Part shown: positions 1 through 64,000 of the stretch, in pieces | How positions within the stretch are numbered: the first letter of the stretch is position 1 | How the letters are laid out: each line of letters begins with the position of its first letter | Source: an uncultured bacterium | Lineage (GTDB): Bacteria; Patescibacteriota; Minisyncoccia; Phycocordibacterales; DATDWN01 | DNA: 64,000 nt | NCBI GenBank assembly: GCA_903861205.1 | Contig: CAIOTC010000003.1 | Location: 7,964 to 71,963 of the forward strand | Direction: 5' to 3' | Notes under the pieces: generated by a model | The model's input: the letters and a program-made list of their open reading frames with translations, nothing else | Databases searched by the model: none | What the model was told of the DNA's origin: nothing | Translations under genes and position numbers: made by a program

Positions 1-112
1 AGTTGAGGGTAAAAATAAAAAGGTGAAAGTTATCAAGGAGAAGATAAAAGAAGAACCGGTCAAAAAGTCCATAAAGTCAAAAGTCCATAAAGAAAAAACC
101 AAAAAAAATTAA
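1..112 (+). CDS. 3' end of upstream CDS (lysine-rich tail ...KKVKVIKEKIKEEPVKK...; position upstream of rpsC suggests rplV/L22), partial
   Basis: Open frame 2 from the window edge to TAA at 110-112; synteny of the S10 operon places L22 before S3. Confidence 0.35.
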   Translation, partial: VEGKNKKVKVIKEKIKEEPVKKSIKSKVHKEKTKKN

Positions 113-156
113 CTTTATAAACTTTAAGGACTTTATAGACTTTAGACTAAAAAAAC
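60..156. repeat. Family-E 'ataaagtc/gacttta' palindromic intergenic element
   Basis: Second copy at 1331-1425. Confidence 0.5.
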
Positions 157-816
157 ATGACCCACACCGTACATCCATATTCCCATAGACTTGGCATCAC
201 GAGAGACTGGAAGTCCCGCTGGTTTGGCGTCAAAGCAAAGTACAAAGATTTTTTGAAAAGCGATGTGTTACTGCGAGAATATCTGGAAAAGCGTTTTCGC
301 GGTTTTTATGTCAGCAATATTGAAATGGAACGCGGAGAAAAAGTTTTGCGCATTGTGATCGAATCGTCTCGCCCGGGTATGATCATTGGCCGAAGCGGGG
401 AAGGCGCGGTTAAACTGCGACAGGACATTTTGGCATTCTTGGCAAAGAACAAATTGTCAGCCGAAGGCGATGTCAAAATCGATATCAAAGAAATTAAATC
501 GCCGGAATCAAACGCGTCGATCGTGGCTCAAATGATCGCCGACGGTTTGGAAAAAAGATTACCTTTCCGACGCGTGACCAAGCAGACAGCCGAAAAAGTG
601 ATGGCCAACAGAGACGTGGAAGGTGTCAAAATCGAATTGTCCGGACGACTTGGCGGTGCATCGATGGCGCGTCAGGAGAAATTGAAACGTGGCCGAATTC
701 CTTTGCAGACTTTCCGAGCGGATGTCGATTTCACAAAATACGAGGCGCGATTGCCGTATGGCGGAATAGGAATAAAGGTTTGGATATATAGAGGAGAGAT
801 ATTTAGTAAAAAATAA
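157..816 (+). CDS. rpsC: 30S ribosomal protein S3
   Basis: 219 aa with the N-terminal KH-like S3 signature (HPYSHRLGITRDWKSRWF); position before L16. Confidence 0.95.
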   Translation: MTHTVHPYSHRLGITRDWKSRWFGVKAKYKDFLKSDVLLREYLEKRFRGFYVSNIEMERGEKVLRIVIESSRPGMIIGRSGEGAVKLRQDILAFLAKNKLSAEGDVKIDIKEIKSPESNASIVAQMIADGLEKRLPFRRVTKQTAEKVMANRDVEGVKIELSGRLGGASMARQEKLKRGRIPLQTFRADVDFTKYEARLPYGGIGIKVWIYRGEIFSKK

Positions 817-913
817 AAAGTTGAATAAGTTTAATAAGTTGAATAAGTCAGGAAATGCAGAAAAACTTATACAACTTATTAAACTAAAGCGAAGCGTAAC
901 TTATTAAACTACA

Positions 914-1330
914 ATGCTTGTCCCCAAAAAAGTAAAATTCAGAAAGTGGCAGACCATGCGAAAAAATCCGGCTAAAGTCGGCACGGCTTCGCGCGGAGCG
1001 ACAATTTCCTTTGGTTCATACGCGCTCAAGGCGTTGCAGGGAATGCGCATCAGATCAAACCAGGTTGAAGCTGCCAGAAAAGTTCTTTCGCGAGCATCAG
1101 GCAAGACTGGCAAGATTTGGATTCGCATTTTTCCCGATATGCCGTATACTCAGAAGCCGGCCGAGGTTAAGCTGGGCAAGGGTAAGGGTGATTTGGCGGG
1201 ATACGTGGCGGCGGTCAAACCCGGCACCATTCTGTTTGAAATCGACGGTGTGACCGAGGCTATCGCGCGCGAAGGTTTGCGAAAGGCCGGCACAAAATTA
1301 CCGCTGAAGACGAAAATCATAAGCAGATGA
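914..1330 (+). CDS. rplP: 50S ribosomal protein L16
   Basis: MLVPKKVKFRKWQ... 138 aa, canonical L16 N-terminus. Confidence 0.95.
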   Translation: MLVPKKVKFRKWQTMRKNPAKVGTASRGATISFGSYALKALQGMRIRSNQVEAARKVLSRASGKTGKIWIRIFPDMPYTQKPAEVKLGKGKGDLAGYVAAVKPGTILFEIDGVTEAIAREGLRKAGTKLPLKTKIISR

Positions 1331-1425
1331 AGTCATAAAGTCCATATAAAGTCAAAAGTCTATAAAGAAATTCAGAATTCACTTTACAGACTTTAAGGAC
1401 TTGATAGACTTTTAACTTAAATTCA

Positions 1426-1617
1426 ATGAAAATCGCAGAATTAAACAAAAAAACAGAAAAAGAGTTGCAGACGCTTCTTACCGAAAAGAGCTTGGCTTTG
1501 CGCGCTTTTCGATTCAGCATTGCCGGCAGCAAGACACGAAACGTCAAAGAGGGAGCTGCGCTGAAAAAAGATATTGCTCGCATCAAGACGATATTTAATT
1601 CAAAAAAACATGAATAA
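1426..1617 (+). CDS. rpmC: 50S ribosomal protein L29
   Basis: 63 aa MKIAELNKKTEKELQ..LL; position L16-L29-S17. Confidence 0.9.
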   Translation: MKIAELNKKTEKELQTLLTEKSLALRAFRFSIAGSKTRNVKEGAALKKDIARIKTIFNSKKHE

Positions 1618-1855
1618 AGAAATTAAAAATGCCGGCAAGATTCTTTCCGGAGTTGTCGTTTCAGACAAAATGAAAGACACCTCTACGGTCAAAGTTTCGC
1701 GATTCGTCAAACATCCGAAGTACGGCAAGTTTTTGAAAGTGGACAAAAAATACAAAGCACACGATCTCGGCAATACCAAAAAAATCGGTGACAAGGTGGA
1801 AATACAGGAATGCGCGCCAATTTCAAAGGATAAACATTTTAAAATAGTTGAATAA
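1610..1855 (+). CDS. rpsQ: 30S ribosomal protein S17
   Basis: Internal ATG of ORF 1574..1855; MNKEIKNAGKILSGVVVSDKM...VKHPKYGKF S17 signature. Confidence 0.9.
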   Translation: MNKEIKNAGKILSGVVVSDKMKDTSTVKVSRFVKHPKYGKFLKVDKKYKAHDLGNTKKIGDKVEIQECAPISKDKHFKIVE

Positions 1856-1935
1856 GTTTGAAAAGTTGAATAAGGAAATACAGAAAACTTATACAACTTA
1901 TTAAACTAAAGCGAAGCGTAACTTATAAAACTAAC

Positions 1936-2307
1936 ATGATACAACCGCGATCCATCGTTAAAATAGCAGACAACTCCGGAGGCCTGATCGGACGTATTTT
2001 CAAAGTGCTCGGAAGTTCAAAGAAAAGATATGCTTCGATAGGCGAGATGGTTGTTTTGTCCGTTCAGAAAGCCCAGCCGCGAAAAACGACCAAGAAAAAA
2101 GACGTTTTGTACGCCGTGGTTGTCCGCCAAAAAGCGCCTTTCCGCCGAAAAGACGGTTCATACATTCGCTTTGACGAAAATGCTGTGGTTATCGTCCTGA
2201 AAGACAAGAAGGAACCGGTAGCCGGACGAGTTTTCGGACCGATTCCGCGCGAGATTGGCGAAGTGGGATATCAGAAAATTATTTCTTTAGCTCCCGAAGT
2301 CGTCTAA
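1936..2307 (+). CDS. rplN: 50S ribosomal protein L14
   Basis: MIQPRSIVKIADNSGG... 123 aa. Confidence 0.95.
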   Translation: MIQPRSIVKIADNSGGLIGRIFKVLGSSKKRYASIGEMVVLSVQKAQPRKTTKKKDVLYAVVVRQKAPFRRKDGSYIRFDENAVVIVLKDKKEPVAGRVFGPIPREIGEVGYQKIISLAPEVV

Positions 2308-2413
2308 GAAACAATTTTATAATTTTTAATTTAGAATTTTTAATGAATGTTTAAATTTAAAAATTCAAAAATTGAAAATTCATTTTAAATTAAAAATTCT
2401 AAATTAAAAATTT
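2308..2413. repeat. Family-A AT-rich palindromic intergenic element (..aatttttaatgaatgtttaaatttaaaaattcaaaaattgaaaattcatt..aaaattctaaattaaaaatt)
   Basis: Copies at ~6808-6922, 7853-7966, 8552-8658, 9096-9205, 12069-12176, 19430-19530, 32095-32177, 33693-33754, 35908-36009, 43465-43500, 44790-44820. Confidence 0.6.
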
Positions 2414-2629
2414 ATGCATGTTAAGAAAGATGACAACGTAATAGTTCTGACCGGCAAAGACAAGGGCAAAAAAGGCGCTGTGGTCAAAGCGTTCCCGAAA
2501 GAAAACAGAGTCGTTGTTTCCGGAGTCAATATTTTGAAAAAACATCAGAGACCGACCAAGTCCGGACAAAAAGGCCAGATTATCGAAAAGACGATGCCGA
2601 TACATGCGAGCAATGTAAGGAAAGTTTAG
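2414..2629 (+). CDS. rplX: 50S ribosomal protein L24 (short form, KOW domain only)
   Basis: [21 protein letters not shown]... matches the L24 N-terminus but lacks ~30 C-terminal residues. Confidence 0.85.
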
Positions 2630-2722
2630 AAAGTTGAATAAGTTTAAAAAGTTGAATAAGGAAAATGCAAGAAACTTATACAACTTATTAAACTAAAGCG
2701 AAGCGTAACTTATTAAACTACA

Positions 2723-3256
2723 ATGCAAACCATCAAAGAAAAAACAAAAGAATCGTACGGCGCGCTCAAGGCTGATTTCGGCTATAAAAACATCATGCAA
2801 TCGCCGAAAATCGAAAAGGTTATTGTTTCGGCCGGTGTCGGATCTTTCAAGGACAAGAAAAAAATCGATCTGGCTTTTGATCGACTTTCCAAAATCACCG
2901 GCCAGCGTCCCGTCAAAAAAGGCGCCAAGCAATCGGTGGCTTCTTTCAAAGTTCGCGAAGGTGACGTTGTAGGTTTGCAGGTTACTTTGCGAGGTCAGCG
3001 AATGTACGATTTTCTTGATCGCTTGATAAACATCTCACTTCCACGAACAAAAGACTTCCGCGGTATTTCTCCAACAGGCATCGACGAAATGGGCAACTAC
3101 ACCCTCGGTATCAAAGAGAACACTATTTTCCCGGAATCGTCCGATGAGGAACTGAAAGACGTTTTTGGTCTGGCTGTCACTGTCGTCACCAGCATTCGCG
3201 ACAAAAAAGAAACAAGAGCGTTTTTGACACACCTCGGATTTCCGTTCAAGAAGTAA
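2723..3256 (+). CDS. rplE: 50S ribosomal protein L5
   Basis: 177 aa, L5 signature; follows L24. Confidence 0.95.
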   Translation: MQTIKEKTKESYGALKADFGYKNIMQSPKIEKVIVSAGVGSFKDKKKIDLAFDRLSKITGQRPVKKGAKQSVASFKVREGDVVGLQVTLRGQRMYDFLDRLINISLPRTKDFRGISPTGIDEMGNYTLGIKENTIFPESSDEELKDVFGLAVTVVTSIRDKKETRAFLTHLGFPFKK

Positions 3257-3297
3257 AAACTTCCAAATTTCACCAATCTCATCGTCTAAAATAATAT

Positions 3298-3348
3298 CCT
3301 GATCCGTCAATGTACCCACTGTACACCTCCGGCTCAGGATTTTATTTT
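3298..3348 (+). terminator. Candidate rho-independent terminator after rplE
   Basis: Inverted repeat cctgatccg...ccggctcagg followed by attttatttt. Confidence 0.4.
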
Positions 3349-3398
3349 ATACGCGACCTTGGCGAAATTATGAAAATTTTTAGTCCGTGGTGACTTAA

Positions 3399-3426
3399 AA
3401 AACCGCTAAACATGGCGGTTTTTGCG
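3399..3426 (+). terminator. Hairpin/terminator T2 (aaaaaccgctaaacatggcggttttt), copy 1
   Basis: Stem aaccgc/gcggtt plus T-run; a near-identical copy lies at 5078-5108. Confidence 0.5.
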
Positions 3427-3455
3427 TATAAGACTTTACTTTTGAACGATAGTTG

Positions 3456-3464
3456 TGGTATAAT
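3456..3464 (+). promoter_or_regulatory. Extended -10 promoter (TGgTATAAT) for gene 3506-4216
   Basis: Read directly: tgtggtataat ~40 nt upstream of the start. Confidence 0.4.
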
Positions 3465-3505
3465 ACATATAGATCCATACCTCGCTACAAACCATTAAAC
3501 CGGTT

Positions 3506-4216
3506 TTGGAAGACGAAGAGTATAGGATGTTGGAGTTTGAAATGCTCACAGATCCGTTGTTCAACGTTTTTGTCGGAGTCGTCGCCCTCGGCGCGTTCCT
3601 GGCTTCTCTCTGGATGATTCGAGAGGCTTACCGGACCTCTGTCCGCTATTACCGCGAATTTTTTGTTTGGCGCCCGGTACGACGCCGTGGAGAGGAGATG
3701 GTCCGTCGAGCCAAGTTTTATGTTCAAATTCATGGTCCGCTCGCGGTCCAAAACAAGGCCAAGAAAGGGGTCACGGCGGTTGCGCGTTACGACAAGTTCA
3801 ACGCGAGACTGCTTGAAGTTCTTCGCAGGGCCGCAGGCGCGCGTAATACGGAGCCGATGTGCCAACGGGTGTTTGTAGATGTGGTCCCCACATTCACATT
3901 CGCTGATAACGAAGCGGTTCATTTTCCAGCACACACAGGTCTGAAAAGAGACATTGACGATCTAATGAGCTGGATTGTCGCTAAAATAACGGATATCGGT
4001 AAGGCAGAGGTTGACAAGAGAAGCTATGAAGAGGCAGTTTTGATTCTCGCAGTTCGTGATCAGCGATTACTGATACCGTTTGAGTACGAAGAACCGTTGC
4101 ACACCGTTGAGGGCGAGTTCAAGAAGTTTGGTGGCACAACACTTCAGCAAGCGGAGGAGCAGTTTGTACCTCCTTTTCCCAACACTAGCACGTTTGACAC
4201 CTCCGCGGACGAATAG
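3506..4216 (+). CDS. Hypothetical protein with an N-terminal TM helix; GC-rich cargo gene inside the ribosomal operon
   Basis: 236 aa ORF; GC clearly above its surroundings; own promoter and terminator. Confidence 0.6.
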   Translation: MEDEEYRMLEFEMLTDPLFNVFVGVVALGAFLASLWMIREAYRTSVRYYREFFVWRPVRRRGEEMVRRAKFYVQIHGPLAVQNKAKKGVTAVARYDKFNARLLEVLRRAAGARNTEPMCQRVFVDVVPTFTFADNEAVHFPAHTGLKRDIDDLMSWIVAKITDIGKAEVDKRSYEEAVLILAVRDQRLLIPFEYEEPLHTVEGEFKKFGGTTLQQAEEQFVPPFPNTSTFDTSADE

Positions 4217-4222
4217 AGAACC

Positions 4223-4259
4223 AGCCGGTGGTCCCTCGCGGGGTCGCCGGCTTTTCATT
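4223..4259 (+). terminator. Rho-independent terminator T1 (agccggtggtccc-tcgc-ggggtcgccggct + T-run), copy 1
   Basis: 13-bp stem including G-U pairs, so strand-specific for +; identical copy at 5688-5726. Confidence 0.6.
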
Positions 4260-4352
4260 TGACTTTAGCTCACTTAAATATTAAGTTTATCCACACTTAC
4301 ACATTTCTAATCATTGAATTTTCATGGGTGTATGGGATAATTAAAACAACAA

Positions 4353-4847
4353 ATGGAGCAAAAACTCAATATAAATAAATATAAAAACGCTCTCGTGTAT
4401 TTGATAGATAAATGTGGAAATGAAAAATTGGGCATCATGAAGCTCAATAAAATTTTCTATTACATGGATTTTATTTCATATCGCGACCGCGGTTTGACTG
4501 TGACTGGCGAAACTTACGTTCATCTTCCAAAAGGACCATTTGCAGATTCTTTGCAAAGTGTGATTTTGCCTCTGGCGGAAAAAGAAAATCTGGTGGAACA
4601 AAAAGAGGATATCAGTGAAAAATTTGGCAAACGAAACAGATTTAAAGCTCTCAAAAAACCAGACATGTCGCTTTTTGATGACTACGAAAAGAAATTGCTG
4701 GAGTACTTGTGCGTGACATTCAAGGATTGGACAACAGATCAAATGGTTGCCCAAACTCACACAGAAGCGCCGTGGGTTTTTTCCAAACCGAGCAAATCTC
4801 TGGATTATAATAATGCTGATGATATAGAATTCTTTGCCAATAATTAA
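4353..4847 (+). CDS. Panacea-domain (DUF4065 / SocA-like antitoxin, phage-associated) protein
   Basis: N-terminal ...GIMKLNKIFYYMDFISYRDRG.TVTGETYVHLPKGPF pattern typical of DUF4065. Confidence 0.55.
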   Translation: MEQKLNINKYKNALVYLIDKCGNEKLGIMKLNKIFYYMDFISYRDRGLTVTGETYVHLPKGPFADSLQSVILPLAEKENLVEQKEDISEKFGKRNRFKALKKPDMSLFDDYEKKLLEYLCVTFKDWTTDQMVAQTHTEAPWVFSKPSKSLDYNNADDIEFFANN

Positions 4848-4859
4848 TTTATTTCCACT

Positions 4860-5081
4860 ATGTCTTGGTCTGTACAGAGAACGGAAAGTTTCGACAAGTG
4901 GTGGAAAAAAGAGGGAATAGAAGATAAAAACTATGAGTATCACGAGCGGGCGCTCACGGAATTTCAAAATATTCCGTTGCCTCATCAGATGCAGAGTTGC
5001 GTATTTAAGAATAGCAGTTTTGAATGCTGGGTTACTCGATTGCCTGACAAAGATCTCGCAAAAGAATTTATGGAAGCTTAA
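4860..5081 (+). CDS. Small hypothetical protein adjacent to the Panacea gene; possible toxin partner
   Basis: 73 aa ORF 12 nt downstream in the same transcription unit; no recognisable family. Confidence 0.35.
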   Translation: MSWSVQRTESFDKWWKKEGIEDKNYEYHERALTEFQNIPLPHQMQSCVFKNSSFECWVTRLPDKDLAKEFMEA

Positions 5082-5108
5082 AAACCGCTCAACATGGCGG
5101 TTTTTACG
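5078..5108 (+). terminator. Hairpin/terminator T2, copy 2 (aaaaaccgctcaacatggcggttttt)
   Basis: Near-identical to 3399-3426. Confidence 0.5.
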
Positions 5109-5116
5109 TGTTTTGA

Positions 5117-5145
5117 TTGACAAATAGATATAAAGGGAGTATAAT
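5117..5145 (+). promoter_or_regulatory. Consensus sigma70-type promoter TTGACA-17-TATAAT
   Basis: ttgaca(5117-5122), 17-nt spacer, tataat(5140-5145), ~80 nt upstream of ORF 5226. Confidence 0.55.
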
Positions 5146-5225
5146 ATAAGCGAAACATGAATTGGGGCATGTATGGACTCCAATCGCCGTCGGGCGTTAA
5201 ATAGATCATTGAAAGAGGTAGAGAA

Positions 5226-5657
5226 ATGATGGATTGTATTTTGGCAGTGATGATGGCGATTGTCGCTTTCATCACAGGTTGGATTCTGGCCGGCATAAAC
5301 ATCAGACGGCAGAAAAAGACAGACCGGGCGGAACATAGAATCGAAAATACCCAACGCAACATCGGCAACCGCGTTTGCAATGCCTTGAATGATGCGGCGG
5401 ACCAAAACCCAGAAGCTCACTTAAGAGCGAAGACCATCTTCTGTAATGGTGGTGAGGTCTACCGCGTCTACCTGTCTTTTGATTTTAGTGGTGCTGATCT
5501 TCTGCTGGTGGACATCGATCCTCGGCAGTCGGTACCCATCACGGTCTTTTTCAACAAAAGCAGGCTGGAAAAGTATTATGATATCACCGAAGGGGATCTT
5601 GTAAGACTCATCCAGATGCTTCAAGAGTTCGTGGTGAATTACTCGCCCGAACGCTAG
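5226..5657 (+). CDS. Hypothetical protein with an N-terminal TM helix; second GC-rich cargo gene
   Basis: 143 aa; hydrophobic N-terminus; perfect promoter upstream and T1 terminator downstream. Confidence 0.55.
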   Translation: MMDCILAVMMAIVAFITGWILAGINIRRQKKTDRAEHRIENTQRNIGNRVCNALNDAADQNPEAHLRAKTIFCNGGEVYRVYLSFDFSGADLLLVDIDPRQSVPITVFFNKSRLEKYYDITEGDLVRLIQMLQEFVVNYSPER

Positions 5658-5687
5658 AGCAACTGACTTACGCCAGCTCAGTTATTC

Positions 5688-5726
5688 AGCCGGTGGTCCC
5701 TCGCGGGGTCGCCGGCTTTTTTGTGG
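5688..5726 (+). terminator. Rho-independent terminator T1, copy 2
   Basis: Identical 30-nt hairpin to 4223-4252, followed by tttttt. Confidence 0.6.
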
Positions 5727-5758
5727 GTGAAAGTGGCACTAAACAAGAATAAATTCCA

Positions 5759-5994
5759 GAGGTTCGACCTTAATGCCCAATTTCCCAAGGTCGAACCTCG
5801 GATGCGGGTGCAAAGTCACCACTAAACAAAATCTCGTACTGACATCTTTTCGGCAACTCCGCAGTGTCGCGAGCCGGTCTTGTCAACGACCCAGCCTTCG
5901 GGGCTGGGCTCATTGACAAGTCGCGACCGAGGACGGTAACAAACTTTTCGCTGGAAAAGTTTGTGGTGACGAAAAGATGTCAGTACGAGATTTT
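5759..5994 (+). other. Highly structured ~240-nt element (nested long hairpins) at the right boundary of the insertion, upstream of the S14 gene
   Basis: 11-bp hairpin 5759-5769/5789-5799; 25-bp perfect stem 5828-5852/5970-5994 enclosing a 62-nt hairpin 5866-5927 (7+8+7 bp stems, ttcg loop). Confidence 0.5.
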
Positions 5995-6060
5995 GTGTTG
6001 ACTTTTCAAGTCACTTTTGGTAGTCTTACCACAGCTTGAAAAAGCTTCGTTTTTGTAAAT

Positions 6061-6246
6061 ATGGCTAAAACATCTGTAAAAGCACGAGCTCGCAAAACAC
6101 CGAAATTCTCAACTCGGGCTGTTAACCGATGTTTCCGATGCGGACGAAAGCACGCTTTCATGCGAGACTTCGGTCTTTGCAGAATCTGCTTCCGCGAGCT
6201 GGCCAATGAGGGGAAGATTCCGGGGGTTAAGAAATCAAGTTGGTAG
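6061..6246 (+). CDS. rpsN: 30S ribosomal protein S14 type Z (zinc-binding, 61 aa)
   Basis: [48 protein letters not shown]; four Cys. Confidence 0.9.
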
Positions 6247-6360
6247 ATACGAAATAACGAATAAATTACGAATGGCTACGAATAAGGAATACAAAGCATT
6301 TCATTCGTTGCAATTCGTAGACCCATTCGTTACTTCGTATATTAAACAAGTTCGTTCTAG
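6246..6360. repeat. Family-D 'tacgaat' palindromic intergenic element
   Basis: Related copies at 15486-15597, 15793-15904, 27480-27520, 44128-44172. Confidence 0.55.
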
Positions 6361-6418
6361 CAAGTCAGCGGTTAAAAACCAAAGATACTGCTAAAATATA
6401 ATACACACAACAAAAGAA

Positions 6419-6805
6419 ATGGATCCAATTTCAGACATGATTATCCGAATAAAAAACGCCTCAGATTCAAAGAAGGAGTCTGTGGTTTTTCCATATTCAA
6501 AAATGAAGCTCGCTATTCTCGACACTTTGATGAAAAGCGGTTTTGTGGTTTCGTTCGGCAAGAAAGGCAAAAAGGTGGTCAAATTCATCGAAGTTGTTTT
6601 GGCTTATGAAAACGGCGAACCGAAAATTCATGGCGTGCAGAGAATTTCCAAAACATCAAAGCGAGTTTATCAGAAAGCCAAGGACATCCGCTCGGTCAGA
6701 AATGGTTTCGGCGCTTTGATATTGTCAACACCGAAAGGAATCATTACGGACAAAATGGCCAGAACGGATAAGGTTGGAGGGGAAGCACTCTTTAAAATTT
6801 GGTAA
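6419..6805 (+). CDS. rpsH: 30S ribosomal protein S8
   Basis: MDPISDMIIRIKNA... 128 aa. Confidence 0.95.
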   Translation: MDPISDMIIRIKNASDSKKESVVFPYSKMKLAILDTLMKSGFVVSFGKKGKKVVKFIEVVLAYENGEPKIHGVQRISKTSKRVYQKAKDIRSVRNGFGALILSTPKGIITDKMARTDKVGGEALFKIW

Positions 6806-6922
6806 TTTTAAAGAAATTTTCAATTTTTAATTTAAAATTTTCAATGAATTTCCAATTTAAAAATTTAGAAATTTAAAATTCAATAAAAATTAAAAATTCT
6901 AAATTAAAAATTATTCAAAATC

Positions 6923-7456
6923 ATGAGCAGAATCGGAAAAAAAGTAATAGCCATACCGGAAAAAACAGAAGTAACTTTTGCTTCGGGTGTTTTGACTGTC
7001 AAAGGTCCGCTCGGAACTCTTTCTCGAAGTTTGAAATCGGACATTTCGGTCAACATCACTCCAAAGGAAATCACCTTGGAACCGGTCAAGAAAACACTGG
7101 ACACGAACGCTTTGTGGGGAACATACGCTTCGCTTATTATAAATATGGTAGAGGGGGTAGGCAAAGCTTTTGTCAAAAAGGTTATTTTGGAAGGCATCGG
7201 CTACAAATCGGAAGTCAAAGGAAGTGATTTGGTTTTGGCTCTCGGTTTTTCACATCCTGTTAAAGTTGCCATTCCTACAACGCTTAAGGTGACAGCGGAA
7301 AAGAATACAATCACCATTAGCGGAATCGACAAGGAAGCGGTGGGAGAATTTGCCGCTAGTCTGCGAGCACTGAAAAAACCGGAACCGTACAAAGGTAAGG
7401 GATTTAGATACGAAGGAGAAATCATAAAGAGAAAGCAGGGTAAGAAAACAGCGTAA
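6923..7456 (+). CDS. rplF: 50S ribosomal protein L6
   Basis: MSRIGKKVIAIPEKTEVTF...VKGPLG. Confidence 0.95.
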   Translation: MSRIGKKVIAIPEKTEVTFASGVLTVKGPLGTLSRSLKSDISVNITPKEITLEPVKKTLDTNALWGTYASLIINMVEGVGKAFVKKVILEGIGYKSEVKGSDLVLALGFSHPVKVAIPTTLKVTAEKNTITISGIDKEAVGEFAASLRALKKPEPYKGKGFRYEGEIIKRKQGKKTA

Positions 7457-7497
7457 AATAGAGGTTGGAGAGAAGAGACTAGAGATTAGAAAATACA

Positions 7498-7848
7498 ATG
7501 CAAAATTCAAAATCCAAAACAGAACAGAGAATACGACGCAAGGCGCGAATACGAGCCAAGATTTCGGGCACCAAGGAAATGCCACGACTTTCCGTTTTCA
7601 AATCAAACAGATACATTTCTGCTCAGATTATCGATGACGGATCTTCTGTTACGCTTGCTTCTTCACATTCCAAAACAGCAAAAGGCAAAACGCTTTTGGA
7701 GAAATCAGTTGGCGTGGGAAGCGACATTGCAGCCCAAGCCAAAGCCAAGAAAATTACCAAGGTAGTTTTCGATCGCGGAGGATTCAGATACACGGGGGCG
7801 GTCAAGGCAGTCGCAGAGGGAGCAAGGGAAGGAGGATTAATTTTTTGA
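7498..7848 (+). CDS. rplR: 50S ribosomal protein L18
   Basis: RIRRKARIRAKISGT...PRLSVFKSNRYISAQIIDD. Confidence 0.9.
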   Translation: MQNSKSKTEQRIRRKARIRAKISGTKEMPRLSVFKSNRYISAQIIDDGSSVTLASSHSKTAKGKTLLEKSVGVGSDIAAQAKAKKITKVVFDRGGFRYTGAVKAVAEGAREGGLIF

Positions 7849-7969
7849 TTACAAAAAATAATTTCTAATTTTTAATTTAAAATTTTTAATGAATGTCTAA
7901 ATTTAAAAATTGAATCAATTAAAATTCATTAAAAATTCAAAAATTAAAAATTAAAAATTTTTACAAACA

Positions 7970-8551
7970 ATGGAACCAGAAATACAAAAAGAAATAACAA
8001 CAGAAGCTCCGAAAGTGGACGCCAGTCGTCCTATGGATTTTCGTGGTGGGGAAAGAGGGGGATTTAGAAAAAATACTCGCAAGGGTCCACCTCGTCGCGA
8101 AGCTCGAGTCAAGCCGGAATTCGACCAGAAAATCATTAGCATTCGCCGAGTGACTCGCGTGGTTACCGGAGGACGACGATTCAGCTTTTCCGTCGGTATT
8201 GTTATCGGTGACAGAAAGGGACGCGTTGGTGTCGGCCAAGGCAAAGCGGGGGATACTCCTATCGCCATCGACAAAGCTGTGCGAAACGCCAGAAAAAATA
8301 TGATTACGGTCAAAATGACCAAGAACGGTTCCATTCCGCATGACGTGGAGGCAAAATACTCGGCATCGAGAGTGCATATCATGCGCGCTCCTGGCAAGGG
8401 AATTTTGGCCGGCTCAAGCGTTCGAACAGTTTTGGAATTTGCAGGACTGAAAGAAGTTAGCGCCAAAATATTTTCACGAAGCAAAAATAAAGTGAACAAC
8501 GCACAAGTGGCGATCAAGGCGCTGGGGATGCTGAAAACAGGAAACAAATAA
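7970..8551 (+). CDS. rpsE: 30S ribosomal protein S5
   Basis: RRVTRVVTGGRRFSFSVGIVIGDRKGRVGVGQGKA S5 signature. Confidence 0.95.
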   Translation: MEPEIQKEITTEAPKVDASRPMDFRGGERGGFRKNTRKGPPRREARVKPEFDQKIISIRRVTRVVTGGRRFSFSVGIVIGDRKGRVGVGQGKAGDTPIAIDKAVRNARKNMITVKMTKNGSIPHDVEAKYSASRVHIMRAPGKGILAGSSVRTVLEFAGLKEVSAKIFSRSKNKVNNAQVAIKALGMLKTGNK

Positions 8552-8659
8552 TTTAAAATTTATAATTTAGAATTTAAAATGAATTTAAAATTTCAAAATT
8601 GAATCAATGAAAATTCATTAAAAATTAAAAATTTTAAATTAAAAATTTCTTAAACTATC

Positions 8660-9094
8660 ATGCAACTGAACAATTTAAAAAGATTACATAAGAACAAAAA
8701 GACTCGGCAAATCGGCCGGGCTGGTCAGCGTGGAAAAACATCTGGACGCGGTACGAAAGGTCAGAACGCTCGCGCCGGACACAAAAAGCGACCGGAAATT
8801 CGCGATTTTATAAAGCGTTTGCCAAAAATGCGCGGACGAGGCAAAAATCTGAACACGAGTATAGAGACAAAACCGACGGTCATAAACTTGCGAGATCTTT
8901 CCGTTTTCAAAGCGGGCGAGGTTGTTTCTCCGGAGACGCTTGCTACAAAAAAAATAATTACAAAACTGGATGCCAGCCGTGGCGTCAAAATCCTTTCTGT
9001 CGGAGCAGTGACCGCCAAACTGACTATTTCAAAATGCTCTCTTTCGGCAGGAGCCAGAAAAGCGGTAGTGGATGCGGGAGGGGAAGTGAAGTAA
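8660..9094 (+). CDS. rplO: 50S ribosomal protein L15 (no L30 gene precedes it)
   Basis: MQLNNLKRLHKNKKTRQIGRAGQRGKTSGRGTKGQ. Confidence 0.9.
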   Translation: MQLNNLKRLHKNKKTRQIGRAGQRGKTSGRGTKGQNARAGHKKRPEIRDFIKRLPKMRGRGKNLNTSIETKPTVINLRDLSVFKAGEVVSPETLATKKIITKLDASRGVKILSVGAVTAKLTISKCSLSAGARKAVVDAGGEVK

Positions 9095-9205
9095 AAACAA
9101 TTTAAAATTTATAATTTAAAATTTTTAATGAATGTCTAAATTTAAAAATTGAATCAATGAAAATTCATTAAAAATTAAAAATTCTAAATTAAAAATTATA
9201 TTGTC

Positions 9206-10477
9206 ATGTCCAATTTTCTTAACAAACTATCTCTCATCTTCCAGGACAAAATTCTACGCAAAAGAATATTTTTCACTCTTTCTGCTTTGATTGTTTTTCG
9301 CGCGCTTGCTGCTATTCCGATTCCGGGTATTGACCACACTAAACTGGCATCATTTTTCTCCGGCAATGAATTCTTTGGATTACTGAACGTCTTTTCCGGA
9401 GGCGGACTTTCGCAATTCTCCATCATCATGCTCGGCGTGGCGCCTTACATTACCGGTTCGATTATCATGCAGCTCTTGACCATCATGTCGCCGAAGCTCA
9501 AGGCGATGTACCAGGAGGAAGGCGAAGCGGGCCGACGAAAATTTGCTCAGTGGGGACGACTTTTGACCGTTCCGCTGGCGCTTATCCAAGGTTTCAGCTT
9601 CATCAAAATTTTGCAAAGCCAAGGAGCTCTTTTGCCTCTTTCCACTTCAGCTTTGATTTCTGATTTGCTTATCATTACCGCCGGCTCGGTTCTGCTCATG
9701 TGGATTGGCGAGCTTATTTCCGAATACGGCATCGGCAACGGCGTTTCACTCATCATCTTTGCCGGTATCGTCTCCAGAATTCCGACAAGCGTCGGCCAAC
9801 TGCTTTACACGTTTGATCCGGCCCAGATTCCGTTTTACCTGGCGCTTTTGGTTGTCGGCGCGATTGTCATCATTGGTGTGGTTATCATTACCGAAGCCGA
9901 GCGCCCAATACCGGTGACGTACGCCCGCCAAGTTCGCGGCAACAAAGTTTACGGCGGCACATCGACCTATCTGCCGCTCCGCATCAACCAAGCCGGAGTT
10001 ATTCCGATTATTTTTGCTTCGTCCATACTTTTGTTTCCTCAAATGATTGTCCGATTTTTGCAAAACTCCAGCCACGCCATAATTCAATCGATTTCAAAAG
10101 TCGTATTGGCAGTTTTGGCGAACACCTGGTTTTACGGCATCGCTTACTTCCTTTTGGTTTTTGTCTTTACATATTTCTACACAGCCGTCACTTTTGATCC
10201 TGATCAGATTTCGACCAACTTGCAGAAAAACGGCGCCTTCATTCCCGGTGTTCGTCCTGGTAAATCCACTTCCGAACACATTGCCACCATTCTGACGCGA
10301 CTGACGCTTGTTGGCGCGCTCTTTCTCGGTGTTATCGCCGTCTTTCCGATCGTGGTCAAAAACATTACCGGCATCACAGCTATCTCCGTCGGAGGTACGG
10401 CGCTCCTGATTGTTGTCTCTGTCGTCATCGATCTTATTAAAAAGATTGACGCGCAAGTTTCTATTAGGGAGTATTAG
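9206..10477 (+). CDS. secY: Preprotein translocase subunit SecY
   Basis: 423 aa polytopic membrane protein after L15; conserved SecY N-terminus. Confidence 0.95.
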   Translation: MSNFLNKLSLIFQDKILRKRIFFTLSALIVFRALAAIPIPGIDHTKLASFFSGNEFFGLLNVFSGGGLSQFSIIMLGVAPYITGSIIMQLLTIMSPKLKAMYQEEGEAGRRKFAQWGRLLTVPLALIQGFSFIKILQSQGALLPLSTSALISDLLIITAGSVLLMWIGELISEYGIGNGVSLIIFAGIVSRIPTSVGQLLYTFDPAQIPFYLALLVVGAIVIIGVVIITEAERPIPVTYARQVRGNKVYGGTSTYLPLRINQAGVIPIIFASSILLFPQMIVRFLQNSSHAIIQSISKVVLAVLANTWFYGIAYFLLVFVFTYFYTAVTFDPDQISTNLQKNGAFIPGVRPGKSTSEHIATILTRLTLVGALFLGVIAVFPIVVKNITGITAISVGGTALLIVVSVVIDLIKKIDAQVSIREY

Positions 10478-10625
10478 AACAATTTCCAAATAACAATTTC
10501 CAATTTCCAATAAATTTTTCAATATTCCAATGAATCAAATACAATTCTTTGGAATTTTTTGGAAATTGATCCATTGATTAATTCATTGAAAATTGTAAAT
10601 TGGAAATTGAAAATTATTAGTGCTA
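10478..10625. repeat. Family-C palindromic intergenic element (ttccaatttccaatgaat...attcattggaaattgaaaatt)
   Basis: Copies at ~13075-13210, 30720-30835, 31948-32040, 37080-37195. Confidence 0.6.
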
Positions 10626-10635
10626 TTATTTTCTC

Positions 10636-11226
10636 ATGTCTCCACACACATTTATTTTCATGGGTCAGTCAGGAAGCGGGAAAGGTGAGCAAACCAGACT
10701 CATTCAAAAAGTTTTGAAAGAAAAAGATCCGAACGGAGAGATTTATTATTTGGAGACCGGAAATAATTTCAGAAAGTTTGTTTCTGGTGAAAGTTATTCA
10801 AGCAAGCTGTCAAAATCAGTTGCGGAAGAAGGTAAGCTTCAGCCGGCATTTCTAGCCGTGTATTTTTGGTCCGAAAATCTGATAAATAATTTGAAAAACA
10901 ATGAGCACTTGATATTTGATGGAATTTGCAGACGCATTGAGGAAACGCAAGTGTTTACCACAGCAATGGGATTTTACGACAGGAAACCCATTGTTATTTA
11001 CGTAAAAGTTTCCAGAAAATGGGCGACAGATAGGCTCCTTAGTCGCGGAAGAGCAGACGATGTGGATATGAAGCAACTCAATGGGCGTTTGGATTGGTTC
11101 GAGGAATTTACATTGCCAGTTATTGAATATTTCAAAACGAACGACAGATACACTGTGCTGGAAATAAATGGCGAACAGACCATAGAGGAGGTGCATGCCG
11201 AAATAATAAATAAATTAGATTGGTAG
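10636..11226 (+). CDS. adk: Adenylate kinase-like P-loop nucleoside monophosphate kinase (divergent)
   Basis: GQSGSGKGEQ P-loop; secY-adk-map synteny; sequence is diverged. Confidence 0.6.
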   Translation: MSPHTFIFMGQSGSGKGEQTRLIQKVLKEKDPNGEIYYLETGNNFRKFVSGESYSSKLSKSVAEEGKLQPAFLAVYFWSENLINNLKNNEHLIFDGICRRIEETQVFTTAMGFYDRKPIVIYVKVSRKWATDRLLSRGRADDVDMKQLNGRLDWFEEFTLPVIEYFKTNDRYTVLEINGEQTIEEVHAEIINKLDW

Positions 11227-11237
11227 TTTTCTGTCAT

Positions 11238-11300
11238 CCCCGCGAAGGCGGGGATCTAGATTACTCAATAATCATGGATTCCCGCCTTCGCGGGAATGAC
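11238..11300. repeat. GC-rich double-hairpin palindromic repeat (gtcatccccgcgaaggcggggat ... attcccgccttcgcgggaatgac)
   Basis: Two ~23-nt arms, each internally palindromic; related copy at 23550-23620. Confidence 0.45.
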
Positions 11301-11308
11301 AAAATAAA

Positions 11309-12076
11309 ATGATTACAACAAAAACTTCTGAGGAAATCGAAATTTTGAAGGAAGGTGGTCATCGCCACGCTTTTATTTTAGGCGAGTTGGCCAAAAAAGC
11401 GGCGGTGGGAGTTTCGACACAGGAGTTGGAAGATTTGGCGCGTGAGCTGATAAAAGAAGGCGGGGGCACACCGGCTTTTTTGAATTACACTCCGCGTGGA
11501 GCCAAGCGGCCGTATCCGGCGGCGCTTAACGTTTCCATTAACGACGAAATTGTTCACGGTATTCCGAACGAAGATCCGAAAATTTTGCAGGACGGCGATG
11601 TTGTTTCGCTTGATCTGGGGCTTGTTCACCAAGGCATGATTACCGATAGCGCTATCACGGTTGGCGTTGGTGACATTTCCGAGGAAGACAGGAAAATGAT
11701 TTTGCATTGCCAGGAAGCGCTCTCGATTGGCATCAAAGCGGCTAGAGGTGGCGGCAAAGTGGGGGACATTAGCAGTGCCATTGAAGTTTTTGTACGACCT
11801 CTCGGTTACGGTATTCCTGACGGCTTGGCAGGCCACGGTGTCGGCTACAAGGTTCACGAGGAGCCATTTGTGCCTAACGAGGGGGCAAAGGGCAAAGGCG
11901 AGCTATTGCGTCCCGGTATGGTTCTGGCGATTGAGCCAATGATCACGCTTGGTTCCTCACGCATTGTCCTGTCCGGCGACGGTTACACCTACAAAACAGC
12001 CGATGGTTCGCGCGCCGCTCATTTCGAGCATACGATAGTGATCACGGATGGAGAAGCGATAATACTTACAAAATAA
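11309..12076 (+). CDS. map: Type I methionine aminopeptidase
   Basis: 255 aa; conserved metal-binding regions (DLGLVHQGM, HGVGY..HE). Confidence 0.95.
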   Translation: MITTKTSEEIEILKEGGHRHAFILGELAKKAAVGVSTQELEDLARELIKEGGGTPAFLNYTPRGAKRPYPAALNVSINDEIVHGIPNEDPKILQDGDVVSLDLGLVHQGMITDSAITVGVGDISEEDRKMILHCQEALSIGIKAARGGGKVGDISSAIEVFVRPLGYGIPDGLAGHGVGYKVHEEPFVPNEGAKGKGELLRPGMVLAIEPMITLGSSRIVLSGDGYTYKTADGSRAAHFEHTIVITDGEAIILTK

Positions 12077-12176
12077 TTTTCAATTTTTAATTTAGAATTT
12101 TTAATGAATATCTAAATTTTAAAATTTAATAATTGAAAATTCATTAAAAATTAAAAATTTTAAATTAAAAATTTAT

Positions 12177-12779
12177 ATGCATCCAAAATTTGAACGTACA
12201 CTTGTTATTATAAAACCCGATGGAGTACAGAGAAGTTTGATCGGCGAAATCATTGGCAGGTTTGAAAAGCTTGGCTTGAAAATGGTGGCAGCCAAAATGT
12301 GCGTGCCAACAGCAGAACATGTTGAAAAACATTACACTCTTGATCCCGAATGGCGCAGAATTACAGGAGAAAAAAGAGTCAAAGCGGCCAAAGAAAAAGG
12401 AGAAAAACTTGCGACGGAAGACCCTTTTGAAATTACAGCAAAAATTTTGGAAGTTTTGATAAAATACATGACATCAGGGCCAGTGGTAGCAATGGTTTGG
12501 CAGGGCGCGCACGCCACTGAATTGGTCAGAAAAATTGTCGGAGGCACGGAACCGCGAAGTTCTGATGTTGGCACAATTCGCGGAGATTATGTTCTTGATT
12601 CGTATGTAATGGCAGACACGGACAGCAGAGCTATCAGAAATCTAGTCCATGCTTCCGGCACAGCCAAAGAATCCGAGGCGGAAATAAAACACTGGTTTAA
12701 AGATGACGAAGTTCTCGACTACAAACTTGTTCAGGAATCTATTCTCTACGATGTAAACCTTGACGGCATATTTGAATAA
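12177..12779 (+). CDS. ndk: Nucleoside diphosphate kinase (with a C-terminal extension)
   Basis: ERTLVIIKPDGVQRSLIGEIIGRFE; 200 aa versus the usual ~140. Confidence 0.9.
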   Translation: MHPKFERTLVIIKPDGVQRSLIGEIIGRFEKLGLKMVAAKMCVPTAEHVEKHYTLDPEWRRITGEKRVKAAKEKGEKLATEDPFEITAKILEVLIKYMTSGPVVAMVWQGAHATELVRKIVGGTEPRSSDVGTIRGDYVLDSYVMADTDSRAIRNLVHASGTAKESEAEIKHWFKDDEVLDYKLVQESILYDVNLDGIFE

Positions 12780-12787
12780 TTAGTAAA

Positions 12788-12867
12788 GGAAGCAGCAGCA
12801 TAATAATTTTCCTCGGCTCCGCAGGAGATGGAGGTCGGTCGAGGAAAATTATTATGCTGCTGCTTCC
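12788..12867 (+). terminator. Long perfect hairpin after ndk (28-bp stem)
   Basis: ggaagcagcagcataataattttcctcg and its exact reverse complement, separated by 24 nt. Confidence 0.4.
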
Positions 12868-13227
12868 TTCCTTGCATCTTCATTTCGGCGGAAGTATAAT
12901 CGAGGTAGGGTTACATGATTTTTCTTTCTAAACATTTTTAAGGGAGTCTCATATTTGTGTATTATGGCGAGCGCTTGTCGTTCCGATTGATACATTTGCG
13001 GACACCCACCTAGTATTTTTCTAGGGGAAACTCATGTAGCTCTACTAAAAAACTCCGCTTTGGCGGAATTTTTTAAATTTCCAATTTCCAATTATCAATT
13101 TCCAATGAATGATTCAATTAACCAATTTCCAAAAAATAAAATAGTCCTGTTTGATTTATTGTGGCATTGAAAAATTTATTGGAAATTGGAAATTGATAAT
13201 TGGAAATTGTTGGGGTATTATTACCCA

Positions 13228-13629
13228 ATGATGTCCCAGAGACTTTTCAAACGAGCTTTTTTGGTACTGCTAGTAACGGCTGTTTTGAATTGGTTTGTAA
13301 GCATGATGTATTTACACTGGACCATTTGGTGGATTGATATTATTTTGCATTTTTTGGGTGGTCTTTCTGTGGCATTATTCTTTTTGTGGTTTTGCGCGAC
13401 AAAGTTTGATTTGAAAAATTGGAGTTCGCGTAAAATTTTGTTTGCAGTTTTGGGTTGTGTGATTTTGGTCGGTGTCTTGTGGGAATTGTATGAATTATAT
13501 TTTGGTCTGACATTTCTCTCCGACGGTTTGAGCTATTTTGCCGACACATTTTCGGATTTGATAATGGATGTTGTAGGCGGGTTGACTGGATTTCTTTACA
13601 TTCAACTTCTTTTGAAAAATAATGAGTAA
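13228..13629 (+). CDS. Hypothetical polytopic membrane protein
   Basis: ~4 predicted TM helices; internal ATG of ORF 13186..13629. Confidence 0.45.
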   Translation: MMSQRLFKRAFLVLLVTAVLNWFVSMMYLHWTIWWIDIILHFLGGLSVALFFLWFCATKFDLKNWSSRKILFAVLGCVILVGVLWELYELYFGLTFLSDGLSYFADTFSDLIMDVVGGLTGFLYIQLLLKNNE

Positions 13630-15031
13630 TTTACAAATCACATTTTTCGGCGGAGTGGGAAGCGTCACTGGCGCTAATTTTATTTTGCAAAATAATTCCA
13701 CAAAAATAGCCGTTGATTGCGGATTATTGCAAGGGACAGCTGATGCCGATGCGGAAAATGCTAAAACTTTTCCGTACGATCCGTCCACTCTCGATTTTCT
13801 TTTCATCACCCACGCTCACATGGACCACATTGGCAAAGTGGCCAAGCTGGTCAAAGACGGTTTCAAAGGTCTCGTTTATTCCACGCCGGAAACGAAAGAA
13901 CTTTCCCAGCTCATGCTCTCGGATGCTTTGCAGGTTATGCAAATAAGGGAGCAAAGCGAACACTTATGCGTGAGTAATCTCACGCCAAATGGTTCGACTT
14001 TTTTGTACGACCAGTTTGATTTGTCGAAAACTTTTTCGCTTTGGCAGACCATTCCATATCATGCCGAGAAAAAACTGACGGATGAAATTTCCGTTTTTGT
14101 GATGGATGCCGGACACATTCTAGGCTCGGCCATGTATAAATTTACGTGCAACAATAAAAAAATTGTTTTCACCGGAGATTCTGGCAACTCGCCGGCGCCG
14201 CTTCTGCGAGATACCGACAAAATCACCGACGCTGATTATTTGATTATGGACAGCGTTTACGGCGACAGAAATCACGAACCAAAGGATGAGCGCGACGAAA
14301 AGTTTCGTCGGATTGTCACCGAAACAATTTCAGCCGGCGGAACCCTTCTTATTCCGGCTTTTTCTCTGGAGAGAACGCAGGTCATTTTGTACGAGCTAAA
14401 TAATTTGATTGAGGATAAAAAAATCCCGTCGGTGCCGGTTTTTCTGGACGCTCCGCTTGGTGAAAAAGTGACCGAAGTTTACAAAAAATATACAAAAGAT
14501 TTCAACGCGGAAGTCCAAAGTGAAATAAAATCCGGCGATGACATTTTCAATTTTCCAAAACTGAACATAACCCACGGACACACTGATTCAATGAAAATCG
14601 CGCATACACCAAATCCGAAAATAATTATCGCCGGTTCGGGCATGTCCTCCGGCGGGCGAGTGTTGGGGCACGAAATAAATGTTTTGCCTGATCCGAAATC
14701 AACGCTCCTGCTCATGGGCTACCAGGCTCTCGGCACACTTGGGCGAACTTTACAGAACAAACCAAAATCGGCAGAAATTCCCGTAGGCCGAAACAGCGAA
14801 ACACAAACAGTCAGAGTGAACGCCAGAATCGAAATGATATCCGGCTATTCGTCGCACAAAGATTTGGATCATTTGGTGGAAATGGTAGGAGACACGACCG
14901 AAACTGTAAAAAAAGTTTTCGTCGTCATGGGCGAACCATCCGCCTCGACATTCCTCGTCCAGCGTCTGCGCGAATTTCTGGACGTCGACGCGGTCTACCC
15001 TGAAAGAGGAAAGGTGTATGAATTAAACTAA
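13622..15031 (+). CDS. MBL-fold beta-CASP RNA-metabolising hydrolase (RNase J/CPSF-like)
   Basis: HAHMDHIG metallo-beta-lactamase motif; 469 aa; beta-CASP-length C-terminal region. Confidence 0.7.
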   Translation: MSNLQITFFGGVGSVTGANFILQNNSTKIAVDCGLLQGTADADAENAKTFPYDPSTLDFLFITHAHMDHIGKVAKLVKDGFKGLVYSTPETKELSQLMLSDALQVMQIREQSEHLCVSNLTPNGSTFLYDQFDLSKTFSLWQTIPYHAEKKLTDEISVFVMDAGHILGSAMYKFTCNNKKIVFTGDSGNSPAPLLRDTDKITDADYLIMDSVYGDRNHEPKDERDEKFRRIVTETISAGGTLLIPAFSLERTQVILYELNNLIEDKKIPSVPVFLDAPLGEKVTEVYKKYTKDFNAEVQSEIKSGDDIFNFPKLNITHGHTDSMKIAHTPNPKIIIAGSGMSSGGRVLGHEINVLPDPKSTLLLMGYQALGTLGRTLQNKPKSAEIPVGRNSETQTVRVNARIEMISGYSSHKDLDHLVEMVGDTTETVKKVFVVMGEPSASTFLVQRLREFLDVDAVYPERGKVYELN

Positions 15032-15057
15032 AAACCACCTCGCGGTGGTCTTTTATT

Positions 15058-15477
15058 TTATGCAGTTGCTGTTTCCAGTTTTGGAGCGGATTTGGCCGGC
15101 TTAGTTGCTTTGATTTCCGGAGCGGTGGAGAATTCAACCACTTTTTTGAAAGTTTCGGGCGATTCCTTGACCAGGGTGGCCAGGATTTTTCGGTCAATCA
15201 GAACATTTTTCTTTTTCATTGCGCCCATCAGTTTGCTGTACGAAAGCTTTTTATCACCTTGCATTTCCTTGACAGCATATGAGATGTTGACGTTCCACAT
15301 TCGTCTGGCCACGCCTTTTTTGTCGCGTCGGTGAGCAAAAGCGTACGCGCCGGCGTGCTCAATGGCTTCGATGGCTTGTCGTTCTTTGGTTGATCGGCCA
15401 AAGCGAAAACCCTTCACTCGTCGCAGGACGTTTCGTCTGGTCTTTAATGCGTTTACTCCTTTTTTTACTCTTGTCAT
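15058..15477 (-). CDS. rplT: 50S ribosomal protein L20
   Basis: MTRVKKGVNALKTRRNVLRRVKGFRFGR... Confidence 0.9.
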   Translation of the reverse strand: MTRVKKGVNALKTRRNVLRRVKGFRFGRSTKERQAIEAIEHAGAYAFAHRRDKKGVARRMWNVNISYAVKEMQGDKKLSYSKLMGAMKKKNVLIDRKILATLVKESPETFKKVVEFSTAPEIKATKPAKSAPKLETATA

Positions 15478-15485
15478 AAAATTAA

Positions 15486-15597
15486 TATACGAATATGCGA
15501 ATAAATACCAATCTACGAATGGCTACGAATGGGAACGTGATGTTTTGAATTATTCGCATTCATTCGCATCATTCGTCCATTCGCATATTCGTATGTT
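15486..15597. repeat. MITE-like 112-bp element with 16-bp terminal inverted repeats (atacgaatatgcgaat...attcgcatattcgtat), copy 1
   Basis: 100% identical to copy 2 at 15793-15904; tacgaat-family motifs. Confidence 0.6.
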
Positions 15598-15785
15598 TAA
15601 CTTTTAATATAAAACGCTCTATCCTTATTGCTAATCGGCCACTCGGCGCTGCGATTTTTGGCCATCTGATTTCTAGAACTTTCTTTCGTATTGAAATGAT
15701 TTTGACCGGTTCTGCGGGCAATGATTTTGCCGTTCTTGGTCACTTTCAATCGTTTGGTAAATGATTTGTTTGTTTTTGTTGACAT
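15597..15785 (-). CDS. rpmI: 50S ribosomal protein L35
   Basis: 62 aa lysine/arginine-rich, L35-like; infC-rpmI-rplT order. Confidence 0.9.
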   Translation of the reverse strand: MSTKTNKSFTKRLKVTKNGKIIARRTGQNHFNTKESSRNQMAKNRSAEWPISNKDRAFYIKS

Positions 15786-15792
15786 GATGATA

Positions 15793-15904
15793 CGAATATG
15801 CGAATAAATACCAATCTACGAATGGCTACGAATGGGAACGTGATGTTTTGAATTATTCGCATTCATTCGCATCATTCGTCCATTCGCATATTCGTATGTT
15901 TAAC
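15793..15904. repeat. MITE-like 112-bp element, copy 2
   Basis: Identical to 15486-15597; lies between infC and rpmI. Confidence 0.6.
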
Positions 15905-16412
15905 TTGCTTTTTCAATTATTATACTTAATCCCTTTGGGCTTTTGACAGCCGGTCCGGTCACTTTGTACTCCTCGGTAATAAGTTTCAAAACTCTCTCCA
16001 TTCTTTCCTTGAGAAAGTTTATGTCCATATATTTTGTCCTGCCGGGAAGAAATAAGTCTACTTTGATGCGATGACCTTCCTTGAGCCACTCGGACGCTTT
16101 CTTGGCCTTGAGAGCCAAATCGTTGTCTCCCGTGCCGACCTTGACCTGGATATTCTTTATCTCTACCGTGTGAACCTTTGTTTTGGCCACCTTTTGCTTC
16201 TTGTTTTCAGCATACTGAAATTTACCATAATCCATGATTTTTGCAACCGGCGGAACGGCTTTGGGCGAAATCTCGATGAGGTCAAGCCCTGCCTCGCGCG
16301 CTTTTTGGATCGCTTCTTTGAGCGGCAAAACGCCGAGATTTTCGCCGTCCTCCATGATGACACGGAGTTCTGACGCCTGGATTTGGTTGTTTATTTTTAT
16401 TCTTTCTATCAA
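15900..16412 (-). CDS. infC: Translation initiation factor IF-3
   Basis: 170 aa, IF3 N- and C-domains (KINNQIQASELRVI..., VKVGTGDNDLALKAKKASEWL). Confidence 0.9.
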   Translation of the reverse strand: MIERIKINNQIQASELRVIMEDGENLGVLPLKEAIQKAREAGLDLIEISPKAVPPVAKIMDYGKFQYAENKKQKVAKTKVHTVEIKNIQVKVGTGDNDLALKAKKASEWLKEGHRIKVDLFLPGRTKYMDINFLKERMERVLKLITEEYKVTGPAVKSPKGLSIIIEKAS

Positions 16413-16506
16413 GTTTTTGATTATTTAATTACCTGGCAAATATAGCACTATTTGATAAGAATTGCAAGATAAAAAAAGGCATGGATTTCTCCACGCCCGT
16501 GCTCTC

Positions 16507-16845
16507 TCAAAGAGTCTCTAGCATACCTTCAGTCCTGTGATTTTTTGGCCTTTCCTCGGGCGCCGGCCCGATGATCTGAAGCCATCCGGCAACGTCCGGG
16601 GTCCCAACCTTGTTTCCGCTTTGAAGTTCCCAGTCGTAATTTACTAAAATTTGGCCGAAAGGTGTGGGCTTAGCAATTTCCATTCTTCCATTTCGGAGGA
16701 TGATAAAACACGATTCCTGTTTATTTTCCGGAAATCCCTCATTGCATGGGTAAGGCGCAACGTGTGTGCAACTTTGTGTTTTTATTTTCGCATCAAGAAC
16801 TTTGTCCCAATTAGGACTTTTTTCTACCTCAATCAGTTGTGGCAT
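16507..16845 (-). CDS. Hypothetical protein
   Basis: 112 aa ORF, no recognisable family. Confidence 0.35.
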   Translation of the reverse strand: MPQLIEVEKSPNWDKVLDAKIKTQSCTHVAPYPCNEGFPENKQESCFIILRNGRMEIAKPTPFGQILVNYDWELQSGNKVGTPDVAGWLQIIGPAPEERPKNHRTEGMLETL

Positions 16846-16966
16846 CAGCGGAACCTCCGATTAAAAGGTTACGCCGATTTGTTGTTTTGTCAACTCGGTA
16901 GTGAATTTTGGCATCGGGCAAAGCCCGTGTCCTGCGGACAAAGCCAAAATCTACTACCGGGTCAAC

Positions 16967-17599
16967 TTAAATTTTCAACGATTTCATCACCGACTCGAAA
17001 ATTTGCTGATTTTTTTCGCGCGAGATTGCTCCGGGAACGATCAAAACCTCAGCCACTTTTTCCGGCAGTCTGGCGCCGGAGAGAGCTTGAATGGAAGCGT
17101 TTGTGACGACTAGCGTCTGGTCGCTCGCGACGGGGAAATAATACGTCGTTTGTCCACAGCCTTCCACGCCTTCGTAAATAGCAAAGCCGGAAAGCGCTCC
17201 GATGGTGTACGGATCGATGAACCCTGGCGAGGCGACAAGCTCGTCGTTTACAAAATTTTCCTGCGGAATGTACGGACTCAAACTTTTGACGGTGCCGGTC
17301 AAATTTTTATTTACGATCTGCACTGTCATTTCAAAATCGGTCAGTCTGTCATACGTTTTATTATCTCCCATCATGTCGCACGCGCCGGTGTTGGCGTAGG
17401 GAATATCGTGATGCAAAGTCACTTTTTCGCTGGTCGTGCTAGCCGTCAAAGTTTTTGAATATGTAAATGAAATCCCCAGACTCGAATTGTTGTATTGTTT
17501 GGTCAGAATTTCTTTTGGTGCTTTGTTCTTATTTTTCAGGAAAAAATACCCTCCGCCAGCGAGCAAAATGATCAAAATAAAAACAAAAACTCTTTTCAT
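16967..17599 (-). CDS. Hypothetical secreted/membrane-anchored protein
   Basis: Internal start MKRVFVFILIILLAGGGYFF (signal/anchor) within ORF 16967..17812. Confidence 0.45.
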   Translation of the reverse strand: MKRVFVFILIILLAGGGYFFLKNKNKAPKEILTKQYNNSSLGISFTYSKTLTASTTSEKVTLHHDIPYANTGACDMMGDNKTYDRLTDFEMTVQIVNKNLTGTVKSLSPYIPQENFVNDELVASPGFIDPYTIGALSGFAIYEGVEGCGQTTYYFPVASDQTLVVTNASIQALSGARLPEKVAEVLIVPGAISREKNQQIFESVMKSLKI

Positions 17600-17615
17600 A
17601 AAAACAGTATAACAT

Positions 17616-18998
17616 ATGTTGTTGTGGTATAATGCATTTATGAACAAAAAACAAAATAAATTTTTAACGTTAAAAACCAGACCAAAGCCGAAAGACAGGC
17701 TTTTTGTCAGCGAAATTTTGGACAGGAAAATCGAAGAAATATCGAAGTTAATAAAAGATAAAGACATAAAAAGGATGTTTGGCCAGTGCTTGCCGAACAC
17801 GCTGGACACCACGGTTCATCCGGATATGTTTATTTACACGGGTGACATACCGGCTATGTGGCTTCGGGACTCGACCAACCAGATTTGGCCTTATCTTGAA
17901 TTTATAAACGAAGATGAAAAAATAAAAAAATTATTTGTCGGACTGATAAAAAAACAATCGAAGTCCCTTTTAATTGATCCTTATGCCAACGCCTTTGTCA
18001 GGGACGGAGATAAAAAACGCAATCCTTGGTGGCCGAAAGGGGATGCTTGGAAAAAGGGAGTTTGGGAGAGAAAGTACGAACTGGACAGTCTGGCTTCTTT
18101 TCTGAGATTATCGTCGGGATATTTTAAAAAGACAAATGATATTTCCGTTTTTGATTCGCAATGGATGAAAGCTGTCAAAAAAATTGTTGAAGTGGTGGAA
18201 AAAGAACAGCATACTCTCTCAAAGGAAAACTCAAAATCAATGTACAAGTTCTACACTCCGGCTGGGAAAAGTTTCCCGTCGGTCAGAATGAGAGGTTACG
18301 GATATCCTGGAAAAGAATGCGGACTAGTGAGGGGTGTTTTCCGTCCTTCCGATGATGAATCTGTTTTTCCTTACCTCATACCGGCCAACGCGATGTTTGC
18401 GGTCGGACTGAAAGAAGTTTCTGAAATATTAAATAAATTAGATAAATCTGATTTAAAAATTAAATTGATTCAAATCGCGCAAAAAGTTGATACAGCGATA
18501 AGAAATTTCGGCATTGTAAAACACAAAGAGTTTGGCGACATTTTTGCCTATGAGATCGATGGTTTCGGTTCCGTGTGCCTGATGGACGATCCAAATATTC
18601 CGAGCTTGCTTTCTCTGCCGTACTTGGGCTATCTGGACAAAAGTGATCCGATTTACAAATCCACCAGAAAATTTATTTTGAGCAAATCAAATCCTTTTTA
18701 CGCCGAAGGTAAAGTTATCTCGGGTCTGACCAGTCCGCACACGGGAGTTTTGACGCATTTCTGGCCGATGGCTACGATAATGCAAGCCATTGTCTCAGAT
18801 GATGAATCGGAAATTATTTCTTGTCTGAATGTTTTGAGGAAAAGTCACGGAGGGACTTTTTTCATTCACGAAAGTGTTAACGTGGACAATCCAAAAGATT
18901 ACACCAGGCCGTGGTTTAGCTGGGCCAACTCTTTGTTTGGAGAACTTATTTTGAAAATTTACAAAGAAAATCCAAAAATTTTGGAGAAGGAATTTTAG
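17616..18998 (+). CDS. DUF1237 / glycoside hydrolase family 125-like protein (putative exo-alpha-1,6-mannosidase)
   Basis: [12 protein letters not shown] motif, recalled as characteristic of GH125; 460 aa. Confidence 0.45.
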
Positions 18999-19002
18999 AT
19001 AA

Positions 19003-19030
19003 ACAAAAACCACCGCTTGGTGGTTCTTGC
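19003..19030. terminator. Bidirectional terminator hairpin (aaaaaccaccgcttggtggtt) between the GH125 gene (+) and tmRNA (-)
   Basis: 7-bp stem; A-run on one side and T-run on the other. Confidence 0.5.
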
Positions 19031-19033
19031 AAA

Positions 19034-19422
19034 TGTGGAAGTGCCGACATTGAAGTCGGATGCAAAGAAAGAATTGAAATGGGTCTACAACGCTTAGTTT
19101 GTTTCAGGTTTTAGATCTTGCAGCTATAAAACAAACAAAACACTGCAAAATCGAGTCTCTATTTTTTAGAAAATTTTATGAGACAATAAAATTTTCGAAT
19201 CCGAATTTATTAGAACTACGTATCCCTATCGGATGTTGGGAAGGTAATCCTTTCTTACGCTCTCGCGTAGGAAAAAGCGAAATTGTTTGCCGTAAAATAC
19301 GGAGAAACAGTTGCTCGTTTAGTTAAGTTGTTTACACTTAGCTTTCCGGACTGTTTTAGAAGGATCCGGTACTTCGCGTCGCGCATGACAATGTGCAATC
19401 TATGTCAAAACCTGTCACCCCC
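19034..19422 (-). ncRNA. ssrA: tmRNA (SsrA), ~387 nt; proposed tag ANNFAFSYARA
   Basis: - strand 5' GGGGGUGACAGGUUUUGACAUAG...; 3' T-arm CCGACUUCAAUGUCGG; acceptor CACUUCC pairs with GGGGGUG including G3:U70; resume GCA at 19290, stop UAA at 19257-19255; immediately downstream of smpB. Confidence 0.7.
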
Positions 19423-19556
19423 ATACTAAAATACAATTTAAAATTTTTAATTTAGAATTTAAAATTAATTTAAAAATTGAATCATTGAAAATTCAATAAA
19501 AATTAAAAATTTTAAATTAAAAATTATTCTTGCATTCTCGCATCAGAGTGCCAAAT

Positions 19557-20000
19557 TTATTTGTCAACGAACTCGCGGCGGGTTTCTCGTTCAGTTTCGC
19601 GCTTTTTGGTCGTTTCGCGCTTGTCGAATTTTTTCTTGCCGCGGGCAATGACCACATCCACCTTGATTTTCTTCCCTTTATTATACACCGACACTGGCAC
19701 AATTGTCAAGCCTTTGGTTTTCTCGGCTTTTTCCAGGTCGTAAATCTCGTTTTTGTGAAGCAAAAGCTTGCGATTGCGGTACGGATCGTATTCTTTTGGC
19801 GTGTTGCCGACTTGGTACGGCGGAACAAACATGCCGACCACGAATGCTTCGGCTCCGCGGACTGTGACATACGCGCCTTCAAGGGAACCATGCGCGCCCC
19901 GCAGGGATTTGACCTCATAACCAAAAAGCTCTACTCCGGCCGAGTATTTTTCCAAAATTTCGTAAAGAAAGGCTGCTTTTCGATTTGATATTAAGGCCAT
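19557..20000 (-). CDS. smpB: SsrA-binding protein SmpB
   Basis: 147 aa with the SmpB signature (GYEVKSLR...L.LHKNEI). Confidence 0.9.
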   Translation of the reverse strand: MALISNRKAAFLYEILEKYSAGVELFGYEVKSLRGAHGSLEGAYVTVRGAEAFVVGMFVPPYQVGNTPKEYDPYRNRKLLLHKNEIYDLEKAEKTKGLTIVPVSVYNKGKKIKVDVVIARGKKKFDKRETTKKRETERETRREFVDK

Positions 20001-20029
20001 AAGGTGATTTTAACATAAATTTAGTCTGC

Positions 20030-20278
20030 TTGACAGATTTTGCGGTGGGTGTAGCGTAAACATTGGAGAACAGTTGGGAGGGGAGGCAATGGGTGTGAGT
20101 CGCAACCGCGCGTCCCTGTAGGACTCCTTTTCTCTAGTCGCAAGACCCTGTTCCCGTAAAATGACCGGTCCATACAGACGCGGTCTGGGTGGGTACTCCG
20201 GAACACCTCTGGAGACCTTGCTCACGAGCCCCTCCCTGCTTACAAAGCATAGGGGCTTTTCATTTACATAACTTCACT
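20030..20278 (+). promoter_or_regulatory. GC-rich structured 5' leader upstream of ftsH with mutually exclusive terminator/antiterminator (candidate riboswitch/attenuator; class unknown)
   Basis: TTGACA at 20029; terminator gcccct(20228-33)...aggggc(20251-56)+tttt; gggagggg (20078-85) is complementary to cccctccc (20229-36), which overlaps the terminator 5' arm. Confidence 0.4.
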
Positions 20279-20315
20279 TTCATTTTGTTAGTTTTAATGT
20301 ATACTATTGTCACTT

Positions 20316-22250
20316 ATGGCCCAGGAAAATCCCAAAAAACCGACCAAGCCAGGTCTCAAAAAAACGCCCAACAAAAAGCCGGAATCGGAGGGCGGTTCTT
20401 TGGTCAGCTATATTTTGACCATTCTCATCATTTTTATCCTGCTTTCGTCGGCTTATTCTTTCTTTTCAAACAGAGCCAAACCGGCACAAAATATTTCTCT
20501 TTCACAAGTTGCCGCCGATATTGGATCCGGTTCGATTACTTCCATTTCGGTTTCCGGCGATGATTTGAGTTTGACGTACAAAAACGGCGATGTGAAGAAT
20601 TCTAAAAAGGAGCCGGGCGAAGCGTTGTCGCAAACACTGGTCAACTACGGCGTCGGCATGGCCCAGATTGCCAAAATAAATATTGATATCAAAAATGAAA
20701 ATGGTCTTGGCTACTGGATTTTGAATTTGTCGCCGATTATTATTCCACTTTTGTTCATTTTGGTTTTCATCTGGTTCATCACGCGCCAAGTCAGGGGAGC
20801 GGGCATGCAGGCGCTGACATTTGGACAATCCAAAGCGCGCATGATCGATCCGAACGACAGCTCGCAACGTGTGACATTTAAAGACGTAGCCGGAGCCAAG
20901 GAGGCCAAGGAAGAACTTTCCGAGATTGTTGATTTTTTGCGCAATCCGAAAAAATTTCTGGACATTGGCGCGAGAATTCCAAAAGGCATCTTGCTCATGG
21001 GCGCTCCTGGCACGGGGAAAACTTTGCTGGCTCGGGCGGTTGCGGGCGAGGCTGGTGTAGCTTTCTTTTCTATTTCCGGATCGGAATTCGTGGAAATGTT
21101 TGTCGGTGTCGGTGCCTCGCGCGTGCGGGATTTGTTCCTGATGGCCAAAAAAACCGCTCCGGCTATTATTTTTGTTGATGAAATCGATGCGGTCGGGCGA
21201 GTGCGCGGTGTCGGTGCTGGCGGGGGAAACGACGAACGCGAGCAAACGCTCAACCAGATTTTGGTGGAGATGGACGGCTTCGAGCCGAATGAAAAAGTGA
21301 TCGTTATGGCGGCCACCAACCGGCCGGACGTGCTCGACCCCGCGCTCTTGCGTCCGGGCAGATTTGACAGGCGAGTGACTTTGGAACTTCCGGACAGGGC
21401 TGATCGCGAAGAAATTTTGAAAGTGCACTCGACCAAAAAACCGTTGGCCGAGGACGTTAATTTGACCGTCATTGCCGAGCGCACGCCTGGATTTTCCGGC
21501 GCCGATTTGTACTCGCTCATGAACGAGGGCGCTATTTTGGCCGCTCGCGAAAACCGCCAAAAAGTTTCGCAATACGACCTCATTCGTTCGATCGAAAAAG
21601 TGATGCTTGGTCCGGAACGCAAGAGTCACATCCTCTCCAAAAAAGAAAAAGAAATCACCGCTTTCCACGAGGCCGGGCATGCCGTGCTGGCCTCCATTTT
21701 GCCATATGCCGATCCGGTTCACAAAATTTCAATAATTTCACGCGGACATGCTGCCGGTTACGTTTTGAAGTTGCCCCTTGAGGATCGCAAGTTGCAATCC
21801 AAAAAAGAATTTCTGGACGATATTGCGGTTTCTCTCGGTGGTTATGTAACAGAGAAAATGCTTTTTGATGATTTGACCACTGGACCGTCGAATGACCTGC
21901 AAGTTTCAACCGCGTTGGCTCGCGATATGGTGACCAAATACGGCATGTCGGACAAACTCGGACCTGTGGCTCTCGAAGGGCAGGGTGGAAAAGTTTTGTT
22001 TGGCCGAGGTGTGGAAGAAAACGAATACTCGGAAAAAGTTGCCATGGATATTGACGGCGAAGTTTCGCGCATCATGAAGGAGGCGGAAACGAAGGCAATA
22101 AACACCATCACTGAAAATCGCAAACTGCTGGATGCCATCGCGCATCGCCTGACCGAAAAAGAAACCATCGAACGCGCCGAATTCGAAACCATTTTGGTGG
22201 CGCATGGCATCACGCCAAAGCAAAAACTCGACATTGAGCACAGCGGCTAG
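20316..22250 (+). CDS. ftsH: ATP-dependent zinc metalloprotease FtsH
   Basis: Two N-terminal TM segments, AAA+ Walker [15 protein letters not shown] zinc motif; ATG 20316 (TTG 20307 also possible). Confidence 0.95.
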
Positions 22251-22295
22251 TTGTTTTTGCGTGGGATTGTGGTATTGTAATTACCGGAGGTTCTT

Positions 22296-22517
22296 ATGAG
22301 GCGATGCAGAGAAGTCATTGGTCATTTTTTCGGTTTTCCTGTCCACTGTAACAGCAGAATATTGACACTCTTTAAGAGAGAAAATGGAAAAATTTATTGC
22401 GAAGATGTTTGTTCGGAAGGACACAAACAATCTCTCGTGCCGGATGAATTAGACTTGTCAAAACTGCCGCCGACCGTTTCGCAAAAAACTTGGGTTTTCG
22501 GCAAATCAATTTTCTAG
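22296..22517 (+). CDS. Hypothetical small protein
   Basis: 73 aa ORF followed by hairpin gaccggcttcggctggtc. Confidence 0.3.
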   Translation: MRRCREVIGHFFGFPVHCNSRILTLFKRENGKIYCEDVCSEGHKQSLVPDELDLSKLPPTVSQKTWVFGKSIF

Positions 22518-22565
22518 ACCGGCTTCGGCTGGTCTTTACTTTTTGTTGTGGTAAAATGCCTTCAT

Positions 22566-22638
22566 ACGCGCATAGCTCAGTTGGTAGAGCGGTCGACTTA
22601 TACTCGATTGGTCGGGGGTTCGAGTCCCTCTGCGCGTA
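22566..22638 (+). tRNA. tRNA with anticodon UAU (Ile, AUA-reading)
   Basis: Cloverleaf: acceptor ACGCGCA/TGCGCGT, D-arm GCTCAGTTGGTAGAGC, anticodon loop CTTATAC, T-arm GGGGGTTCGAGTCCCTC. Confidence 0.65.
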
Positions 22639-22645
22639 CAAAGAG

Positions 22646-22694
22646 AGTTTAAAAACACCAGGTGTTTGAATTCCAACACCTGGTGTTTAAAAAT
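22646..22694. terminator. Bidirectional hairpin (aaaaacaccaggtgtt-tgaattcc-aacacctggtgttt)
   Basis: 14-bp perfect inverted repeat between the tRNA (+) and a convergent - strand gene; contains the CACCNGGTG motif. Confidence 0.4.
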
Positions 22695-23542
22695 TATCTC
22701 GGAAATTCGTCCAACAGTTCGCTCGAATTGTAAAACTGGGCGGCGAGGGCGCCGAAGCTGTATGTTTTGTCGCCGAGCGTGATTGCTGCGCCGCCGGATT
22801 GCGGTGAGGCGTTTGGTTTGGAGCCGGCAAAGCCGATGTTGTAAAGTGTTGACAAAATTTCCGGTCGATTGGAAATGTCAAAACCGGCCGATTTCCACTG
22901 TGTTTCAATTTCTTTCAAATACAGACCAGCGTACAGATAGCTGTAATAGTGATCGTGTTGGTCGGTCATTCTAGTAAACCTTTCTTGCTTCACCAAGGTG
23001 TCACCTTGGTGGGAAAAATTCAGGAGATTTTCAAATTGCGGGCCGAGATAATATTGCGAGGTTACATCTTTCAAATTTTTTTCGATTTGAATTGCCGTGT
23101 CCTCCTTGGTGCCCATCACGCCCCAGGAAAATTGCGTTTGACTGCCGAGAATTTTAAGCGGTTCAAAAAACTTTTTGAACGATTCACGATCGGTGTAAAA
23201 AAATCGAAGTTGTTCTACGACCAGCTGGGCCACGATCAGGCGAGCGGGAACACCAGCCGTGATGGCCGCTCTGTTGATTGTCGGTTGATCTTTCAAAATG
23301 GCGTTTTTGAGCGTTTGCCATTCCGATCCGGAGTTCCAAAAATAATTTTCGTTTGCCCTAGGGGTTGCCTCGGGCGAACTTGTTGTTGATGAGTTTGCGT
23401 TTGCCAGAAAACTTTCTCGTTGCGTGTCGATTATCCCGCTCGTGTTTGTCCAACCGAATTTGATCGCAAAATATCCGGCCACCAGCACAAATCCGATGGC
23501 GGCAAAAATGTAAAGGAAAATGTTAAAAACTTTTTTGTACAT
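22694..23542 (-). CDS. Hypothetical membrane-anchored protein
   Basis: Start MYKKVFNIFLYIFAAIGFV (TM), internal to ORF 22694..23566. Confidence 0.45.
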   Translation of the reverse strand: MYKKVFNIFLYIFAAIGFVLVAGYFAIKFGWTNTSGIIDTQRESFLANANSSTTSSPEATPRANENYFWNSGSEWQTLKNAILKDQPTINRAAITAGVPARLIVAQLVVEQLRFFYTDRESFKKFFEPLKILGSQTQFSWGVMGTKEDTAIQIEKNLKDVTSQYYLGPQFENLLNFSHQGDTLVKQERFTRMTDQHDHYYSYLYAGLYLKEIETQWKSAGFDISNRPEILSTLYNIGFAGSKPNASPQSGGAAITLGDKTYSFGALAAQFYNSSELLDEFPR

Positions 23543-23549
23543 TTGGTTT

Positions 23550-23620
23550 TTGTCATTCCCGCGCATGCGGGAATCTAGGTCTGGATCCCCGCATACGCGA
23601 GGATGACAGAATTACTTTGA
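23550..23620. repeat. GC-rich double-hairpin palindromic repeat (gtcattcccgcgcatgcgggaat ... atccccgcatacgcgaggatgac)
   Basis: Same family as 11238-11300. Confidence 0.45.
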
Positions 23621-23702
23621 ATTTGTATATCATAAAAAAGATTTTAATGCGAATTTACTTGTTTTTTCTTTTGTTTGTGGTAATGTATTTTCGGAGGTCG
23701 TC

Positions 23703-23978
23703 ATGTCGTTTACACACCAAGATTTAAAAGATCACTATGTTTTAGGCGGTCGGTGCCACGATCCGGCCAAAAATGACACCCTTTTTGATAGGCATGTGAA
23801 CGGGTGTTTTACAATAATTTTGAACGATTCGGTAAAAGATGACGAATCCGCCATCAAAGATGCTGATGTTTGTGTTGAAGTGGATATCATGAGGGCAAAG
23901 CCAGGAGAGAGGATTACCGCCACACTCCATTTTAACAATAGGATAGTTAAAAACTATCCGGAAGTTGTAAAAGAATAG
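23703..23978 (+). CDS. Hypothetical protein
   Basis: 91 aa ORF. Confidence 0.3.
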   Translation: MSFTHQDLKDHYVLGGRCHDPAKNDTLFDRHVNGCFTIILNDSVKDDESAIKDADVCVEVDIMRAKPGERITATLHFNNRIVKNYPEVVKE

Positions 23979-23980
23979 TT

Positions 23981-26197
23981 CTATTCAAAATGTATCGCGT
24001 TTGTTTGGTCAGATATCCGCTCCGCAAGGCACGGGTATTTTTTTAGGTTTGGGTCGGACTCGATAATTTGCGTCGCTTCCAGACGCGCAGCCTCCACCAT
24101 TTTAATATTTTTGATGGCTTCCATGGCCAGGTCGGAGATGCCCCATTGTTTTCGTCCGTAAAGTTCGCCAGCGCCACGCTGGGCCAGGTCGAACTCGGCC
24201 AGCTCAAAACCGTTTTTGGCCGTGGTTAGAGCTTTCAGACGTGCGCGAGTTTTTTCACTTTTGCTTTCGGTGAAAACGAAACAATAGGCTTGATGATTCG
24301 AGCGGATGACGCGACCGCGAAGCTGATGCAGTTGCGACAAACCGAAACGCTCGGCGCCCTCGATGATAATCATGGTGGCGTTCGGCACATTGACACCAAC
24401 TTCCACCACCGATGTGGCCACTAGAATATCGATTTTCTTCTCGGCGAAATTTTGCATCGTTTTTTCTTTTTCGGCCGGAGTCATTTTGCTGTGCAGAATG
24501 GCGATGTTCCATTTTTGAAAAACATCTTTTTTGAGATGCTCGGCTTCGAGTTTGACCGATTTGGCGATGACAGCAAGCTCTTTTGTCGGATCCGGTTCGT
24601 CGATTCGCGGGCAGATGATATAAAGTTGTCGGCCGTTTTCGAGCTCTTGCGAAATTTCGTTGTAAGTTTTTTCACGCTCGGTCGGCAAAATAATTTTGGT
24701 GATAATCGGCTTGCGACCGACGGGCATTTGGTCGAGCAAAGTCAAATCCAAATCTCCGTAAATAGTGAGCGACAATGTACGGGGGATTGGCGTGGCAGTC
24801 ATGGTTAGTAAATGTGGAGCGACGCCGGATTTTGTGGTTAGCTTTTGACGTTGAGCTGTGCCGAAACGGTGTTGCTCGTCAATAACAACGAAAGCCAGAT
24901 GTTTGAAAGCGACGGATTTATAAATCAAAGCATGTGTGCCGATCAAAATTGGAACCTCGCCGTTGGCCACCCACTTCAAAAGCTGAGCGCGCGAAATGTG
25001 TGTCGGTTTGGTTTTGTCTGATTTTGACGGGAATATCTGGCAGCCACTGCCCGTAATCAGGCCGATTTTAATTGGCAGGTGTTTGAAATATCCGATGAAA
25101 TTTTCGTAATGTTGTTTGGCCAGAATTTCTGTCGGCGCCATGTAGGCCACTTGTAAATTGCCGAAATCTTGGCCGTTTGGTCGGCTTGTCGCTACAGCGA
25201 AAGCACAGGTCGCCGCCACTGCTGTTTTGCCGCTTCCGACGTCGCCTTCGAGAAGTCGTGACATAGGATGACCTTTTTTGAAATCGGTCAAAATGGTTTC
25301 GATTGATTTTTTCTGGGCTTCTGTCGGGGTGAATGGAAATCGTGAAATGAATTCATCGATAGATTTTTTGTCGGCGGTGACTGTAAAACTTTTTTCACTT
25401 TGCCATATTTTTTTGTCGCGTTGTTTTTGAAGCTGGATGAAAAAAATTTCCTCGAAAGCGAATCTTTTTCGCGCCGACTCGGCGTCTCGCGTATTTTTCG
25501 GCGTATGAATCCAAATAAGCGCTGTTTTCAAACACGGCAAATTGTATTTTTCCAAAATTTCGGCCGGAATTGGATCCTCCAAATTAGCAAGAACTGTTCT
25601 TGCTAAACTATCACCACGGAAGATTTTCTCGATGGCGTGATAAATCCAATTCGACGTGACGCCGGCCGACTCCGGATAGACTGGATACAAACTGTGTTCG
25701 TCGCCGCTCTCTCCAAACAAACTTTTGCCGACGCCGACGGGAATGGAGCGTGCAACCTCAACTTTTGGATTTGAAAAATATAGCTCTGATTTTCTCTCCG
25801 CCACTTTTCCTTGCACGCGCACCGTCGCGCCTTCGTGGAGCATTTTGGCAATATATGGCTGATGGAACCAAACAATTTTTATTTTTCCAGTTTCATCGGA
25901 CAGCGTGGCGTCAGCCATCGGAATTCTACTGCGGAAACCCTTACTTGTTTTCAGTCCCGTGACAGTACCGAAAACCGTCGCTTCCTCGCCGACGGCAAGC
26001 GAGTCAATGTATTTTATTTCCTTGGTATCGCCATATCGCACCGGAAAATGATACAGCAAATCCCGCACGGTTTTCAGCCCCAGCTTATCCAGTGCCTTCT
26101 TATGCGCCGGCAGTATTCGCAGGATGTCCGAAAGTGGCGAGTTCAAATTCATGGCTTCATTATGGGCTGTTTTGGGGAAAATAAAAAGTGCTTGCAA
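23981..26197 (-). CDS. recG: ATP-dependent DNA helicase RecG
   Basis: 738 aa; wedge domain plus SF2 helicase motifs (GDVGSGKT, DEQHRFG, TATPIPRTL); carries an in-frame REP palindrome at 25584-25606. Confidence 0.9.
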   Translation of the reverse strand: MQALFIFPKTAHNEAMNLNSPLSDILRILPAHKKALDKLGLKTVRDLLYHFPVRYGDTKEIKYIDSLAVGEEATVFGTVTGLKTSKGFRSRIPMADATLSDETGKIKIVWFHQPYIAKMLHEGATVRVQGKVAERKSELYFSNPKVEVARSIPVGVGKSLFGESGDEHSLYPVYPESAGVTSNWIYHAIEKIFRGDSLARTVLANLEDPIPAEILEKYNLPCLKTALIWIHTPKNTRDAESARKRFAFEEIFFIQLQKQRDKKIWQSEKSFTVTADKKSIDEFISRFPFTPTEAQKKSIETILTDFKKGHPMSRLLEGDVGSGKTAVAATCAFAVATSRPNGQDFGNLQVAYMAPTEILAKQHYENFIGYFKHLPIKIGLITGSGCQIFPSKSDKTKPTHISRAQLLKWVANGEVPILIGTHALIYKSVAFKHLAFVVIDEQHRFGTAQRQKLTTKSGVAPHLLTMTATPIPRTLSLTIYGDLDLTLLDQMPVGRKPIITKIILPTEREKTYNEISQELENGRQLYIICPRIDEPDPTKELAVIAKSVKLEAEHLKKDVFQKWNIAILHSKMTPAEKEKTMQNFAEKKIDILVATSVVEVGVNVPNATMIIIEGAERFGLSQLHQLRGRVIRSNHQAYCFVFTESKSEKTRARLKALTTAKNGFELAEFDLAQRGAGELYGRKQWGISDLAMEAIKNIKMVEAARLEATQIIESDPNLKKYPCLAERISDQTNAIHFE
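25584..25606. repeat. REP palindrome (ttagcaagaactgttcttgctaa), in-frame inside recG
   Basis: Perfect palindrome; encodes LARTVLA within the RecG reading frame. Confidence 0.6.
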
Positions 26198-26235
26198 AAT
26201 TAAAACAAATGTGATTTAATAAATGTGGAGGTTTT

Positions 26236-26529
26236 ATGAGCGATGTTCGTATTCCATTTCACGAGGCGGTGATAGGTGTACTCCATAACGCATCCGGTTT
26301 CGGTCTAGTGACGGTAGGTGAACTTTTGTGTAAAACGGTAATACCAAAAAATCACGACAAGATTATGTGGGCATGGGAGAGACGTTGTCAGGACACAAAT
26401 TTCAATCCGCTCACGAGACAACTCGTCATTGACTCAATCGTAAGAAACAAAAAGGAAATCGAGGAGAAAGAAGAGAAAAATAAAAATCCTCTCGATCGAT
26501 TTCGACTTGAAGATGAAAAACACGCCTGA
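26236..26529 (+). CDS. Hypothetical protein
   Basis: 97 aa ORF with a charged C-terminus. Confidence 0.3.
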   Translation: MSDVRIPFHEAVIGVLHNASGFGLVTVGELLCKTVIPKNHDKIMWAWERRCQDTNFNPLTRQLVIDSIVRNKKEIEEKEEKNKNPLDRFRLEDEKHA

Positions 26530-26743
26530 CCGAAGAACAGGGGCGGCACTATCCTATGGGACGTGTCGCTTTTTCTTTTGAAAAGCAAAATAAAAAATTA
26601 CCACTAAGCAAATTTTGTCGAGCCGACACTTTTACGGCGCATTGCGGAATGCGTGAAGACATGAGCAGGAAGAAAAATCGCAGCAGCGATTTATTCTGGC
26701 GACGGAAAAGTGTTGGGTCGTAAGAAATTTGTGATATCGGTTC

Positions 26744-26790
26744 GCTCACACCCGGTGATCACGTTGCTGCGCCGTGGACACCAGGTGAGA
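26744..26790 (-). repeat. Copy of the ~46-nt conserved element tcacctggtgtc(a/c)acggcg(a/c)agcaacgt(t/g)atcaccgggtgtg
   Basis: ~90% identical to 38423-38468 (+); two ACCnGGT half-palindromes. Confidence 0.45.
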
Positions 26791-26798
26791 GCTTCATA

Positions 26799-27494
26799 TT
26801 ACCCAATGAGAGCTCCACGCAAACTCGCCGGATTCTTTCCGTCCCAGGAGATTTCGCCGGTCAAAACTTTTTCGGTGATGATCGGCTGCCATTTGTGTTC
26901 TGTCTCGAGGACGCGCGCGGCAAGCGTGTCGGCTGTGTCGTCGGGAAGAATTGGCACAGATTGTGAAAAGAAAAGCGGACCTTCGTCGTATTTTTCGGTG
27001 ACGAAATGCATTGAAACGGCCGAGTGAGTTATTTTTTCGCAAGAACTGTTCTTGCGAAAGTTGTGATATGCTTCCATGACCGCTTCGTGGACGTGGTGGC
27101 CATACATGCCGGCGCCGCCGAAACGGGGGAGCGGTCCAGGGTGAATGTTGATCGTTTTTTGAGGATCCAAACCGGTGACCAGTTTGAGCCAGCCCGAAAG
27201 GCAAACCAAATCCGCGTCGGCGACAATTTTTCTGTAATTTTCCGCCGTGCCGAATTCCGGTCCAGTTTCTCCATCAACGGGTTTGCGCGCGGGGAAGTAA
27301 ATAAATTTCACACCCAATCTGTCGGCGCGCTGTCTCACCCCGCCGTTTTCGTGATTGGAGACCACGGCCAAAATTTCGGCATTCAAAATTCCATTTCGTG
27401 AAGCATTCACCAAATTTTCAAACCCGCTACCTCCGCCGTCTTTTGTGCCGGAAGCGAAAATGATGATTTTCTTTTTTGTATCATTCGTAGTCAT
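26799..27494 (-). CDS. purN: Phosphoribosylglycinamide formyltransferase-like (PurN family)
   Basis: IIIFASGTKDGGGSGFENL and NIHPGPLPRFGGAGMYGHHVHEAV formyltransferase motifs; in-frame REP palindrome at 27035-27059. Confidence 0.65.
   Translation of the reverse strand: MTTNDTKKKIIIFASGTKDGGGSGFENLVNASRNGILNAEILAVVSNHENGGVRQRADRLGVKFIYFPARKPVDGETGPEFGTAENYRKIVADADLVCLSGWLKLVTGLDPQKTINIHPGPLPRFGGAGMYGHHVHEAVMEAYHNFRKNSSCEKITHSAVSMHFVTEKYDEGPLFFSQSVPILPDDTADTLAARVLETEHKWQPIITEKVLTGEISWDGKNPASLRGALIG
27035..27059. repeat. REP palindrome variant (tttcgcaagaactgttcttgcgaaa), in-frame inside the purN-like gene
   Basis: Perfect palindrome; encodes FRKNSSCEK. Confidence 0.55.
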
Positions 27495-27581
27495 TCGTAA
27501 TTAATTCGTTATTTCGTATATGTGGATAAGTATAGCAAACATTTTATTTTTTGTGGCGTATACTCTACTCAGAGGTGTCAT

Positions 27582-27761
27582 ATGGGAACCAGTGCTGGCG
27601 TCTTTGGTCCGGGTCCTGTAAACATCGGATTTGTGATGGGGCAGACAATAGGAGAGTGCAGAACTCATGGCGAAACGAATTTTGTTTTTTTGGAAGATGG
27701 CAGAAAAGTGTGCCGGCTTTGCGAAGAAAGAAAAGTCTTGTTCAAAGAAATCAGCGAGTAA
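27582..27761 (+). CDS. Small Cys-containing hypothetical protein
   Basis: Internal start of ORF 27522..27761; CRTHGE..CRLCEE. Confidence 0.3.
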   Translation: MGTSAGVFGPGPVNIGFVMGQTIGECRTHGETNFVFLEDGRKVCRLCEERKVLFKEISE

Positions 27762-27849
27762 GGAGAGCCAGGCTCTCCTTTGTTTTGCAAAAAAACAGAA
27801 GGCCATGAACCCTCTGTTTTTTTCATACTATTAATAATTCTTCAATTTT

Positions 27850-28671
27850 TTAAAATCCGAAAAGTTTGGAAAAGAAGCTGCCGATTTTGCCGAAAAATCC
27901 GGTATGCGGAGCGAGCGTCGTTCCGGAAGTGCTTCCTGCGGGAGTCGGTCCTTGGTCGAGAATGGTGGAAGCGACGACTGCGTTGCCGGTAACGGTGCCT
28001 TGAACAACCAAATTATCGCCAGTAGCCAAATCCGTCAAAGCTCCAGCGACGCTGCCTTTCTGAATTTTGGCGTTCGTGGCGTCAACGGTGTAGGTCACGT
28101 TGCTTTTGTTCGTGATCGTCACTGCCTCGCCGCTAACGGCGGTGACAGCGCCCGCAACCACCGGAAGTCCATTTCCCGGATTAAGGACGACTGGTGCTGT
28201 CTTTTGGCCAGTTCCAGTAACTGCCGGTCTAGGAGTCACTCCATCGCGGATGGCTGTGGCTGTTACATTCGTGCCGCTAACCGTGCCCTGAACGGAAATA
28301 GTGTCTCCGACGATAATGCTGGCGACTGTTCCGGCCGCGCCGCTTTTGGTTACTGTGGCGTTGGCGGCGTCAACTGTGTAGGTGACTGTCGTCTGAGTTG
28401 GTGTGGCTGTCGTACCAGTTGTGCTGGTCGGTCTTTGCCACTGCTTACTGGTAACAGTGATTGTGTTGCCGCTCACCGCTGAAACTGTTCCGACAACGCC
28501 TTGTCGCATCATTCCCATTTTGTAACCTTGCGCGAAACCTCTGACGGTTTCGGGAGTGACTTGACTGGCACTCGCTGCCTCTGCAAAAGCCGAAGTGGCC
28601 AGGGTCAAACCTGCGATTGTCATGACGACAGCTGGTAAAATTGTAAACTTGTTTTTGATCATTTTGTTCAT
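27850..28671 (-). CDS. Secreted protein with ~3 internal repeats (TVTYTVDA.NA...G...VQGTV.G)
   Basis: N-terminal signal peptide MNKMIKNKFTILPAVVMTIAGLTLATSAFA; repeat units visible in the sequence. Confidence 0.5.
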   Translation of the reverse strand: MNKMIKNKFTILPAVVMTIAGLTLATSAFAEAASASQVTPETVRGFAQGYKMGMMRQGVVGTVSAVSGNTITVTSKQWQRPTSTTGTTATPTQTTVTYTVDAANATVTKSGAAGTVASIIVGDTISVQGTVSGTNVTATAIRDGVTPRPAVTGTGQKTAPVVLNPGNGLPVVAGAVTAVSGEAVTITNKSNVTYTVDATNAKIQKGSVAGALTDLATGDNLVVQGTVTGNAVVASTILDQGPTPAGSTSGTTLAPHTGFFGKIGSFFSKLFGF

Positions 28672-28798
28672 GAAAATTATCTAGTAATTTTGCGGAATTT
28701 CCCCCGCAATATGAGTACGGCGCTTCATGTAAAAATGGTGCAGATTTCAGTGGACTTTTTCCCAAGTTTGTTATATATTTTGTGAGGAGGAATTTGCG

Positions 28799-29050
28799 AT
28801 GAAAATTCTGTACTTTTTTCATAGGAATTTAGAATTGATTTTAGGAAGCATTTTGTTTGTGTCCTTGTGTTGGGCAATACACGAGGACTTGGAATTGTCC
28901 TGGCATTATTCTGTTTTGGTCTGCACAATAGCATTTGGCGCCGCAGTGATTATTATAGTTAAAGTTTTCACCCCGTTTTTTAAATGGGTTGATCGGGGTA
29001 ATGCTAAAATTGAATCCTGGATTAAAAAGAAGCTTGGTGTTTTGCAGTAA
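28799..29050 (+). CDS. Small hypothetical membrane protein
   Basis: 83 aa, two hydrophobic segments. Confidence 0.3.
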   Translation: MKILYFFHRNLELILGSILFVSLCWAIHEDLELSWHYSVLVCTIAFGAAVIIIVKVFTPFFKWVDRGNAKIESWIKKKLGVLQ

Positions 29051-29125
29051 AACATCAAATCCCGTCTCGGCGGGATTTTATTTTGCTATAACACGTCAAT
29101 ATGGTAATCTTAGTGTGAAATAAAC

Positions 29126-29212
29126 GGAGGGTTGCGCCGAATGGTAAGGCAGCGGTTTGCTAAACCGTGGGGACTTTAAAATCCCCTGTGGGTTCGACTC
29201 CCACACCTTCCG
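29126..29212 (+). tRNA. tRNA-Ser (anticodon GCU), class II with long variable arm
   Basis: Acceptor GGAGGGT/ACCTTCC, anticodon loop TTGCTAA, variable stem GGGGA...TCCCC, T-arm GTGGGTTCGACTCCCAC. Confidence 0.8.
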
Positions 29213-29359
29213 CAACGACATTTCAAAATAGCGTTTTAATAGCTATTTTGAAACGGCGTCTGTTTTGAAGTAGGCGTGGGAGTCGAAGCCCGATTGAGAT
29301 ATTTTATGAGCGAAGCGAAATAAAATATCCAATTGGGGTACTGACCATGTAATGGTCGA

Positions 29360-29390
29360 ATCTCCCACACCTTCTGCAATTTAAAAAATG
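29360..29390 (+). other. Degenerate duplicate of the tRNA-Ser 3' end (ggtcgaatctcccacaccttctgca); att-like direct repeat
   Basis: Matches tRNA-Ser 29193-29214 ~175 bp upstream; a third weaker copy lies at ~29268-29285. Confidence 0.4.
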
Positions 29391-30023
29391 AAACTATTTG
29401 TTTGGGATTTTCATGGGACACTTGAAAAAGGATTTGAATCTGCTGTCTTAGAGTTTACAAACAGATCTCTTGAAAAGCATAACTATTCTGAAAGAGTAGA
29501 CAAAAATATTGTTTCGGAATTGTATGGTAAAAAATGGACAGAATTCTTTAAAAGAGTTCTTCCAGACAAATCTGATGAAGTCCACCTCGGATTGCAAAAT
29601 TACGCCATTTTAGATCAAAGAAAAAATCCGCATATTGTTGCTGGTTGCGTAGAGCCGAATGATTACGCTGAAATTATTTTGAAAGAAATTTCCCAAAAAC
29701 ACGACCAGATTTTAATATCTCACACTGATCAAGATGACATCGAGAATTTTGCCAGGTCGGCAAAACTTGACAGTTATTTTCCAAAAGGAAAATGTTTCGG
29801 AATAAATGCTCATCAATTTGATAAAACAAAAAAAGATATTCTTGATGAATATTTAGCTGGGAAAAATTTTGAAAAAATTATCTTTATTGGCGATTCTCAT
29901 CATGACATGATTCCAAATGAAAGAGGCATTTACTATTTGTATACTCACCCCGGAAAACAATTCAGAGAATCGATGTCAGATTACAAAATAAATGATCTCA
30001 GGGAAATTTTAAGAGAGATTTAA
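29388..30023 (+). CDS. HAD-superfamily hydrolase-like protein
   Basis: N-terminal FVWDFHGTL (motif I variant) and IIFIGDSHHDM (motif IV-like). Confidence 0.45.
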   Translation: MKLFVWDFHGTLEKGFESAVLEFTNRSLEKHNYSERVDKNIVSELYGKKWTEFFKRVLPDKSDEVHLGLQNYAILDQRKNPHIVAGCVEPNDYAEIILKEISQKHDQILISHTDQDDIENFARSAKLDSYFPKGKCFGINAHQFDKTKKDILDEYLAGKNFEKIIFIGDSHHDMIPNERGIYYLYTHPGKQFRESMSDYKINDLREILREI

Positions 30024-30676
30024 TGGGCAATCGTAAACGCGAAAATGTCGCGGGCGCCGGCGGAGAGGAGGGTGGTGCGGGCTTCGGTGAGGGTGGAACC
30101 GGTGGTGACGACGTCGTCGATGAGAATGACGTAGTAGCCGTCGACGCGCGGGTCGGCCGAGAAACAGCCGATCAGATTTTTCATGCGTTCCTCGCGCGAC
30201 AGACTACGGCTTTGGCGAGGAGTTTCAACCGGCTTTTGCAAATATTGCGGAGCGTAAATCAAAAAGTGCTCGCCGTCGAAAGGTAAAATCGATTTGGCGA
30301 TGTGTTCACTCTGATTGTAACCGCGTTCGATGCGGCGTTCGGTCGAAATCGGCACGGGAATCAAGAGAAACTTGGCGTTGCCGTCGAAAAGGGCGATGTC
30401 GCAGGCCAAGGCGACGATCTCCTCGTATAAAAGTTCACCGATCACCGGAAGCGCGCAGGTATTTTCTTTGTATTTCAGCTCCCAAATGATGGCGCGGACG
30501 GAATTATTTTTGTAATGAAAAAGCGGGTGAATCCAGCGGCAACCGTAAACGTCCGGACCTTTCGGCAAATCCAAAATATCTTCTTTGCTCAAATTTTTGA
30601 CGACTAAGGCATCCAACCTCTCCGGCGCGATGAGATCGAGAAGTTGGAACATCCAATTTTTTGCGGTTTCTAACAT
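30020..30676 (-). CDS. comFC: ComF-family phosphoribosyltransferase-domain protein
   Basis: YYVILIDDVVTTGSTL PRTase motif; start taken at internal MLETAKN. Confidence 0.6.
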   Translation of the reverse strand: MLETAKNWMFQLLDLIAPERLDALVVKNLSKEDILDLPKGPDVYGCRWIHPLFHYKNNSVRAIIWELKYKENTCALPVIGELLYEEIVALACDIALFDGNAKFLLIPVPISTERRIERGYNQSEHIAKSILPFDGEHFLIYAPQYLQKPVETPRQSRSLSREERMKNLIGCFSADPRVDGYYVILIDDVVTTGSTLTEARTTLLSAGARDIFAFTIAH

Positions 30677-30835
30677 GAAGATATTATACAATGAGTGAAT
30701 ATGGTATACTATATTAATAATTTTCAAGTAACAATTTCCAATTTTCAATAAATGAATCAATTTTTCAATTGGACAATTGGTTCATTGAGAAATTCATTGG
30801 AAATTGAAAATTGCTAATTGGAAATTTTTTCAAAA

Positions 30836-31945
30836 ATGCCCCAATTTCTCTCAGACATCATCGAAAAATTTTTCGGCAAAAATGGCGGCAGCGTTCTCGG
30901 CGTTGACATTGGTTCGTCGTCCATCAAAGTGGTTCAGTTGCGCCGTCAAAAGGGAAGAGCGATCCTCGAAACGTATGGCGAATTGGCGCTCGGACCATAC
31001 GCCGGCAGCAATGTTGGCCAATCCACCAATTTGCCGGTTGAAAAAGTGGTCGAGGCTTTAAGAGACATTCTGGCTGAAAAAGAAGTCAATCTGACCACCA
31101 GAAATTGCGGTGTGGCCATTCCTTTCGCCTCATCTCTCATGTCGGTCATCGAAATGCCGGCGGTTCCATTCAAGGAGCTTTCCCAAATGGTGCCGATTGA
31201 AGCCAGAAAATACGTGCCTGTAGCCATTTCGGAAGTTTCGCTGGACTGGTCGGTCATCCCGCAGGACAGAGACGAAAGAGACGACAAAAACGCTCCGGCC
31301 AAAACGGAAGTCTTGCTGGTGGCCATTCACAACAACACCATCGAAAAATATTCGGAAATTGTCACCAAAAGCGGCCTCAGTAGCACATTTTTCGAGATTG
31401 AAATTTTCAGCACCATGCGATCCATTTTGGATCAGGAAGTTGTGCCGGTCATGATCCTCGACATGGGCGCCACTTCGACCAAACTCTACATCATCGAACG
31501 CGGAATTTTGCGCTCGTCGCACACCATCAATCGCGGAGGTCAGAGCGTGACAATGTCGCTGTCCAAATCTCTCGGCATTTCCATGCAGGAGGCCGAGGTG
31601 ATGAAGCGCGAAAAAGGTTTGCCCGGCGAAGCGAGCGGAATTGGGCTGAAAGATGTCATTGTGGTGACGCTTGATTTCATTTTCTCCGAAGCCAATCAAG
31701 TCGTTTTGGCTTACCAGAAAAAATACAACAAAAATATCAGCAAGGTCTTTCTGGTCGGCGGGGGAAGCGCACTGAAAGGCCTCGAGGAAGTGGCCAAGAA
31801 AAGTTTCCAGACCGAAGTGGTTTGCGGAAATCCGTTTGGCAAGGTGGTGGCGCCGGCTTTTTTGGAGGATGTGCTGAAAACGACCGGACCGGAATTTGCC
31901 GTGGCAGTGGGAGTGGCGCTGCGCAAAATGCAAGAGTCGGAATAA
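30836..31945 (+). CDS. pilM: Type IV pilus assembly protein PilM (actin-like ATPase)
   Basis: LGVDIGSSSIKVVQL N-terminal motif; heads the pilMNO cluster. Confidence 0.8.
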   Translation: MPQFLSDIIEKFFGKNGGSVLGVDIGSSSIKVVQLRRQKGRAILETYGELALGPYAGSNVGQSTNLPVEKVVEALRDILAEKEVNLTTRNCGVAIPFASSLMSVIEMPAVPFKELSQMVPIEARKYVPVAISEVSLDWSVIPQDRDERDDKNAPAKTEVLLVAIHNNTIEKYSEIVTKSGLSSTFFEIEIFSTMRSILDQEVVPVMILDMGATSTKLYIIERGILRSSHTINRGGQSVTMSLSKSLGISMQEAEVMKREKGLPGEASGIGLKDVIVVTLDFIFSEANQVVLAYQKKYNKNISKVFLVGGGSALKGLEEVAKKSFQTEVVCGNPFGKVVAPAFLEDVLKTTGPEFAVAVGVALRKMQESE

Positions 31946-32177
31946 TTTCCAATTTTCAATTTCCAATGAATTTTTCAATTGGACAATTGGCTCATTGAGA
32001 AATTCATTGGAAATTGAAAATTGCTACTTGAAATTTTTTGTGTATAACTTGCATAGTTTTTTGTTTTAACTTGCTGTATAATTTACATGAGTAAAAATAA
32101 TTTAAAATTTAAAAATTTGTCATTCAAAATTCATTTTAAATTTTAAATTCTAAATTTTAAATTAAAAATTTTTTTCC

Positions 32178-32813
32178 ATGGAACCCCAATTTCAATCATC
32201 GTTCATTCCGAAAAAACCGGCCGTCTCCATACCCAGCGCTCCGGCCGCTCCGACACATTCATTCAATATTTTTTCCATTGCCGCCACGGTTATTCTCGTC
32301 GCTACTATTCTGGCGGCGGGCGGACTTTTCGCTTACAAGCAGATTTTAAACGGCCAAATCGACAAAGCCAACGCCGACATCGTGGCCGCGCGCGACGCTT
32401 TTCAGCCTGACACTATCAAAGAGCTGATCGATGTTTCCGGCCGGCTGATGTCCGCCCAAAAACTGCTCAATTCGCACATCGCTCTTTCCTACATGCTCGA
32501 CAACTTGCAGTCCATGACCTTCAAAAAAATTCGCTTCAACAATTTTAATTTTTCCAGCAAAGAAGGCGTTCCGACAATCTCCATGGATGTTGAAGGCCAG
32601 AGTTACAATGTCTTGGTCCAACAGTATGATATTTTTTCACAGGACACTTCGATCCAAAATCCATCCTTTTCTGATTTCACTGTTACGGACAACGGCAATG
32701 TCACCACGAAATTCATCGGAACGATTGATCCAAGTTTGATTTCGTACAAAAAATCGATTGAGCCGATCGAATCGACACAATCGATCGAATCGGCAACCAG
32801 CACAAATCAATAA
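32178..32813 (+). CDS. pilN: PilN-like pilus assembly protein (TM plus coiled coil)
   Basis: Single TM then LNGQIDKANADIVAARDAF; position after pilM. Confidence 0.55.
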   Translation: MEPQFQSSFIPKKPAVSIPSAPAAPTHSFNIFSIAATVILVATILAAGGLFAYKQILNGQIDKANADIVAARDAFQPDTIKELIDVSGRLMSAQKLLNSHIALSYMLDNLQSMTFKKIRFNNFNFSSKEGVPTISMDVEGQSYNVLVQQYDIFSQDTSIQNPSFSDFTVTDNGNVTTKFIGTIDPSLISYKKSIEPIESTQSIESATSTNQ

Positions 32814-32814
32814 A

Positions 32815-33366
32815 ATGAAAGCCTTCACACCAATCATCATCATAGCTCTCTGTGCCGGCGCATATTACGTTTACCTTTCTCCGGCTTACACGGAGATTCA
32901 GGCTTTGACGGCCAAAAGAGACCAGTACACCGGTGTTTTGGAGAAAGCCAAGGAAATTGGCGCAAAACGCGACGCGATTTTGACCTCGTACAATTCCATT
33001 GCTCCGGACGACCTTGATCGCCTGAAAAAAGCTATTCCCGAAAAATTCAATCCGGTTGTTTTTGCCAAATATGTCAGCGGTTCGGCTGCGAAATATGGCA
33101 TGGCGGTCAAAGACGTCAAGATCACATATTTGGACATCGATACCGGCCAGGAAGTGGCCACTTCGGCCGAGTCGAGCTACAAAACAATGTCCGTCGGTTT
33201 TTCGGTCAAAGGCACCTACGACCAGTTCACCAAGATGCTCAAAGACTTGGAGTCCGGATTGTATCTAGTTGATGTCACGTCACTAACGCTCTCCAGCGAC
33301 GCCAAGACTTCCGGAGCGTCAACATACAATTACACCGTTGAGGTTCACACGTATTCATTGTATTAA
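32815..33366 (+). CDS. pilO: PilO-like pilus assembly protein
   Basis: Internal start MKAFTPIIIIALCAGAYYVYL; TM plus coiled coil. Confidence 0.5.
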   Translation: MKAFTPIIIIALCAGAYYVYLSPAYTEIQALTAKRDQYTGVLEKAKEIGAKRDAILTSYNSIAPDDLDRLKKAIPEKFNPVVFAKYVSGSAAKYGMAVKDVKITYLDIDTGQEVATSAESSYKTMSVGFSVKGTYDQFTKMLKDLESGLYLVDVTSLTLSSDAKTSGASTYNYTVEVHTYSLY

Positions 33367-33377
33367 TTTTCATAAAA

Positions 33378-33692
33378 ATGCTTTCAAAACTCACACAAAC
33401 GCAAAAATTGATACTGGCTCTGGTTATTTTTGCCCTGACCGGCTATGTCATTTACAGTTCGTTTTTTTCAACGCCGAGCGCGCCAAGCGTTTCTCCCGAC
33501 GAGACCGGTGCGGCGGTTCAGGCGGAAGGGCAGGATGTTATTGACCTGGCCGCCAAGCTTGATTCAATCTCGATTGATCCGGGGATTTTTACCTCGACGC
33601 TTTTCAAAAGTCTGAAAGACTTTGACGTGCCGATATCGCCGGAATTGCAGGGCCGACCGAATCCGTTCGAGATAATCGGCATCGATAAGTAA
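33378..33692 (+). CDS. Small membrane protein in the PilP position (hypothetical)
   Basis: 104 aa with a single TM. Confidence 0.35.
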   Translation: MLSKLTQTQKLILALVIFALTGYVIYSSFFSTPSAPSVSPDETGAAVQAEGQDVIDLAAKLDSISIDPGIFTSTLFKSLKDFDVPISPELQGRPNPFEIIGIDK

Positions 33693-33754
33693 TTTTTAAT
33701 TTTAAATTTACAAATTCATTAAAAATTTTAAATTAAAAATTTTAAATTTTTTTC

Positions 33755-35488
33755 ATGGACATTCTCGAAGCTGTTGAACAAAAAGGCTTACTTACAAAAG
33801 CCAAAATAGCTGATGTCAAAAAAGAAGCTGATCGCCTCGGTATTACCATCGAGCAAGCGCTTCTCAAAAATGGCGTTTCTCCGCAGCAGATTTTGGAGTT
33901 GCAGGGAGAATATTTCGACGTGCCGACTCGCGCCGTGGTTGTCGAAGATGTTTCCGACAAAATTCTGGAATATATTCCGCAGGAATCGGCCGAGCATTAT
34001 CATTTTGTGCCGATAGGACTTTCTGACAATGTTCTGGAAGTCGGTATGACTGTGCCGGGAGATATTGATGCCCGCGACGCTCTCAATTTTATTTCTTCCA
34101 AACTCGGCATTCCTTTTAAAATTTTTCTTATTTCCGATGAAGATTTTTCCAGAGTCATTACTTTGTACAAAGGTCTGACCGGTGAAGTTTCCAAAGCGTT
34201 AACCGAGCTTGAAACTGAGTTAAAAATCGAAACGCCGGACAAAAAAGGCGAACACGACAGACCAGAGAGTGAAAAAGAAGAAACCGGAACCAATCAGAAC
34301 GAAATTTCCGAAGACGCGCCGGTGACCAAAATCGTGGCCACCATTTTGCGCTATGCCACCGACGGCAATGCTTCCGACATTCACATCGAGCCGTGGCGTG
34401 AAAACGTCAAGGTTCGTTTCCGCGTCGACGGTGTCATGAACACCTCGCTCGTTTTGCCGTTCAAGGTGCACTCGGCCGTGGTTTCGCGCATCAAGATTCT
34501 TTCCAATATGCGCCTGGACGAAAAGCGCAAACCGCAAGACGGTCGTTTTACGGCGCGCATCGAGGGACGCAAAATCGATTTTCGTGTTTCCACATTTCCG
34601 ACATATTTTGGCGAAAAAGTGGTGATGCGACTTCTCGACCAGGAAAAAGGCGTCAAAAAACTGGACGACCTTGGATTTTCGGAGAAAAATCTCGGTCTGA
34701 TCAAAAAAGCGCTGGACAAACCGTACGGCCTGATCCTGATGTCCGGTCCGACCGGTTCTGGAAAAACTTCGACTTTGTATTCGATGCTCAACGAAGTCGA
34801 TCGCGATCATCAGAACGTGCTCTCGCTCGAAGACCCGATCGAATACAATATCGAAGGCATGTCCCAATCGCAAGTTCGGCCGGAAATCGATTACACCTTT
34901 GCTTCCGGTTTGCGCACGACATTGCGCCAGGACCCGGATGTGATCATGGTTGGTGAGATTCGCGACAAGGAAACGGCTCAGCTGGCCATCCAGGCCGCTT
35001 TGACCGGTCACCTCGTTCTTTCGACCATTCACACCAACTCGGCTGTCGGCGTTATTCCGCGCCTGATCGACATGGGCGTTGATCCGTACCTAATTGCTCC
35101 GACCTTGATTTTGGCCATTGCCCAGCGACTTGTCCGCGCCCTTTGCCCGAATTCCGGCAAACCGATGCCACTTAGCGACAGTATCAAACTGATGATCGAT
35201 ACCCAGTTCAAAGACTTGCCGAAAAAATATCTTGACGAGCTTCCTTTGACGAACGAAATCTACGAACTTTCTCCCGGTCCGGATTGTCCAAATGGCACGC
35301 GCGGCCGTCTGGCCGTTTTGGAAGTGATGGAAATGGACAAAGATATCGAGGAAGTTATTTTGAAAAATCCGACGGAACTGGAAATTTCCAAAGTCGTCCG
35401 CGGCAAAGGCATGATGACCATGAAAGAGGACGCCATTTTGAAAGCGATGCACCGAGAAATTCCTTTTGAGGAAATCGCAACATTGTAG
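33755..35488 (+). CDS. pilB: Type IV pilus assembly ATPase PilB (GspE family)
   Basis: Walker A GPTGSGKTST, GspE N-domain, 577 aa. Confidence 0.9.
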   Translation: MDILEAVEQKGLLTKAKIADVKKEADRLGITIEQALLKNGVSPQQILELQGEYFDVPTRAVVVEDVSDKILEYIPQESAEHYHFVPIGLSDNVLEVGMTVPGDIDARDALNFISSKLGIPFKIFLISDEDFSRVITLYKGLTGEVSKALTELETELKIETPDKKGEHDRPESEKEETGTNQNEISEDAPVTKIVATILRYATDGNASDIHIEPWRENVKVRFRVDGVMNTSLVLPFKVHSAVVSRIKILSNMRLDEKRKPQDGRFTARIEGRKIDFRVSTFPTYFGEKVVMRLLDQEKGVKKLDDLGFSEKNLGLIKKALDKPYGLILMSGPTGSGKTSTLYSMLNEVDRDHQNVLSLEDPIEYNIEGMSQSQVRPEIDYTFASGLRTTLRQDPDVIMVGEIRDKETAQLAIQAALTGHLVLSTIHTNSAVGVIPRLIDMGVDPYLIAPTLILAIAQRLVRALCPNSGKPMPLSDSIKLMIDTQFKDLPKKYLDELPLTNEIYELSPGPDCPNGTRGRLAVLEVMEMDKDIEEVILKNPTELEISKVVRGKGMMTMKEDAILKAMHREIPFEEIATL

Positions 35489-35501
35489 TATAATAAAAAC
35501 A

Positions 35502-35906
35502 ATGACCGAAGAAAAAATTTTAGACAAAAAAATAACAATCATGCTTGTTGACGATGATCGTTTCCTTCTAGACATGTATTCGATCAAGTTCAAGTCCAGT
35601 GGTTTTGATATCGAGACTATTTCCGGAAGCGCCGATGCTTTGACCAAACTGCGCGCCGGAGCCAAACCGGATGTTATTCTGCTCGATATTATTATGCCGA
35701 ATATGGACGGTTTGGAACTTCTCAAGACTATCAGGGATGAAAAATTGGCCGAAACTTCGGTTGTTATCATGCTGACCAACCAACCGGACGAAATGGAAAA
35801 AGCTCAGGCTCTCGGTGCCGACGGTTACATCGTCAAGGCGGTTAATATTCCGTCGGAAGTGGTGAATAAGGTGATAGAAATATATAAAAGCAAAAAAGCA
35901 AAATAA
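35502..35906 (+). CDS. CheY-like response-regulator receiver domain protein
   Basis: IMLVDDD...DVILLDIIMPNMDG...GADGYIVKA. Confidence 0.8.
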   Translation: MTEEKILDKKITIMLVDDDRFLLDMYSIKFKSSGFDIETISGSADALTKLRAGAKPDVILLDIIMPNMDGLELLKTIRDEKLAETSVVIMLTNQPDEMEKAQALGADGYIVKAVNIPSEVVNKVIEIYKSKKAK

Positions 35907-36009
35907 ATTTTCAATTTAAAATTTAGAATTTTTAATGAATGTCTAAATTTAAAAATTTAATCATTGAAAATTCAATAAAAATTAAAAATTAAAAATTTTA
36001 AATTATATT

Positions 36010-37077
36010 ATGTCTTCTGATTACAAAAAAACCCTAGATAATTTTATTGCCACCGTTATCAAAGAAGAGGCGTCGGATTTGCACCTGTCCGAAGGCCGCC
36101 AGCCGGTTATTCGTGTGGGCGGTTTTTTAGTGCCGTTGGTCAAAGAGCCGGTTATGTCGCGGGCGGACGTCAAGGGTATTTTGGACGAAATTTTGAATGC
36201 CAAGAAAAAAGAGGATTTTCTGGAAAAAATGGAAGTTGACTTTGCTTACGATCACAACGGCGAAGCGCGTTTCCGCGGCAATGTTTTCTTTCAGCTCGGC
36301 AAAATCAGCGTGGCCCTTCGTCTCATTCCGAAAAAAGTCAAAACGCTGGAGGAACTCAAACTGCCGTCCATTTTGGAATCATTCGTCAACAAACAGCAGG
36401 GATTTTTCCTGGTTGTTGGTCCGACCGGGCAGGGCAAGTCGACCACCTTGGCCGCGCTTATCGATATGATCAACGAACGCCGGCTTGAGCACATCATCAC
36501 CATTGAAGATCCGATCGAATACATTTTCGAATCCAAGAAATCTCTGATCGACCAGCGCGAAGTATACGAAGACACGCCGGATTTCCAGTCGGCTCTCAAG
36601 GGCATGTTCCGCCAGGATGTCGATGTGGTTATGATAGGCGAGATGCGCACGCCGGATACTATCGCCACGGCGGTGACGGCGGCCGAGACGGGACACCTCG
36701 TTTTTTCCACGCTTCACACCAATACCGCTTCTCAAACAATTGCCCGAATTCTCGACTCGTTCAGCGCCGAACAGCAAAGTCAGATCAGAATTCAACTGTC
36801 GGCCAGCCTTCTCGGTATTTTTAGCCAGCGCCTCATTCCGCGAATTGCCGGCGGGCTCATCCCGGCCTGCGAACTTTTGATCAACAACACCGCTGTGGCC
36901 AACCTCATCCGCGAGAATCGCGCCCACGAAATCGACACTGTCATCGAAACCGGCTCGGACCAGGGCATGATCGATCTCAACAGATACCTAGTGGAGCTGG
37001 TGCGGTCAGGAGAAATCACGCCGGAGAACGCCTATCTGAACTCGCACAATTTGAAAGGATTGGAGAGATTGATGTAA
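36010..37077 (+). CDS. pilT: Twitching motility ATPase PilT
   Basis: VVGPTGQGKSTTL Walker A, 355 aa, PilT-type C-terminus. Confidence 0.9.
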   Translation: MSSDYKKTLDNFIATVIKEEASDLHLSEGRQPVIRVGGFLVPLVKEPVMSRADVKGILDEILNAKKKEDFLEKMEVDFAYDHNGEARFRGNVFFQLGKISVALRLIPKKVKTLEELKLPSILESFVNKQQGFFLVVGPTGQGKSTTLAALIDMINERRLEHIITIEDPIEYIFESKKSLIDQREVYEDTPDFQSALKGMFRQDVDVVMIGEMRTPDTIATAVTAAETGHLVFSTLHTNTASQTIARILDSFSAEQQSQIRIQLSASLLGIFSQRLIPRIAGGLIPACELLINNTAVANLIRENRAHEIDTVIETGSDQGMIDLNRYLVELVRSGEITPENAYLNSHNLKGLERLM

Positions 37078-37197
37078 GGACAAATTTTCAAGTAACAATT
37101 TCCAATTTCCAATGAATTTCTCAATGAACCAATTGTCCAATTGAAGAATTGATTCATTTATTGGAAATTGGAAATTGATAATTATTTTTTATTCATG

Positions 37198-38400
37198 TTA
37201 TATTCTTACACTGCCATCACTCAAACGGGACAGAAAACTCAAGGCACCATTGAGGCGGTTTCGACCGATGTCGGCATCAGCGTTTTGCAAAAAAGGGGAT
37301 TGGTTATTCTGCAGATTCAGGCGCCGCAGGCCGAAAAAGATTTTTCGATAAACCTGCCGTTTTTCAATAAAATTTCCAACAAGGAAGTGGTCGTTTTGTC
37401 CCGTCAAATGGCCACGCTTTTCCAGGCCCAAGTTTCGGCCTTGCGTGTTTTTCGTCTCCTCGGCGAGCAAGTGGAAAATAAAACCCTCCAGAAATACATG
37501 TTCGACATTGCCGACGATTTGCAGGGCGGCAGTTCCATTTCCAATGCTCTGTCGCGTCACCCGGACGTTTTTTCCGATTTTTACGTCAACATGGTCAAGG
37601 CCGGCGAGGAATCCGGCAAGCTCGACGAGACTTTCAACTATCTGGCTGATTATCTGGATCGGACTTACGCCATTGTTTCCAAAACCAAAAACGCCTTAGT
37701 CTATCCGGCTTTCGTCGTCGTCACTTTCGTCGGCGTGATGATTCTCATGTTCACGGTTATTATTCCGAAAATCAGCTTGATGTTGACCGATTCCGGCCAG
37801 GAAATTCCGATTTACACCAAAATCGTTTTGGCTATCAGCAGTCTTTTGATCAATCACGGCATACTTTTGGCCATTGCAGTCATTATCATCGGATATTTCT
37901 TGGTCAGATATGGCCGGACAGAGGAAGGCGCGCTATATTATGACGATTTGAAAATAAAAACGCCGTACATCGGCAATTTGTACCGCAAACTGTACCTGTC
38001 GCGCATTGCCGACAACCTCAACACCATGATTACCTCCGGCATTCCCATTTTGCGAGCGCTGGAAATCACCTCGGCCGTCGTCGACAATCGCGTTTACAAA
38101 AATATTTTAAACGACGCCATAAATGGGGTTAAAGGGGGAGATGCGCTGTCAACCGTGCTTTCCAAATATCCGGAAATGCCCGGCATCATGGTCCAAATGA
38201 CCAAAGTCGGCGAGGAAACAGGCGAGCTGGGCAGTATTCTCAAAACCTTGGCCAAGTTCTACGAGCGTGAAGTGATCGATGCTGTTGACACGCTGGTTGG
38301 CCTCATCGAGCCGGTCATGATTGTGGCTCTGGGTTTGGGGGTGGGCATACTTTTGGCATCAGTTCTTATGCCAATCTATAACATCGCCGGCGGAATGTAG
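37198..38400 (+). CDS. pilC: Type IV pilus platform protein PilC (GspF family)
   Basis: ~400 aa with duplicated GspF domains and TM segments. Confidence 0.85.
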   Translation, partial: LYSYTAITQTGQKTQGTIEAVSTDVGISVLQKRGLVILQIQAPQAEKDFSINLPFFNKISNKEVVVLSRQMATLFQAQVSALRVFRLLGEQVENKTLQKYMFDIADDLQGGSSISNALSRHPDVFSDFYVNMVKAGEESGKLDETFNYLADYLDRTYAIVSKTKNALVYPAFVVVTFVGVMILMFTVIIPKISLMLTDSGQEIPIYTKIVLAISSLLINHGILLAIAVIIIGYFLVRYGRTEEGALYYDDLKIKTPYIGNLYRKLYLSRIADNLNTMITSGIPILRALEITSAVVDNRVYKNILNDAINGVKGGDALSTVLSKYPEMPGIMVQMTKVGEETGELGSILKTLAKFYEREVIDAVDTLVGLIEPVMIVALGLGVGILLASVLMPIYNIAGGM

Positions 38401-38409
38401 AAAAATCTT

Positions 38410-38468
38410 TTCAAGAACTCACCTGGTGTCAACGGCGAAGCAACGTTATCACCGGGTGTGTTCTTGAA
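38410..38468 (+). repeat. REP-core-flanked element: ttcaagaac + 41-nt conserved insert + gttcttgaa
   Basis: Outer arms equal the REP half-sites caagaac/gttcttg; the insert matches 26744-26790 (-). Confidence 0.45.
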
Positions 38469-38570
38469 TTTCTAATCGGTCACCGGGTGTGAGTTCGTTT
38501 TTCGAAAAATTAAAAGTTCTGCACCTTTTTCGTTGTAGTCTGATTTTTTTTGTTATAAAATGAAGACAAT

Positions 38571-39059
38571 ATGAAAAAATCTGTCAGCGGTTTTACCCTC
38601 ATCGAGTTACTTGTTGTCATTGCGATCATCTCGCTCATCTCCTCTGTCATTTTGGCAGCTCTTAATTCGGCAAGAACTAAAGGTATAGATTCTTTAATAA
38701 AAGCAAACCTAAATACCATCATCAAACAAACCGAAATAGTTTTTGACGCAAATAATGGTAGTTATCTTAGTCCAAATTCTATTTGTTATAACACAACAAT
38801 TAGAAATGCCATGCAATCCAGTTCTCAGGCGTCTGCCGGGTATGATCTTATAACGAATGATTATAAAAGAGATTTTAATTGTGGAAATTTTGGTAAGTAT
38901 TGGGCAGTGGTAATAAAAATGAAAGGTTTAAACGGTTGCCCCGCTGCTTCATGGATATGCGCTGATAATAGCGTTGATCCTGCCGCTCCCGCCAAAGTCC
39001 CAGGAACTTACGAGATCATATGTAATCAACCCGGAGTGAGTATTTCCGTATGCCCATAG
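38571..39059 (+). CDS. Type IV pilin (class III signal GFTLIELLVVIAII)
   Basis: Prepilin leader plus hydrophobic N-helix; C-terminal Cys pair. Confidence 0.8.
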   Translation: MKKSVSGFTLIELLVVIAIISLISSVILAALNSARTKGIDSLIKANLNTIIKQTEIVFDANNGSYLSPNSICYNTTIRNAMQSSSQASAGYDLITNDYKRDFNCGNFGKYWAVVIKMKGLNGCPAASWICADNSVDPAAPAKVPGTYEIICNQPGVSISVCP

Positions 39060-39203
39060 AATTATCCACAGTGCCCCTTTTCACCGCTTGCATATAACCG
39101 TATAATAGATGTACTAGTTTAATAGATGAATTCTCTGAAAAAGAGGCGGTCGAGCTAGAAAATTTATTTACAAGAATTTATTAATAAAATTATCAATTAA
39201 TAT

Positions 39204-39695
39204 ATGAAATATATGAAAAGAGGTTTTACGCTTATTGAATTGCTCGTGGTTATCGCCATCATCGGTATTCTTTCATCAGTTGTTTTGGCTAGTTTGAACA
39301 CTGCTCGAAACAAGGGTGCTGATGCCGCTATCAAGTCAAACTTGGCAAATGCTCGCGCACAAGCAGAGATTTTCTATGATACTAACGGTCAGACTTACGA
39401 TGCTGGTACAGCTGCCACTGATGTTTGTAACACAGCAGCATCAGTCGGTAACCCGGCTGTAAAAGGTGTATTTGCAAATGTTCAGGCTGCAGCTACAACC
39501 GCAGGGGCGGGTACTGCGCTTACAGACACGGCAGAAACAACAACAAACGCAGTGTGTAATAGTTCTGCTACTGGATGGGCCGCAGCAGTTCCCCTAAAGG
39601 GAGGTGGACAGTGGTGTGTTGACAGCACAGGAAAGTCAGTACCGGAGGTAGCTGCAAACCTGTTGGCACCAGCTGCAACAGTGGCTTGCCCATAG
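39204..39695 (+). CDS. pilA: Type IV major pilin-like (PilA paralog 1)
   Basis: MKYMKRGFTLIELLVVIAIIGILSSVVLASLNTARNKGADAAIKSNLANARAQAEIFYD; C-terminal WCVDSTG...C. Confidence 0.8.
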   Translation: MKYMKRGFTLIELLVVIAIIGILSSVVLASLNTARNKGADAAIKSNLANARAQAEIFYDTNGQTYDAGTAATDVCNTAASVGNPAVKGVFANVQAAATTAGAGTALTDTAETTTNAVCNSSATGWAAAVPLKGGGQWCVDSTGKSVPEVAANLLAPAATVACP

Positions 39696-39725
39696 TACTT
39701 GATTATGTTTTAGTTTTAGATTCAG

Positions 39726-39752
39726 AAAAACCGGCCTTGGCCGGTTTTTCGT
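39726..39752 (+). terminator. Rho-independent terminator (aaaaaccggccttggccggttttt)
   Basis: Perfect 8-bp stem plus T-run. Confidence 0.55.
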
Positions 39753-39850
39753 TTATTTGAGTTATCAACACCTCACGTTTGTATTGTCTTTTTATGTTGT
39801 ATAATATATCCATAACTTTATAAGTTTTAAATTATTAGTTTATTAAACAT

Positions 39851-40339
39851 ATGAATAAGACAAATCGAGGTTTTACGCTTATTGAATTACTCGTGGTTAT
39901 CGCCATCATCGCACTTCTGTCGTCGGTTGTTCTGGCATCACTTAACTCAGCCAGGAATAAGGGTGCTGATGCAGCTATCAAATCAAACTTGGCAAATGCT
40001 CGCGCACAAGCGGAGATTTTCTATGATGCAAATGGAAGTTCTTATATGGGTACTATTAACACAGCTACCGATGTATGTAACACAGCCGCTTCAGTTAATG
40101 GAGTAAAGGGTATTTATCCAAATGTTCTTGCGGCGATACAAGTAAGTCAGGGTTCTGGTGGTGCTCTAGTCGCTGAAAATGCGGTAGAAACTGGCACAAC
40201 TGCCTCGTGCAACCCCGCTTCAGGTACTTGGGTCGCTCAGGCCCCTTTAAAAAGTGCGGGTTTTTGGTGTGTTGACAGTACGGGCGCTTCTGTTCCTGAA
40301 GCAGCTGTATTACCTATCAACGCGACCAAGTGTCAGTAA
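39851..40339 (+). CDS. Type IV pilin (PilA paralog 2)
   Basis: N-terminal ~60 aa near-identical to 39204 gene. Confidence 0.8.
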   Translation: MNKTNRGFTLIELLVVIAIIALLSSVVLASLNSARNKGADAAIKSNLANARAQAEIFYDANGSSYMGTINTATDVCNTAASVNGVKGIYPNVLAAIQVSQGSGGALVAENAVETGTTASCNPASGTWVAQAPLKSAGFWCVDSTGASVPEAAVLPINATKCQ

Positions 40340-40492
40340 AATACTTGGATAGTTTTAAAAACCGCTCTCCTCAAGGGGGTGGTTTTTGTATGTAAAGTTA
40401 TCAACAAGCTCTAATTTTGTTTATTTTTTTAAGTTGTATAATGAAATCACAAGGTCCAAATTGTCACTTAATTCTTATTAGGTTTTAATTTT

Positions 40493-40918
40493 ATGAAAAA
40501 CATTAAAAGAGGTTTTACGCTTATTGAATTACTCGTGGTTATCGCCATTATCGGTATTCTTTCCGCGGTTGTTTTAGCGAGTTTAAATACAGCTCGAGAT
40601 AAAGGTGCTGACGCAGCTATAAAAGGAGATTTGGATGGTATCCGTGCTCAAGCGCAAATAGTTTACGAGGATAATTCAAATGATTATACCAATGTTTGTA
40701 TAGATCAGACTGTTATTGCTGCTGTAACTGGCGCACTTACAGCCGGAACAGATCTAGGGGCATTAGCTGACAGATGCCACTCCGACACCGACCATTGGAA
40801 CGCTTGGGCCACGCTCAAAACCGACACTGCCCAAATGTGGTGCGTGGACAACACCGGCACATCGCGCCAAGGCCCCGTCGCCTCCGCCCCCACCGACCCC
40901 CTCACCCCTTGCCCATAA
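40493..40918 (+). CDS. Type IV pilin (PilA paralog 3)
   Basis: Same leader and N-helix; WCVDNTG motif. Confidence 0.8.
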   Translation: MKNIKRGFTLIELLVVIAIIGILSAVVLASLNTARDKGADAAIKGDLDGIRAQAQIVYEDNSNDYTNVCIDQTVIAAVTGALTAGTDLGALADRCHSDTDHWNAWATLKTDTAQMWCVDNTGTSRQGPVASAPTDPLTPCP

Positions 40919-40938
40919 ATTAAAGTTATCACCTTCAA

Positions 40939-40965
40939 CCCTAGCAAGAACAGTTCTTGCTAGGG
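40939..40965. repeat. REP palindrome (ccctagcaagaacagttcttgctaggg), 27-nt perfect
   Basis: Immediately upstream of the RAYT gene. Confidence 0.65.
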
Positions 40966-40985
40966 TTTGTATATGTTGATATAAT

Positions 40986-41687
40986 TTGCGTATGTTACGA
41001 AAAGACCCATTTGTTACTGGTGAATACTACCATTTATATAATCGTGGTATCGATAAGAGGATTATATTTAAATTAAAAAGAGATTACGAGAGGTTTATGG
41101 TTCTTTTGTACCTTGCAAATTCGGACGAATCTTTCCGCCTCGATAATTTAATAAGCATACAGCATAAAACATTTGATGAAATTTTGGTTTTAGATAAAGG
41201 TGAGCCCCTAGTTTCCATTGGAGTGTGGTGCATAATGGAGAATCACTTTCATTTGGTGGTAAGACAAGAAGTGGATGGGGGAATCACTCAGTTTATGAGA
41301 AAGCTTGGTGTTGGATATTCAATGTTTTTTAATATTAAGTATCAAAGAAAAGGTGCCCTATTCGGGGGACCTTTTAAATCAAAATTTATTGGGGATGATG
41401 ATTACATGCGGCAACTTTTTGGATATATTCATCTGAATCCTTTAGAAATAAAATTTCCAGATTGGAAAAACACCCTAGCAAGAACAGTTCTTGCTAGATC
41501 TGATGATATGAAAAAATTTCTGGAAGAGTATGGGTATTCGAGCTATTTGGATTATCTTGGAAGAGATAGAGCAGAAAAAAACATTCTCAGCACCAAAAAC
41601 TTTCCGGATTATTTTGGCGAGCAACAATCCTTCAGGAATTTTGTGGACGATTATCTAGCCGAGGGTCTATTTGAAGATGATAAATAA
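40986..41687 (+). CDS. REP-associated tyrosine transposase (RAYT; IS200/IS605-like HuH Y1 transposase)
   Basis: HuH motif NHFHLVV and catalytic-Tyr motif YIHLNPLE; flanked by REP palindromes and contains one. Confidence 0.7.
   Translation: MRMLRKDPFVTGEYYHLYNRGIDKRIIFKLKRDYERFMVLLYLANSDESFRLDNLISIQHKTFDEILVLDKGEPLVSIGVWCIMENHFHLVVRQEVDGGITQFMRKLGVGYSMFFNIKYQRKGALFGGPFKSKFIGDDDYMRQLFGYIHLNPLEIKFPDWKNTLARTVLARSDDMKKFLEEYGYSSYLDYLGRDRAEKNILSTKNFPDYFGEQQSFRNFVDDYLAEGLFEDDK
41473..41497. repeat. REP palindrome inside the RAYT gene (encodes LARTVLA)
   Basis: ccctagcaagaacagttcttgctag. Confidence 0.6.
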
Positions 41688-41699
41688 TTTTAGCAAGTT

Positions 41700-41722
41700 T
41701 TAGCAAGAACTGTTCTTGCTAA
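41700..41722. repeat. REP palindrome downstream of RAYT (ttagcaagaactgttcttgctaa), with a partial tandem half-copy
   Basis: Perfect palindrome, preceded by tagcaagtt. Confidence 0.6.
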
Positions 41723-41805
41723 ATTCTTGGTGTTATTACCAGATTTGTTTTAATTCAGATGCCTTCGCAGTATAATTAGCGTATGGACTTTCATAATGCA
41801 CTGAC

Positions 41806-42549
41806 ATGGCAAATTCAAAAGTAATCATCGTTATGCCGGCTTACAACGCCGAAGCCACCTTGCAAAAAACAGTGGCTGACATTCCTTTTGAATATGTTGA
41901 TGAAATCATTCTGGTCGACGATGCTTCGCAGGACAAAACTGTCGAGCGAGCGCAAAATCTGAAAGACACCTATTTGAAATCAAAAAATATTTTTTTTACC
42001 ATTGAAAAAATGTCCCGCAATACCGGCTACGGTGGCAATCAGAAAAAATGCTATCGTTTGGCTCTGGACCACGGAGCGGATATTATTGTCATGCTTCATC
42101 CTGATTACCAATATGATCCAAAACTGGTAAAGTATTTCGTGGAATTTATCCGTGATGGATATTTTGACGTCATGCTTGGCTCGCGCGTCAGGACCAGAAA
42201 GGAGGCTTTGGACGGAGGCATGCCGGCGTACAAATATTATGCTAATAGATTTCTCACTTTTATCCAAAATGTTGTTGCCGGGCAATCATTGTCGGAATGG
42301 CACACCGGTATGAGAGCCTACAAGAGGGAGGTTTTGGAATCTTTACCACTGGAGAAATTCTCTGACGATTTTGTTTTTGACACACAGGTTTTGTTTGCAA
42401 TTGCCGGTCGGGGATACAAAATTGGTGATATTCCTGTTCCTGTCAGATATTTTAAAGAAGCTTCATCGATAAATTTTAGGCGTAGCGTTAAGTATGGTTT
42501 ACAAACTCTTTTTGAAACAGCGAAATTCTTAGTTGGGAAACTTGTTTAA
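41806..42549 (+). CDS. Family 2 glycosyltransferase (DPM1-like)
   Basis: IIVMPAYNAEATL...ILVDDASQDKT GT2 N-terminal motifs. Confidence 0.75.
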   Translation: MANSKVIIVMPAYNAEATLQKTVADIPFEYVDEIILVDDASQDKTVERAQNLKDTYLKSKNIFFTIEKMSRNTGYGGNQKKCYRLALDHGADIIVMLHPDYQYDPKLVKYFVEFIRDGYFDVMLGSRVRTRKEALDGGMPAYKYYANRFLTFIQNVVAGQSLSEWHTGMRAYKREVLESLPLEKFSDDFVFDTQVLFAIAGRGYKIGDIPVPVRYFKEASSINFRRSVKYGLQTLFETAKFLVGKLV

Positions 42550-42602
42550 AGTTATCACCACTCTCGTTTTCAAATATTTTCCATACGCTGTATAATTAGC
42601 GT

Positions 42603-43463
42603 ATGGATTTTATTTTTGTCGCGTTCATGTTTATTCTGCTTGTTTTTATTGTTGGCGCGCTGCTGGGCAGTTTTCTGAATGTTGTTTCCATGCGCTACAA
42701 CACCGGACTCTCGCCGCTAAAGGGGAGATCGATGTGTTTTCATTGCGGAACACAGCTTAAATGGTACGAAAACATCCCGCTGGTCAGTTTTCTTTTTCTT
42801 CTCGGAAAATGCCGGACGTGCGGGGCCAAAATTTCCTGGCAATATCCACTTATCGAACTTTCAACCGGATTAATTTTTGTCGGAGTCGCTCTGCGTCAAT
42901 ATTTCTTGTGGCCTTTGTACGGCGGATTTGCTCACGGACTCACATATTCCATTTTATTTTTCTTATATTACGCTGTCGTTTTTTGCCTTCTGGAAGTTAT
43001 CGTTCTTTATGATATCCGCCACACCATCATTCCAAACAGTTTTGTTTACGCTTTCATCACTTTGGCTTTCGGGAAATTGTTGCTTTTTCTTTTCATCAAA
43101 GGATTTAATCTTGGCACAATCGACATCTTTGACATATCGGCCGCCTTTGCTCTTTTTGTGCCTTTCGCTTTGCTCTGGCTTGTTTCTGCCGGTAGGTGGA
43201 TTGGCTTCGGCGATGCCAAATTGGCTCTGGGAATCGGCGCCATGCTCGGTTTTGTCTCCGGATTTTCCGCCGTTGTCCTGGCTTTTTGGATTGGAGCGCT
43301 TTGGAGTATTTATTTTATTTTGCACAATCGTTTTTTGAAAAATACGCGGGTCGGTTTGAAAACGGAAGTTCCTTTTGCGCCGTTTCTGATTTTGGCCACG
43401 GCGATAGTTTTTTTCACTCACGCGGATGTGCTGGGATTGGGGAAACTTATAAGTTTTCTTTAA
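42603..43463 (+). CDS. pilD: Prepilin peptidase PilD (A24 family)
   Basis: CFHCGTQL...CRTCGAKI zinc-binding tetracysteine plus polytopic membrane domain. Confidence 0.85.
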
Positions 43464-43496
43464 AAACAATTTAAAATTTAGAATTTATAATTTAAA

Positions 43497-44129
43497 ATGA
43501 ATTTAAAATTTAAAATTTCAAATTTAAAATCCAACGCGGGCTTCACACTCGTTGAAATGATGATTACGGTGAGCATTGTGGTCATTATTATGTTGGTCGT
43601 AATGTTTAACTACCGAACATTCAGCGACAACTTGGCTTTGTCATCGGCAGGGCAGGAAATAGCCATTGAACTCCGCCAAGCGCAGATTTACGGTTTGTCT
43701 GTCAAGGAAGGCGCCGTGGGAGGAAATATTTTTAGCTATGGTTATGGAATTTACGTTGAAAAAAGCGATCCGCTGAATTACATATTGTTCGTCGATAAAA
43801 ATAATGACAACAAATATGACACATCCAGCGTTTGTCCCGGTGGCACCGAATGTGTCGAAAAAGTTCCGATTCGCAACGGCGTGAAAATATCAGATATTTG
43901 TTGGGCGCCATTTGGTGGAGGTTTTGTTTGTCCGTCTGCGGCTAATGTTCAGTCAATGGATGTTTTGTTTCTTCGTCCAAATCCGGATGTCGGCATTCGT
44001 TTTCTAGTCAATGTTCCGCCAGTTACTCTTTTGGGTACATACCAAACTGGTCGAATTGTTCTAACATCACCCCTGGGCAAAACAATGACCGTCAGTATCC
44101 AAAACACTGGACAGATAAGTGTACAATAA
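43497..44129 (+). CDS. Minor pilin / pseudopilin (GFTLVEMMITV N-terminus)
   Basis: Class III signal peptide and hydrophobic helix. Confidence 0.7.
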   Translation: MNLKFKISNLKSNAGFTLVEMMITVSIVVIIMLVVMFNYRTFSDNLALSSAGQEIAIELRQAQIYGLSVKEGAVGGNIFSYGYGIYVEKSDPLNYILFVDKNNDNKYDTSSVCPGGTECVEKVPIRNGVKISDICWAPFGGGFVCPSAANVQSMDVLFLRPNPDVGIRFLVNVPPVTLLGTYQTGRIVLTSPLGKTMTVSIQNTGQISVQ

Positions 44130-44177
44130 TGTACGAAATAACGAATGGGTCTACGAATGTCTACGAATAAATACAAA

Positions 44178-44789
44178 ATGCAAATACGAAAATTTAAAAA
44201 TAATAAAGGCTTCACATTAGTCGAACTCATGGTCTCCGTTTCCATTTTTGCCGTGGTCATGATTCTGTGCATGGGAGCTATTTTGACTGTGCTGGATTCC
44301 AATCGCAAGTCCCAGTCTGTCCGTGCTGTCATGGACAACTTGAGTTATAGTTTGGAGGGCATGACGAGAGCCATAAGATTTGGATCGGTTTATCATTGTG
44401 GTGCCGGTTCCGTTATGACCACTCAAAATTGTGCTTATCCAAACGGAAGTAACACCTTATCGGTTTTGGATTCGACCAAGGCACAACATATAAAATTTTG
44501 GTTTGATGCTGGTAATAAGAAAATTGTTAAAACGGTTTCTGATTCGCTCGGTTCAGGCGCAGTCGATTACGACTTGACATCTCCGGACGTTACAATTCAA
44601 TCACTGACTTTTTATACATCCGGTACGGATTCCTATCCTTTTGCTTCGAATAACTGCGCAAGCGGGGGTTTTGATTGTTTTCAACCAAAAGTGATTGTCG
44701 TCATCAAAGGTTTTGCTGGCACGAAACCTTCGACCCAGACGGCATTTAGTTTGGAAACAACGTTGTCGCAGAGAGCGTTTGATTTTTAA
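44178..44789 (+). CDS. Minor pilin / pseudopilin
   Basis: Internal start MQIRKFKNNKGFTLVELMVSVSIFAVV. Confidence 0.65.
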   Translation: MQIRKFKNNKGFTLVELMVSVSIFAVVMILCMGAILTVLDSNRKSQSVRAVMDNLSYSLEGMTRAIRFGSVYHCGAGSVMTTQNCAYPNGSNTLSVLDSTKAQHIKFWFDAGNKKIVKTVSDSLGSGAVDYDLTSPDVTIQSLTFYTSGTDSYPFASNNCASGGFDCFQPKVIVVIKGFAGTKPSTQTAFSLETTLSQRAFDF

Positions 44790-44797
44790 TTAAAAAC

Positions 44798-45367
44798 ATG
44801 ATTTTAAAATTTAAAATTAAAAATTTAAAATTCAATTCAGGCTTTACAATAGTGGAAACACTCGTGGCTATTTCTATCTTAACCTTATCGATTCTCGGTG
44901 CGTTCACGGCCGTGCAGGGAAGTTTGCAGAAGTCATATTACGCCAAGGACCAAGCCACTGCTTTTTATTTGATTCAGGAAGCTGTCGAATACATCCGAAA
45001 CATTCGCGACAACAATGGAATGGCGAACATTGCGGCTATCACTACTGGTGGTTCAGTAAACTGGCTTAAAGGTATTGCAACTGCGGGCGACGCGTGTATA
45101 TTTGGAAATTGGTGTTATATTGATTCTCCTTTGGATTCAAAAACGGCTTGTTCGCCGAATACTTTTGCAAATTGTCCCTTTATTAAACAGGATTCTACAA
45201 CCGGGTTGTTTGGGTATACAAATGGAACTGCCACAAAATTCAAAAGAGCGGTCCAACTGACACCAATAAATGCCAACGAAATTGTCATAACAGTTCAGGT
45301 GGATTGGACAAGCGGAGTTTTTTCAAAGTCGATACAGGTCAAGCAGTCGCTGTTTAATGTTCGATAA
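44798..45367 (+). CDS. Minor pilin / pseudopilin
   Basis: SGFTIVETLVAISILTL. Confidence 0.65.
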   Translation: MILKFKIKNLKFNSGFTIVETLVAISILTLSILGAFTAVQGSLQKSYYAKDQATAFYLIQEAVEYIRNIRDNNGMANIAAITTGGSVNWLKGIATAGDACIFGNWCYIDSPLDSKTACSPNTFANCPFIKQDSTTGLFGYTNGTATKFKRAVQLTPINANEIVITVQVDWTSGVFSKSIQVKQSLFNVR

Positions 45368-45376
45368 ATATACGAA

Positions 45377-45841
45377 ATGCAAATAAAAAAATTAAAAAAT
45401 AACAAAGGATTTACACTTCTCATTGCTATTATTACTACAGGCATACTTCTTCTGGTCAGTTTTGTTGTGGCCAATTTGGCGCTCAAGGAAGTGTTAATTA
45501 CTCAAACCAGCCAGCAGTCGCAGTTTGCTTTTTATAACGCTGATAGCGGAGTGGAATGCGCCATGTTTTGGGATTTAAAAAATGGTGCAAAAAGCGCTTT
45601 CGATCAATCTACTGCCGGGTCAATAACTTGCAACGGACAAACATTTACAACAGGTAATCCCGTGGGGAGTATTATTGGCGGAGCAGCTATCAGTAATTTT
45701 ACTGTCAACTTTTCAAATGCCTGTGCTGTGGTTAAGGTGACAAAATCTGGAGTTAACACAATAATCGATTCAAAAGGCTACAATACTTGCGCTGCCGGAG
45801 CATTGCGCAAGTTCGAAAGAGGTATTACTATTACGTACTAA
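45377..45841 (+). CDS. Minor pilin / pseudopilin (PilX-like position)
   Basis: KGFTLLIAIITTGILLL. Confidence 0.6.
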   Translation: MQIKKLKNNKGFTLLIAIITTGILLLVSFVVANLALKEVLITQTSQQSQFAFYNADSGVECAMFWDLKNGAKSAFDQSTAGSITCNGQTFTTGNPVGSIIGGAAISNFTVNFSNACAVVKVTKSGVNTIIDSKGYNTCAAGALRKFERGITITY

Positions 45842-47865
45842 TGACGGACAAAATCTCAAAGGAAACAATCGACAGATACAGTAAATTGGTTGATATTGTT
45901 AAGCATCACCAGCATCTGTACCACACTCTGGACAAGCCGGAAATAACGGATGAGGCTTATGACTCGCTTGTTCGCGAGCTATTAGATTTGGAAGAAAAAT
46001 ATCCGGAGTTGAAATTGGAGGCGAGTCCTGCTGAGCGCGTAGGTGGAGAACCGCTGAAAGAATTTGTCAAAGTCAGACACGCGGTCAGGCAGTGGTCTTT
46101 CGACGACGTTTTCAGTTTTGAAGGATTGCAAAAGTGGGATGAAAAAGTTCGCAGAATGATCACGAAAGAACCGACTCTGAAAGACGACAGGGTAGAATAT
46201 TGTTGCGAGTTGAAAATCGACGGTCTCAAAATTATTTTGACATATAAAAATGGCAAGCTGATTACCGGAGCGACACGCGGCGACGGGGAAGTGGGCGAGG
46301 AAGTCACTTCTAATTTAAAAACGATAAAAAGTATTCCGCTTGAAATTTCGCAAAAAGAAAATATAACAGTTGTCGGCGAGTGCTGGTTGCCGAAAAAGGA
46401 GTTGGAGAGAATAAACGTCGAGCGGAAAAAAGAAGATTTGCCTGTTTTTGCCAACACTCGCAACGCCGCCGCCGGTTCGATCCGCCAACTTGATCCGAAA
46501 ATTGTGGCCAAAAGAAATTTGAGCTCTTTCATTTATGACATTGATTCATTTTCCAAAATGCCGGAAACGCAATTGGGCGAATTGGAATTGCTCTCCAGTC
46601 TCGGTTTTCAAACAAATTCACACTTTCGAGTTTTTGATTCGCTTGCCGGCGTGGAAAATTTTTATAAAAAATGGTCAAAGGACAAAAATAGTTTGGATTA
46701 CGGTCTCGACGGCATTGTCATCAAAATTAATTCGCGCAAAATCCAGGAGACGCTTGGTTACACGGGCAAGTCTCCGCGTTGGGGTGTGGCCTACAAATTC
46801 CCAGCCGAGCAAGTGACAACCGTGGTGGAAGATGTCGCTTTCCAAGTTGGCAGGACCGGCGTCATCACGCCAGTGGCCCATTTGCGACCGGTGGTGGTGG
46901 CCGGTTCAACTGTTTCGCGGGCGACTCTGCACAACGAGGACGAAATTCGCCGGCTCGACGTGCGCATCGGTGACACGGTCATTTTGCAAAAAGCCGGCGA
47001 CGTCATTCCGGACATCGTTTCGGTGCTGAAAGATTTGCGCACCGGAAAAGAAAAGCCGTTCGTTTGGCCGACAGCTATTCCGGCTTGTGGAGGCGATGGA
47101 TCGATCGAGCGCATTTCCGGACAAGCGGCCTGGCGATGCGTCAACAAAAATTCTTTCGCCCAGCAAAAAAGAAAATTTTATCATTTAGTTTCCAAGGGCG
47201 CGCTGAACATTGTCGATCTCGGTCCGAAAATCATCGACGTACTGCTTTCCGAAAATTTGGTCGCGGAATATGCCGACATCTTCACGCTGAAAAAGGGCGA
47301 TCTAATTTCGCTTCCGCGCTTTGCGGAAAAGTCGGTGGAAAATTTGCTGAAGTCGATCGAGTCGGCCAAAAAAACGACACTTCCTCGGCTTCTCATCGGA
47401 CTTTCCATACCGCAAGTGGGCGAGGAAACGGCCTACGATTTATCCGAGCATTTTGAGACTTTGAAAAATTTGCAGGTGGCGAAATTTGAAGATTTGGAAA
47501 AAATAGAAGGCGTCGGACCGATTGTCGGACAGTCGGTTGTCGACTTTTTCAAATCAAAAGAAAATAAAAAAATAATTTCGAATTTACTGAAACATATAAC
47601 AATTGAAATTAAAGAGGATGCCCCTCTGGGGAAAGAGGGGCATCCTCTTGCTGGTTTAACTTTCGTTTTGACCGGCACGCTTTCCACGATGTCCCGCGAT
47701 GAAGCCAAACAAAAAATCCGTGCTCTTGGCGGAAATGTCTCCTCGTCCGTATCAAAAGAAACCGATTTTGTTGTCGTCGGAGAAAATCCCGGCAGTAAAA
47801 AAGAAAACGCCCAGAAACTGGGCGTGCCGATTTTAAGCGAGGATGAGTTCATCTCTTTCTTCTGA
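45841..47865 (+). CDS. ligA: NAD-dependent DNA ligase LigA
   Basis: Adenylation motif KIDGLKI, OB fold, Zn finger (C..C...C..C), HhH and BRCT regions; ATG at 45841. Confidence 0.95.
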   Translation: MTDKISKETIDRYSKLVDIVKHHQHLYHTLDKPEITDEAYDSLVRELLDLEEKYPELKLEASPAERVGGEPLKEFVKVRHAVRQWSFDDVFSFEGLQKWDEKVRRMITKEPTLKDDRVEYCCELKIDGLKIILTYKNGKLITGATRGDGEVGEEVTSNLKTIKSIPLEISQKENITVVGECWLPKKELERINVERKKEDLPVFANTRNAAAGSIRQLDPKIVAKRNLSSFIYDIDSFSKMPETQLGELELLSSLGFQTNSHFRVFDSLAGVENFYKKWSKDKNSLDYGLDGIVIKINSRKIQETLGYTGKSPRWGVAYKFPAEQVTTVVEDVAFQVGRTGVITPVAHLRPVVVAGSTVSRATLHNEDEIRRLDVRIGDTVILQKAGDVIPDIVSVLKDLRTGKEKPFVWPTAIPACGGDGSIERISGQAAWRCVNKNSFAQQKRKFYHLVSKGALNIVDLGPKIIDVLLSENLVAEYADIFTLKKGDLISLPRFAEKSVENLLKSIESAKKTTLPRLLIGLSIPQVGEETAYDLSEHFETLKNLQVAKFEDLEKIEGVGPIVGQSVVDFFKSKENKKIISNLLKHITIEIKEDAPLGKEGHPLAGLTFVLTGTLSTMSRDEAKQKIRALGGNVSSSVSKETDFVVVGENPGSKKENAQKLGVPILSEDEFISFF

Positions 47866-48145
47866 CACTTCTTATTGCATCTTTAAATTTCTCATTCTGA
47901 TCCCGTGCCAAATTGTATCTGGCGAAGAATTCCTCGAAATTTGTTTGGTATGCATTTACGACTGAACGCGTCCTCTCTTTTGAGGGAAGTGTTGTTCCTG
48001 TTTCCCAGGAACAAATTAATCTCGTATGGATCCCTATTATACTAGCAACATCGGCTTGGCTCAATGATGCCTGCAATCTTGATCGTCTCAGAAAAAAACT
48101 GAAATCGCGCATGTAATCCGGGTTGGTTTCCATATTGTCTCCCAC
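47849..48145 (-). CDS. XRE-family helix-turn-helix transcriptional regulator
   Basis: LRRSRLQASLSQADVASIIGIHTRLICSWETG HTH_3 pattern. Confidence 0.7.
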   Translation of the reverse strand: MGDNMETNPDYMRDFSFFLRRSRLQASLSQADVASIIGIHTRLICSWETGTTLPSKERTRSVVNAYQTNFEEFFARYNLARDQNEKFKDAIRSVRRKR

Positions 48146-48213
48146 CAGATTAAACTACATTTTAATTTATTTTGCAAACTGAAAATTTTTCAAGACTATG
48201 TTATTATGAAAGC

Positions 48214-48516
48214 ATGATCACTACCGAAGACATCAAACACCTAGCCGAACTTTCACGCATGGAAATTCCGGAAGGGGAAATGGAACATTTGGCCAAGGAA
48301 GTTGACTCTATTTTGGGTTATGTCAGCCAGATTACCGGCGCTACGGGCGACATGTCGCGCGAAGTGCCGGCTCTGCACAATGTTATGCGCGAGGATACGC
48401 CGGAAAACACACCGCGCGAATTTACCGAAAAACTGATTGCTAACGCTCCGTCACACCAGGGTGATTATTTGAAAGTGAAAAAAATTTTGGGAGGAAATAG
48501 TGATGATATAATCTAA
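48214..48516 (+). CDS. gatC: Asp/Glu-tRNA amidotransferase subunit C
   Basis: MITTEDIKHLAELSRMEIPEGE...; precedes gatA. Confidence 0.85.
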   Translation: MITTEDIKHLAELSRMEIPEGEMEHLAKEVDSILGYVSQITGATGDMSREVPALHNVMREDTPENTPREFTEKLIANAPSHQGDYLKVKKILGGNSDDII

Positions 48517-48616
48517 AAGTTAAGAAGTTGAAAAAGTTTAATAAGTTGAATAAGGAAATGCAAGAAACTTATACAACTTATTTAACTAAAGCGAAGCGTA
48601 ACTTATTAAACTTGTA
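48516..48616 (+). repeat. Family-B intergenic element (aagttgaataag...ctaaagcgaagcgtaacttattaaac) abutting the gatA start codon
   Basis: Copies also at ~819-913, 1844-1935 and 2630-2722, each ending at the ATG of rplP, rplN and rplE. Confidence 0.6.
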
Positions 48617-50035
48617 ATGATCGATTTAAAAAATCTGACAATTAAAAAAGCCCACGAACACTTTTCAAAGAAGGATTTTTCGGCGCGAGAATTGGCGGAA
48701 AGTTATTTGAAAAATATCGAGAGCAAAAATCCGGAAATAAACGCATATTTGGAAGTGTACGACGACGTTTTGGCGCAAGCCGGCGAAGCAGACAAAAAAA
48801 TTGCTTCCGGAAATTTTGATGTATTGACTGGGATTCCGCTAGGTATCAAAGACAACATTTTGATCGATGGCAAAAAAGCGACATCGGCTTCAAAAATTTT
48901 AGCCGGATACGTTGCGCCGTACGATGCCACTGTTATAAAAAAGTTGAAAGCGCAATCTGCTGTTTTTCTGGGCCGGACGAACATGGACGAATTTGCCATG
49001 GGTGGCTCAACCGAAAACTCGGCCTTTGGCGTGGTCAAAAATCCGCTCGACATCTCGCGTGTGGCCGGTGGTTCTTCCGGCGGTTCGGTGGCGGCGGTGG
49101 CCATGGGAGGCAGCCTCGGCGCGCTTGGCTCGGACACCGGTGGCTCGGTGCGCGAACCGGCGGCTTTTTGCGGTGTGGTTGGGCTCAAGCCGACATACGG
49201 CGGAGTTTCGCGTTACGGACTGATGGCCATGGGTTCGTCGCTTGACGTCATCGGACCGGTGACGAAAACCGTGACCGACTCGGAGATTTTGTTTGATGCC
49301 ATAAAAGGTGCGGACAAAATGGACAGCACAACACATTCTCTAAACTCTAATCTCAAATCTCTAAACTCTAAAACTATCGGAGTGCCGTATCACATTTTGG
49401 AACAAGAGGGAATCGATCCGGAAGTCAAAAAAAATTTTAATGATTCGATAAAAAAATTGCAGGATTTGGGTTACGAAATAAAAGACATAAAATTGCCGAA
49501 CATCGAATATTCTCTGGCTGTTTATTACATTATTATGCCGGCCGAGGTGTCTTCAAATATGGCGCGCTTTGACGGCGTTAAGTACGGCTTGCACGTTGAA
49601 GGTGGAAAAAATTTGCTCGAAGATTATCTCAAAACTCGCGGCGCAGGTTTCGGTCCGGAAGTTCGTCGCCGAATTTTGATCGGCACATACGTTCTCTCGG
49701 CCGGTTATGCTGATGCTTATTACAACAAAGCATTGATGCTCCGCCAAAAAATTTCCGACGATTTCAAAAAAGCTTTTGCCGAAGTTGACGTCATCGCCAC
49801 ACCGACTGCTCCATGCCCAGCTTTCAAAATCGGCGAAAAAAGCGACCCACTTTCCATGTATCTGGCCGATATTTTCACTGTCACAGCCAACATTGTCGGC
49901 ATTCCGGCCATTTCCATTCCATCCGGCACCGTCCCTGCCGGTGACAAAAATTTGCCCGTCGGCTTGCAAATCATGGCGCCCCACGACCACGAGCCATTTC
50001 TCTTTGACCTCGGCAAAAAATTCCTCGGGGAGTGA
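48617..50035 (+). CDS. gatA: Glutamyl-tRNA(Gln) amidotransferase subunit A
   Basis: Amidase signature GGSSGGSVAAVA; 472 aa. Confidence 0.95.
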   Translation: MIDLKNLTIKKAHEHFSKKDFSARELAESYLKNIESKNPEINAYLEVYDDVLAQAGEADKKIASGNFDVLTGIPLGIKDNILIDGKKATSASKILAGYVAPYDATVIKKLKAQSAVFLGRTNMDEFAMGGSTENSAFGVVKNPLDISRVAGGSSGGSVAAVAMGGSLGALGSDTGGSVREPAAFCGVVGLKPTYGGVSRYGLMAMGSSLDVIGPVTKTVTDSEILFDAIKGADKMDSTTHSLNSNLKSLNSKTIGVPYHILEQEGIDPEVKKNFNDSIKKLQDLGYEIKDIKLPNIEYSLAVYYIIMPAEVSSNMARFDGVKYGLHVEGGKNLLEDYLKTRGAGFGPEVRRRILIGTYVLSAGYADAYYNKALMLRQKISDDFKKAFAEVDVIATPTAPCPAFKIGEKSDPLSMYLADIFTVTANIVGIPAISIPSGTVPAGDKNLPVGLQIMAPHDHEPFLFDLGKKFLGE

Positions 50036-50064
50036 TTTTGATTATAAATATGGTATACTAGCGA

Positions 50065-50325
50065 GTGGAAAAGGAGGGAACAATGAGTGAGCTGAATGTT
50101 GAGATAACGAAAGATGCAAGGGCATGTCTAAATTATGACGACCCTGATAGCTTAATTGTGCTCGACTTGTTGCGTGGTGCCGGCTACGGTGTTCGTAGCG
50201 TTTTCGTTGAGGGGTTATCGAAGCCTCGCGTTATCGTCAAGTCCGGAACATACTCTGGTTTGAAGCAGATTAGACAGATGATAGAAGCTGACAGTCAGAG
50301 AAATCAGACAAAAGAAGCTGGTTGA
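50065..50325 (+). CDS. Hypothetical small protein (GC-rich)
   Basis: 86 aa ORF. Confidence 0.3.
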   Translation: MEKEGTMSELNVEITKDARACLNYDDPDSLIVLDLLRGAGYGVRSVFVEGLSKPRVIVKSGTYSGLKQIRQMIEADSQRNQTKEAG

Positions 50326-50423
50326 TTTGAGCGGGGGTGTTGGTGTAGGAACCGACGCCCTTTTCTTTTGGCCGAGAAAGTTTGTGGTATAATAAAACGA
50401 AGAATTAAAACTAATTTCAAAAT

Positions 50424-51491
50424 ATGGAAAATAATATTGTTCCACCAATTGAATCTTCTCAAAATCTACCGATTACTGATCCAAATCCAATAGAACAAAA
50501 ACCTCGCGGAAACGCTTTTCTGCTTACTCTGACATTTCTCCTCATTCTCTCTGGAATTTTCGGCGTTTGGTATTTCTCGCATCCATTGCTGGATGATGAT
50601 TTTGGAACTGCGACAACTGATCAATTCGCTGGTTGGAAAACGTACAGAAGTGACCAGTATGGGTTTGAATTTAAATATCCAGAAAATCTGGTGTCTAAAG
50701 GAAAAAGTATAAATTCTAATAATGTTATACAGGTCGGTTATGCCTCAATGGAACTTGCGAGTAGTTCACCAGAAAATGGTTTAACTGCTGATTTAGTGTT
50801 TAATATTTTTGAAAATCCAAAACACCTTGCAATGAAGGATTATTTTACCAACAAAAATAATTATTTTTGGCCTGATGTTTTTACATCTAGCACTACTATG
50901 CAAACAACTGTTGTGGATGGCAGAAATGCAGTTTATTATAATGTTGAAAGCGAGTATGATTTCAAAGAAATTATATTGAATGATAATTACAGATTTATCA
51001 GAGTTCAGGATTTTGGGGATGGCAAATTTGTCAATCAAATTCTCTCCACATTCAAATTCATTTCAACTTCGACTTCGGCGGTTGACATGAGTGGGTGGGA
51101 GACATATACAAACAGTCAGTATGGGTTTGAATTTAAATATCCACAAAACTTCAGTGTAACGTTAGATTCTTACGGAAATGTTAGTGTTATGGATCTAAGG
51201 GAAAATTATTTTGATTTAAATTTTGGTGTTTTAACAAAATGGGTATCCCCGGCTGATAGCCAGTATATTGAGCAAAAAACTGATGGATATAATTCTAATA
51301 ATATTTTATATCACAAGTATTTTCAGATACTTGGTTCCAGCAACGAATATCATTATTTTCTAATGAAAGACAAAAGTCTTGGTGTTGATGCAAGCTATAC
51401 GCACGAAAGATCAAATGATATTGGGCTGAGTTTAAATCCTAACGAAAAAGAATTTAATCAAATCCTCTCCACTTTCAAATTCACGAAATAG
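50424..51491 (+). CDS. Membrane-anchored hypothetical protein with two repeated domains (GW.TY...QYGFEFKYP...ILSTFKF)
   Basis: TM near the N-terminus; internal duplication visible; TGnTATAAT promoter at ~50384. Confidence 0.45.
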   Translation: MENNIVPPIESSQNLPITDPNPIEQKPRGNAFLLTLTFLLILSGIFGVWYFSHPLLDDDFGTATTDQFAGWKTYRSDQYGFEFKYPENLVSKGKSINSNNVIQVGYASMELASSSPENGLTADLVFNIFENPKHLAMKDYFTNKNNYFWPDVFTSSTTMQTTVVDGRNAVYYNVESEYDFKEIILNDNYRFIRVQDFGDGKFVNQILSTFKFISTSTSAVDMSGWETYTNSQYGFEFKYPQNFSVTLDSYGNVSVMDLRENYFDLNFGVLTKWVSPADSQYIEQKTDGYNSNNILYHKYFQILGSSNEYHYFLMKDKSLGVDASYTHERSNDIGLSLNPNEKEFNQILSTFKFTK

Positions 51492-51517
51492 ATTTTGTAT
51501 AATTTATAACTATTCCC

Positions 51518-52468
51518 ATGGCCGACGCAAAAAAACCAGACAAAAAAGATGCCAAGCCGGCGACGGCGAAAAGCGATCCGTTTGCGGAAATTGTGACGTG
51601 GATTTTTTTGGCTTTTCTGGCCATGTATATGATCAACGGTTTTGCGCAAATGTTTTCAAACGGGACGTTTTCTCACGGTTGGCAGGGACTCACTCCGCAT
51701 GGCATTATCGCGGCGCATACCCAACCGGTTTCTTTTCTAGAAAATCCCATTGGTACGCGGGTTGTTTCGATGAGCGACGACACTTCGGTTTACGATTCTC
51801 CAGGCGGAAAAGAAATCGGCACGCAACCGTTTAACTCTCGCGGCAAAATTTTGCAGGGTTATGTCGAAGTGAACGGCCAGAAATATTGGTACGTCGATTT
51901 CGACAATGGCAGTGACGGCTGGGTCAGGGAAAGCGACATCGCCAACTTGCAAAGTGAGCCGACGATGTTTGAAAAAATTTTGCTGTGGGGTTGGTCCGTC
52001 ATTCCGTCCGTCAAAATATTTTCCGTGCTTTTTTCTCTGGCGCTCATGTTGTTTGCGGCGTACGTCGTCGTGAAATTGACTGAGATCAGAAAAAATCAGC
52101 ACGCCCTTTTGTATCCCGCTTCCGCCGAATCGGCCGGAGAAAACATCGGGATTGTCAATCCGAAATGGGAAAAAATTCTGGCGCAGATCGAATCGCTGAA
52201 CGAAAACGACTGGAAGCTGGCTGTGATCGAAGCGGATACGATGCTCGCCGATATTTTGGACAAACTTCATTTGCCCGGCGAGACGATGGGGGACAAAATG
52301 AAAGCGGTGGAGAAAAGCGATTTTACGACCATCGACATGGCGTGGGAAGCGCACAAAATCCGCAACCAAATCGCCCACGAAGGCAGCGATTTCGTCCTAG
52401 TTCAGCGCGAAGCCCGCCGCGTCATCGCTCTCTACCAAGCCGTTTTCGAGGAGTTTCAGATAATTTGA
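51518..52468 (+). CDS. Two-TM protein with an extracytoplasmic SH3-like segment and a C-terminal HEPN-like (HepT/DUF86-type RNxxAHEx) domain
   Basis: TM1 ~res 25-45, TM2 ~165-190; C-terminal AWEAHKIRNQIAHEG resembles the HepT Rx4HxY motif. Confidence 0.4.
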   Translation: MADAKKPDKKDAKPATAKSDPFAEIVTWIFLAFLAMYMINGFAQMFSNGTFSHGWQGLTPHGIIAAHTQPVSFLENPIGTRVVSMSDDTSVYDSPGGKEIGTQPFNSRGKILQGYVEVNGQKYWYVDFDNGSDGWVRESDIANLQSEPTMFEKILLWGWSVIPSVKIFSVLFSLALMLFAAYVVVKLTEIRKNQHALLYPASAESAGENIGIVNPKWEKILAQIESLNENDWKLAVIEADTMLADILDKLHLPGETMGDKMKAVEKSDFTTIDMAWEAHKIRNQIAHEGSDFVLVQREARRVIALYQAVFEEFQII

Positions 52469-52604
52469 ACACGTAATTTGAACACGAAAAGTGGATAATT
52501 CGAGTTGATTTTGACGTTAAAGTATGATAGCATTCGTCCACAGCGGGATAGAGTAGCAGTAACTCGCGGGGCCCATAACCCTGAAACTCACGTGCAAGTC
52601 GTGA

Positions 52605-52661
52605 TCCCGCAACAAGTATGAAAAAACACCCATAATGGGTGTTTTTTCATACTTGTTGCGG
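52605..52661. other. Perfect 26-bp-stem hairpin (cccgcaacaagtatgaaaaaacaccc-ataat-gggtgttttttcatacttgttgcggg)
   Basis: Read directly; lies between the HEPN-like gene and tRNA-Met. Confidence 0.4.
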
Positions 52662-52707
52662 GATAGCGCTTGTTTTTATTCACTTGTTATATTATATTGT
52701 TTGTGCA

Positions 52708-52778
52708 GCCGGCGTAGTTCAATGGTAGAACGGGGGACTCATAAGCCTCAAAAAATGGTTCAATTCCATTCGCCGGCA
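52708..52778 (+). tRNA. tRNA-Met/Ile2 (anticodon CAU)
   Basis: Acceptor GCCGGCG/CGCCGGC, D-arm GTTCAATGGTAGAAC, anticodon loop CTCATAA, T-arm AATGGTTCAATTCCATT. Confidence 0.7.
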
Positions 52779-52809
52779 CAAATTTATTTTCTAGTTTAGT
52801 GTGTGAATT

Positions 52810-53529
52810 GTGGATAACCAGTTAGTCAAATACCCTGTCACTATGTATAATATTATCGTGTATTCATATAAAAAAGTAAATAAAAATTTTTTCAAAAAAT
52901 GGTCATTTGAAATGGCATACGTTTTGGGATTTTTTGCTGCAGACGGATATATTACTGTAAATAGACGTGGAGGGCAGTTTTGGTGCTTTGATATTGGAGA
53001 CGAAAAATTAATAAAACAAATCAGAAAAACTATTAAATCTACCCACAAAATTAGCACAAGAAAAAGAAGTGATGGAAAGTATACAACTTATCGTTTGCAG
53101 ATTGGTAGCTCGGAAATGTGCGATGATTTACGTAGATTGGGTTTCAGCGAATGTAAAACAAACAACTTAGCTATACCGTACATTCCAAAAAAATATTTTT
53201 CTGATTTTGTAAGAGGGTATTTTGATGGTGATGGGCATGTGTGGGTTGCATATATAAACAAAAATAGAAAAAAACAAACTTTAGTAATTAATACTGGTTT
53301 TACATCGTGTTCCCTTAAGTTTCTTGAAGCACTTAATGATAGACTTGAAGTTTTTAATTCAGGTAAAGGTACAATAAGACAGGGAAATGGAAATTCTTAC
53401 CGTTTGAATTTTAATATAACTGGCTCTTTGAATTTGTACAAATTTATGTATAATGGTATGGACGAGTCTGATTTGTTTTTAAGCAGAAAAAAAGTAGTTT
53501 TCGAAAAGTTTATAAAAATGCGGTTGTAG
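52810..53529 (+). CDS. Free-standing double-motif LAGLIDADG homing endonuclease
   Basis: Two LAGLIDADG motifs, LGFFAADGYI and RGYFDGDGHV; low GC; stop codon lies inside the first nucleotides of tRNA-Asp. Confidence 0.75.
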   Translation: MDNQLVKYPVTMYNIIVYSYKKVNKNFFKKWSFEMAYVLGFFAADGYITVNRRGGQFWCFDIGDEKLIKQIRKTIKSTHKISTRKRSDGKYTTYRLQIGSSEMCDDLRRLGFSECKTNNLAIPYIPKKYFSDFVRGYFDGDGHVWVAYINKNRKKQTLVINTGFTSCSLKFLEALNDRLEVFNSGKGTIRQGNGNSYRLNFNITGSLNLYKFMYNGMDESDLFLSRKKVVFEKFIKMRL

Positions 53530-53593
53530 CTCAACGGTAGAGCACCCGCCTGTCACGCGGGAGGCCGTGGGGTCAGCACCCATCAGCCGCGCA
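53520..53593 (+). tRNA. tRNA-Asp (anticodon GUC); atypical T-loop; 3' end overlapped by the integrase gene
   Basis: Acceptor GCGGTTG/CAGCCGC, D-arm GCTCAACGGTAGAGC, anticodon loop CTGTCAC; T-loop GTCAGCA is non-canonical. Confidence 0.6.
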
Positions 53594-55190
53594 ATATAAG
53601 ATTAATCTTGTCAAGGGACGCTTCAACGGCGTCTCCTTTGGCTTTTTTCAGTTCCCACTCTGATATAGCGGCCTCTACGACTTTTTTCTTTTTTGTAATC
53701 GGAATAAACCATTTCATGGTGTCAATACTGAGTTTTCCGTCGGTTAGCTTGCAGTTCCCACCCATACCTAAAAATACTTCTTTTTTAGTTTGAAGATCAC
53801 CTTTATCAAATTTTTCTTTCGCCTTGCAAGCAAAATTAAATGTCTTTTCTGCCAGTTCCTGCCAGCTATCTGTTCTGTGTTCTGTTTGTTTTACACTTTG
53901 TCGCAGTGAAATAATTTCACTTTTCAGTCTTCTTTTTTCTTTCAAAAATTCTTCGTCGTCAATTAGTCTTCTGTATCGCATTTGAGTCAATTGATCCATG
54001 TCACTTTGTGTGGCATCGAGTGTCTTCTGTTGAGATGTAGCAACTATTTTTCTGTCGTTGATTTCAACATCATTACTTTTTTTGATAATATCAATTGCCC
54101 AATCTTTGAACTGAGGAATAATAGTAATTTCCTCAAGTTTCGCTTTTATTTGTTTTTCAAGCGATCTTCCAGTAGTGTAATGATTTTGTCCGCACTTACT
54201 ACCTTTATTTCTTCGCATACAGTAGTAGTACTCAAAAGTGGCAATTTTACCTGTACTTTTTATTATCTTTTTCTTCTCGATGGCAGTTACACTACCCCCG
54301 CACTCGCCGCATTTAATAATGCCAGTAAAAGCATGTTCGTGTTTTTTAGGACGAGGTTTACCTTTCTTTCCAAGAATTATCTGAGCTTTATCGAATTCTT
54401 CTTTAGTTATCATTGGTTCATGACGACCCTCATACCACTCACCGCCATACTTGAACATTCCAGTGTAAAAAGCGTTTGAAAATAATTCAAATATACTGCT
54501 ACGGCCAATAGGGCCACCACCACTTCTTTTTGTCTTTCGTGTTCTTATTCCCCACGCATTATTCATGATTTCCAATATCTGTGTGGGGTTATACGCATCA
54601 GAAAGAAGCAAGTCCCAAGCTTTTCTCACTAAATCAAATCTCTCAGGATCTTTCTTTATGGAATTCTCTCCACGACTTTCAAATTTTGTGTTGAGGTAAC
54701 CTATGGGGGCAACGATAGGGGCCATGCCTTTTGCAAGTTTGCTATCAATTCCTCTTTTAACATTTCGCTTCATGTCTCTGATAAACTGATTTGAAGAAGC
54801 ATTTTCAACGCTAATAACCACAGCATTATCGTCTGGCAAATATTCTCGGTTCATCGTTTGAATTGATTTGATAACTTCTTTCTGTAGTAGCCACTGAATT
54901 GTGGCACTGTCTATTGGATTTCGTGAAAGGCGATTCATCTCCCAGCACAAAATTCCATTTGCCTCACCTCTATTGATTCTTTTTATCAGTTCGTCAAAAA
55001 CTTTTCGGACATACGGTTCTTTTGCTGATTTTGATTCAAATAAAATATCCACGATTTCTAAATCCTTCGCTTTGGCAAGAATTTTCAAGCGGTCTATTTG
55101 ATCGTCGATTGACTGTATCTGCCTGTCCGACGACTCGGAACTTTTGCGAGCATAAAGCAGATATTTAATTTTCTCAGTTGAATTTAACAT
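53583..55190 (-). CDS. Large serine recombinase (phage-type integrase)
   Basis: N-terminal resolvase catalytic domain YARKSSESSDRQIQSIDDQ, recombinase domain, zinc-ribbon/coiled-coil C-terminus; 535 aa. Confidence 0.9.
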   Translation of the reverse strand: MLNSTEKIKYLLYARKSSESSDRQIQSIDDQIDRLKILAKAKDLEIVDILFESKSAKEPYVRKVFDELIKRINRGEANGILCWEMNRLSRNPIDSATIQWLLQKEVIKSIQTMNREYLPDDNAVVISVENASSNQFIRDMKRNVKRGIDSKLAKGMAPIVAPIGYLNTKFESRGENSIKKDPERFDLVRKAWDLLLSDAYNPTQILEIMNNAWGIRTRKTKRSGGGPIGRSSIFELFSNAFYTGMFKYGGEWYEGRHEPMITKEEFDKAQIILGKKGKPRPKKHEHAFTGIIKCGECGGSVTAIEKKKIIKSTGKIATFEYYYCMRRNKGSKCGQNHYTTGRSLEKQIKAKLEEITIIPQFKDWAIDIIKKSNDVEINDRKIVATSQQKTLDATQSDMDQLTQMRYRRLIDDEEFLKEKRRLKSEIISLRQSVKQTEHRTDSWQELAEKTFNFACKAKEKFDKGDLQTKKEVFLGMGGNCKLTDGKLSIDTMKWFIPITKKKKVVEAAISEWELKKAKGDAVEASLDKINLILRG

Positions 55191-55264
55191 TTTGTTTTGT
55201 GGTTAATTATAGTTCCAATAAATGAATTTTGGTAGCTGTTAGGATGTTAATAAGAAGTTGATAA

Positions 55265-57703
55265 CTACCATGGCAAATCAATCTCTTCATCTCCAGACGA
55301 ATCTTCTACCGATGCGACGATGGTTTCGGCAGGGCTATTTTCTTTAAGTATATTTTCTTGTTCCTCTGATTCTGTCGGTGCATCGGTGCTAGGCATTTCA
55401 GCTTTAACTTCCATAGTTACACTTTCACCAGTCAAAGGGTTGTAAATATTTTCAATATTTTCTTCAGGATTATCTAGGATAAGATCTTCGATAGAAGGCA
55501 AGAAGGTATCGCCAGGTAGTTCCTTTGCTTCAAGCTTGAATTCGGCACCTTTTGGCCCTTTGCTGTCAGTCACAACAGTCGTATAGCCCTTCTTGCTGGC
55601 AGGCTTCATCCACTTTGCCACTGTGTCTCTGTCCCATCCCAACTTTTTTGCCAATTGAGTTATAGTGAAAGTCTCATCACTACTAGGTGGAAATCCATCA
55701 ACATCGTCTTCTGTGACAATTATGTGAGCCATTTCAATCAGCTCTATGGTTTTCTCAGGCAATTCATAAATTGACTTGGACAAAGAATCCTCAACTATTA
55801 TTTTTGCGATATAAGCATCAGCTAAAGTAGCTTTAATATATTTTTTGCCATACAACTCAATTTTCTCTCGTTGTTTCTGGTGCAAAAACGCCACTGATTC
55901 CACTATTGCAAGGAAGTGTCCATAATCTCGTCTCGTGCGAACAATATGGTTAGGAAAATATTTTCTGAAACTTTTAACAAATGGAATATAGACAGGCATT
56001 TCTTCCAAAACTAGCTGGGCATTTTGCCATGGCTTGATTTCCTCATCACTTATCGGCTGTCTGCCTGTGTAACGGGCATCGACAGATTCATAGACACGAC
56101 TAGTCTGTTCAGAGCTTTGATCTGGAAACATAGATATATTTCGTGTGTCATTTTCAGCGTGGATATATGAAGCTGTGGTAGTGGTAACGAAGCCTGTAGG
56201 GCCTTCCTTTTCTATTGTTTGTGCTTCAAACTGTCCAGTATCAGGATTTTTTATTGTAACCTGAATTTTCAGTTTGCCTTCAGATTGAAGTGTTCGAATG
56301 GCATAGTCTGCTCGTTCACCGCCATGTTTTTCAAATATAACAATTATTTTGTGCTTGAAATGATCTTCTTCGCAGTAGAAAAAACTCTGAGGTGTGGCAT
56401 CAGTCAAATCAATGTAAGCGGATTTTGGAAACAACTTTATCGTAGTGAGCAATGTATATGACTTGCCAGAAGAACTATCACCTTTGACTGTTGCCGAAAG
56501 TGGATTTTTCAATTTTCGTGAAGTGAAAATAATATAGTGAAGCAAAACATTTTTTTCTTCACCAACAACACCTAACTTTTTAACCATTTGAAGAATGTCA
56601 AAAAGTAGGGTGGGGGATTTCAGTATTTTTTCTGCAGTTTGTTTTTCTTCCTCTGTCATTTCAGGTTCTGTTTCAAGTTGCTCCGCTTTTTTCTTTGCTT
56701 CTGTAACTTTTAAAATAAAATTGTATTTCATTTTTCTGAAATGTTTGATAATCAAATTCACATCTTTCGGTTTAATATCCAATTCAGTTTTTACTTTGTT
56801 ACGAATATATATTTCCGCTTCTTCTAAACTATCGCCTGAAACTAGTATTTCAAACAGTGGTGTTAGCACATTCAAGATAGATTCTTTAGGTGTATCTTTT
56901 GGTATTCTGCTCAACACAAGATTACATTGTTCCATAACAGATTCACTTTTTACGGCTTCAGTGGGGTATTTTCTGACACTCTCAAAAATACTGCGAAGTT
57001 CTTTTTCTTCCAGAGGTTCAGGTAGTCTATTATTACGAGCCACGACTGAATCCCAACCCGCAGTGTTCCACAACTCAATAGGAAGCTCATGCAGTATCTT
57101 TCCTGTGTAGGAAGTCATAGCGTTGCTTCTTGAACCCTCGACTATTTCATCAGGTTCTTTTTGCCAAAGCTTTACATCTTTTTTATCATCTTGCTGTTTA
57201 TCAAATTCAGCTTTTAGCCATACTGGAATATCAGCAACTTCTGCATCATCTGGGCTAACCGTCCATTCATATCTATTGCCACTCAAATGTAATGATGGGG
57301 CGACTACTACATATCCACCGTCTGCCTTTACATCAATTCCTACACCAAAAAGTTGTCCATTTGTGCTTTTGATAAACTTGCCAGGATATTTGAAAAAGAA
57401 ATGTTCACCACCACCGCCTGTTCTAGAACAAACGGTAGGTGGAATTTGGAATTCTTTTGAACTTCTATTGTGTTTGGCATCAATGTCAAAAACAACTAAG
57501 CTGGAAACTTTGCCTGTTGCTATACCTATGTTGGCATCAGGATTGTTTTTCCATAATAATGCCAGTTCTTCATCAGAAGCAATTTCAGTCTGATATTTTT
57601 TCCAGTCACAGAGAGGGATTTTATTTTTGCCAACTGGAAAAGGACTCCAACCTATACTGCGGTAATAAAGTGCCCACTCAAGATTTGTTTTTGTATTATC
57701 CAT
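55265..57703 (-). CDS. Bifunctional primase-polymerase (AEP PrimPol N-domain) fused to a P-loop NTPase (D5/SF3-like) replication protein
   Basis: N-terminal ...VVFDIDAKH... (DxD) and LHLSGNRYEW; central Walker A GDSSSGKSYTL; 812 aa. Confidence 0.75.
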   Translation of the reverse strand: MDNTKTNLEWALYYRSIGWSPFPVGKNKIPLCDWKKYQTEIASDEELALLWKNNPDANIGIATGKVSSLVVFDIDAKHNRSSKEFQIPPTVCSRTGGGGEHFFFKYPGKFIKSTNGQLFGVGIDVKADGGYVVVAPSLHLSGNRYEWTVSPDDAEVADIPVWLKAEFDKQQDDKKDVKLWQKEPDEIVEGSRSNAMTSYTGKILHELPIELWNTAGWDSVVARNNRLPEPLEEKELRSIFESVRKYPTEAVKSESVMEQCNLVLSRIPKDTPKESILNVLTPLFEILVSGDSLEEAEIYIRNKVKTELDIKPKDVNLIIKHFRKMKYNFILKVTEAKKKAEQLETEPEMTEEEKQTAEKILKSPTLLFDILQMVKKLGVVGEEKNVLLHYIIFTSRKLKNPLSATVKGDSSSGKSYTLLTTIKLFPKSAYIDLTDATPQSFFYCEEDHFKHKIIVIFEKHGGERADYAIRTLQSEGKLKIQVTIKNPDTGQFEAQTIEKEGPTGFVTTTTASYIHAENDTRNISMFPDQSSEQTSRVYESVDARYTGRQPISDEEIKPWQNAQLVLEEMPVYIPFVKSFRKYFPNHIVRTRRDYGHFLAIVESVAFLHQKQREKIELYGKKYIKATLADAYIAKIIVEDSLSKSIYELPEKTIELIEMAHIIVTEDDVDGFPPSSDETFTITQLAKKLGWDRDTVAKWMKPASKKGYTTVVTDSKGPKGAEFKLEAKELPGDTFLPSIEDLILDNPEENIENIYNPLTGESVTMEVKAEMPSTDAPTESEEQENILKENSPAETIVASVEDSSGDEEIDLPW

Positions 57704-57859
57704 TGTTGTTTCGGTTATATTTTTTAATGTTGGTATTGCACATCTTTATTATTTTGTTAGGAATAAAGTTATTTTCTCGTGCAATGCGATTAAATTTTTT
57801 TAGTGACATCCAACTTGGGCCACTGTTTTCTACTCTTCTATAAAACTTCCTTAGGTTTG

Positions 57860-58156
57860 TCATATAATTTTGTTATTATGATTAACTATTAATTTTGGTT
57901 CTAAAACTTTTTCGTCACATGGTTTATCACACAAAAGCAACATAAAGCGGACGAGCTTCATGCCTTCTTGGCGAGCGTCTTCTACGCTTAGATCAATTCC
58001 AAAATGATCCTTGTAAAGGGCTTGGAATTTTGCTATGTCGCTGTCTGTGAGTTGAACCATGTTTTTGTTGATAATGTTTATAATTCGACTTTCATGGTTA
58101 GCTGGCATTTGCCAAATATGGAAGTCAAGTGGAAACAAATAGATTGTGGAAAGCAA
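57860..58156 (-). CDS. Hypothetical protein (element-encoded)
   Basis: 98 aa ORF in the same - strand operon as the primase. Confidence 0.3.
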   Translation of the reverse strand: MLSTIYLFPLDFHIWQMPANHESRIINIINKNMVQLTDSDIAKFQALYKDHFGIDLSVEDARQEGMKLVRFMLLLCDKPCDEKVLEPKLIVNHNNKII

Positions 58157-58305
58157 AAATACCGCTATGTTAAGCGGTATCCCTACTCTTCACTTTTTTG
58201 GTTTATTTTTTTTACTATTTCAATTCTGGAAAAATTTTTGAAATATTGTTGTATTAAGCCACAGAAAAAATCCAGAATTCAAAAACACTGGATTTTTTGA
58301 CTTTA

Positions 58306-58986
58306 TTAAATAATCATTTTGTAACCTATTCCTCTAACACTCTCAATTATTTCTGGAAATTCTGTGTAGCCAGTTGCCATTTTCAATTTTTCCTTCACTT
58401 CGTTCACAGCAGATTGCACAGCAGTTATCTGCCTTTTTGTTACTCCCTCTCTTTGATTTGGTCGTCCTTGTCCAAAGTCTCTCACATTTCTTATAGCTTC
58501 GTATAGTTCTTCGAAAGAAGTATCCTTTCCAAATTTCCTTTTCAAACACCGAAACACTGCGAGTTCATTTCCCCTGAAAGAAATTTCAGTAGGCAATCCT
58601 AAGTAAGTCAAAACTGTACTACCTTCATGATTTTGTTCTTCACCAAACAAGCATGACGATTCGTCAAAAGTTTTTTCAAAATACATTTTAAGTAGTTCCG
58701 TAGTGTATCCAGATATTTCAACATGTCCATTTTCAGATAGTGTCCATGAGGGTTCTGGGTTTGTTTCCGGTCTTATTTTTAGTACAACACCTTTTATTTC
58801 TGTCAGCATATGTATAACAAGCCATTGTGGTGTTTTTCTTGCAGTGTCAAAGTCAGTAGGGGAATTTGTTATAAGTGCAGGATCAAAATCAATAGATGTG
58901 TGAAATCCGTCGACTTCATGTACTCTCATTTCGATTAATTGTCGTGTGAACCATTTTAGCTGCTCACTAAAAATTTCAGTTACCAT
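58306..58986 (-). CDS. Putative regulator with a C-terminal OmpR/PhoB-type winged-helix (..ESVRGIGYKMI)
   Basis: C-terminal motif resembles the trans_reg_C terminus; N-domain unknown. Confidence 0.4.
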   Translation of the reverse strand: MVTEIFSEQLKWFTRQLIEMRVHEVDGFHTSIDFDPALITNSPTDFDTARKTPQWLVIHMLTEIKGVVLKIRPETNPEPSWTLSENGHVEISGYTTELLKMYFEKTFDESSCLFGEEQNHEGSTVLTYLGLPTEISFRGNELAVFRCLKRKFGKDTSFEELYEAIRNVRDFGQGRPNQREGVTKRQITAVQSAVNEVKEKLKMATGYTEFPEIIESVRGIGYKMII

Positions 58987-59013
58987 ATGAGGTTATTATA
59001 AAACAAACTTAAC

Positions 59014-59292
59014 TCAAATCATCATTGTGGCCATTAATAATAATATAGAAAGTAGAGGTGATACTAATAATATCAAAAAAATGGACGGGGTTTGTTTGCC
59101 ATTTTTTATAAAAATAGTTACTGAGTGAACGAAACTTGAAACTAGCACAACAACATAAACAAAAATAGTAAATGTCAAAATATTTCCAGAATCTCCAAAC
59201 ATAGTTAAAAATGTATGTATTAATGCAAAAGGTAGAATAAATTCTAAAACCAACAATACAATAGCAAGATTGTTGTCACTTCGTTTGATCAT
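59014..59292 (-). CDS. Small membrane protein (3 TM), holin-like by size only
   Basis: 92 aa, strongly hydrophobic. Confidence 0.35.
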   Translation of the reverse strand: MIKRSDNNLAIVLLVLEFILPFALIHTFLTMFGDSGNILTFTIFVYVVVLVSSFVHSVTIFIKNGKQTPSIFLILLVSPLLSILLLMATMMI

Positions 59293-59446
59293 AATTTGTT
59301 ATTTTTTTAAAGTTAAAGTTCGGATTTTTAATAACTCAATTATACAGCAGTTAACATCTTTTTTGTAATCCACAGTCGTATAACAGGTTTACACCCAAAT
59401 GAACTCATTGTGATATAATATATTTATTAAAAATTTCTAAAATAAT

Positions 59447-60607
59447 ATGGAACAAAACTATCAAAATGGTGAATCTCCTTTGCAACCCTTACAAACCACT
59501 CAACAAAACGATTTTTCAAATCAAACTTCACCACAATCTGATATTAAAATTCCAACGCACCCTACTGGTAAAAAGTACAGTAAATTTTTTGTAGTTATTC
59601 TAGCAGTTTTGTTGGTTGTAACCATAATAACTGCGGGAATTTTTGCTATGCAAAATAAAACTGTAAGTGAAAAATCTGTGACAAACATTTCTGACTGTCA
59701 AAAAACATCAGATGCAGGATCTTGTATTTTATCGTTTGCATTAAAACAAGCTGATCCATCAATATGCGGTGAATATTTTGTTGGTGAGAAAAAGGATATG
59801 TGTTTATCACAGGTTTCTGTTTTAAAAAAGGATTTGGCTACATGTCAGTTAGTTGACACATTACAATATAGACAGATTTGCTATCAACAAATTACTGGAA
59901 AAAATTTGACTGCCACTACATCTGTAACTCAAAATCCAAGTGATTGCACAAGCCTTACCAATCCAGCTGAACAATATTATTGTGTTGCAAAACAAGCTGA
60001 ATCAAAAAATAATCCAGCTCTATGCGACACAGTAACAACACAAAACTTTAAAGACAGATGTTACATGCAGGTTGCGGAAGATACAAAAAATTCACAATTA
60101 TGTGCCAAAGTTAGAACACCTGATAATAAAGATATTTGCTATAACGCCTTAGCCCAATTAACTAACGATTCTAAGTTATGTAATCAAATAAAAAATAATA
60201 CTGGAATGAAAGAAGGCTGTTTACAAATTTTTGAATTGAAGAAACCACAAGTTCCTTCGCTTGCTGTAACTATGGATTTGTCTATGGCAACTTTAACGGG
60301 TAAGGCGGGACAAACTGTTGATGTAACAGGAACTATAGAAAATTATTCTGGACAAACCGTATACCTTAATACCATGGGTGGATCATTAGGTTCGCCTGAT
60401 ATGGAATTGGACACTGCATACTTCTTTCAAGTTGTTCCTCGTATTTTCAAACAAGGGGATATATATAAAGGTACATTATTTTCAGTAAGTATTGGCAGTA
60501 ATGTTCAGCCTGGTAACTATCGGGTTAGTTTCTATTTCATGGGGGGAAAGGATATTTCTGGTTTTGATCAGTTAACAAAACAAAATCTCTCAATAACAGT
60601 ACAATAA
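59447..60607 (+). CDS. Membrane-anchored Cys-rich repeat surface protein with a C-terminal beta-rich domain
   Basis: N-terminus MEQNYQNGESPLQPLQTTQQNDF..., TM, ~8 Cys-pair repeats (C...D..CY). Confidence 0.5.
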   Translation: MEQNYQNGESPLQPLQTTQQNDFSNQTSPQSDIKIPTHPTGKKYSKFFVVILAVLLVVTIITAGIFAMQNKTVSEKSVTNISDCQKTSDAGSCILSFALKQADPSICGEYFVGEKKDMCLSQVSVLKKDLATCQLVDTLQYRQICYQQITGKNLTATTSVTQNPSDCTSLTNPAEQYYCVAKQAESKNNPALCDTVTTQNFKDRCYMQVAEDTKNSQLCAKVRTPDNKDICYNALAQLTNDSKLCNQIKNNTGMKEGCLQIFELKKPQVPSLAVTMDLSMATLTGKAGQTVDVTGTIENYSGQTVYLNTMGGSLGSPDMELDTAYFFQVVPRIFKQGDIYKGTLFSVSIGSNVQPGNYRVSFYFMGGKDISGFDQLTKQNLSITVQ

Positions 60608-60658
60608 ACAACTGTGATAAATAATACAATATTATCTTTAATTTAAAGTAAAAATACC

Positions 60659-62125
60659 ATGGAACCAAATAATACAAATAGCGAGTTTCCTTCACAACCT
60701 TTACAAACTACACCTCAGCCAGATTTTTTAAACCAAACTCAACCTTCTAAAAAATTATCAACAATATTTTTGTTGTTTATTATCATAATGGTTGTTGTGC
60801 TTGGTGGTGCTAGTGTTTTTGCATATCAAATATATCAAAAAAATAAAATTATTCCTGCTGTTCCTGTTAAAAATACAGTTGTTAATAATGTAGCGATTGC
60901 TTCAACAACTGGCATAACAATAAAATACATTGATGTTAAAGGTAAAATTTTAGAAGCTAAAAATGGACATTACTTATCTGGTGAAAATATTTACTCTTCA
61001 AATATAAATTTATTTTATGATGGAAATCCTATTTTGAATAAAACAATACTTGGTAAAGATAGTTATTTTGACAGTCAATCATTAAGTAGTAACGGTATGC
61101 ATTATGCTTTTGTTATGGCACATTATCCACATTATCCTATGATGCCACTGACAAATACCCACGATTTGTATATTGATGGCAAGAAAATAAAAGCTTTGCA
61201 TAGTCCTATAATTCCACTTGTTTCTGATACTGGTGAATTTGTAGAGGCAAACCTCAAGACTGCAAAGCAGTCTACTTTCCCATATTCTATGTCTAGTCCA
61301 AATGGACAACATAATGCGGATATAAAAAATGGGAATCTATTTATAGATGGTAAACCAATGTTATCGAGTACAACCACTATTATTAATATTAATCAATTGC
61401 AGATCACCGATTCTGGACATTATTTGCTATTTTTCTCTTACATTTACACATCAGACAAATACGGTAAAACATCTAAAACATCAGTTTATATTGATGGAAA
61501 AGAATATTCCTCAACAGGTTTCGTCTATGGCTACATAAATAATGATGCAACCCATCATCTTTTCTATAGTTCTAATAATGTGTGGGCATTGGATGACAAA
61601 CCTATAGATTTCCAAGGTGTTGCAATTCCTTATAATAAAATTAGTGACGCTCCTTTTGGAACAAGTCTAGTGGAAATGATAGACAATACAATTTATGTTT
61701 ACAAAGCAGATAAGACATACAATGTAGTTGATAAAATTCCTGAAATGCCTGCCAATACCGTTAATAGCTTAGATCAAAACATCAGTGTTATTCTGGATAA
61801 GGTTGATGGCATTGGAAGCAGAAATACAGCAATTCAGTTCAAAGGAAAAGTTGTAAATAATTCTGACTGGAAAGAAATTTATCTCAATGGTGCTGGTGGA
61901 AACACATCTAGTGGGGAACTAACCATGGACAACTCTCAGTTTTTTGTGTTGCCCCCAAAACTTGATCCTGGTCAAGTTATAACAGGGGAACTTTTTTCAA
62001 TTGCAGTTTCTCAAGTTGCTTTACCTGGTGACTATTCTGCAACTATGACTATTCAAGGTGGTACAAATCAAACGACCTATGACACGATGACTACTTCAGA
62101 TGTAACAATTAATATAAAACCATAG
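60659..62125 (+). CDS. Paralogous membrane-anchored surface protein (same cytoplasmic N-terminus and C-terminal domain, different ectodomain)
   Basis: MEPNNTNSEFPSQPLQTTPQPDF... parallels the 59447 gene; C-terminal ...GELFSIAVSQVALPGDYSATMTIQGG resembles ...GTLFSVSIGSNVQPGNYRVSFYFMGG. Confidence 0.5.
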   Translation: MEPNNTNSEFPSQPLQTTPQPDFLNQTQPSKKLSTIFLLFIIIMVVVLGGASVFAYQIYQKNKIIPAVPVKNTVVNNVAIASTTGITIKYIDVKGKILEAKNGHYLSGENIYSSNINLFYDGNPILNKTILGKDSYFDSQSLSSNGMHYAFVMAHYPHYPMMPLTNTHDLYIDGKKIKALHSPIIPLVSDTGEFVEANLKTAKQSTFPYSMSSPNGQHNADIKNGNLFIDGKPMLSSTTTIININQLQITDSGHYLLFFSYIYTSDKYGKTSKTSVYIDGKEYSSTGFVYGYINNDATHHLFYSSNNVWALDDKPIDFQGVAIPYNKISDAPFGTSLVEMIDNTIYVYKADKTYNVVDKIPEMPANTVNSLDQNISVILDKVDGIGSRNTAIQFKGKVVNNSDWKEIYLNGAGGNTSSGELTMDNSQFFVLPPKLDPGQVITGELFSIAVSQVALPGDYSATMTIQGGTNQTTYDTMTTSDVTINIKP

Positions 62126-62140
62126 TCATAAAATAAAAAT

Positions 62141-62398
62141 ATGTACAATTTTTTTGTTAATTTAGTAAAAGAGTTTTTTGCTCACCCATTCATTCTGATT
62201 TTATTTGTTCTTTTGATAGTAGGTATGTTTCTGTACACAAAGAATAAAAAACAAAAAACTAGTACCACCGTACGAGAATCATTAACAATGGTTGCCATAG
62301 GAGTATTGGTGTTTGTAGTCATTATTATATTGTTTATAAATTTTATTGGCGGAAGTTTTGAATGTAATGGTGGTAGTGGTTTTATATTTGCGTGTTAA
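62141..62398 (+). CDS. Small membrane protein
   Basis: 85 aa, 2 TM. Confidence 0.3.
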   Translation: MYNFFVNLVKEFFAHPFILILFVLLIVGMFLYTKNKKQKTSTTVRESLTMVAIGVLVFVVIIILFINFIGGSFECNGGSGFIFAC

Positions 62399-62409
62399 AC
62401 TTAAAAATA

Positions 62410-62717
62410 TGAAAAAAATTATCTTTTTCTTGGTGGGTTTGTTTTTACCAGTTGCTATTGAGGTGTATTTTTATTTTAATTTTCTTTCACCGAGTGTTTC
62501 TTCTATAGCATCACCACTAGTATTTACTTTTCTCGGAGTTCCACTAGCCGTTTTGTTTGTAGTACCCATTATTGTCGGTGCAATCATTATGAATTTATAC
62601 GGTTTTGCAAATAAACCAGTCGTTTATAGTTATTGGATTGGTGTAATTTTAGGAATATTATCCGTATATTTTGTATCTATACCAAATTTTATTTCTTTTC
62701 TGAAAATATACTTTTAA
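62410..62717 (+). CDS. Small membrane protein
   Basis: Start MKKIIFFLVGLFLPVAI; 3 TM. Confidence 0.35.
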
Positions 62718-62723
62718 TTATCC

Positions 62724-63269
62724 ATGACTAGTATTCAACAAAAAATAGTAGATGAAATTCTGGACGAATACAAAAACAAGGAACACATAATCGGTGTCCG
62801 TGTTTTTGGAAGTGTTGCTGTGGGTAAAGAAAGAAGTAATTCAGATGTTGATATCACCATCATTTTTGATGACGATAGAGAATGGGAATTATTCAAAGAA
62901 AATAAATATGGAATCGCTGTTGATTTTGAGATTGTTACAAAAAATATTTGGGAGATGATGTTGAAAGAGTATCCATATCTTTTTTACATAGAAAATAGCA
63001 AGATTGTTTTGGATAAGACAGGATTTGTAAAAGATGCGTTAAACAAAAGTAAAAAATATTTTGACGACAATCCTGAGGTTTATGATTTTTGGAAAAAGAA
63101 CTATGATCTGATGAGGGAATTAAAAGCGTCTGGAGAAAAACCTAAAAATTATATTGTAATTTGTGATGAAGCGGAAACCAGATTTTCAGATTATCACTCT
63201 GTTAAAAGGGACATCTTGACACCAGAATTTTTTCATAAACATACAAAAAAAATCAACCTAATGAATTGA
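62724..63269 (+). CDS. Minimal nucleotidyltransferase (Pol-beta superfamily; MNT/KNTase-like)
   Basis: GSVAVGKERSNSDVDITII = GS-x9-13-DxD NTase motif; 181 aa with a helical C-terminus. Confidence 0.6.
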   Translation: MTSIQQKIVDEILDEYKNKEHIIGVRVFGSVAVGKERSNSDVDITIIFDDDREWELFKENKYGIAVDFEIVTKNIWEMMLKEYPYLFYIENSKIVLDKTGFVKDALNKSKKYFDDNPEVYDFWKKNYDLMRELKASGEKPKNYIVICDEAETRFSDYHSVKRDILTPEFFHKHTKKINLMN

Positions 63270-63353
63270 TAGGGAGTTTGGAAGAGCTTCCATTTGTAAA
63301 TAAAGAAAAAAGGGCTGGCGGAATAATCACGCACAGCCCATTGAAATTCTTTT

Positions 63354-63554
63354 TTACTCCCAAACCAAACCATATTTCTTTCTGGCCTCGTCCACTTTCG
63401 CTAACTGGATTCGGATAGTGGCTCGCTTAATACACTCCATTAGCTCCTCCCAGTCCTGCCACGGAAATGTTTTGACTTTCACCATAGCAGACAGCACTTG
63501 CTCGTCGGTAGTGAGTGTCTGAATTTCAGATATGAATTTTTCTTTCACTCTCAT
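63354..63554 (-). CDS. Hypothetical small protein
   Basis: 66 aa ORF. Confidence 0.25.
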   Translation of the reverse strand: MRVKEKFISEIQTLTTDEQVLSAMVKVKTFPWQDWEELMECIKRATIRIQLAKVDEARKKYGLVWE

Positions 63555-63706
63555 TCCTTTCTACAGTCTATATTATCATACAAGATATAATAAAGTCAAT
63601 AGTGGGGTGTAGGGTGTTGTATTAGATTTGGTATATGAAGTTTATATCGAATGGAAGTGTATTGTTTGACATACCATTTCACATTTGATATGATATCGTC
63701 ATAAAT

Positions 63707-64000
63707 ATGAAATACAGAGAAATATTGTTAGAACAGCTCAAATCACAGCCATATTTCACTAAAAAGGTGGTATATCAGCTCAGTGAGCAGTATAAGCTTA
63801 AAAATACCACAGTTGACTCATATATCAGCCAGTCTTTGAAGCACAAGGATATTATTTCGCTCAGAAATGGACTATATATTTCTAACGATTTTTATAACAA
63901 AAACAAAGGCGATATTTCCTATTCTTTTTACCTTGCAAACATACTTCGTAAACCTTCGTACATAAGTTCGTGGACGGCTTTGCAGTATTACAACCTGGCG
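63707..64000 (+). CDS. AbiEi-like (type IV TA antitoxin / transcriptional regulator N-domain) protein, 5' partial
   Basis: Open frame from ATG 63707 to the window end (98 codons); ...SLRNGLYIS..., ...PSYISSWTALQYYNL resembles the AbiEi pattern. Confidence 0.4.
   Translation, partial: MKYREILLEQLKSQPYFTKKVVYQLSEQYKLKNTTVDSYISQSLKHKDIISLRNGLYISNDFYNKNKGDISYSFYLANILRKPSYISSWTALQYYNLA

Follow-up and report, generated by a model that had tools for sequence, protein, structure and literature searches.

A hairpin repeat of approximately 90-95 nt, designated family B, has been copied recently within the genome of a member of the Paceibacteria (candidate phyla radiation, CPR), where it occupies stop-to-start junctions inside operons; other Paceibacteria carry it as well, in other locations. 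We consider it probable (roughly 0.6) that family B is a non-autonomous foldback repeat, MITE/REP-like in character, tolerated where stop and start codons adjoin in a lineage that initiates translation without Shine-Dalgarno (SD) sequences. Four copies are present in the window, i.e., the entire 64,000-nt stretch of DNA analyzed, and a fifth lies in the rplW-rplB spacer of the same genome.

Family B is built as a long imperfect hairpin, each arm of which is a short tandem array of 9-nt AAGTTGAAT units. Its ends, AGTTGAATAAGT and ACTTATTAAACT, are inverted repeats; the stems are A/T-rich, followed by TAAAGCG, and the 3' arm carries an invariant module, CTAAAGCGAAGCGTAACTTAT (21-26 nt), that includes a GCGAAGC mini-hairpin. 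Copy 1 (817..913, + strand) extends from rpsC (stop codon 814-816) to rplP (ATG 914), with units at 818-829, 827-838, and 836-847, an apical loop at 848-865, inverted units at 866-884, the module at 884-909 (GCGAAGC 889-895), and the linker taca at 910-913. Copy 2 (1843..1935, +), between rpsQ and rplN (ATG 1936), has units at 1845-1856, which hold the rpsQ stop codon (TAA 1853-1855), and at 1863-1874, an inverted unit at 1888-1899, and the module, with one mismatch, at 1906-1931 (GCGAAGC 1911-1917), followed by the linker taac. Copy 3 (2630..2722, +) connects rplX (stop codon TAG 2627-2629) with rplE (ATG 2723); its units are located at 2631-2642 and 2649-2660, the inverted unit at 2675-2686, and the module at 2693-2718 (GCGAAGC 2698-2704), again with the linker taca. 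A degenerate unit-like sequence, AAGTTTAGA, overlaps the rplX stop codon at this copy. Copy 4 (48517..48616, +), between gatC (stop codon 48514-48516) and gatA (ATG 48617), contains units at 48525-48554 plus one degenerate unit, an inverted unit at 48568-48579, and the module at 48586-48611 (GCGAAGC 48591-48597), followed by the linker ttgta. The open reading frames (ORFs) 3' of the four copies have N-termini typical of L16, L14, L5, and GatA, respectively.

The preliminary description had placed nearly identical elements of ~95 nt before rplP, rplN, rplE, and gatA, and this is borne out: the 26-mer CTAAAGCGAAGCGTAACTTATTAAAC has four + strand matches in the window (at 884, 1906, 2693, and 48586; ≤1 mismatch) vs. 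none in 100 shuffles, and all 15 AAGTTGAATAAG-like units, against 0.65 expected, fall within the four elements. Other parts of that description require correction. The copies contain two to four units rather than two each, and they do not end exactly at the ATG, as a variable linker of 4-5 nt intervenes (7 nt in the fifth copy). On their 5' side, the copies keep just as closely to the stop codon of the upstream gene, starting 0-2 nt past its TAA or TAG or, in copy 2, including it. Similarly, the proposal that the repeat targets start codons holds in that the copies adjoin ATGs; it is better described as filling the whole stop-to-start junction, and family B probably adjoins the ATG because native spacers are only a few nucleotides long, together with selection, and not as a start-codon signal.

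The suggestion of a mobile repeat, also made in that description, is supported by presence and absence in close relatives, by the clustering of copies by genome, and by sequence conservation far exceeding that of the flanking genes' DNA. In relatives whose S3 protein is 87-91% identical, family B is found at none of the rpsC-rplP, rpsQ-rplN, rplX-rplE, and rplW-rplB sites; where these spacers hold no other insert, they measure 9-32, 6-19, 6-20, and 4-27 nt, respectively, and empty spacers of 1-32 nt were recorded at orthologous sites in relatives L022, L024, L026, L027, and L033. Some relatives instead carry a different insert at the family B sites; in L028, for example, the ACGAAT family described below fills rpsC-rplP, rplX-rplE, and rplW-rplB. 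Presence and absence at orthologous sites, as in MITEs, is thus seen between species; within the species, look-ups with S3 and GatC yielded no empty allele, all retrieved assemblies carrying the elements, copy 4 included. The five copies of this genome share 88-98% mutual identity, compared with 77-83% to the copies of the distant genome SMAG_U8111, and therefore a recent burst within this genome is indicated. At the rpsQ-rplN site, which is occupied in both genomes, the copy is no nearer its positional counterpart in SMAG_U8111 than other copies are, and the flanking genes, 65-77% identical at the DNA level, have diverged much further than the elements. Horizontal transfer of rplN together with its element was considered on account of the 94% identity of L14 to that of SMAG_U8111; it was rejected because the DNA identity (77%) equals that to other relatives.

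An origin in place appears unlikely. In this reading, replication errors (slippage or a switch of template) would duplicate 7-9-nt units in tandem, turn them into palindromes, and homogenize them, and gene conversion instead of transposition would spread them between spacers. It would account for arms composed of tandem arrays of very short units whose number varies between copies, for the single architecture common to many sequence families, for the lack of both a target-site duplication and a transposase partner, and for the unit-like native sequence beside some copies (AAAGTTTAG at the rplX end). However, it does not readily explain near-identical copies, loop and module included, in unrelated operons 45 kb apart, nor the occurrence of the same 20-mer at non-orthologous sites in genomes of 39-54% GC, and gene conversion requires pre-existing homology at the recipient site.

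If family B is indeed a tolerated foldback repeat, its persistence in junctions may reflect the fact that these would be nearly the sole sites in a ~90%-coding genome where a 95-nt addition is harmless. The lineage appears to initiate translation without SD sequences, using short A/U-rich spacers or leaderless 5' ends, and an insert would accordingly displace no ribosome-binding site. In two reading frames the AAGTTGAAT unit contains stop codons (TGA and TAA), and the third is open and lysine-rich; an element landing on or inside the final codons of the upstream gene would therefore either terminate translation or be read through harmlessly. In SMAG_U8111, the L22 ORF reads through an entire family B element. 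The insert, by folding on itself, may also hold the two flanking codons, stop and start, near each other in the transcript. Active targeting of stop-to-start junctions is possible, as is a role of family B in RNA processing or translational coupling.

The preliminary description also proposed that the element serves as a shared translational or processing signal in place of an SD sequence. Its observation that the downstream genes lack an SD sequence is correct but not peculiar to them, since GGAGG-type SD sequences precede only four of 68 genes in the window, and SD-less starts are the rule throughout. The proposed replacement finds no support: the orthologous spacers of sister species are equally SD-less and 1-32 nt long without the element, unrelated hairpin families occupy the same spacers in other species, some copies are inverted relative to flanking genes or have no confirmed gene start after them, and the element matches neither a sigma-70-like promoter nor an Rfam family. 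In the window, no Rfam match reached the gathering score, and none was found at E≤1 within 1-3300.

A more specific version of such a role, in which a selected RNA hairpin brings the stop codon and AUG together for shunt-like, SD-less reinitiation and/or provides an RNase III or stabilizer site that punctuates the polycistronic mRNA, with the GCGAAGC module and its A/U-rich tail as a landing pad or leader, is doubtful, although several features are in keeping with it. The elements run from stop to start, and the predicted stems leave 2-5 nt per side in several copies. In all ten copies before identifiable genes, comprising the five of this genome and those of other low-GC genomes, the module faces the ATG. 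Compensatory changes, including G-C to U-G, maintain the hairpin at four of 17 pairs, the start region is partly unpaired in predicted folds (mean unpaired probability 0.31-0.76), the same spacers have been filled repeatedly in different lineages, and a foldback copy between smpB and tmRNA would fit a processing role. Against this, sister species manage with the short hairpin-less spacers noted above, the outer helix needed to bring stop and start side by side is weak and inconsistently predicted, four copies from higher-GC genomes face the opposite way to their genes, and foldback elements also occur outside any context of translational coupling, namely at smpB-tmRNA, in the pilM 5' UTR, which has no upstream ORF, and in metabolic operons of higher-GC CPR genomes. 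Furthermore, across 24 window elements, the sense RNA is less stable than the antisense and has half the G-U pairs (33 vs. 65), opposite to the prediction of selection on mRNA structure; when 57 spacers are picked automatically on wider criteria, other spacer hairpins included, the bias is absent (204 vs. 202), and the G-U vs. A-C asymmetry of family B alone (5 vs. 3 cells) is uninformative. In its most elaborate form, a terminating 70S ribosome would cross the ~95 nt between a stop codon and an AUG held a few nucleotides apart by the hairpin and would reinitiate, amounting to bacterial ribosome shunting. Landing or processing would then take place at the GCGAAGC module, and mobile hairpins would have been placed specifically where termination and reinitiation meet; we regard this combination as quite unlikely.

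Family B is not the only repeat of this kind. In the ribosomal gene cluster from rplD to ndk, 16 of 18 spacers hold a hairpin, drawn from five sequence families. A family A foldback, composed of AAAGTCCAT units, spans the rplV-rpsC junction (65..150, +), with the L22 ORF ending inside it (TAA 110-112), and a second copy lies between rplP and rpmC (1331-1425). An AT-only family with 7-nt AATTTTT/AATTTAG units fills rplN-rplX (2308..2413, +) and recurs at 6806-6922, 7849-7969, 8552-8659, 9095-9205, 12077-12176, and 35907-36009, as well as between the minus-strand genes smpB and tmRNA (19423-19556). The AATTTCC family occupies secY-adk (10478..10635, +), with other copies, in mixed orientations, at 13070-13227, 30715-30835 (the pilM 5' UTR), 31946-32040, and 37078-37194. 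Finally, two ACGAAT elements on the - strand (15478-15596 and 15786-15899) flank rpmI in the infC-rpmI-rplT operon and are 100% identical over 117 nt. This diversity weighs against the foldback-repeat interpretation, in that many unrelated families with one architecture are hard to ascribe to a single sequence-specific transposase. The orientation of the module toward the start codon, constant among the copies of this genome and other low-GC genomes that precede identifiable genes, is likewise not predicted by neutral insertion, and the repeated, independent filling of the same spacers could instead reflect selection for hairpins there.

A further reading takes the 3' module for an outward-facing promoter. 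The module carries TATTAA or TATAAA 6-7 nt before the ATG, a distance that matches the TATAAT boxes of leaderless genes in this genome, located 6-8 nt before the ATGs at 40992, 42603, 35502, 30676 (- strand), and 48214, and in relatives, a GCT(T/C)CGC mini-hairpin of a different spacer module adjoins a consensus TATAAT. Transcription of leaderless or near-leaderless mRNAs from family B is nevertheless very unlikely, as position 6 of its hexamer is A instead of the critical T, both a TG extension and a -35 box are missing, and the three family B copies covered by a consensus sigma-70 scan of 1-13300 yielded no site on the + strand; in addition, the genes lie within conserved operons where internal promoters are unneeded, and inverted copies exist. 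A scan for intrinsic terminators, which combine a GC-rich stem with a T tract behind it, identified none at these three copies, and canonical terminators were found elsewhere in the window.

At the DNA level, d(GCGAAGC) forms an extraordinarily stable mini-hairpin, of which RNA versions are much weaker, and related mini-hairpins have been found at primase-dependent origins (PMC13037366). On the lagging-strand template, the motif might thus act in single-strand initiation or priming or as another replication-linked signal, and it is in line with this that all window copies of family B lie on the G-rich (leading) strand and that the AT-only family keeps a single chromosomal orientation even between minus-strand genes. 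Such a function is, however, highly improbable: some relatives are entirely devoid of the elements, the sites are confined to gene junctions instead of being spaced along the chromosome, the module has no tie to primase, and, for family B, replication and transcription orientation are inseparable. For the foldback repeat, the strand asymmetry of the module and the DNA stability of its mini-hairpin suggest that a trans-acting enzyme, e.g., an HUH/Y1 transposase, recognizes the repeat in its folded single-stranded DNA form.

The only candidate for a hairpin-DNA enzyme in the window is a Y1 (IS200/RAYT-like) transposase homolog (40992..41687, +). This gene is flanked by the palindrome TAGCAAGAACnGTTCTTGCTA (at 40942 and 41701) and not by family B, and its product scores 23.2 bits against Pfam Y1_Tnp and 29.9 bits against NCBIfam REP_Tyr_transpos, for which the cut-off is 80; a PDB sequence search with the protein returned no match. 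Among the window ORFs, 13 of which were scanned against Pfam and NCBIfam, no other transposase was identified, nor does the window contain a RAYT gene flanked by family B. In the retrieved loci (~0.3 Mb), no gene is bracketed by family B ends, and no autonomous IS was found. TAA/TA occurs at both ends of two of the five copies (rplW-rplB and rpsQ-rplN) and not of the other three, so that no target-site duplication can be defined; TA flanks are in any case uninformative because the sequence is so AT-rich.

Among known repeats, the REP/BIME sequences of Enterobacteria, Pseudomonas, and Stenotrophomonas, with their RAYT enzymes, share much with family B. These are short extragenic palindromes, often located within operons, in the gap separating a stop codon from the gene that follows, that are multicopy, species-specific, and co-transcribed; REPs can stabilize upstream mRNA, and a Y1-type homolog is present in the window. 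Unlike REPs, which are palindromes of 20-40 nt headed by a GTAG-like 5' tetranucleotide, family B is ~95 nt long, combines 9-nt units in tandem with one asymmetric module, and has no GTAG head, and the window Y1 gene lies beside another palindrome and scores far below the RAYT cut-off. Family B has the properties of a MITE in being small, non-coding, and multicopy (five copies here, plus several other genomes) with terminal inverted repeats, and thus resembles Correia elements of Neisseria, ERIC/IRU, and pneumococcal RUP, which measure 100-150 nt, have terminal inverted repeats and no coding capacity, insert beside genes, are co-transcribed, fold into hairpins, and vary in presence between strains. 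Correia and ERIC elements are also substrates of RNase III/E that alter mRNA fate. In contrast to these bacterial MITEs, family B shows neither a demonstrable TA duplication nor a known parent IS, forms one whole hairpin of tandem sub-repeats, and resides almost exclusively in the stop-start junctions of an SD-less organism.

Other parallels are partial. Rickettsia palindromic elements (RPEs) are ~100-nt palindromes that can be read in frame, adding a harmless peptide, much as the L22 ORF enters family A here and crosses all of family B in SMAG_U8111; RPEs lie inside ORFs, whereas family B lies at ORF ends and in spacers, extending C-termini only. Mycobacterial MIRUs occupy intra-operon spacers, overlap the upstream stop and downstream start with their ends, and have been proposed to preserve translational coupling, but they are tandem direct repeats with small ORFs instead of foldback hairpins. 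Long inverted arms made of short tandem sub-repeats in variable number likewise characterize the foldback (FB) transposons of Drosophila and other eukaryotes; these are eukaryotic and kilobase-sized, and the likeness is one of architecture only. The intercistronic RNase III sites of phage T7 are also hairpins between co-directional genes, and integron attC sites, whose structure is conserved more than their sequence, work as a folded single strand; family B differs in having neither an integrase nor the attC core order. An attC assignment was rejected since the ends (GTTGAAT...ATTAAAC) reverse the RYYYAAC...GTTRRRY core order, and inspection of the window ORFs, 13 of which were profile-scanned, brought no tyrosine integrase to light. 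The TIGR guide arrays of CPR bacteria and phages, which lie beside a Nop-domain Tas gene, have 5-15 units in which two repeats of 8-12 nt alternate, with spacers of 9 nt (PMC12045711). A TIGR-Tas assignment was rejected on architecture, as family B consists of single dispersed hairpins with two to four identical units and no spacers; its neighbors are ribosomal-protein and gatC/gatA genes, with no Tas-like gene among them. Regarding a phage origin, blastn gave no match in phage genomes, and viral contigs contained no exact 18-mer. Literature searches for such repeats in CPR/Patescibacteria yielded nothing relevant.

CPR/Patescibacteria genomes are regarded as streamlined, and few known loci are as compact and conserved as ribosomal-protein operons; the hairpin repeats of ~100 nt in nearly all spacers of this cluster contrast with the 1-30-nt spacers of sister species. 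These loci thus offer a natural experiment in how small repeats invade essential operons and in how internal cistrons are translated in bacteria that use neither SD sequences nor long leaders. Should the hairpins prove necessary for reinitiation or mRNA punctuation, they would represent a new mode of operon expression. On a practical level, metagenome assemblies may break at such repeats, which form the ends of some contigs, and gene callers can be misled by ORFs running into them.

The window (GC 42%) opens in the S10-spc cluster of ribosomal protein genes. It comes from a member of the Paceibacteria (Parcubacteria; candidate phyla radiation, CPR), and the closest named relatives by ribosomal protein S3 are Zambryskibacteria/Paceibacterota MAGs. 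Family B, a hairpin-forming repeat of about 95 nt in the spacers between genes, is a new family of foldback repeats in Paceibacteria. Four copies lie on the plus strand, in the rpsC-rplP (817-913), rpsQ-rplN (1843-1935), rplX-rplE (2630-2722) and gatC-gatA (48517-48616) spacers; a fifth occupies the rplW-rplB spacer of the same genome, just 5' of the window (locus L017). The 26-mer CTAAAGCGAAGCGTAACTTATTAAAC matches the plus strand of the window four times with at most one mismatch and never in 100 shuffles, and all 15 AAGTTGAATAAG-like units in the window (0.65 expected) fall within the four elements. The preliminary description of near-identical elements before the start codons of rplP, rplN, rplE and gatA is confirmed, but the elements do not end exactly at the ATG: a variable linker of 4-5 nt (7 nt in the fifth copy) intervenes. 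The upstream stop codon is tied just as closely, being abutted or overlapped by the 5' end of the element; the TAA of rpsQ lies inside the first unit.

The 5' arm contains two to four 9-nt units (AAGTTGAAT/AAGTTTAAT), rather than the two originally described, and is followed by a loop of 13-18 nt. Within the 3' arm, the inverted units CTTATACAA-CTTATTAAAC precede an inserted TAAAGCGAAGCGTA and the last inverted unit, ACTTATTAAACT. In the predicted fold, 17-19 bp form an inner hairpin that includes a conserved A-A mismatch; GCGAAGC folds into a small hairpin at the side, and the outer helix is weak. No known RNA family was matched, and family B lacks the defining features of TIGR arrays, attC sites, and terminators. 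A promoter is also very unlikely: the hexamer TATTAA/TATAAA, 6-7 nt before the ATG, carries A at its critical last position, neither a TG extension nor a -35 box is present, and a consensus scan of three copies found no plus-strand promoter.

Orthologous operons of other genomes were retrieved through S3 homologues. In species with 88-90% identical S3 (L022, L024, L026, L027, and L033), short spacers lacking a Shine-Dalgarno (SD) sequence stand where the window has family B (rpsC-rplP, 9-63 nt; rpsQ-rplN, 6-19 nt; rplX-rplE, 6-20 nt; rplW-rplB, 4-27 nt). A family B profile search of L022-L026, which excluded L027 and later loci, found no copy, and no within-species empty allele appeared among the retrieved assemblies. 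Some relatives carry different hairpins. L028 (S3 87%) has the ACGAAT foldback family in rpsC-rplP, rplX-rplE, rplN-rplX, rplW-rplB, and rpsS-rplV, each copy 2-3 nt past the stop codon, leaving a native-looking spacer of 8-10 nt before the ATG. Two spacers of L026 hold yet another hairpin family, and rpsC-rplP of L032 (S3 91%) holds a terminator-like hairpin with a TATAAT module.

Exact 20/21-mer searches of 185,579 species genomes and of JGI metagenomes returned 3 + 13 loci. In the Paceibacterota MAG SMAG_U8111, family B precedes rpmI, rpsC, and rplN; copies on other contigs stand before rpsK and tsf. This MAG is farther from the window genome than the relatives with empty sites (S3 71%, L16 74%, and L5 70% identical). 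Its genes share 65-77% DNA identity with those of the window and its family B copies 77-83%, as against 88-98% when the window genome's five copies are compared with one another. Both genomes have a copy in rpsQ-rplN, and these positional counterparts (82% identical) are no closer than other copies are. This clustering by genome points to a recent burst of copying inside the genome, or to concerted evolution, rather than to an ancient regulatory site passed down vertically. The comparisons show copying within the genome, absence from sister species, and occurrence at other sites elsewhere. On higher-GC CPR contigs (L003, L004, L005, and L007), the module, an invariant 3'-arm segment containing GCGAAGC, adjoins the stop codon, and the element is inverted relative to its co-directional flanking genes; in L010 and L014 another 5' portion is joined to the module, and no gene is confirmed at the next ATG; at L006, no called ORF follows in the element's orientation, the nearest ORFs being on the opposite strand. 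Such elements lie between metabolic genes in L005, so the link to ribosomal genes is a matter of which operons fell within the window.

Four of the 17 pairs of the inner hairpin are maintained by compensatory substitutions (U-A to G-C, G-C to U-G, A-U to U-A). These changes prove selection or propagation as a palindrome, whether at the RNA or the DNA level. For 24 window elements taken together, folding is more stable on the antisense strand, which also forms twice as many G-U pairs (65 vs 33 in sense); family B alone shows little difference between the strands. Thus nothing suggests that mRNA pairing has been specially preserved. The heptamer d(GCGAAGC) forms an extraordinarily stable DNA mini-hairpin, its RNA counterparts being much weaker, and related mini-hairpins are found at single-strand initiation sites (PMC13037366). 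GCGAAGC offers a lead toward recognition of family B as folded single-stranded DNA. The module lies on the ATG side in all five copies of the genome and in other low-GC copies before identifiable genes, and all window copies are on the G-rich leading strand, so for family B orientation to transcription and to replication are inseparable. The AT-only family points the same way along the chromosome even where it lies between minus-strand genes; copies of the AATTTCC family point both ways.

The absence of an SD sequence before rplP, rplN, rplE, and gatA holds, but as a trait of the organism rather than of the element, since only 4 of 68 window genes have a GGAGG-type SD. Several first genes carry TATAAT/TATTAT boxes 6-8 nt 5' of the ATG (40980-40985, 42591-42596, 35489-35494, 48202-48207, and upstream of the minus-strand gene at 30676), which, with the scarcity of SD sequences, suggests that leaderless mRNAs are widespread. 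Two reading frames of the unit AAGTTGAAT are closed by TGA and TAA and the third is open (K-L-N-K), and the 3' end of family B adds more TAA codons. Window S17 ends in KIVE at the element's own TAA, where relatives end in KII; the L22 ORF of SMAG_U8111 (L002 2826-2927) runs on through a complete family B element and stops at a TAA that lies 2 nt short of the rpsC start codon. Likewise, window L22 stops inside a family A element (65-112; TAA 110-112), gaining a Lys-rich tail. With in-frame stops and one open frame, insertion at or slightly into a gene end would be harmless. SD-less initiation, in-frame stops, and self-folding would together turn stop-start junctions into safe harbours in which such elements persist. 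A second repeated module, TATAATCGCT(T/C)CGCTCATTAAAAATC, combines the complementary mini-hairpin GCTTCGC with a consensus -10 box; it occurs at L002 2022-2047 (before rpsS), L002 ~5204-5229 (minus strand, after rplN), L032 965-990 (before rplP), and in L004, ending 1-4 nt 5' of an ATG in two cases. Gene starts in these genomes may repeatedly have a mini-hairpin module nearby.

Nearly all intra-operon spacers of the window are hairpins of ~60-160 nt, and in the genome's stretch from rplD to ndk 16 of 18 spacers are filled; family B is one case of a genome-wide habit. The window holds at least eight full copies of the AT-only family (7-nt units), five of the AATTTCC family, two of the AAAGTCCAT family, one GC-rich hairpin, and two ACGAAT copies (15487-15603 and 15790-15906; 117 nt, 100% identical) on both sides of rpmI, in the infC-rpmI and rpmI-rplT spacers. 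Short contigs of the same species start or stop inside hairpins (L021 ends in family B copy 1; L020 begins in family A), and these repeats may break short-read assemblies. In kind, family B is closest to REP/BIME elements and bacterial MITEs; like RPEs it can be read through, and like MIRUs it sits at the stop-start position. A literature search found no description of such repeats in CPR bacteria. That the hairpin has been co-opted for reinitiation or for the processing of mRNA is improbable, but would be the interesting possibility. The smpB-tmRNA spacer and the pilM 5' UTR contain hairpins too, and there stop-start coupling cannot be their purpose. A beta-CASP ribonuclease gene (13622-15031) comes directly after a spacer rich in hairpins; the NCBIfam models it most resembles are of the Cas14/aCPSF1 type, at scores well under their cut-offs, and its product is a candidate enzyme for processing transcripts punctuated by hairpins.

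No target duplication common to the copies was found, TAA/TA standing at both ends in two of the five (rplW-rplB and rpsQ-rplN), and no autonomous partner of family B turned up in the roughly 0.3 Mb covered. A Y1 (IS200/RAYT-like) transposase homologue at 40992-41687 is weak (Pfam, 23.2 bits; RAYT model, 29.9 vs 80 bits) and shows that hairpin-DNA enzymes exist in the genome, not that one moves family B. It may have a REP-like partner in the 21-nt palindrome TAGCAAGAACnGTTCTTGCTA, present five times in the window (0 expected) at 25585-25605, 27037-27057 (two mismatches; the others are exact), 40942-40962, 41476-41496, and 41701-41721. The Y1 gene has one copy on either side and a third within its own ORF; the remaining two are inside recG and purN.

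Elsewhere in the window, an insertion of ~3 kb (3257-6205) separates rplE from the S14/S8 genes. It contains ORFs without a Pfam match, duplicated terminator hairpins (4222-4255 and 5687-5720, 100% identical; 3398-3427 and 5080-5109, similar), a long near-perfect inverted repeat at about 5825-6000, and a hairpin at 3257-3400 (ctcatcgtctaaaat...attttatacgcgac) with a relative at L002 3641-3787. DnaA-box-like TTATC(C/A)AC motifs lie 5' of pilin genes (39062-39070, 39762-39769, and 40398-40405), the latter two about 30-40 nt upstream of a TGTATAAT -10 box. GC drops to 33-39% beyond about 52 kb and stays there to the window end. In this part a LAGLIDADG endonuclease-like ORF (52843-53529) lies between tRNA genes (52708-52778 and 53520-53591), followed on the minus strand by two further ORFs, one for a large serine recombinase (53583-55190), the other 812 aa long (55265-57703), primase-like at its N-terminus and without an NCBIfam match; 52708-57703 is probably an integrated element.

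Follow-up and report, generated by a model that had tools for sequence, protein, structure and literature searches.

The window analysed here, a stretch of 64,000 nucleotides, comes from a Zambryskibacteria-like Patescibacterium and raises the question of why hairpin-forming repeats of about 100 bases fill most of its gene junctions. The initial annotation left two readings side by side, MITE-like proliferation and a genome-wide code for RNA processing or termination. Our data reveal intercistronic palindromes that are REP/MITE-like but newly built, and that look insertional and not like a fixed code. The SecY of the window shares 78% identity with that of the closest Zambryskibacteria MAGs, and Parcubacterial phyla have been reported to rank first among all phyla in inverted-repeat density (PMC13155455).

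Repeat families and their build

In this CPR host the repeats form at least seven families. The window contains 25 full palindromes, each 75-140 nt long, namely 13 of the A/C superfamily (eight A and five C by repeat finding and nhmmer), four B, three D, two each of E and F and a single G, besides about six one-armed arrays. The earlier count of at least five families is borne out, with F, G and the hairpin H in addition to A-E, and so is their internal self-complementarity: all ten representatives tested fold better than 200 of 200 dinucleotide shuffles (z -3.75 to -11.1). A and C, formerly listed apart, are one superfamily, since both combine arms of AATTTNN heptamers with the core AATGAAT; the twelve or more copies claimed for A are reached only if C and half arrays are counted along with its full copies. 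The pattern (AATTTNN)3AATGAAT, with up to three mismatches allowed, has 51 matches on both strands against 0.05 expected from 100 dinucleotide shuffles. Structured repeats are therefore present where they had been reported, far above chance, and they extend beyond the range first given (2308-44820) to B4 at 48517-48612. Families F and G are GC-rich and have no low-complexity character. None of the elements matched a known RNA family.

Two short tandem arrays, set as an inverted pair with a loop between them, make up an element. Each arm consists of 7-10-nt units in tandem, in which a core of 5-6 nt (e.g. AATTT, ACGAAT or AAGTT) is invariant and the linkers are variable. The number of units varies between copies, and periods of 7/14 and 9/18 are the dominant tandem repeats of the window. 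Several families have in common, close to the tip of the hairpin, the core GAAT/ATTC, and the 25-nt arms of C2 pair perfectly, variable linkers included. Copies of family A share a 29-nt loop besides their arms, which rules out independent growth in place; no compensated changes were found at their variable positions. Likewise, B copies at different sites have a tail with GCGAAGCG in common, and D2 and D3 are identical over 117 nt.

In family D the 5' end bears a stop codon, and the G-free 3' end (ATTAAATTC) abuts the next ATG; of 30 cases of the end ATTAAATT(C/T), 22 have an ATG at +8 to +12. Unit cores are invariant and linkers variable in 39 D copies from many genomes, and the interior can point either way with respect to the ends. 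The ends themselves are co-oriented with the genes, including those of the minus-strand D2 and D3, as are B (4/4) and E (6/6). Some features, the invariant D cores among them, look selected and not parasitic; the D end so often close to an ATG and the gene-aligned B and E likewise count against mobile elements.

Placement at gene junctions

The elements are wedged exactly from stop to start, next to almost every ribosomal-protein gene, and in 21 of the 23 elements with a downstream gene the start codon lies 0-15 nt further 3'. From rplV to ndk an element occupies 14 of 17 junctions. Its A, B, D and E elements lie on the plus strand. E1 (60-152, rplV-rpsC) is a palindrome of AAAGTCC/AAAGTCA units, through the left arm of which the rplV frame continues to a TAA at 107-109; E2 follows at rplP-rpmC (1331-1423). 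B1 (817-912, rpsC-rplP), a palindrome of 9-nt AAGTTGAAT units, has a GCGAAGC mini-hairpin in its 3' arm and the next ATG 1 nt past its end, and B2 (1844-1933, rpsQ-rplN) and B3 (2622-2721, rplX-rplE) contain the stops of rpsQ (1853-1855) and rplX (2627-2629), respectively. Family A is represented by A1 (2310-2413, rplN-rplX), A2 (6812-6915, rpsH-rplF), A3 (7853-7961, rplR-rpsE), A4 (8550-8650, rpsE-rplO), A5 (9097-9198, rplO-secY) and A6 (12074-12174, map-ndk). A3 is followed by an 8-nt spacer, TACAAACA, ahead of the ATG, similar to the gap at the empty site in the relative L006, and A5 is found too in the independent assemblies L002 and L004. D1 (6245-6351, 3' of rpsN) has ACGAAT-core units and ATACGAAT/ATTCGTAT ends. 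G1 (3258-3379), a GC-richer palindrome of 120 nt, lies directly 3' of rplE, C1 (10480-10620, secY-adk) has AATTTCC units and a CCAATGAAT core, and F1 (11228-11307, adk-map) is a GC-rich palindrome (TGTCATCCCCGCGAAGGCGGGGATC...).

Beyond this cluster, C2 (13075-13213) is situated 3' of a terminator-like hairpin (13054-13067) and 5' of an ORF ending at 13629, and F2, the second GC-rich F copy, at 23548-23620. On the minus strand, D2 (15479-15603, rpmI-rplT) and D3 (15782-15909, infC-rpmI) carry the stops of rpmI and infC in their GTTAAAC ends, with ATTAATTTT of D2 ahead of the rplT ATG; a one-armed D-type array of ACGAAT units (27481-27520, minus strand) covers both an upstream ORF's stop and the fmt ATG. 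A7 (19433-19528, plus strand) lies between the minus-strand tmRNA gene and an ORF starting at 19530, and is therefore a 5' leader and not intercistronic. B4 (plus strand) separates gatC from gatA.

For the pilus locus, where nearly every gene was said to be flanked, the claim holds for the pilM-pilC assembly genes, which A and C elements separate, but not for the major pilin genes (38571-40918), which have ordinary TGnTATAAT promoters and GC-rich terminators. C3 (30718-30830) lies between a promoter-like -10 box, TGGTATACT (about 30700), and the pilM ATG (30836), hence within a 5' UTR; C4 (31943-32040) is immediately 3' of the pilM stop, A10 (35906-36005, plus strand) lies between a response-regulator gene and pilT, and C5 (37081-37193) between pilT and pilC. 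A8 (32094-32175), between a TGTATAAT box and an ATG at 32178, and A9 (33693-33750), just 5' of the pilB ATG (33755), are plus-strand A arrays with the right arm only. Plus-strand arrays also contribute to genes: in a left-arm-type A array (43464-43534) the ATG of the AATGAAT core is a prepilin start (43497) and the array encodes the leader MNLKFKISNLKSNA in front of GFTLVE, an ACGAATG unit of a one-armed D-type array (44131-44170) provides the ATG (44145) of a pilin-like ORF, and an A-type heptamer array (44795-44832) encodes the leader of a prepilin starting at 44798.

As several elements are located in 5' UTRs, with a promoter -10 box upstream of them, they are probably transcribed. The C-termini of the proteins adjoining elements are preserved. 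A Shine-Dalgarno motif precedes none of the 22 genes after elements, compared with 5 of 28 other genes; this organism seldom uses such sites.

Comparison with relatives

The density of the elements is indeed unusual. Ten of 12 standard ribosomal-operon junctions are filled in the window (gaps of 60-260 nt), against a median of 0 and a mean of 13% in 75 relatives, about half of which have no such element in the ribosomal operon. Junctions in these relatives are mostly 1-30 nt long, with sporadic palindromes of 70-200 nt at non-orthologous positions. Comparison with sister genomes, as had been advised, found orthologous junctions empty in some relatives and occupied by other families in others. 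The rplN-rplX junction holds a G element in L013 and a D element in L014 and L021, all three with an identical ATAAAAACAA spacer kept before the ATG, and at rplX-rplE and rplO-secY some close relatives have a filled site and others an empty one. The G family is present at other junctions in L005, L007, L008, L009, L013 and L021, and L009 has two identical element copies at different sites. One-armed (AATTTTC)n arrays occur at three junctions of L005, two of which are full-A sites in the window, suggesting long vertical persistence at those sites, a point against the insertional reading. Family D was found in 107 metagenome stretches (129 copies analysed), in unrelated contexts and with the same ends.

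These comparisons show gain and loss at orthologous junctions as well as identical copies at different sites and, together with the environmental spread of D, they lead to the insertional reading. A fixed code is argued against by the patchy occupancy across relatives, by its roughly even spread over the junctions, which do not differ significantly (chi-square p = 0.07), and by the elements' lack of a folding advantage on the sense strand.

Probable mobility of the repeats

We put at roughly 60% the probability that the repeats belong to several families of short hairpins without coding capacity, REP/REPIN- or MITE-like, which reach new sites by copying, whether by themselves or by other means. 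The MITE-like proliferation proposed at the outset is partly supported, by their multiple copies, the identity of D2 and D3, the variation of junctions among relatives and the wide occurrence of D; what speaks against it is that two defining traits of MITEs were not observed, namely a target-site duplication, which was looked for in A, B and D, and an autonomous element with ends matching these families. The most plausible route of copying would be through single-stranded DNA hairpins handled by a HUH (Y1) enzyme, which would leave no target duplication.

The window encodes a RAYT-like HUH/Y1 transposase (40992-41687, plus strand) with the motifs YHLYNRG, NHFHLVV and YIHLNP. It scores 29.9 bits against the NCBIfam RAYT model (cut-off 80) and is highly conserved over the clade (70-78% identity), with a homologue between rplB and rpsS in L039. 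Family H, a GCAAGAAC-N-GTTCTTGC hairpin, has five copies in the window: upstream of this gene (CCCTAGCAAGAAC-A-GTTCTTGCTAGGG, 40938-40966), downstream of it (41697-41722), in frame within it (41472-41497), in recG (25581-25607) and at 27034-27059. H flanks the gene in L202 and L205/L207 too. This gene is a candidate mobilising enzyme with H as its candidate cognate hairpin; because H is a separate family, any link to A-E is unproven. No RAYT homologue was present in 640 kb of D-bearing contigs.

Survival of mobile hairpins would be limited to the few non-coding bases that this compact genome offers. The elements sit right behind a stop codon or across it, with the following start only a few bases away, or else within 5' leaders. 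They may be tolerated there by bringing their own in-frame stop codons, by leaving or supplying a G-free, A/U-rich stretch before the ATG, and by folding on themselves, which would keep the start region of the next cistron free of structure. They would be co-transcribed with the operon and have a near-neutral effect on expression. In E. coli, secondary structure right after a stop codon reduces translational coupling (review PMC12548453), and a harmless hairpin is therefore not safe to assume.

Alternative explanations

Alternatively, the elements might be selected intercistronic RNA elements, either processing or stabilising sites or coupling devices in polycistronic mRNAs; in the coupling version a terminating ribosome would melt the base of the stem and free the A/U-rich pre-start region, and mobility would merely be the route by which useful cassettes spread. 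The exact stop-to-start placement with nearby start codons, the portable stop-bearing and pre-start ends of D, the co-orientation of B, E and D ends with genes, the probably transcribed 5' UTR copies and the absence of Shine-Dalgarno motifs after elements all fit this explanation. Its close analogue are the TAACTGA heptamers just 5' of start codons and inside ribosomal-protein operons of Beggiatoaceae, which were proposed as translational regulators (PMC4679880), and E. coli couples rpmI and rplT via RNA unfolding across a 52-nt gap (PMC12548453). Nevertheless, half of the relatives manage without any element in this operon, one and the same junction holds different families or none, the sense strand neither folds better nor is enriched in G-U pairs, variable positions of family A are uncompensated, and the D interior occurs in either orientation relative to its ends, so that we regard selection as RNA as doubtful. 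Less probable still are binding-site arrays, i.e. inverted sets of 4-5 short sites (ACGAAT, AATTT, AAGTT, AAAGTC) to which a multimeric protein would bind in the DNA or the RNA, for instance a transposase, nucleoid protein or regulator of translation. They would account for invariant cores among variable linkers in D copies and A units, for one-armed arrays without any hairpin and for the shared GAAT/ATTC core, but no candidate binding protein was identified, and at least seven unrelated cores in a genome of about 1 Mb would need an equal number of binders. A spacing of 7 nt is too tight for typical DNA-binding domains, and binding sites alone leave the palindromic pairing of the linkers, as in C2, unexplained.

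A/T-rich spacers could also expand locally, without moving between sites, by replication slippage and quasi-palindrome correction, as the tandem build of the arms, the dominant periods, the differing unit numbers and the first "unit" of B3, which is the native 3' end of rplX (AAAGTTTAG), would suggest. This is very improbable: the non-repetitive A loop, the B tail and the long D2/D3 identity are common across sites, the same D ends occur in more than 100 unrelated contigs, and F and G are GC-rich. Growth in place is largely refuted by such shared unique loops and identical copies at different loci. We give the least credence to elements as terminators of the preceding gene, promoters of the following gene, or both. 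Weak sigma-70-like matches in the A/T-rich sequence are many (39 against 20.6 expected), but inside elements they are weak and not constant in position, amounting to no consistent promoter, and the clear promoters of the organism are TGnTATAAT boxes outside elements. The termination code envisaged initially gains no support, as none of the elements combines a G+C-rich stem with a T run behind it; the true terminator-like and strong promoter-like sites lie off the elements (4223, 5079, 5117, 5688, 13054).

Comparison with known systems

The elements behave like miniature mobile DNA with an unusual architecture, and they probably leave the expression of adjacent genes intact. ERIC, a co-transcribed bacterial MITE, is comparable to them, and cyanobacterial STRR sequences are, next to the TAACTGA repeats, a further case of heptamer direct repeats.

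REP/REPIN sequences with their RAYT (Bertels and Rainey 2011, PMC3116915) are similar in being extragenic hairpins of about 100 nt with many copies, several families per genome and no target duplication, and the HUH/Y1 RAYT-like gene of the window likewise has its own hairpin on both sides. However, a REPIN arm is a REP palindrome, whereas the arms here are arrays of non-palindromic 7-10-nt units, the hairpin beside the RAYT-like gene is H and not one of A-E, and this gene falls below the NCBIfam cut-off. The Correia elements (CREE) of Neisseria (PMC2649163) are also small and multicopy, end in terminal inverted repeats, show insertion polymorphism among related genomes, and lie in transcribed intergenic DNA, where their hairpin can affect the fate of the mRNA. 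They differ in duplicating a TA target and in being able to create promoters, whereas the elements described here showed neither a duplication nor a promoter signal, consist entirely of a stem of unit arrays and carry stop and pre-start modules at their ends.

The TAACTGA repeats of Beggiatoaceae, Cyanobacteria and Bacteroidetes (MacGregor 2015, PMC4679880) share tandem 7-nt units shortly before start codons, a location inside ribosomal-protein operons, genes without Shine-Dalgarno motif behind them and an occasional position inside ORFs. Yet in them one heptamer is repeated directly, and just one indirect repeat has been reported, whereas the CPR host studied here has many unit sequences per genome, mostly as inverted pairs forming hairpins of about 100 nt. 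MIRU (PMC12548453) is likewise mobile, gene-oriented and placed inside operons at gene boundaries, sparing the neighbour's expression, but it is not palindromic, inserts at start codons and has a small ORF coupled downstream by a -4 overlap. By eye, no conserved bridging ORF was seen in the copies read.

Rickettsia palindromic elements likewise inhabit a reduced genome and can lie in frame within genes. The copies described here have no sequence relation to them and are mostly intercistronic and not within coding sequence. The resemblance lies in H, which occurs in frame in the RAYT-like gene and also in recG, in the pilin leaders encoded by arrays and, provided that its stop has been assigned correctly, in the L22 frame, which runs through the E1 arm.

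Architecture of the repeat families

The intergenic spaces of the window hold 25 full hairpin-forming elements of 75-140 nt each, which together account for 2.6 kb of its 64 kb. Profile searches assigned eight full copies to family A, five to C, four to B, three to D and two to E, and added two families that were absent from the initial annotation, the GC-rich F (two copies) and G (one copy of about 120 nt). A repeat search of the window recovered A, B, C, D and E each as direct and inverted repeats, while a gapless palindrome search overlooked most bulged elements and was set aside for the census. The arm motif (AATTTNN)3AATGAAT, with up to three mismatches, occurs 51 times against 0.05 expected occurrences, and ten folded representatives have z-scores of -3.75 to -11.1, with none of 200 dinucleotide shuffles folding as well. 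Families A to E, as originally proposed from the sequence, are thus real and structured, and an unstructured A/T-rich background fails as an explanation because the ten representatives out-fold all dinucleotide shuffles. The division between A and C holds only in part: both are present, but they form one superfamily with heptamer arms and an AATGAAT/ATTCATT core in common.

Every family follows the same building plan, in which tandem arrays are set as an inverted pair and the whole element is an imperfect palindrome. The A/C arms consist of three to five 7-nt units, (AATTTNN)3-5, the unit being AATTTNN in A and AATTTCC in C; the units of B, D and E measure 8-10 nt, namely 9 nt in B (AAGTTGAAT) and 8-10 nt around ACGAAT in D, with a tabulated range of 7-9 nt around AAAGTC in E. 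Tandem Repeats Finder reports 7/14 and 9/18 as the dominant tandem periods of the window. Within a unit, a core of 5-6 nt is invariant and linkers of 2-4 nt are variable, as seen in the A copies and in 39 D copies from many genomes. Inverted pairing applies to 13 of the 17 A/C arrays, at least five different unit cores occur within the one genome, and six one-armed arrays exist besides the 25 full elements. Some features are specific to a family: A copies have a common 29-nt loop, B copies an asymmetric 3' tail with a GCGAAGC mini-hairpin, and the D element has the termini ATACGAATAT.../...ATATTCGTAT. Family F, found at 11228-11307 and 23548-23620 and at 4758-4829 of the retrieved contig L125, has arms of the type ATTCCCGC-N-GCGGGAAT, which may resemble the dRS3 repeats of Neisseria (ATTCCC-N8-GGGAAT).

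Position relative to genes and expression signals

The elements sit inside the ribosomal, infC-rpmI-rplT, pil and gatCA operons. The upstream stop codon lies 0-6 nt before the element or within it, the latter for rplV in E1 (rplV/rpsC junction), rpsQ in B2, rplX in B3, rpmI in D2 (rpmI/rplT junction) and infC in D3 (infC/rpmI junction), and the next start codon follows the element at 0-15 nt in 21 of 23 cases. B, E and the D ends are oriented in the direction of the genes. A Shine-Dalgarno motif precedes none of the 22 genes behind elements and 5 of 28 other genes, and several genes appear leaderless. Copies A7, C3 and A8 are very probably transcribed, to judge from their location in 5' leaders, two of the three downstream of TGnTATAAT boxes.

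A termination code had been considered as an alternative to proliferation, but no element of families A-E contains a terminator signature, i.e. a G+C-rich stem with a T run. No promoter was found at a constant position within the elements either, and a promoter or terminator role was dropped for lack of a consistent signal. Identity with a known RNA family was abandoned as well: the Rfam gathering threshold is reached in the window by the tmRNA and four tRNAs alone, and the elements yield generic miRNA-precursor hairpins well below it.

In several places the repeats touch upon coding frames. Unit arrays of the A or D type encode the leader peptides of several prepilin-like genes (43497-43560, 44145-44215, 44798-44860 and 45377-45415), for example MNLKFKISNLKSNA joined to GFTLVE, and an ATG within an AATGAAT or ACGAATG unit serves as the start codon. 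The rplV (L22) frame, at 1-109, continues across the left E1 arm, which would add a tail rich in lysine, KKSIKSKVHKEKTKKN, ahead of a TAA in the loop; the adk frame in the related loci L014 and L021 likewise enters a D arm.

Gain and loss among relatives

We mapped 17 operon genes in 80 related loci, in which junctions are usually 1-30 nt long. About half of the relatives' genomes have scattered junctions of 70-200 nt at differing positions, and these long junctions contain hairpins of the same design, often with other unit types (GATTAAAG, GCGTTTAGCG, TTTACAG, AGCTGATAGCT). Such gaps occupy 10 of 12 standard junctions in the window, as against a median of 0 and a mean of 13% in 75 relatives, and only two loci, L033 (10/12) and L031 (7/12), come near this occupancy. 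Differences in occupancy among junctions are not significant (chi-square p=0.07).

The rpsH>rplF junction is empty in L006, L008 and L010, and is filled by D in L009, by E in L013, by the GATTAAAG family in L014 and L021 and by A in the window. At rplN>rplX, a G element is present in L013 and D in the close relatives L014 and L021, and the same ATAAAAACAA spacer stands before the ATG in all three; this identity implies that two families entered the junction independently, directly after the stop codon. The short pre-ATG spacers of the window resemble the relatives' empty-site gaps, as at rplR>rpsE (TACAAACA in the window, tacaaatt in L006), and proteins beside elements have C-termini that are unchanged or longer by 1-2 residues. 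The comparison with sister genomes therefore reveals a presence/absence polymorphism, with orthologous junctions empty in some and filled in others. In the comparison with the relatives' ribosomal loci, families A, B, C and F are private to the window's species, and D was found in seven of these loci, E in four and G in five; A/C-like and F-like copies also occur in other metagenome contigs. One-armed (AATTTTC)n arrays are present at three junctions of the related locus L005, and full A elements occupy two of those in the window.

The retrieved contigs of the window's species measure only 2-4 kb. In one of them, the ENA contig L001 from an independent short-read assembly, rpsS, an A element and secY stand in succession (1556-3284), an order that is a mis-join through A copies. 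The elements thus explain the fragmentation and mis-joining of such genomes in short-read assemblies. The same contig has an rplB>rpsS gap of 655 nt with stacked palindromes.

Family D and the mode of spread

A search pattern that required both D ends matched 107 metagenome stretches, and 129 D-like copies were analysed. Many have unlike ends, G(A/T)TAAAC and ATTAAATTC; unlike pairings number 17 and alike pairings three and one. In 32 of 40 cases a stop codon lies 6-8 nt from the inverted repeat at the G(A/T)TAAAC end, and behind the ATTAAATT(C/T) end 22 of 30 cases have an ATG at +8 to +12 (exactly +9 in 15), with no conservation past the ATG at D sites. The ends follow the direction of the genes, including those of D2 and D3 on the minus strand. 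Relative to the ends, the asymmetric hairpin interior is 'flip' in nine copies, 'flop' in 20 and ambiguous in 16, a mixture to be expected from recombination between the arms or from copying of hairpin intermediates.

No direct repeat that would represent a target-site duplication flanks the A copies, the B copies or the 129 D copies, and a tentative TTAAA duplication around D was discarded as inconsistent across copies. A parent insertion sequence with the same ends was not found in the window, in 1.3 Mb of relatives' loci or in 0.64 Mb of D-bearing contigs, a limited sample. We also rejected a viral origin, given that a scan of IMG/VR with the D end (seven matches) and the A arm pattern (three) returned weak or chance matches in coding sequence (terminase-like) and no elements.

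The sense strand of 43 oriented D copies (116 G-U pairs) folds no better and no worse than the antisense strand (126), and among 153 ribosomal-junction elements of the relatives a slight advantage in stability lies with the antisense strand (p about 0.004). Variable positions of family A show no compensation, and the A and D alignments offer hardly any informative compensatory pairs, owing to the invariance of the cores and to the several registers in which the arms are able to pair. Equal or reversed strand folding, together with the uncompensated A positions, thus provides no evidence of selection on RNA structure of the sense strand, and this candidate was rejected.

A RAYT-like gene and its hairpin

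The ORF at 40992-41687 scores 23.2 bits with Pfam Y1_Tnp (cut-off 23); among NCBIfam models, that of the REP-associated tyrosine transposase (REP_Tyr_transpos) matches it best, with 29.9 bits (cut-off 80). The motifs YHxxNRG, NHFH and Y-x3-N are invariant in an alignment of the RAYT-like protein and its homologues; among PDB profiles, ISDra2 TnpA and E. coli TnpA-REP are both non-significant matches, and the AlphaFold model (mean pLDDT 40.6) is too poor for use. There are 1578 homologues at E<=1e-5, of which the best 120 are 69-78% identical; their hosts are Nomura-, Zambryski-, Staskawicz- and other Parcubacteria, and the source annotations read 'transposase' or 'IS200-like'. The conservation of the protein appears closer to that of a resident RAYT than to that of a roaming insertion sequence.

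Both flanks of the gene carry a hairpin, CTAGCAAGAAC-N-GTTCTTGCTAG, designated family H. This hairpin (GCAAGAAC-N-GTTCTTGC) has five copies in the window, at 40938-40966, 41472-41497, 41697-41722, 25581-25607 and 27034-27059. Gene and hairpin recur as a module among different neighbouring genes in other Zambryskibacteria contigs (L202-L207), and more distant homologues, one of them located between rplB and rpsS, are flanked by other perfect palindromes. In 2.1 Mb of retrieved DNA, H occurs nowhere outside the window except beside homologous genes, and 640 kb of D-bearing contigs contain no RAYT-like homologue. Since H flanks the homologues and none of them accompanies D, H is the cognate repeat of the enzyme, and a link of the gene to families A-E was rejected; that the enzyme moves A-E is only a possibility.

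Two H hairpins lie in frame inside coding sequence. The copy at 41472-41497 encodes LARTVLA in the RAYT-like protein itself, where homologues have a shorter KIKNS stretch, and the copy at 25581-25607 encodes SLARTVLAN in the RecG linker. These copies recall the in-frame palindromic elements of Rickettsia.

Comparison with known repeat systems

The closest kinds of repeats include co-transcribed MITEs such as Correia elements (PMC2649163), REPIN/RAYT systems (PMC3116915), the direct heptamer repeats that precede start codons in Beggiatoaceae and Cyanobacteria (PMC4679880), and MIRUs as summarised in PMC12548453. For each of the MITE, REPIN, heptamer-repeat and MIRU classes, some defining feature is lacking from the elements. 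Like MITEs, they are shorter than about 500 bp, non-coding and multicopy (25 full copies), they have terminal inverted repeats, the whole element here being palindromic, and they are polymorphic in presence between related genomes; in contrast to MITEs, neither a target duplication nor, in a limited sample, a parent element was found for them. The MITE-like proliferation suggested in the initial annotation is consequently borne out in size, copy number, inverted repeats and polymorphism, but not in target duplication or parentage. A REPIN consists of two inverted REPs, each a short palindrome, whereas the hairpin arms of our elements are tandem arrays of non-palindromic units; the flanking of a RAYT-like gene by the genome's own repeat is seen for family H but not for A-E. 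With the heptamer repeats (TAACTGA/STRR), the elements share the tandem direct 7-nt units of the A/C arms and a position a few nucleotides before start codons that have no Shine-Dalgarno site (0/22), but those repeats are direct and have one dominant unit, while the arrays of the window are inverted (13/17 in A/C) and have at least five unit cores. MIRUs are likewise intergenic within operons and co-oriented with genes (as are B, E and the D ends), but they are not palindromes. Of the small internal ORF by which a MIRU overlaps its neighbours' stop and start codons, no conserved counterpart was seen in the few copies inspected by eye, and D2 has an ATG with a stop after five codons.

Integron attC sites were rejected: the flanking genes are essential and in conserved order, and an integron integrase is absent among the ORFs scanned. 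The attC core-site consensus is RYYYAAC...GTTRRRY, which the D ends GTTAAAC/ATTAAAT fit at only 6/7 positions by eye. For CRISPR and TIGR arrays the geometry is wrong, the elements being single dispersed hairpins with arms of 7-10-nt period and not a spaced array with unique spacers; the repeated units of a TIGR array stand in tandem and are longer, about 36 nt. The literature searched contains analogues and a survey of inverted-repeat density, with TIGR arrays judged unrelated, and in it we found no description of these CPR repeats.

Insertion and function

The best explanation of the evidence is a population of small palindromes whose members come and go by insertion and are then filtered by selection. 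Selection would keep only those copies that spare the neighbouring cistrons: survivors stand directly after a stop codon, bring their own stop codons, and leave or supply an A/U-rich, G-free stretch before the next start. The hairpin itself would have to be harmless to translation, a step to which E. coli is contrary, since there a structure just past the stop codon reduces coupling (PMC12548453). Alternatively, the elements could represent a dedicated, functional RNA code, a reading that we keep alive. It would suit the invariance of the unit cores, the orientation of the end modules with the genes, the exact abutment of elements on the ATG and the one-armed arrays that L005 has at orthologous sites, but a code agrees poorly with a patchy distribution among relatives, with different families having independently occupied one site, with identical copies at different sites and with folding that is indifferent to strand. 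The insertional and the functional reading are not exclusive. A more far-reaching scenario, which we regard as rather unlikely, is that the elements are CPR-wide portable cassettes of stop codon, unit-array hairpin and G-free pre-start spacer, put to use by the host beyond mere tolerance to set the cutting, stabilising or translational coupling of polycistronic mRNAs in Patescibacteria poor in Shine-Dalgarno sites and RNases, and copied as single-stranded hairpins by the conserved RAYT-like HUH enzyme of the clade. If true, these cassettes would also account for the top inverted-repeat density of Parcubacterial phyla.

Genomes of CPR bacteria are among the smallest and most densely packed with genes, and for this reason thriving selfish repeats are unexpected in them, above all between ribosomal-protein genes. 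That most junctions of a ribosomal operon are filled by diverse, apparently mobile hairpins means that stop-to-start gaps can absorb structured inserts of 100 nt. The elements also supply a concrete reason why inverted repeats have been reported at very high density in Parcubacteria; a 2026 survey ranks Campbellbacteria and Kaiserbacteria above all other phyla in the density of perfect inverted repeats (PMC13155455). Their unit arrays, stop and pre-start end modules and flip/flop interiors make them tractable for studying copying without target duplication, as well as for asking how Shine-Dalgarno-independent cistrons initiate.

Other features of the genome segment

The closest SecY matches are from Candidatus Zambryskibacteria and other Paceibacteria MAGs (78% identical). 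The window has 43% G+C overall and 32-38% beyond about 53.5 kb. It contains the S10/spc ribosomal operon in usual order (1-12779: the end of rplV, rpsC, rplP, rpmC, rpsQ, rplN, rplX, rplE, rpsN, rpsH, rplF, rplR, rpsE, rplO, secY, adk, map, ndk), infC-rpmI-rplT (16412-15058, minus strand), ftsH, recG, fmt, a type IV pilus cluster (pilM, pilN/O, pilB, response regulator, pilT, pilC, pilins, prepilin peptidase), ligA and gatCA.

The spc operon is interrupted between rplE and rpsN by a 2.8-kb insert (3257-6060) of three ORFs, one with a SocA/Panacea antitoxin-like domain, which has its own strong promoters (3435, 5117) and terminators (4223, 5079, 5688). The median rplE>rpsN gap of 309 nt in 54 relatives indicates that this junction is broken clade-wide. 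A conserved stretch with ATATAAT, (a)gatac..aagATATAATACACACA, lies upstream of rpsH at 6385-6418 and in the rpsN>rpsH gaps of three relatives (L005, L006, L008), and may be an internal promoter or regulatory site. The low-G+C segment 52708-64000 (32-38%), which starts beside tRNA genes and in which no copy of any repeat family was detected, is probably an integrated element. It codes for a LAGLIDADG endonuclease (52810-53529) and, on the minus strand, a large serine recombinase (53583-55190) and a primase-polymerase (55265-57703). The 3' end of the tRNA gene 29126-29212 (ctcccacaccttccgcaa) recurs some 170 nt downstream, at about 29355-29378 (tctcccacaccttctgcaa), and looks like an attachment-site scar.

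Three unique 30-nt inverted repeats, perfect or near-perfect, fall outside all families (12786-12869, directly following ndk, 52604-52664 and 5826-5996). The gatA coding sequence contains a (CTCTAAA)5 heptamer array at 49338-49372, read as HSLNSNLKSLNSK in an otherwise complete amidase domain. The genes at 40992 and 42603 have a TATAAT box (40975-40994 and about 42585-42605) only 6-7 nt before the ATG, a spacing that suggests leaderless mRNAs. A third TATAAT box, at about 41772, precedes the called ATG at 41806 by some 30 nt and another ATG by 7 nt.

Follow-up and report, generated by a model that had tools for sequence, protein, structure and literature searches.

The interval between rplE and rpsZ

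The window analysed here is a stretch of 64 kb of DNA from an uncultured bacterium. It contains rplE (L5; 2723..3256, + strand; PF00281 and PF00673), whose product is 85% identical to RplE of the relative L001, and rpsZ (zinc-type S14; 6061..6246, + strand; PF00253, E=2.3e-24). The initial annotation reported that non-ribosomal DNA separates the two genes, and we measured 2,804 nt between them. The features that it listed are all present where it placed them: a Panacea gene, a block of hairpins, a pair of strong promoters, and two copies each of the T2 hairpin and the T1 terminator. The same gene order is found in the independent assemblies L087, L088 and L002, and is thus not an assembly artefact, and the few same-species contigs examined carry the full array in every case.

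The rpsZ gene has its own predicted promoter (5998..6026, + strand; TTGACT-17-TAGTCT). The motif TTGAC(T/A)-17-TAG(T/G)AT precedes rpsZ in all 18 close relatives in which the interval, here called the slot, is empty, and also in relatives in which it is occupied. A clear terminator hairpin lies 3′ of rplE in three of the 18 empty-slot relatives (L025, L029 and L030). This lineage, which is Zambryskibacteria-like (Paceibacteria, CPR), has a natural terminator/promoter break at the rplE|rpsZ junction. The initial annotation had described a cassette lying inside an operon; the site is instead a conserved boundary.

Among 66 GTDB species that have both genes, the gap between them is at most 302 nt in 38 and at least 400 nt in 28. 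On a concatenated 8-protein tree, the slot is occupied in 19/23 species of one subclade, compared to 4/35 outside it, and the occupied members of the subclade have 0.4–2.5 kb of variable genes there. The content differs even among close relatives, and consists mostly of singleton proteins apart from two families, A and B, both of which are represented in the window. Of 37 slot ORFs on the + strand, 20 begin with a TM helix. Other contents are HicAB (L061), AbiEii (L094), a response regulator (L022) and a multi-HTH protein (L010).

Within the window, the cassettes are framed by repeated T2-promoter and T1 sequences. In T1a (4222..4255, + strand), a T run comes after a 13-bp stem in which 9 pairs are GC, and T1b (5687..5720, + strand) is 100% identical to it over 34 nt, despite the unrelated genes that adjoin the two copies (TM1 and TM2, described below). 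T2a (3398..3423, + strand) is a hairpin flanked by an A-tract and a T-tract, and is the putative end of the rplE unit; T2b (5080..5105, + strand; 93% identity to T2a) is the putative terminator of the PanA unit. The predicted terminators T1 and T2 have a GC-rich stem-loop and a T run just past a stop codon, as intrinsic terminators do. T1a, T1b and T2b passed the terminator scan, while T2a was assigned by having the same sequence as T2b. Each of T1 and T2 occurs twice and no more in the 64 kb, where the expected number is 0. The initial annotation suggested looking for both in other genomes, and they are indeed conserved (86–96%) in L094, L095 and L105. A T2-type hairpin also follows rplE in L094 and L095, and a T2 lies in the matching position 3′ of the toxin gene in L105. 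T1-like hairpins follow cassette genes in L001, L084, L094, L095 and L105, and L036 has two TM genes with the same hairpin after each.

The TM1 cassette has a promoter with an extended −10 element (3435..3464, + strand; TTTACT-18-TGgTATAAT), and equivalent promoters are found upstream of TM1 homologs. The PanA promoter region (4259..4341, + strand) has TTGACT at 4259 and TTGAAT-16-TGgGATAAT at 4314-4341, and TTGACTTT is found upstream of PanA in L105 as it is in the window. The TM2 cassette promoter (5117..5145, + strand) is a perfect TTGACA-17-TATAAT; L105 has a TTGACA...TATAAT promoter at the same place, with a different gene downstream. All transcription starts and stops given here are predictions from consensus matches alone. 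Such signals were found for each unit, in agreement with the earlier description of the DNA as accessory and modular, with a promoter and terminator for each unit.

Membrane-anchored proteins and the Panacea module

TM1 is a family A protein of 224 aa (3542..4216, + strand), whose TM helix lies at the N-terminus, ahead of an Arg-rich segment. The initial annotation had placed a TM-anchored gene at 3506-4216; the ORF is there, with its likely start moved to the ATG at 3542 (public protein P0001, 224 aa). The second such gene, at 5226..5657 (+ strand), is as first described: it encodes TM2, a family B protein of 143 aa that also has its TM helix at the N-terminus, with RRQKK after it. By the positive-inside rule, we infer that both are single-pass, N-out/C-in membrane-anchored cytoplasmic proteins. 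Not every cassette product faces the cytoplasm, since the slot of L009 carries a lipoprotein-like cassette.

Each gene is preceded by a 5′UTR that is conserved along with its family. For leader A (3465..3541, + strand), the MFE fold is the same long irregular hairpin in 8/8 species (z −1.5 to −6.6), and the sequence of the outer stem is different in L032, L038 and L085. RNAalifold on a MAFFT alignment gave no consensus structure for it, and it has no match in Rfam. Leader B (5146..5225, + strand) is 84–92% identical to the leaders of L035, L094 and L095, and has, besides two small hairpins, a 7-bp stem in which two pairs are compensated. Its fold energies do not differ from those of shuffled sequences, and Rfam gave no credible match.

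TM1 and TM2 belong to two mutually unrelated, uncharacterised families; profile and database searches found no described family for either, in line with the initial annotation, which recognised none. Fold searches gave nothing significant, with models of moderate or low confidence. PADLOC models matched neither protein, nor the 73-aa ORF described below. Family A comprises at least 161 clusters at 50% identity. TM1 homologs occur after rplE or before rpsZ/rpsH in L001, L008, L032, L038, L084, L085, L086 and L162, and distant members of the family are found outside the ribosomal cluster, so family A is not tied to the slot. TM2 homologs are found in the same positions in L094-L100, L004, L031, L033, L040 and L080.

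One could suppose that TM1 and TM2 are clade-specific housekeeping proteins of translation or export, such as ribosome tethers or Sec partners, placed here for co-regulation. They are located within the S10-spc-secY cluster and have strong promoters and conserved leaders, the predicted topology puts a domain at the inner face of the membrane, and the nucleotide conservation of the TM2 cytoplasmic domain equals that of ribosomal genes. However, their distribution is patchy, with the slot empty in four members of the subclade and in all sister clades; unrelated genes, TA modules included, can replace them; the contexts of distant family A members are non-ribosomal; and neither protein has similarity past any threshold to YajC, SecE/G, LapA or ribosome-associated families. 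We therefore consider a housekeeping role improbable. An accessory role related to conflict or the envelope is suggested as a best guess, with low confidence, given that the slot is repeatedly home to TA and Abi genes.

The third gene encodes PanA, a putative antitoxin with a Panacea domain (4353..4847, + strand; SocA_Panacea, PF13274, E=4.2e-15, 57.1 bits against a cut-off of 25.7). A 73-aa ORF (4860..5081, + strand) begins 12 nt past it in the same orientation. L105 carries the same pair, at 87% identity for PanA and 80% for the partner, and DNA from 4310 on aligns upstream of its PanA gene, with an 80% alignment covering 4310-5050. The 73-aa ORF matches residues 1-64 of the 126-aa L105 protein and lacks residues 65-117, KGKSGGFRVI included; about 53 codons have been deleted internally, with the frame kept. 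Only the missing stretch gives a RelE signal (PF06296; 23.7 bits, E=5.9e-5 for the L105 protein, below the cut-off of 27), and the 73-aa ORF itself has no profile or fold match. The initial annotation was right that a Panacea gene and a 73-aa partner are present, but the partner appears to be a deletion derivative of a RelE/Gp49-like toxin. PADLOC gave only a weak match of PanA to the DarG region (E=0.0012).

Judged by its sequence, the pair represents a type II TA module in decay, in which the antitoxin is intact and the toxin lacks its core. Because the partner lacks about 53 codons, including the only RelE-like stretch, the pair is probably not working any more. It resembles the PanA-PanT modules in having a Panacea antitoxin over the Pfam cut-off and a 12-nt gap, in the conservation of the pair in L105, and in the order antitoxin then partner, which is the commoner arrangement (Kurata et al. 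2022, PMC8832971). It differs from a working module in the shortened partner, and TM1 and TM2 are not the toxins of PanA.

The structured RNA gene and smaller hairpin elements

The initial annotation described a block of nested hairpins of about 240 nt before the S14 gene and counted it as part of the cassette. The inverted repeats are there (5759-5996), but most of the block is a stand-alone conserved gene for a structured RNA of 171 nt (5826..5996, + strand), supported by covariation. The RNA has a closing stem of about 30 bp, a conserved junction (CCGCAGG / CGAGGAC), a long conserved bulged stem and a hairpin with a CGCNGG loop. It was found at 61 metagenome loci and 0 viral loci, and in about 50 other genomes, where the neighbouring genes are unrelated from one genome to the next. 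In an alignment of 50 distinct sequences with 49 pairs, 92% of cells are paired, compared to 73% in shuffles. The covariation score is 0.518 against 0.179 when shuffled (0/500), and slid controls reach at most 0.144. Compensatory changes occur in 36/49 pairs. G-U pairs are far above A-C, which places the RNA on the + strand. A search of 5700-6070 found no Rfam family, even at E<=10.

An alternative is that the block acts as a transcriptional insulator or is a mobile DNA element of the MITE type. Its ends are long inverted repeats of 30 nt, its genomic location differs among species, and a small insert with a 10-nt direct repeat adjoins it. On the other hand, the terminal stem is wholly different between species yet always pairs, while the interior is conserved, which is the opposite of a MITE. 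The compensatory changes, with controls clearly lower, the tolerance of G-U pairs on just one strand, and the single copy in the 64 kb also oppose this explanation, which we regard as hardly credible.

The RNA gene shares several traits with 6S RNA (ssrS, RF00013): a similar size, of about 170–185 nt, a closing stem and an internal stem that are both long, and a single-stranded junction. Each is also a free-standing gene whose housekeeping contexts vary, and the DNA examined has one copy. They differ in that the RNA described here has a three-way junction and highly conserved helix sequences, and RF00013 was not among the matches at the gathering score, nor at E<=10 on 5700-6070. A 6S-like role is a lead only.

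Two smaller elements complete the interval. The first, directly after rplE (3257..3385), belongs to a dispersed Paceibacteria family of long hairpins of about 125 nt, with homologs of 70–79% identity at unrelated places in many loci, including two in L011 and inverted copies within the rpsZ 5′UTR of L017 and L047. RNAalifold predicts 36 pairs in it, with compensatory changes in 21, and Rfam gave no credible match. The second is a species-specific insert of 73 nt (5747..5819) with a perfect 13-bp hairpin (5759-5799), which lies between direct repeats CACTAAACAA at 5737-5746 and 5820-5829. It is present only in same-species contigs, and is missing at the homologous positions of L095 and L105.

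Origin and proposed turnover of the slot contents

The initial annotation took the 2.8 kb for a single horizontally acquired system of defence or addiction, insulated by its own signals, with the TM proteins, the PanA pair and the hairpins acting jointly. A Panacea antitoxin is certainly present, the modules are bracketed by T1/T2 repeats, TA and Abi genes recur in the slot of relatives, and PanT toxins are often small TM proteins (PMC8832971). However, the parts occur separately. At the same site, L001 and L084 have only TM1, L095 has TM2 and the RNA, and L105 has the PanA-toxin pair with another gene and the RNA; TM1 or TM2 is thus found without PanA in L001, L084, L094 and L095, and PanA without TM1 or TM2 in L105. 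The conserved partner of PanA is the RelE-like gene directly downstream, not a TM protein, and the hairpin block represents an RNA gene that occurs in unrelated contexts. This separate occurrence largely refutes the reading as a single system, which is now very improbable. A new multi-gene defence system is likewise removed by these results; what survives of the proposed addiction system is one module, the Panacea-type pair.

GC content is not anomalous and falls in the range of the genome. The TM genes were said to have markedly higher GC, but TM1 (0.512) and TM2 (0.481) compare with 0.436 ± 0.060 for 62 window genes; rplP is at 0.516 and PanA at 0.364. Nucleotide identity to relatives is 76–77% for TM2 and 81% for PanA, and 71–81% for the flanking ribosomal genes. 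Divergence from relatives is equal in the cassettes and the flanks, so recent transfer is not indicated. The initial annotation had named the same genes at this position in relatives as a finding that would count against it, and this was found in part, with the same nucleotide identity as the flanks. No integrase or transposase was found among the slot genes, in a screen that covered all ORFs of at least 40 aa on either strand from rplE to rpsZ; the ORFs that are not genes overlap genes or the RNA. No match to TM1 or TM2 was found among 50,697 phage records, family B was not found in IMG/VR, and the only viral match to PanA is at 26%, in an archaeal virus. A prophage or integrative element was rejected, there being no integrase or transposase among the slot genes and no phage relatives of TM1 or TM2.

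The 2.8 kb is probably the content of a lineage-specific accessory-gene slot, and not one inserted system. In outline, a terminator and the conserved rpsZ promoter would divide the S10-spc cluster at the rplE|rpsZ junction, and in one subclade small units, each expressed independently, would have come to accumulate and turn over at this break. The window would hold six of these: the long-hairpin element; promoter, leader A, TM1 and T1; promoter, PanA, deleted toxin and T2; promoter, leader B, TM2 and T1; the 73-nt insert; and the RNA gene. Transcription of rplE would end at T2a, each cassette would have its own start and stop, and the rpsZ promoter would restart the ribosomal unit, so that the ribosomal genes would be insulated from the cassettes. 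Cassettes may be gained and lost by homologous recombination between T1/T2 repeats and between the conserved ribosomal flanks. The arrangement in L095 is the expected product of a T2xT2 deletion, and those in L001 and L084 are the expected products of T1xT1 deletion. In L105, the T2-promoter and T1 are kept with a different gene between them. No population was found to be polymorphic, and no recombination junction was seen.

Differential loss from a fuller ancestral array, without any exchange, could explain most of this pattern. Taken as the whole explanation, the subclade would have inherited a full array vertically, followed only by T1/T2 deletions and fast divergence. The equal nucleotide identity of cassettes and flanks fits this, as do the relatives that match predicted deletion products, and TM1 identity roughly follows that of RplE (85% RplE and 50% TM1 in L001; elsewhere 73–82% RplE and 27–43% TM1). 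Against this, at least 10 mutually unrelated cassette families occur in the slot with up to three cassettes per genome, so a single ancestor would need a very long array. Neighbours on the tree carry unrelated genes (L013 vs L022, L009 vs L017), and the different gene between the same T2-promoter and T1 in L105 also counts against it. We consider a purely vertical history unlikely, and prefer a slot with turnover.

A bolder reading combines an integrase-free analogue of an integron, TM1 and TM2 as single-gene conflict effectors, and the RNA as a global regulator of the 6S kind. Membrane-anchored effectors with family-specific regulatory leaders would be swapped between a fixed T2-promoter and a fixed T1 by homologous recombination, with the rplE|rpsZ break as a dedicated expression site. 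If true, TM1 and TM2 would be new anti-phage or host-interaction effectors, and the RNA an undescribed global regulator of the lineage; the combination as a whole is improbable.

Uncultured bacteria are placed with the S10-spc cluster as the most stable set of markers. Turnover of accessory genes in the middle of this cluster in one clade is a caveat for binning and for synteny-based annotation, and the slot is a natural experiment in where tiny genomes store flexible genes. The analysis yields an unclassified structured RNA with strong covariation support, widespread in Paceibacteria, two uncharacterised families of membrane-anchored proteins, and a dispersed long-hairpin element.

The locus can be compared with three known arrangements. 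Split S10/spc operons with internal promoters are likewise divided into separate transcription units, one ribosomal gene being followed by a terminator and the next preceded by a promoter; the difference is that here the break is at rplE|rpsZ and serves one subclade as a landing site for accessory genes. Integron arrays also consist of tandem single-gene units ending in a hairpin-forming repeat, in which the unit changes and the repeat stays. In contrast to these, the slot has no integrase gene, its terminator-like hairpins lack the R/L box layout of attC, its cassettes bring their own promoters, and exchange, if any, would be by homologous recombination. An integron array was rejected on the same lines: none of the four slot genes has a recombinase domain, T1 is a GC stem with a T run, and the cassettes have consensus promoters. 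Chromosomal hotspots and islets hold accessory genes, including small defence islands, between conserved core genes. The slot is like them in having a fixed core-gene interval, mostly unknown genes that vary by species, recurrent TA and Abi genes and no mobility gene. It is unlike them in that the interval lies within the S10-spc ribosomal cluster, in its single-gene units with strong promoters, family-specific leaders and shared terminators, and in that over half of the slot units encode small proteins anchored at their N-terminus.

Anatomy of the rplE-rpsZ interval

The window begins in the S10-spc ribosomal cluster, with rpsC, rplP, rpmC, rpsQ, rplN, rplX and rplE (2723-3256). The cluster resumes with rpsZ (6061-6246), which codes for a zinc-type S14, followed by rpsH, rplF, rplR, rpsE, rplO and a SecY-sized ORF. 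The spacing from rplE to rpsZ is 2,804 nt. This interval, here called the slot, contains two copies of a hairpin, T2, that are 93% identical (3398-3423 and 5080-5105), and two identical 34-nt copies of a terminator, T1 (4222-4255 and 5687-5720). T1 and T2 each occur exactly twice in the 64 kb, where zero occurrences are expected. Consensus matches predict an extended -10 promoter (3435-3464) and a perfect TTGACA-17-TATAAT promoter (5117-5145). The genes are one with a Panacea domain, PanA (4353-4847, E=4.2e-15), a 73-aa ORF 12 nt 3' of it, and two ORFs with an N-terminal hydrophobic helix, TM1 (3542-4216) and TM2 (5226-5657). Nested inverted repeats lie at 5759-5996. All the elements listed in the initial annotation are present, and independent public assemblies have the identical order of genes and elements, so that the arrangement is not a chimera.

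The markedly higher GC ascribed earlier to TM1 and TM2 is not borne out. Across the 62 longer genes of the window GC is 0.436 ± 0.060, and the values of TM1 and TM2 (0.512 and 0.481) fall within that spread; rplP is at 0.516, and PanA, at 0.364, is towards the lower end. A foreign origin based on GC anomaly is therefore rejected. Searches of phage records with TM1 and TM2, and of IMG/VR with the protein family of TM2 and the structured RNA described below, gave no support for a phage or mobile-element origin of the slot content. In composition, a gene run at 58300-63300 (GC 0.30-0.36, GC3 0.21-0.28), well under the window mean, stands out more strongly than any part of the slot. The window also has a tandem series of four ORFs in one orientation, each of 141-163 aa and with gaps of about 150 nt (38571-40918), which resembles a paralogous array, a tmRNA gene on the minus strand (19033-19422, Rfam 74 bits), and five tRNA genes, one of which is a tRNA-Ile with anticodon TAT.

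A variable slot at a predicted operon boundary

A scan for RplE, using one genome per GTDB species, gave 80 loci of Zambryskibacteria, Paceibacteria and Parcubacteria. In 18 close relatives the gap between rplE and rpsZ is short (70-200 nt), and in all 18 it contains TTGAC(T/A)-17-TAG(G/T)AT and, after this promoter sequence, a small AGCTT/AAGCT hairpin. Three of them (loci L025, L029 and L030) also have a clear terminator hairpin 3' of rplE. The equivalent rpsZ promoter is predicted at 5998-6026 in the window. It therefore appears that the cluster is normally split at this point, and thus that an insertion need not disturb ribosomal-gene expression. As judged from sequence, this lineage has an operon boundary here, and the slot is not in the interior of a ribosomal-protein operon, as had been proposed.

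Downstream of the rpsZ promoter and ahead of the start codon, the small AGCTT-loop-AAGCT hairpin (6034-6048 in the window) is kept across the clade, and the rpsZ 5'UTRs of L001 and L084 have an additional hairpin with AAGCGAG / TCCGAGCG motifs. These 5'UTR hairpins may be a ribosomal-protein autoregulatory site.

The initial annotation took rplE and rpsZ to be adjacent in virtually all bacteria. In the 66 species for which both genes were found, the gap is 302 nt or less in 38 and 400 nt or more in 28. With eight ribosomal proteins concatenated for a neighbour-joining tree, the slot is occupied in 19 of the 23 members of the window's subclade, compared to 4 of 35 outside it, and is empty in all the nearest sister groups of the subclade. 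Slot contents are unlike even among near neighbours. By BLAST and iterative HMMs, most slot proteins are singletons apart from two recurrent families, and 20 of 37 plus-strand slot ORFs have a hydrophobic helix at the N-terminus. Other slot genes, which change species by species, code for HicA/HicB, AbiEii, a response-regulator receiver and a multi-HTH protein. Examples are the AbiEii toxin gene of L094 (5763-6443), and the HicA/HicB pair and pilin-like genes of L061 (7483-7998 and 8366-8761). The layout in common across species is a terminator, a strong promoter, a leader of about 80 nt, a gene, a GC-rich hairpin and the rpsZ promoter. Locus L036 (7140-7235, 7635-7700) has two tandem TM-protein genes, and after each of them comes the same hairpin, about 34 nt long (accagtgtgcccccgaggggagcccactggtttt). 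This parallels, independently, the two T1 copies of the window. We found no paper that ties Zambryskibacteria to insertions in ribosomal operons. In three more distant relatives (L065, L076 and L083) the gap is 4.7-5.8 kb and holds large genes; this may be a rearranged cluster instead of a cassette slot.

T1 and T2, which had been suggested as markers to look for in other genomes, were both found in L094, L095 and L105, conserved at 86-96%. The order in L095 is rplE-T2-promoter-leader B-TM2-T1-RNA-rpsZ (leader B being the 5'UTR of TM2, and the RNA a structured RNA gene discussed below), as would be expected of the leftover of a deletion between the two T2 copies of the window array. In L001 and L084 the order is rplE-terminator-promoter-leader A-TM1-T1-rpsZ, where leader A is the 5'UTR of TM1. 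RNA apart, this is what a deletion between the two T1 copies would be expected to leave. L105 retains PanA-toxin-T2-promoter and T1-RNA, with a non-TM 149-aa gene in between, and L094 has its AbiEii gene 3' of T1, after a short uncalled stretch. These arrangements therefore suggest that the repeats frame exchangeable units, and homologous recombination at the T1/T2 repeats and the ribosomal flanks would account for loss of units and possibly for their gain. We also infer that the units are independently transcribed and insulated. Nucleotide identity to these relatives is 76-77% for TM2 and 81% for PanA, which is equal to the 71-81% of rplN, rplE, rpsZ and rpsH. On this measure the units have been in the lineage for about as long as the ribosomal flanks have been diverging.

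Genes and structured RNA of the slot

Against 5.8 billion proteins, a word-indexed search with TM1 gave only two relatives for the single sequence and seven for a profile. An exhaustive HMMER search extended this family, A, to at least 161 cluster representatives at E≤1e-3 and 127 at E≤1e-10, all of about 185-230 aa with full-length matches, and with the conserved motifs PTFTF, HTG, RLxVPF and (F/Y)G..L..A. The closer relatives with context (L001, L084, L085, L086, L162, L008, L032 and L038) are located after rplE or before rpsZ/rpsH, and two distant members are elsewhere. By the positive-inside rule, TM1 is predicted to have an N-out/C-in topology, given its N-tail, which is short and acidic, and the Arg-rich stretch past the helix. 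Leader A (3465-3541) has the same long hairpin fold in 8 of 8 species, with a different outer-stem sequence in three, and the hairpin ends just 5' of the ribosome-binding site. This agreement is between single-sequence folds only, and RNAalifold on a MAFFT alignment recovered no consensus fold.

TM2 belongs to a separate family, B. Its members are L004, L031, L033, L040, L080, probably L035, and the public proteins P0011-P0013 at 63-75% identity, and every member with context is after rplE. Leader B (5146-5225) has two small hairpins. Leaders A and B are each conserved and family-specific, and neither has a credible match in Rfam, where matches are only of a spurious miRNA type. The possibility that TM1 and TM2 are diverged duplicates was rejected, since hhalign gives a probability of 4% and iterative HMMs never join the two families. 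TM1 has no match in Pfam, NCBIfam, PADLOC, PHROGs or PDB sequences, and family A searches against PDB and Pfam gave TM-helix noise only, in agreement with the initial view that the two TM proteins match no family. Given the patchy distribution of TM1 and TM2, their replacement by unrelated genes and the company of TA/Abi modules, we tentatively suggest an accessory role, conflict- or envelope-related, at the inner face of the membrane. The main alternative, that they are housekeeping factors linked to translation or export, is improbable.

The PanA pair also occurs in L105, again directly 3' of rplE, with PanA 87% identical. There the partner is 126 aa long, compared to 73 aa in the window. 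Over residues 1-64 of the L105 partner the window ORF is 80% identical; its match then resumes at the conserved C-terminal LA.EF.EA, with about 53 codons skipped. These include KGKSGGFRVI, which is in the only part with a RelE profile signal, albeit sub-threshold. The module would therefore be an intact antitoxin with a gutted toxin. Antitoxin followed by toxin is the commoner arrangement for PanA (PMC8832971). The pair belongs, in degenerate form, to a known family. The earlier proposal of an addiction system is supported for this one module, which is probably no longer functional as such. TM1 or TM2 as toxins neutralized by PanA was rejected, because relatives have either of them without PanA, and the conserved PanA partner is the RelE-like gene.

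The last unit is a structured RNA gene of 171 nt (5826-5996), in the same direction as rplE and identified by covariation. Scanning with a pattern taken from its conserved helix gave 61 loci in metagenomes and no locus in IMG/VR. RNAalifold, run on 50 distinct sequences, predicts a fold of 49 pairs, and compensatory changes are present in 36. Paired cells amount to 92% (73% in shuffles), and the covariation score is 0.518, compared to 0.179 in shuffles (0/500 reach 0.518) and at most 0.144 with partners slid. The closing stem, of about 30 bp, is wholly different from one species to another, whereas the junction and central helix hardly vary. Since G-U pairs are frequent and A-C pairs rare, the RNA is read in the rplE direction. 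In the 64 kb the covariance model gives a single copy, and among relatives it gives slot-located copies only in L035 and L095, with this RNA or weaker matches outside the slot in other relatives; the L105 copy came from the pattern scan. Neighbours elsewhere, from a reading of their translations, include GreA, RecA, GyrA, RF2 and ribosomal proteins, with no family recurring in more than three loci. Rfam gave no match even at E≤10, apart from spurious miRNA-type ones. SRP RNA was rejected by eye, as the conserved GNRA loop and domain IV motifs are absent, and a MITE was rejected by the covariation pattern. As a lead, the RNA recalls 6S RNA, which is alike in size and outline; we found no paper joining 6S RNA with CPR or Patescibacteria beyond passing mention. 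The covariation argues for a well-supported unclassified RNA in the slot.

Two smaller hairpin elements are also present. One is a 73-nt insert that contains a perfect hairpin of 13 bp and has the 10-nt direct repeat CACTAAACAA on both sides (5737-5829). It lies in what is apparently the region 5' of the RNA gene, and only the window's species has it. Directly 3' of rplE is a long-hairpin element of about 125 nt (3257-3385), from a dispersed family with covarying stems. This family is scattered through Paceibacteria genomes (two copies within 12 kb in L011), with ends and bulges conserved and the central stem covarying. It gave only spurious miRNA-type matches in Rfam, and could be a small RNA or a REP/MITE-like element. 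In L017 (7491-7528), L047 (5895-6016), L026 and L031, inverted members lie past the rpsZ promoter and before the start codon, and the slot therefore seems to attract the element on either side.

Comparison with known systems

The 171-nt RNA and families A and B are undescribed in the libraries searched. The slot as a whole falls short of the new defence system that was initially proposed, since its units are separable in relatives. Nor is it an integron: it has no integrase gene, its hairpins are not attC sites, and its cassettes have their own predicted promoters. Accessory hotspots between core genes are a known phenomenon, and the slot is best described as a variant of these, unusual in its location within the ribosomal cluster and in its regular cassette layout.
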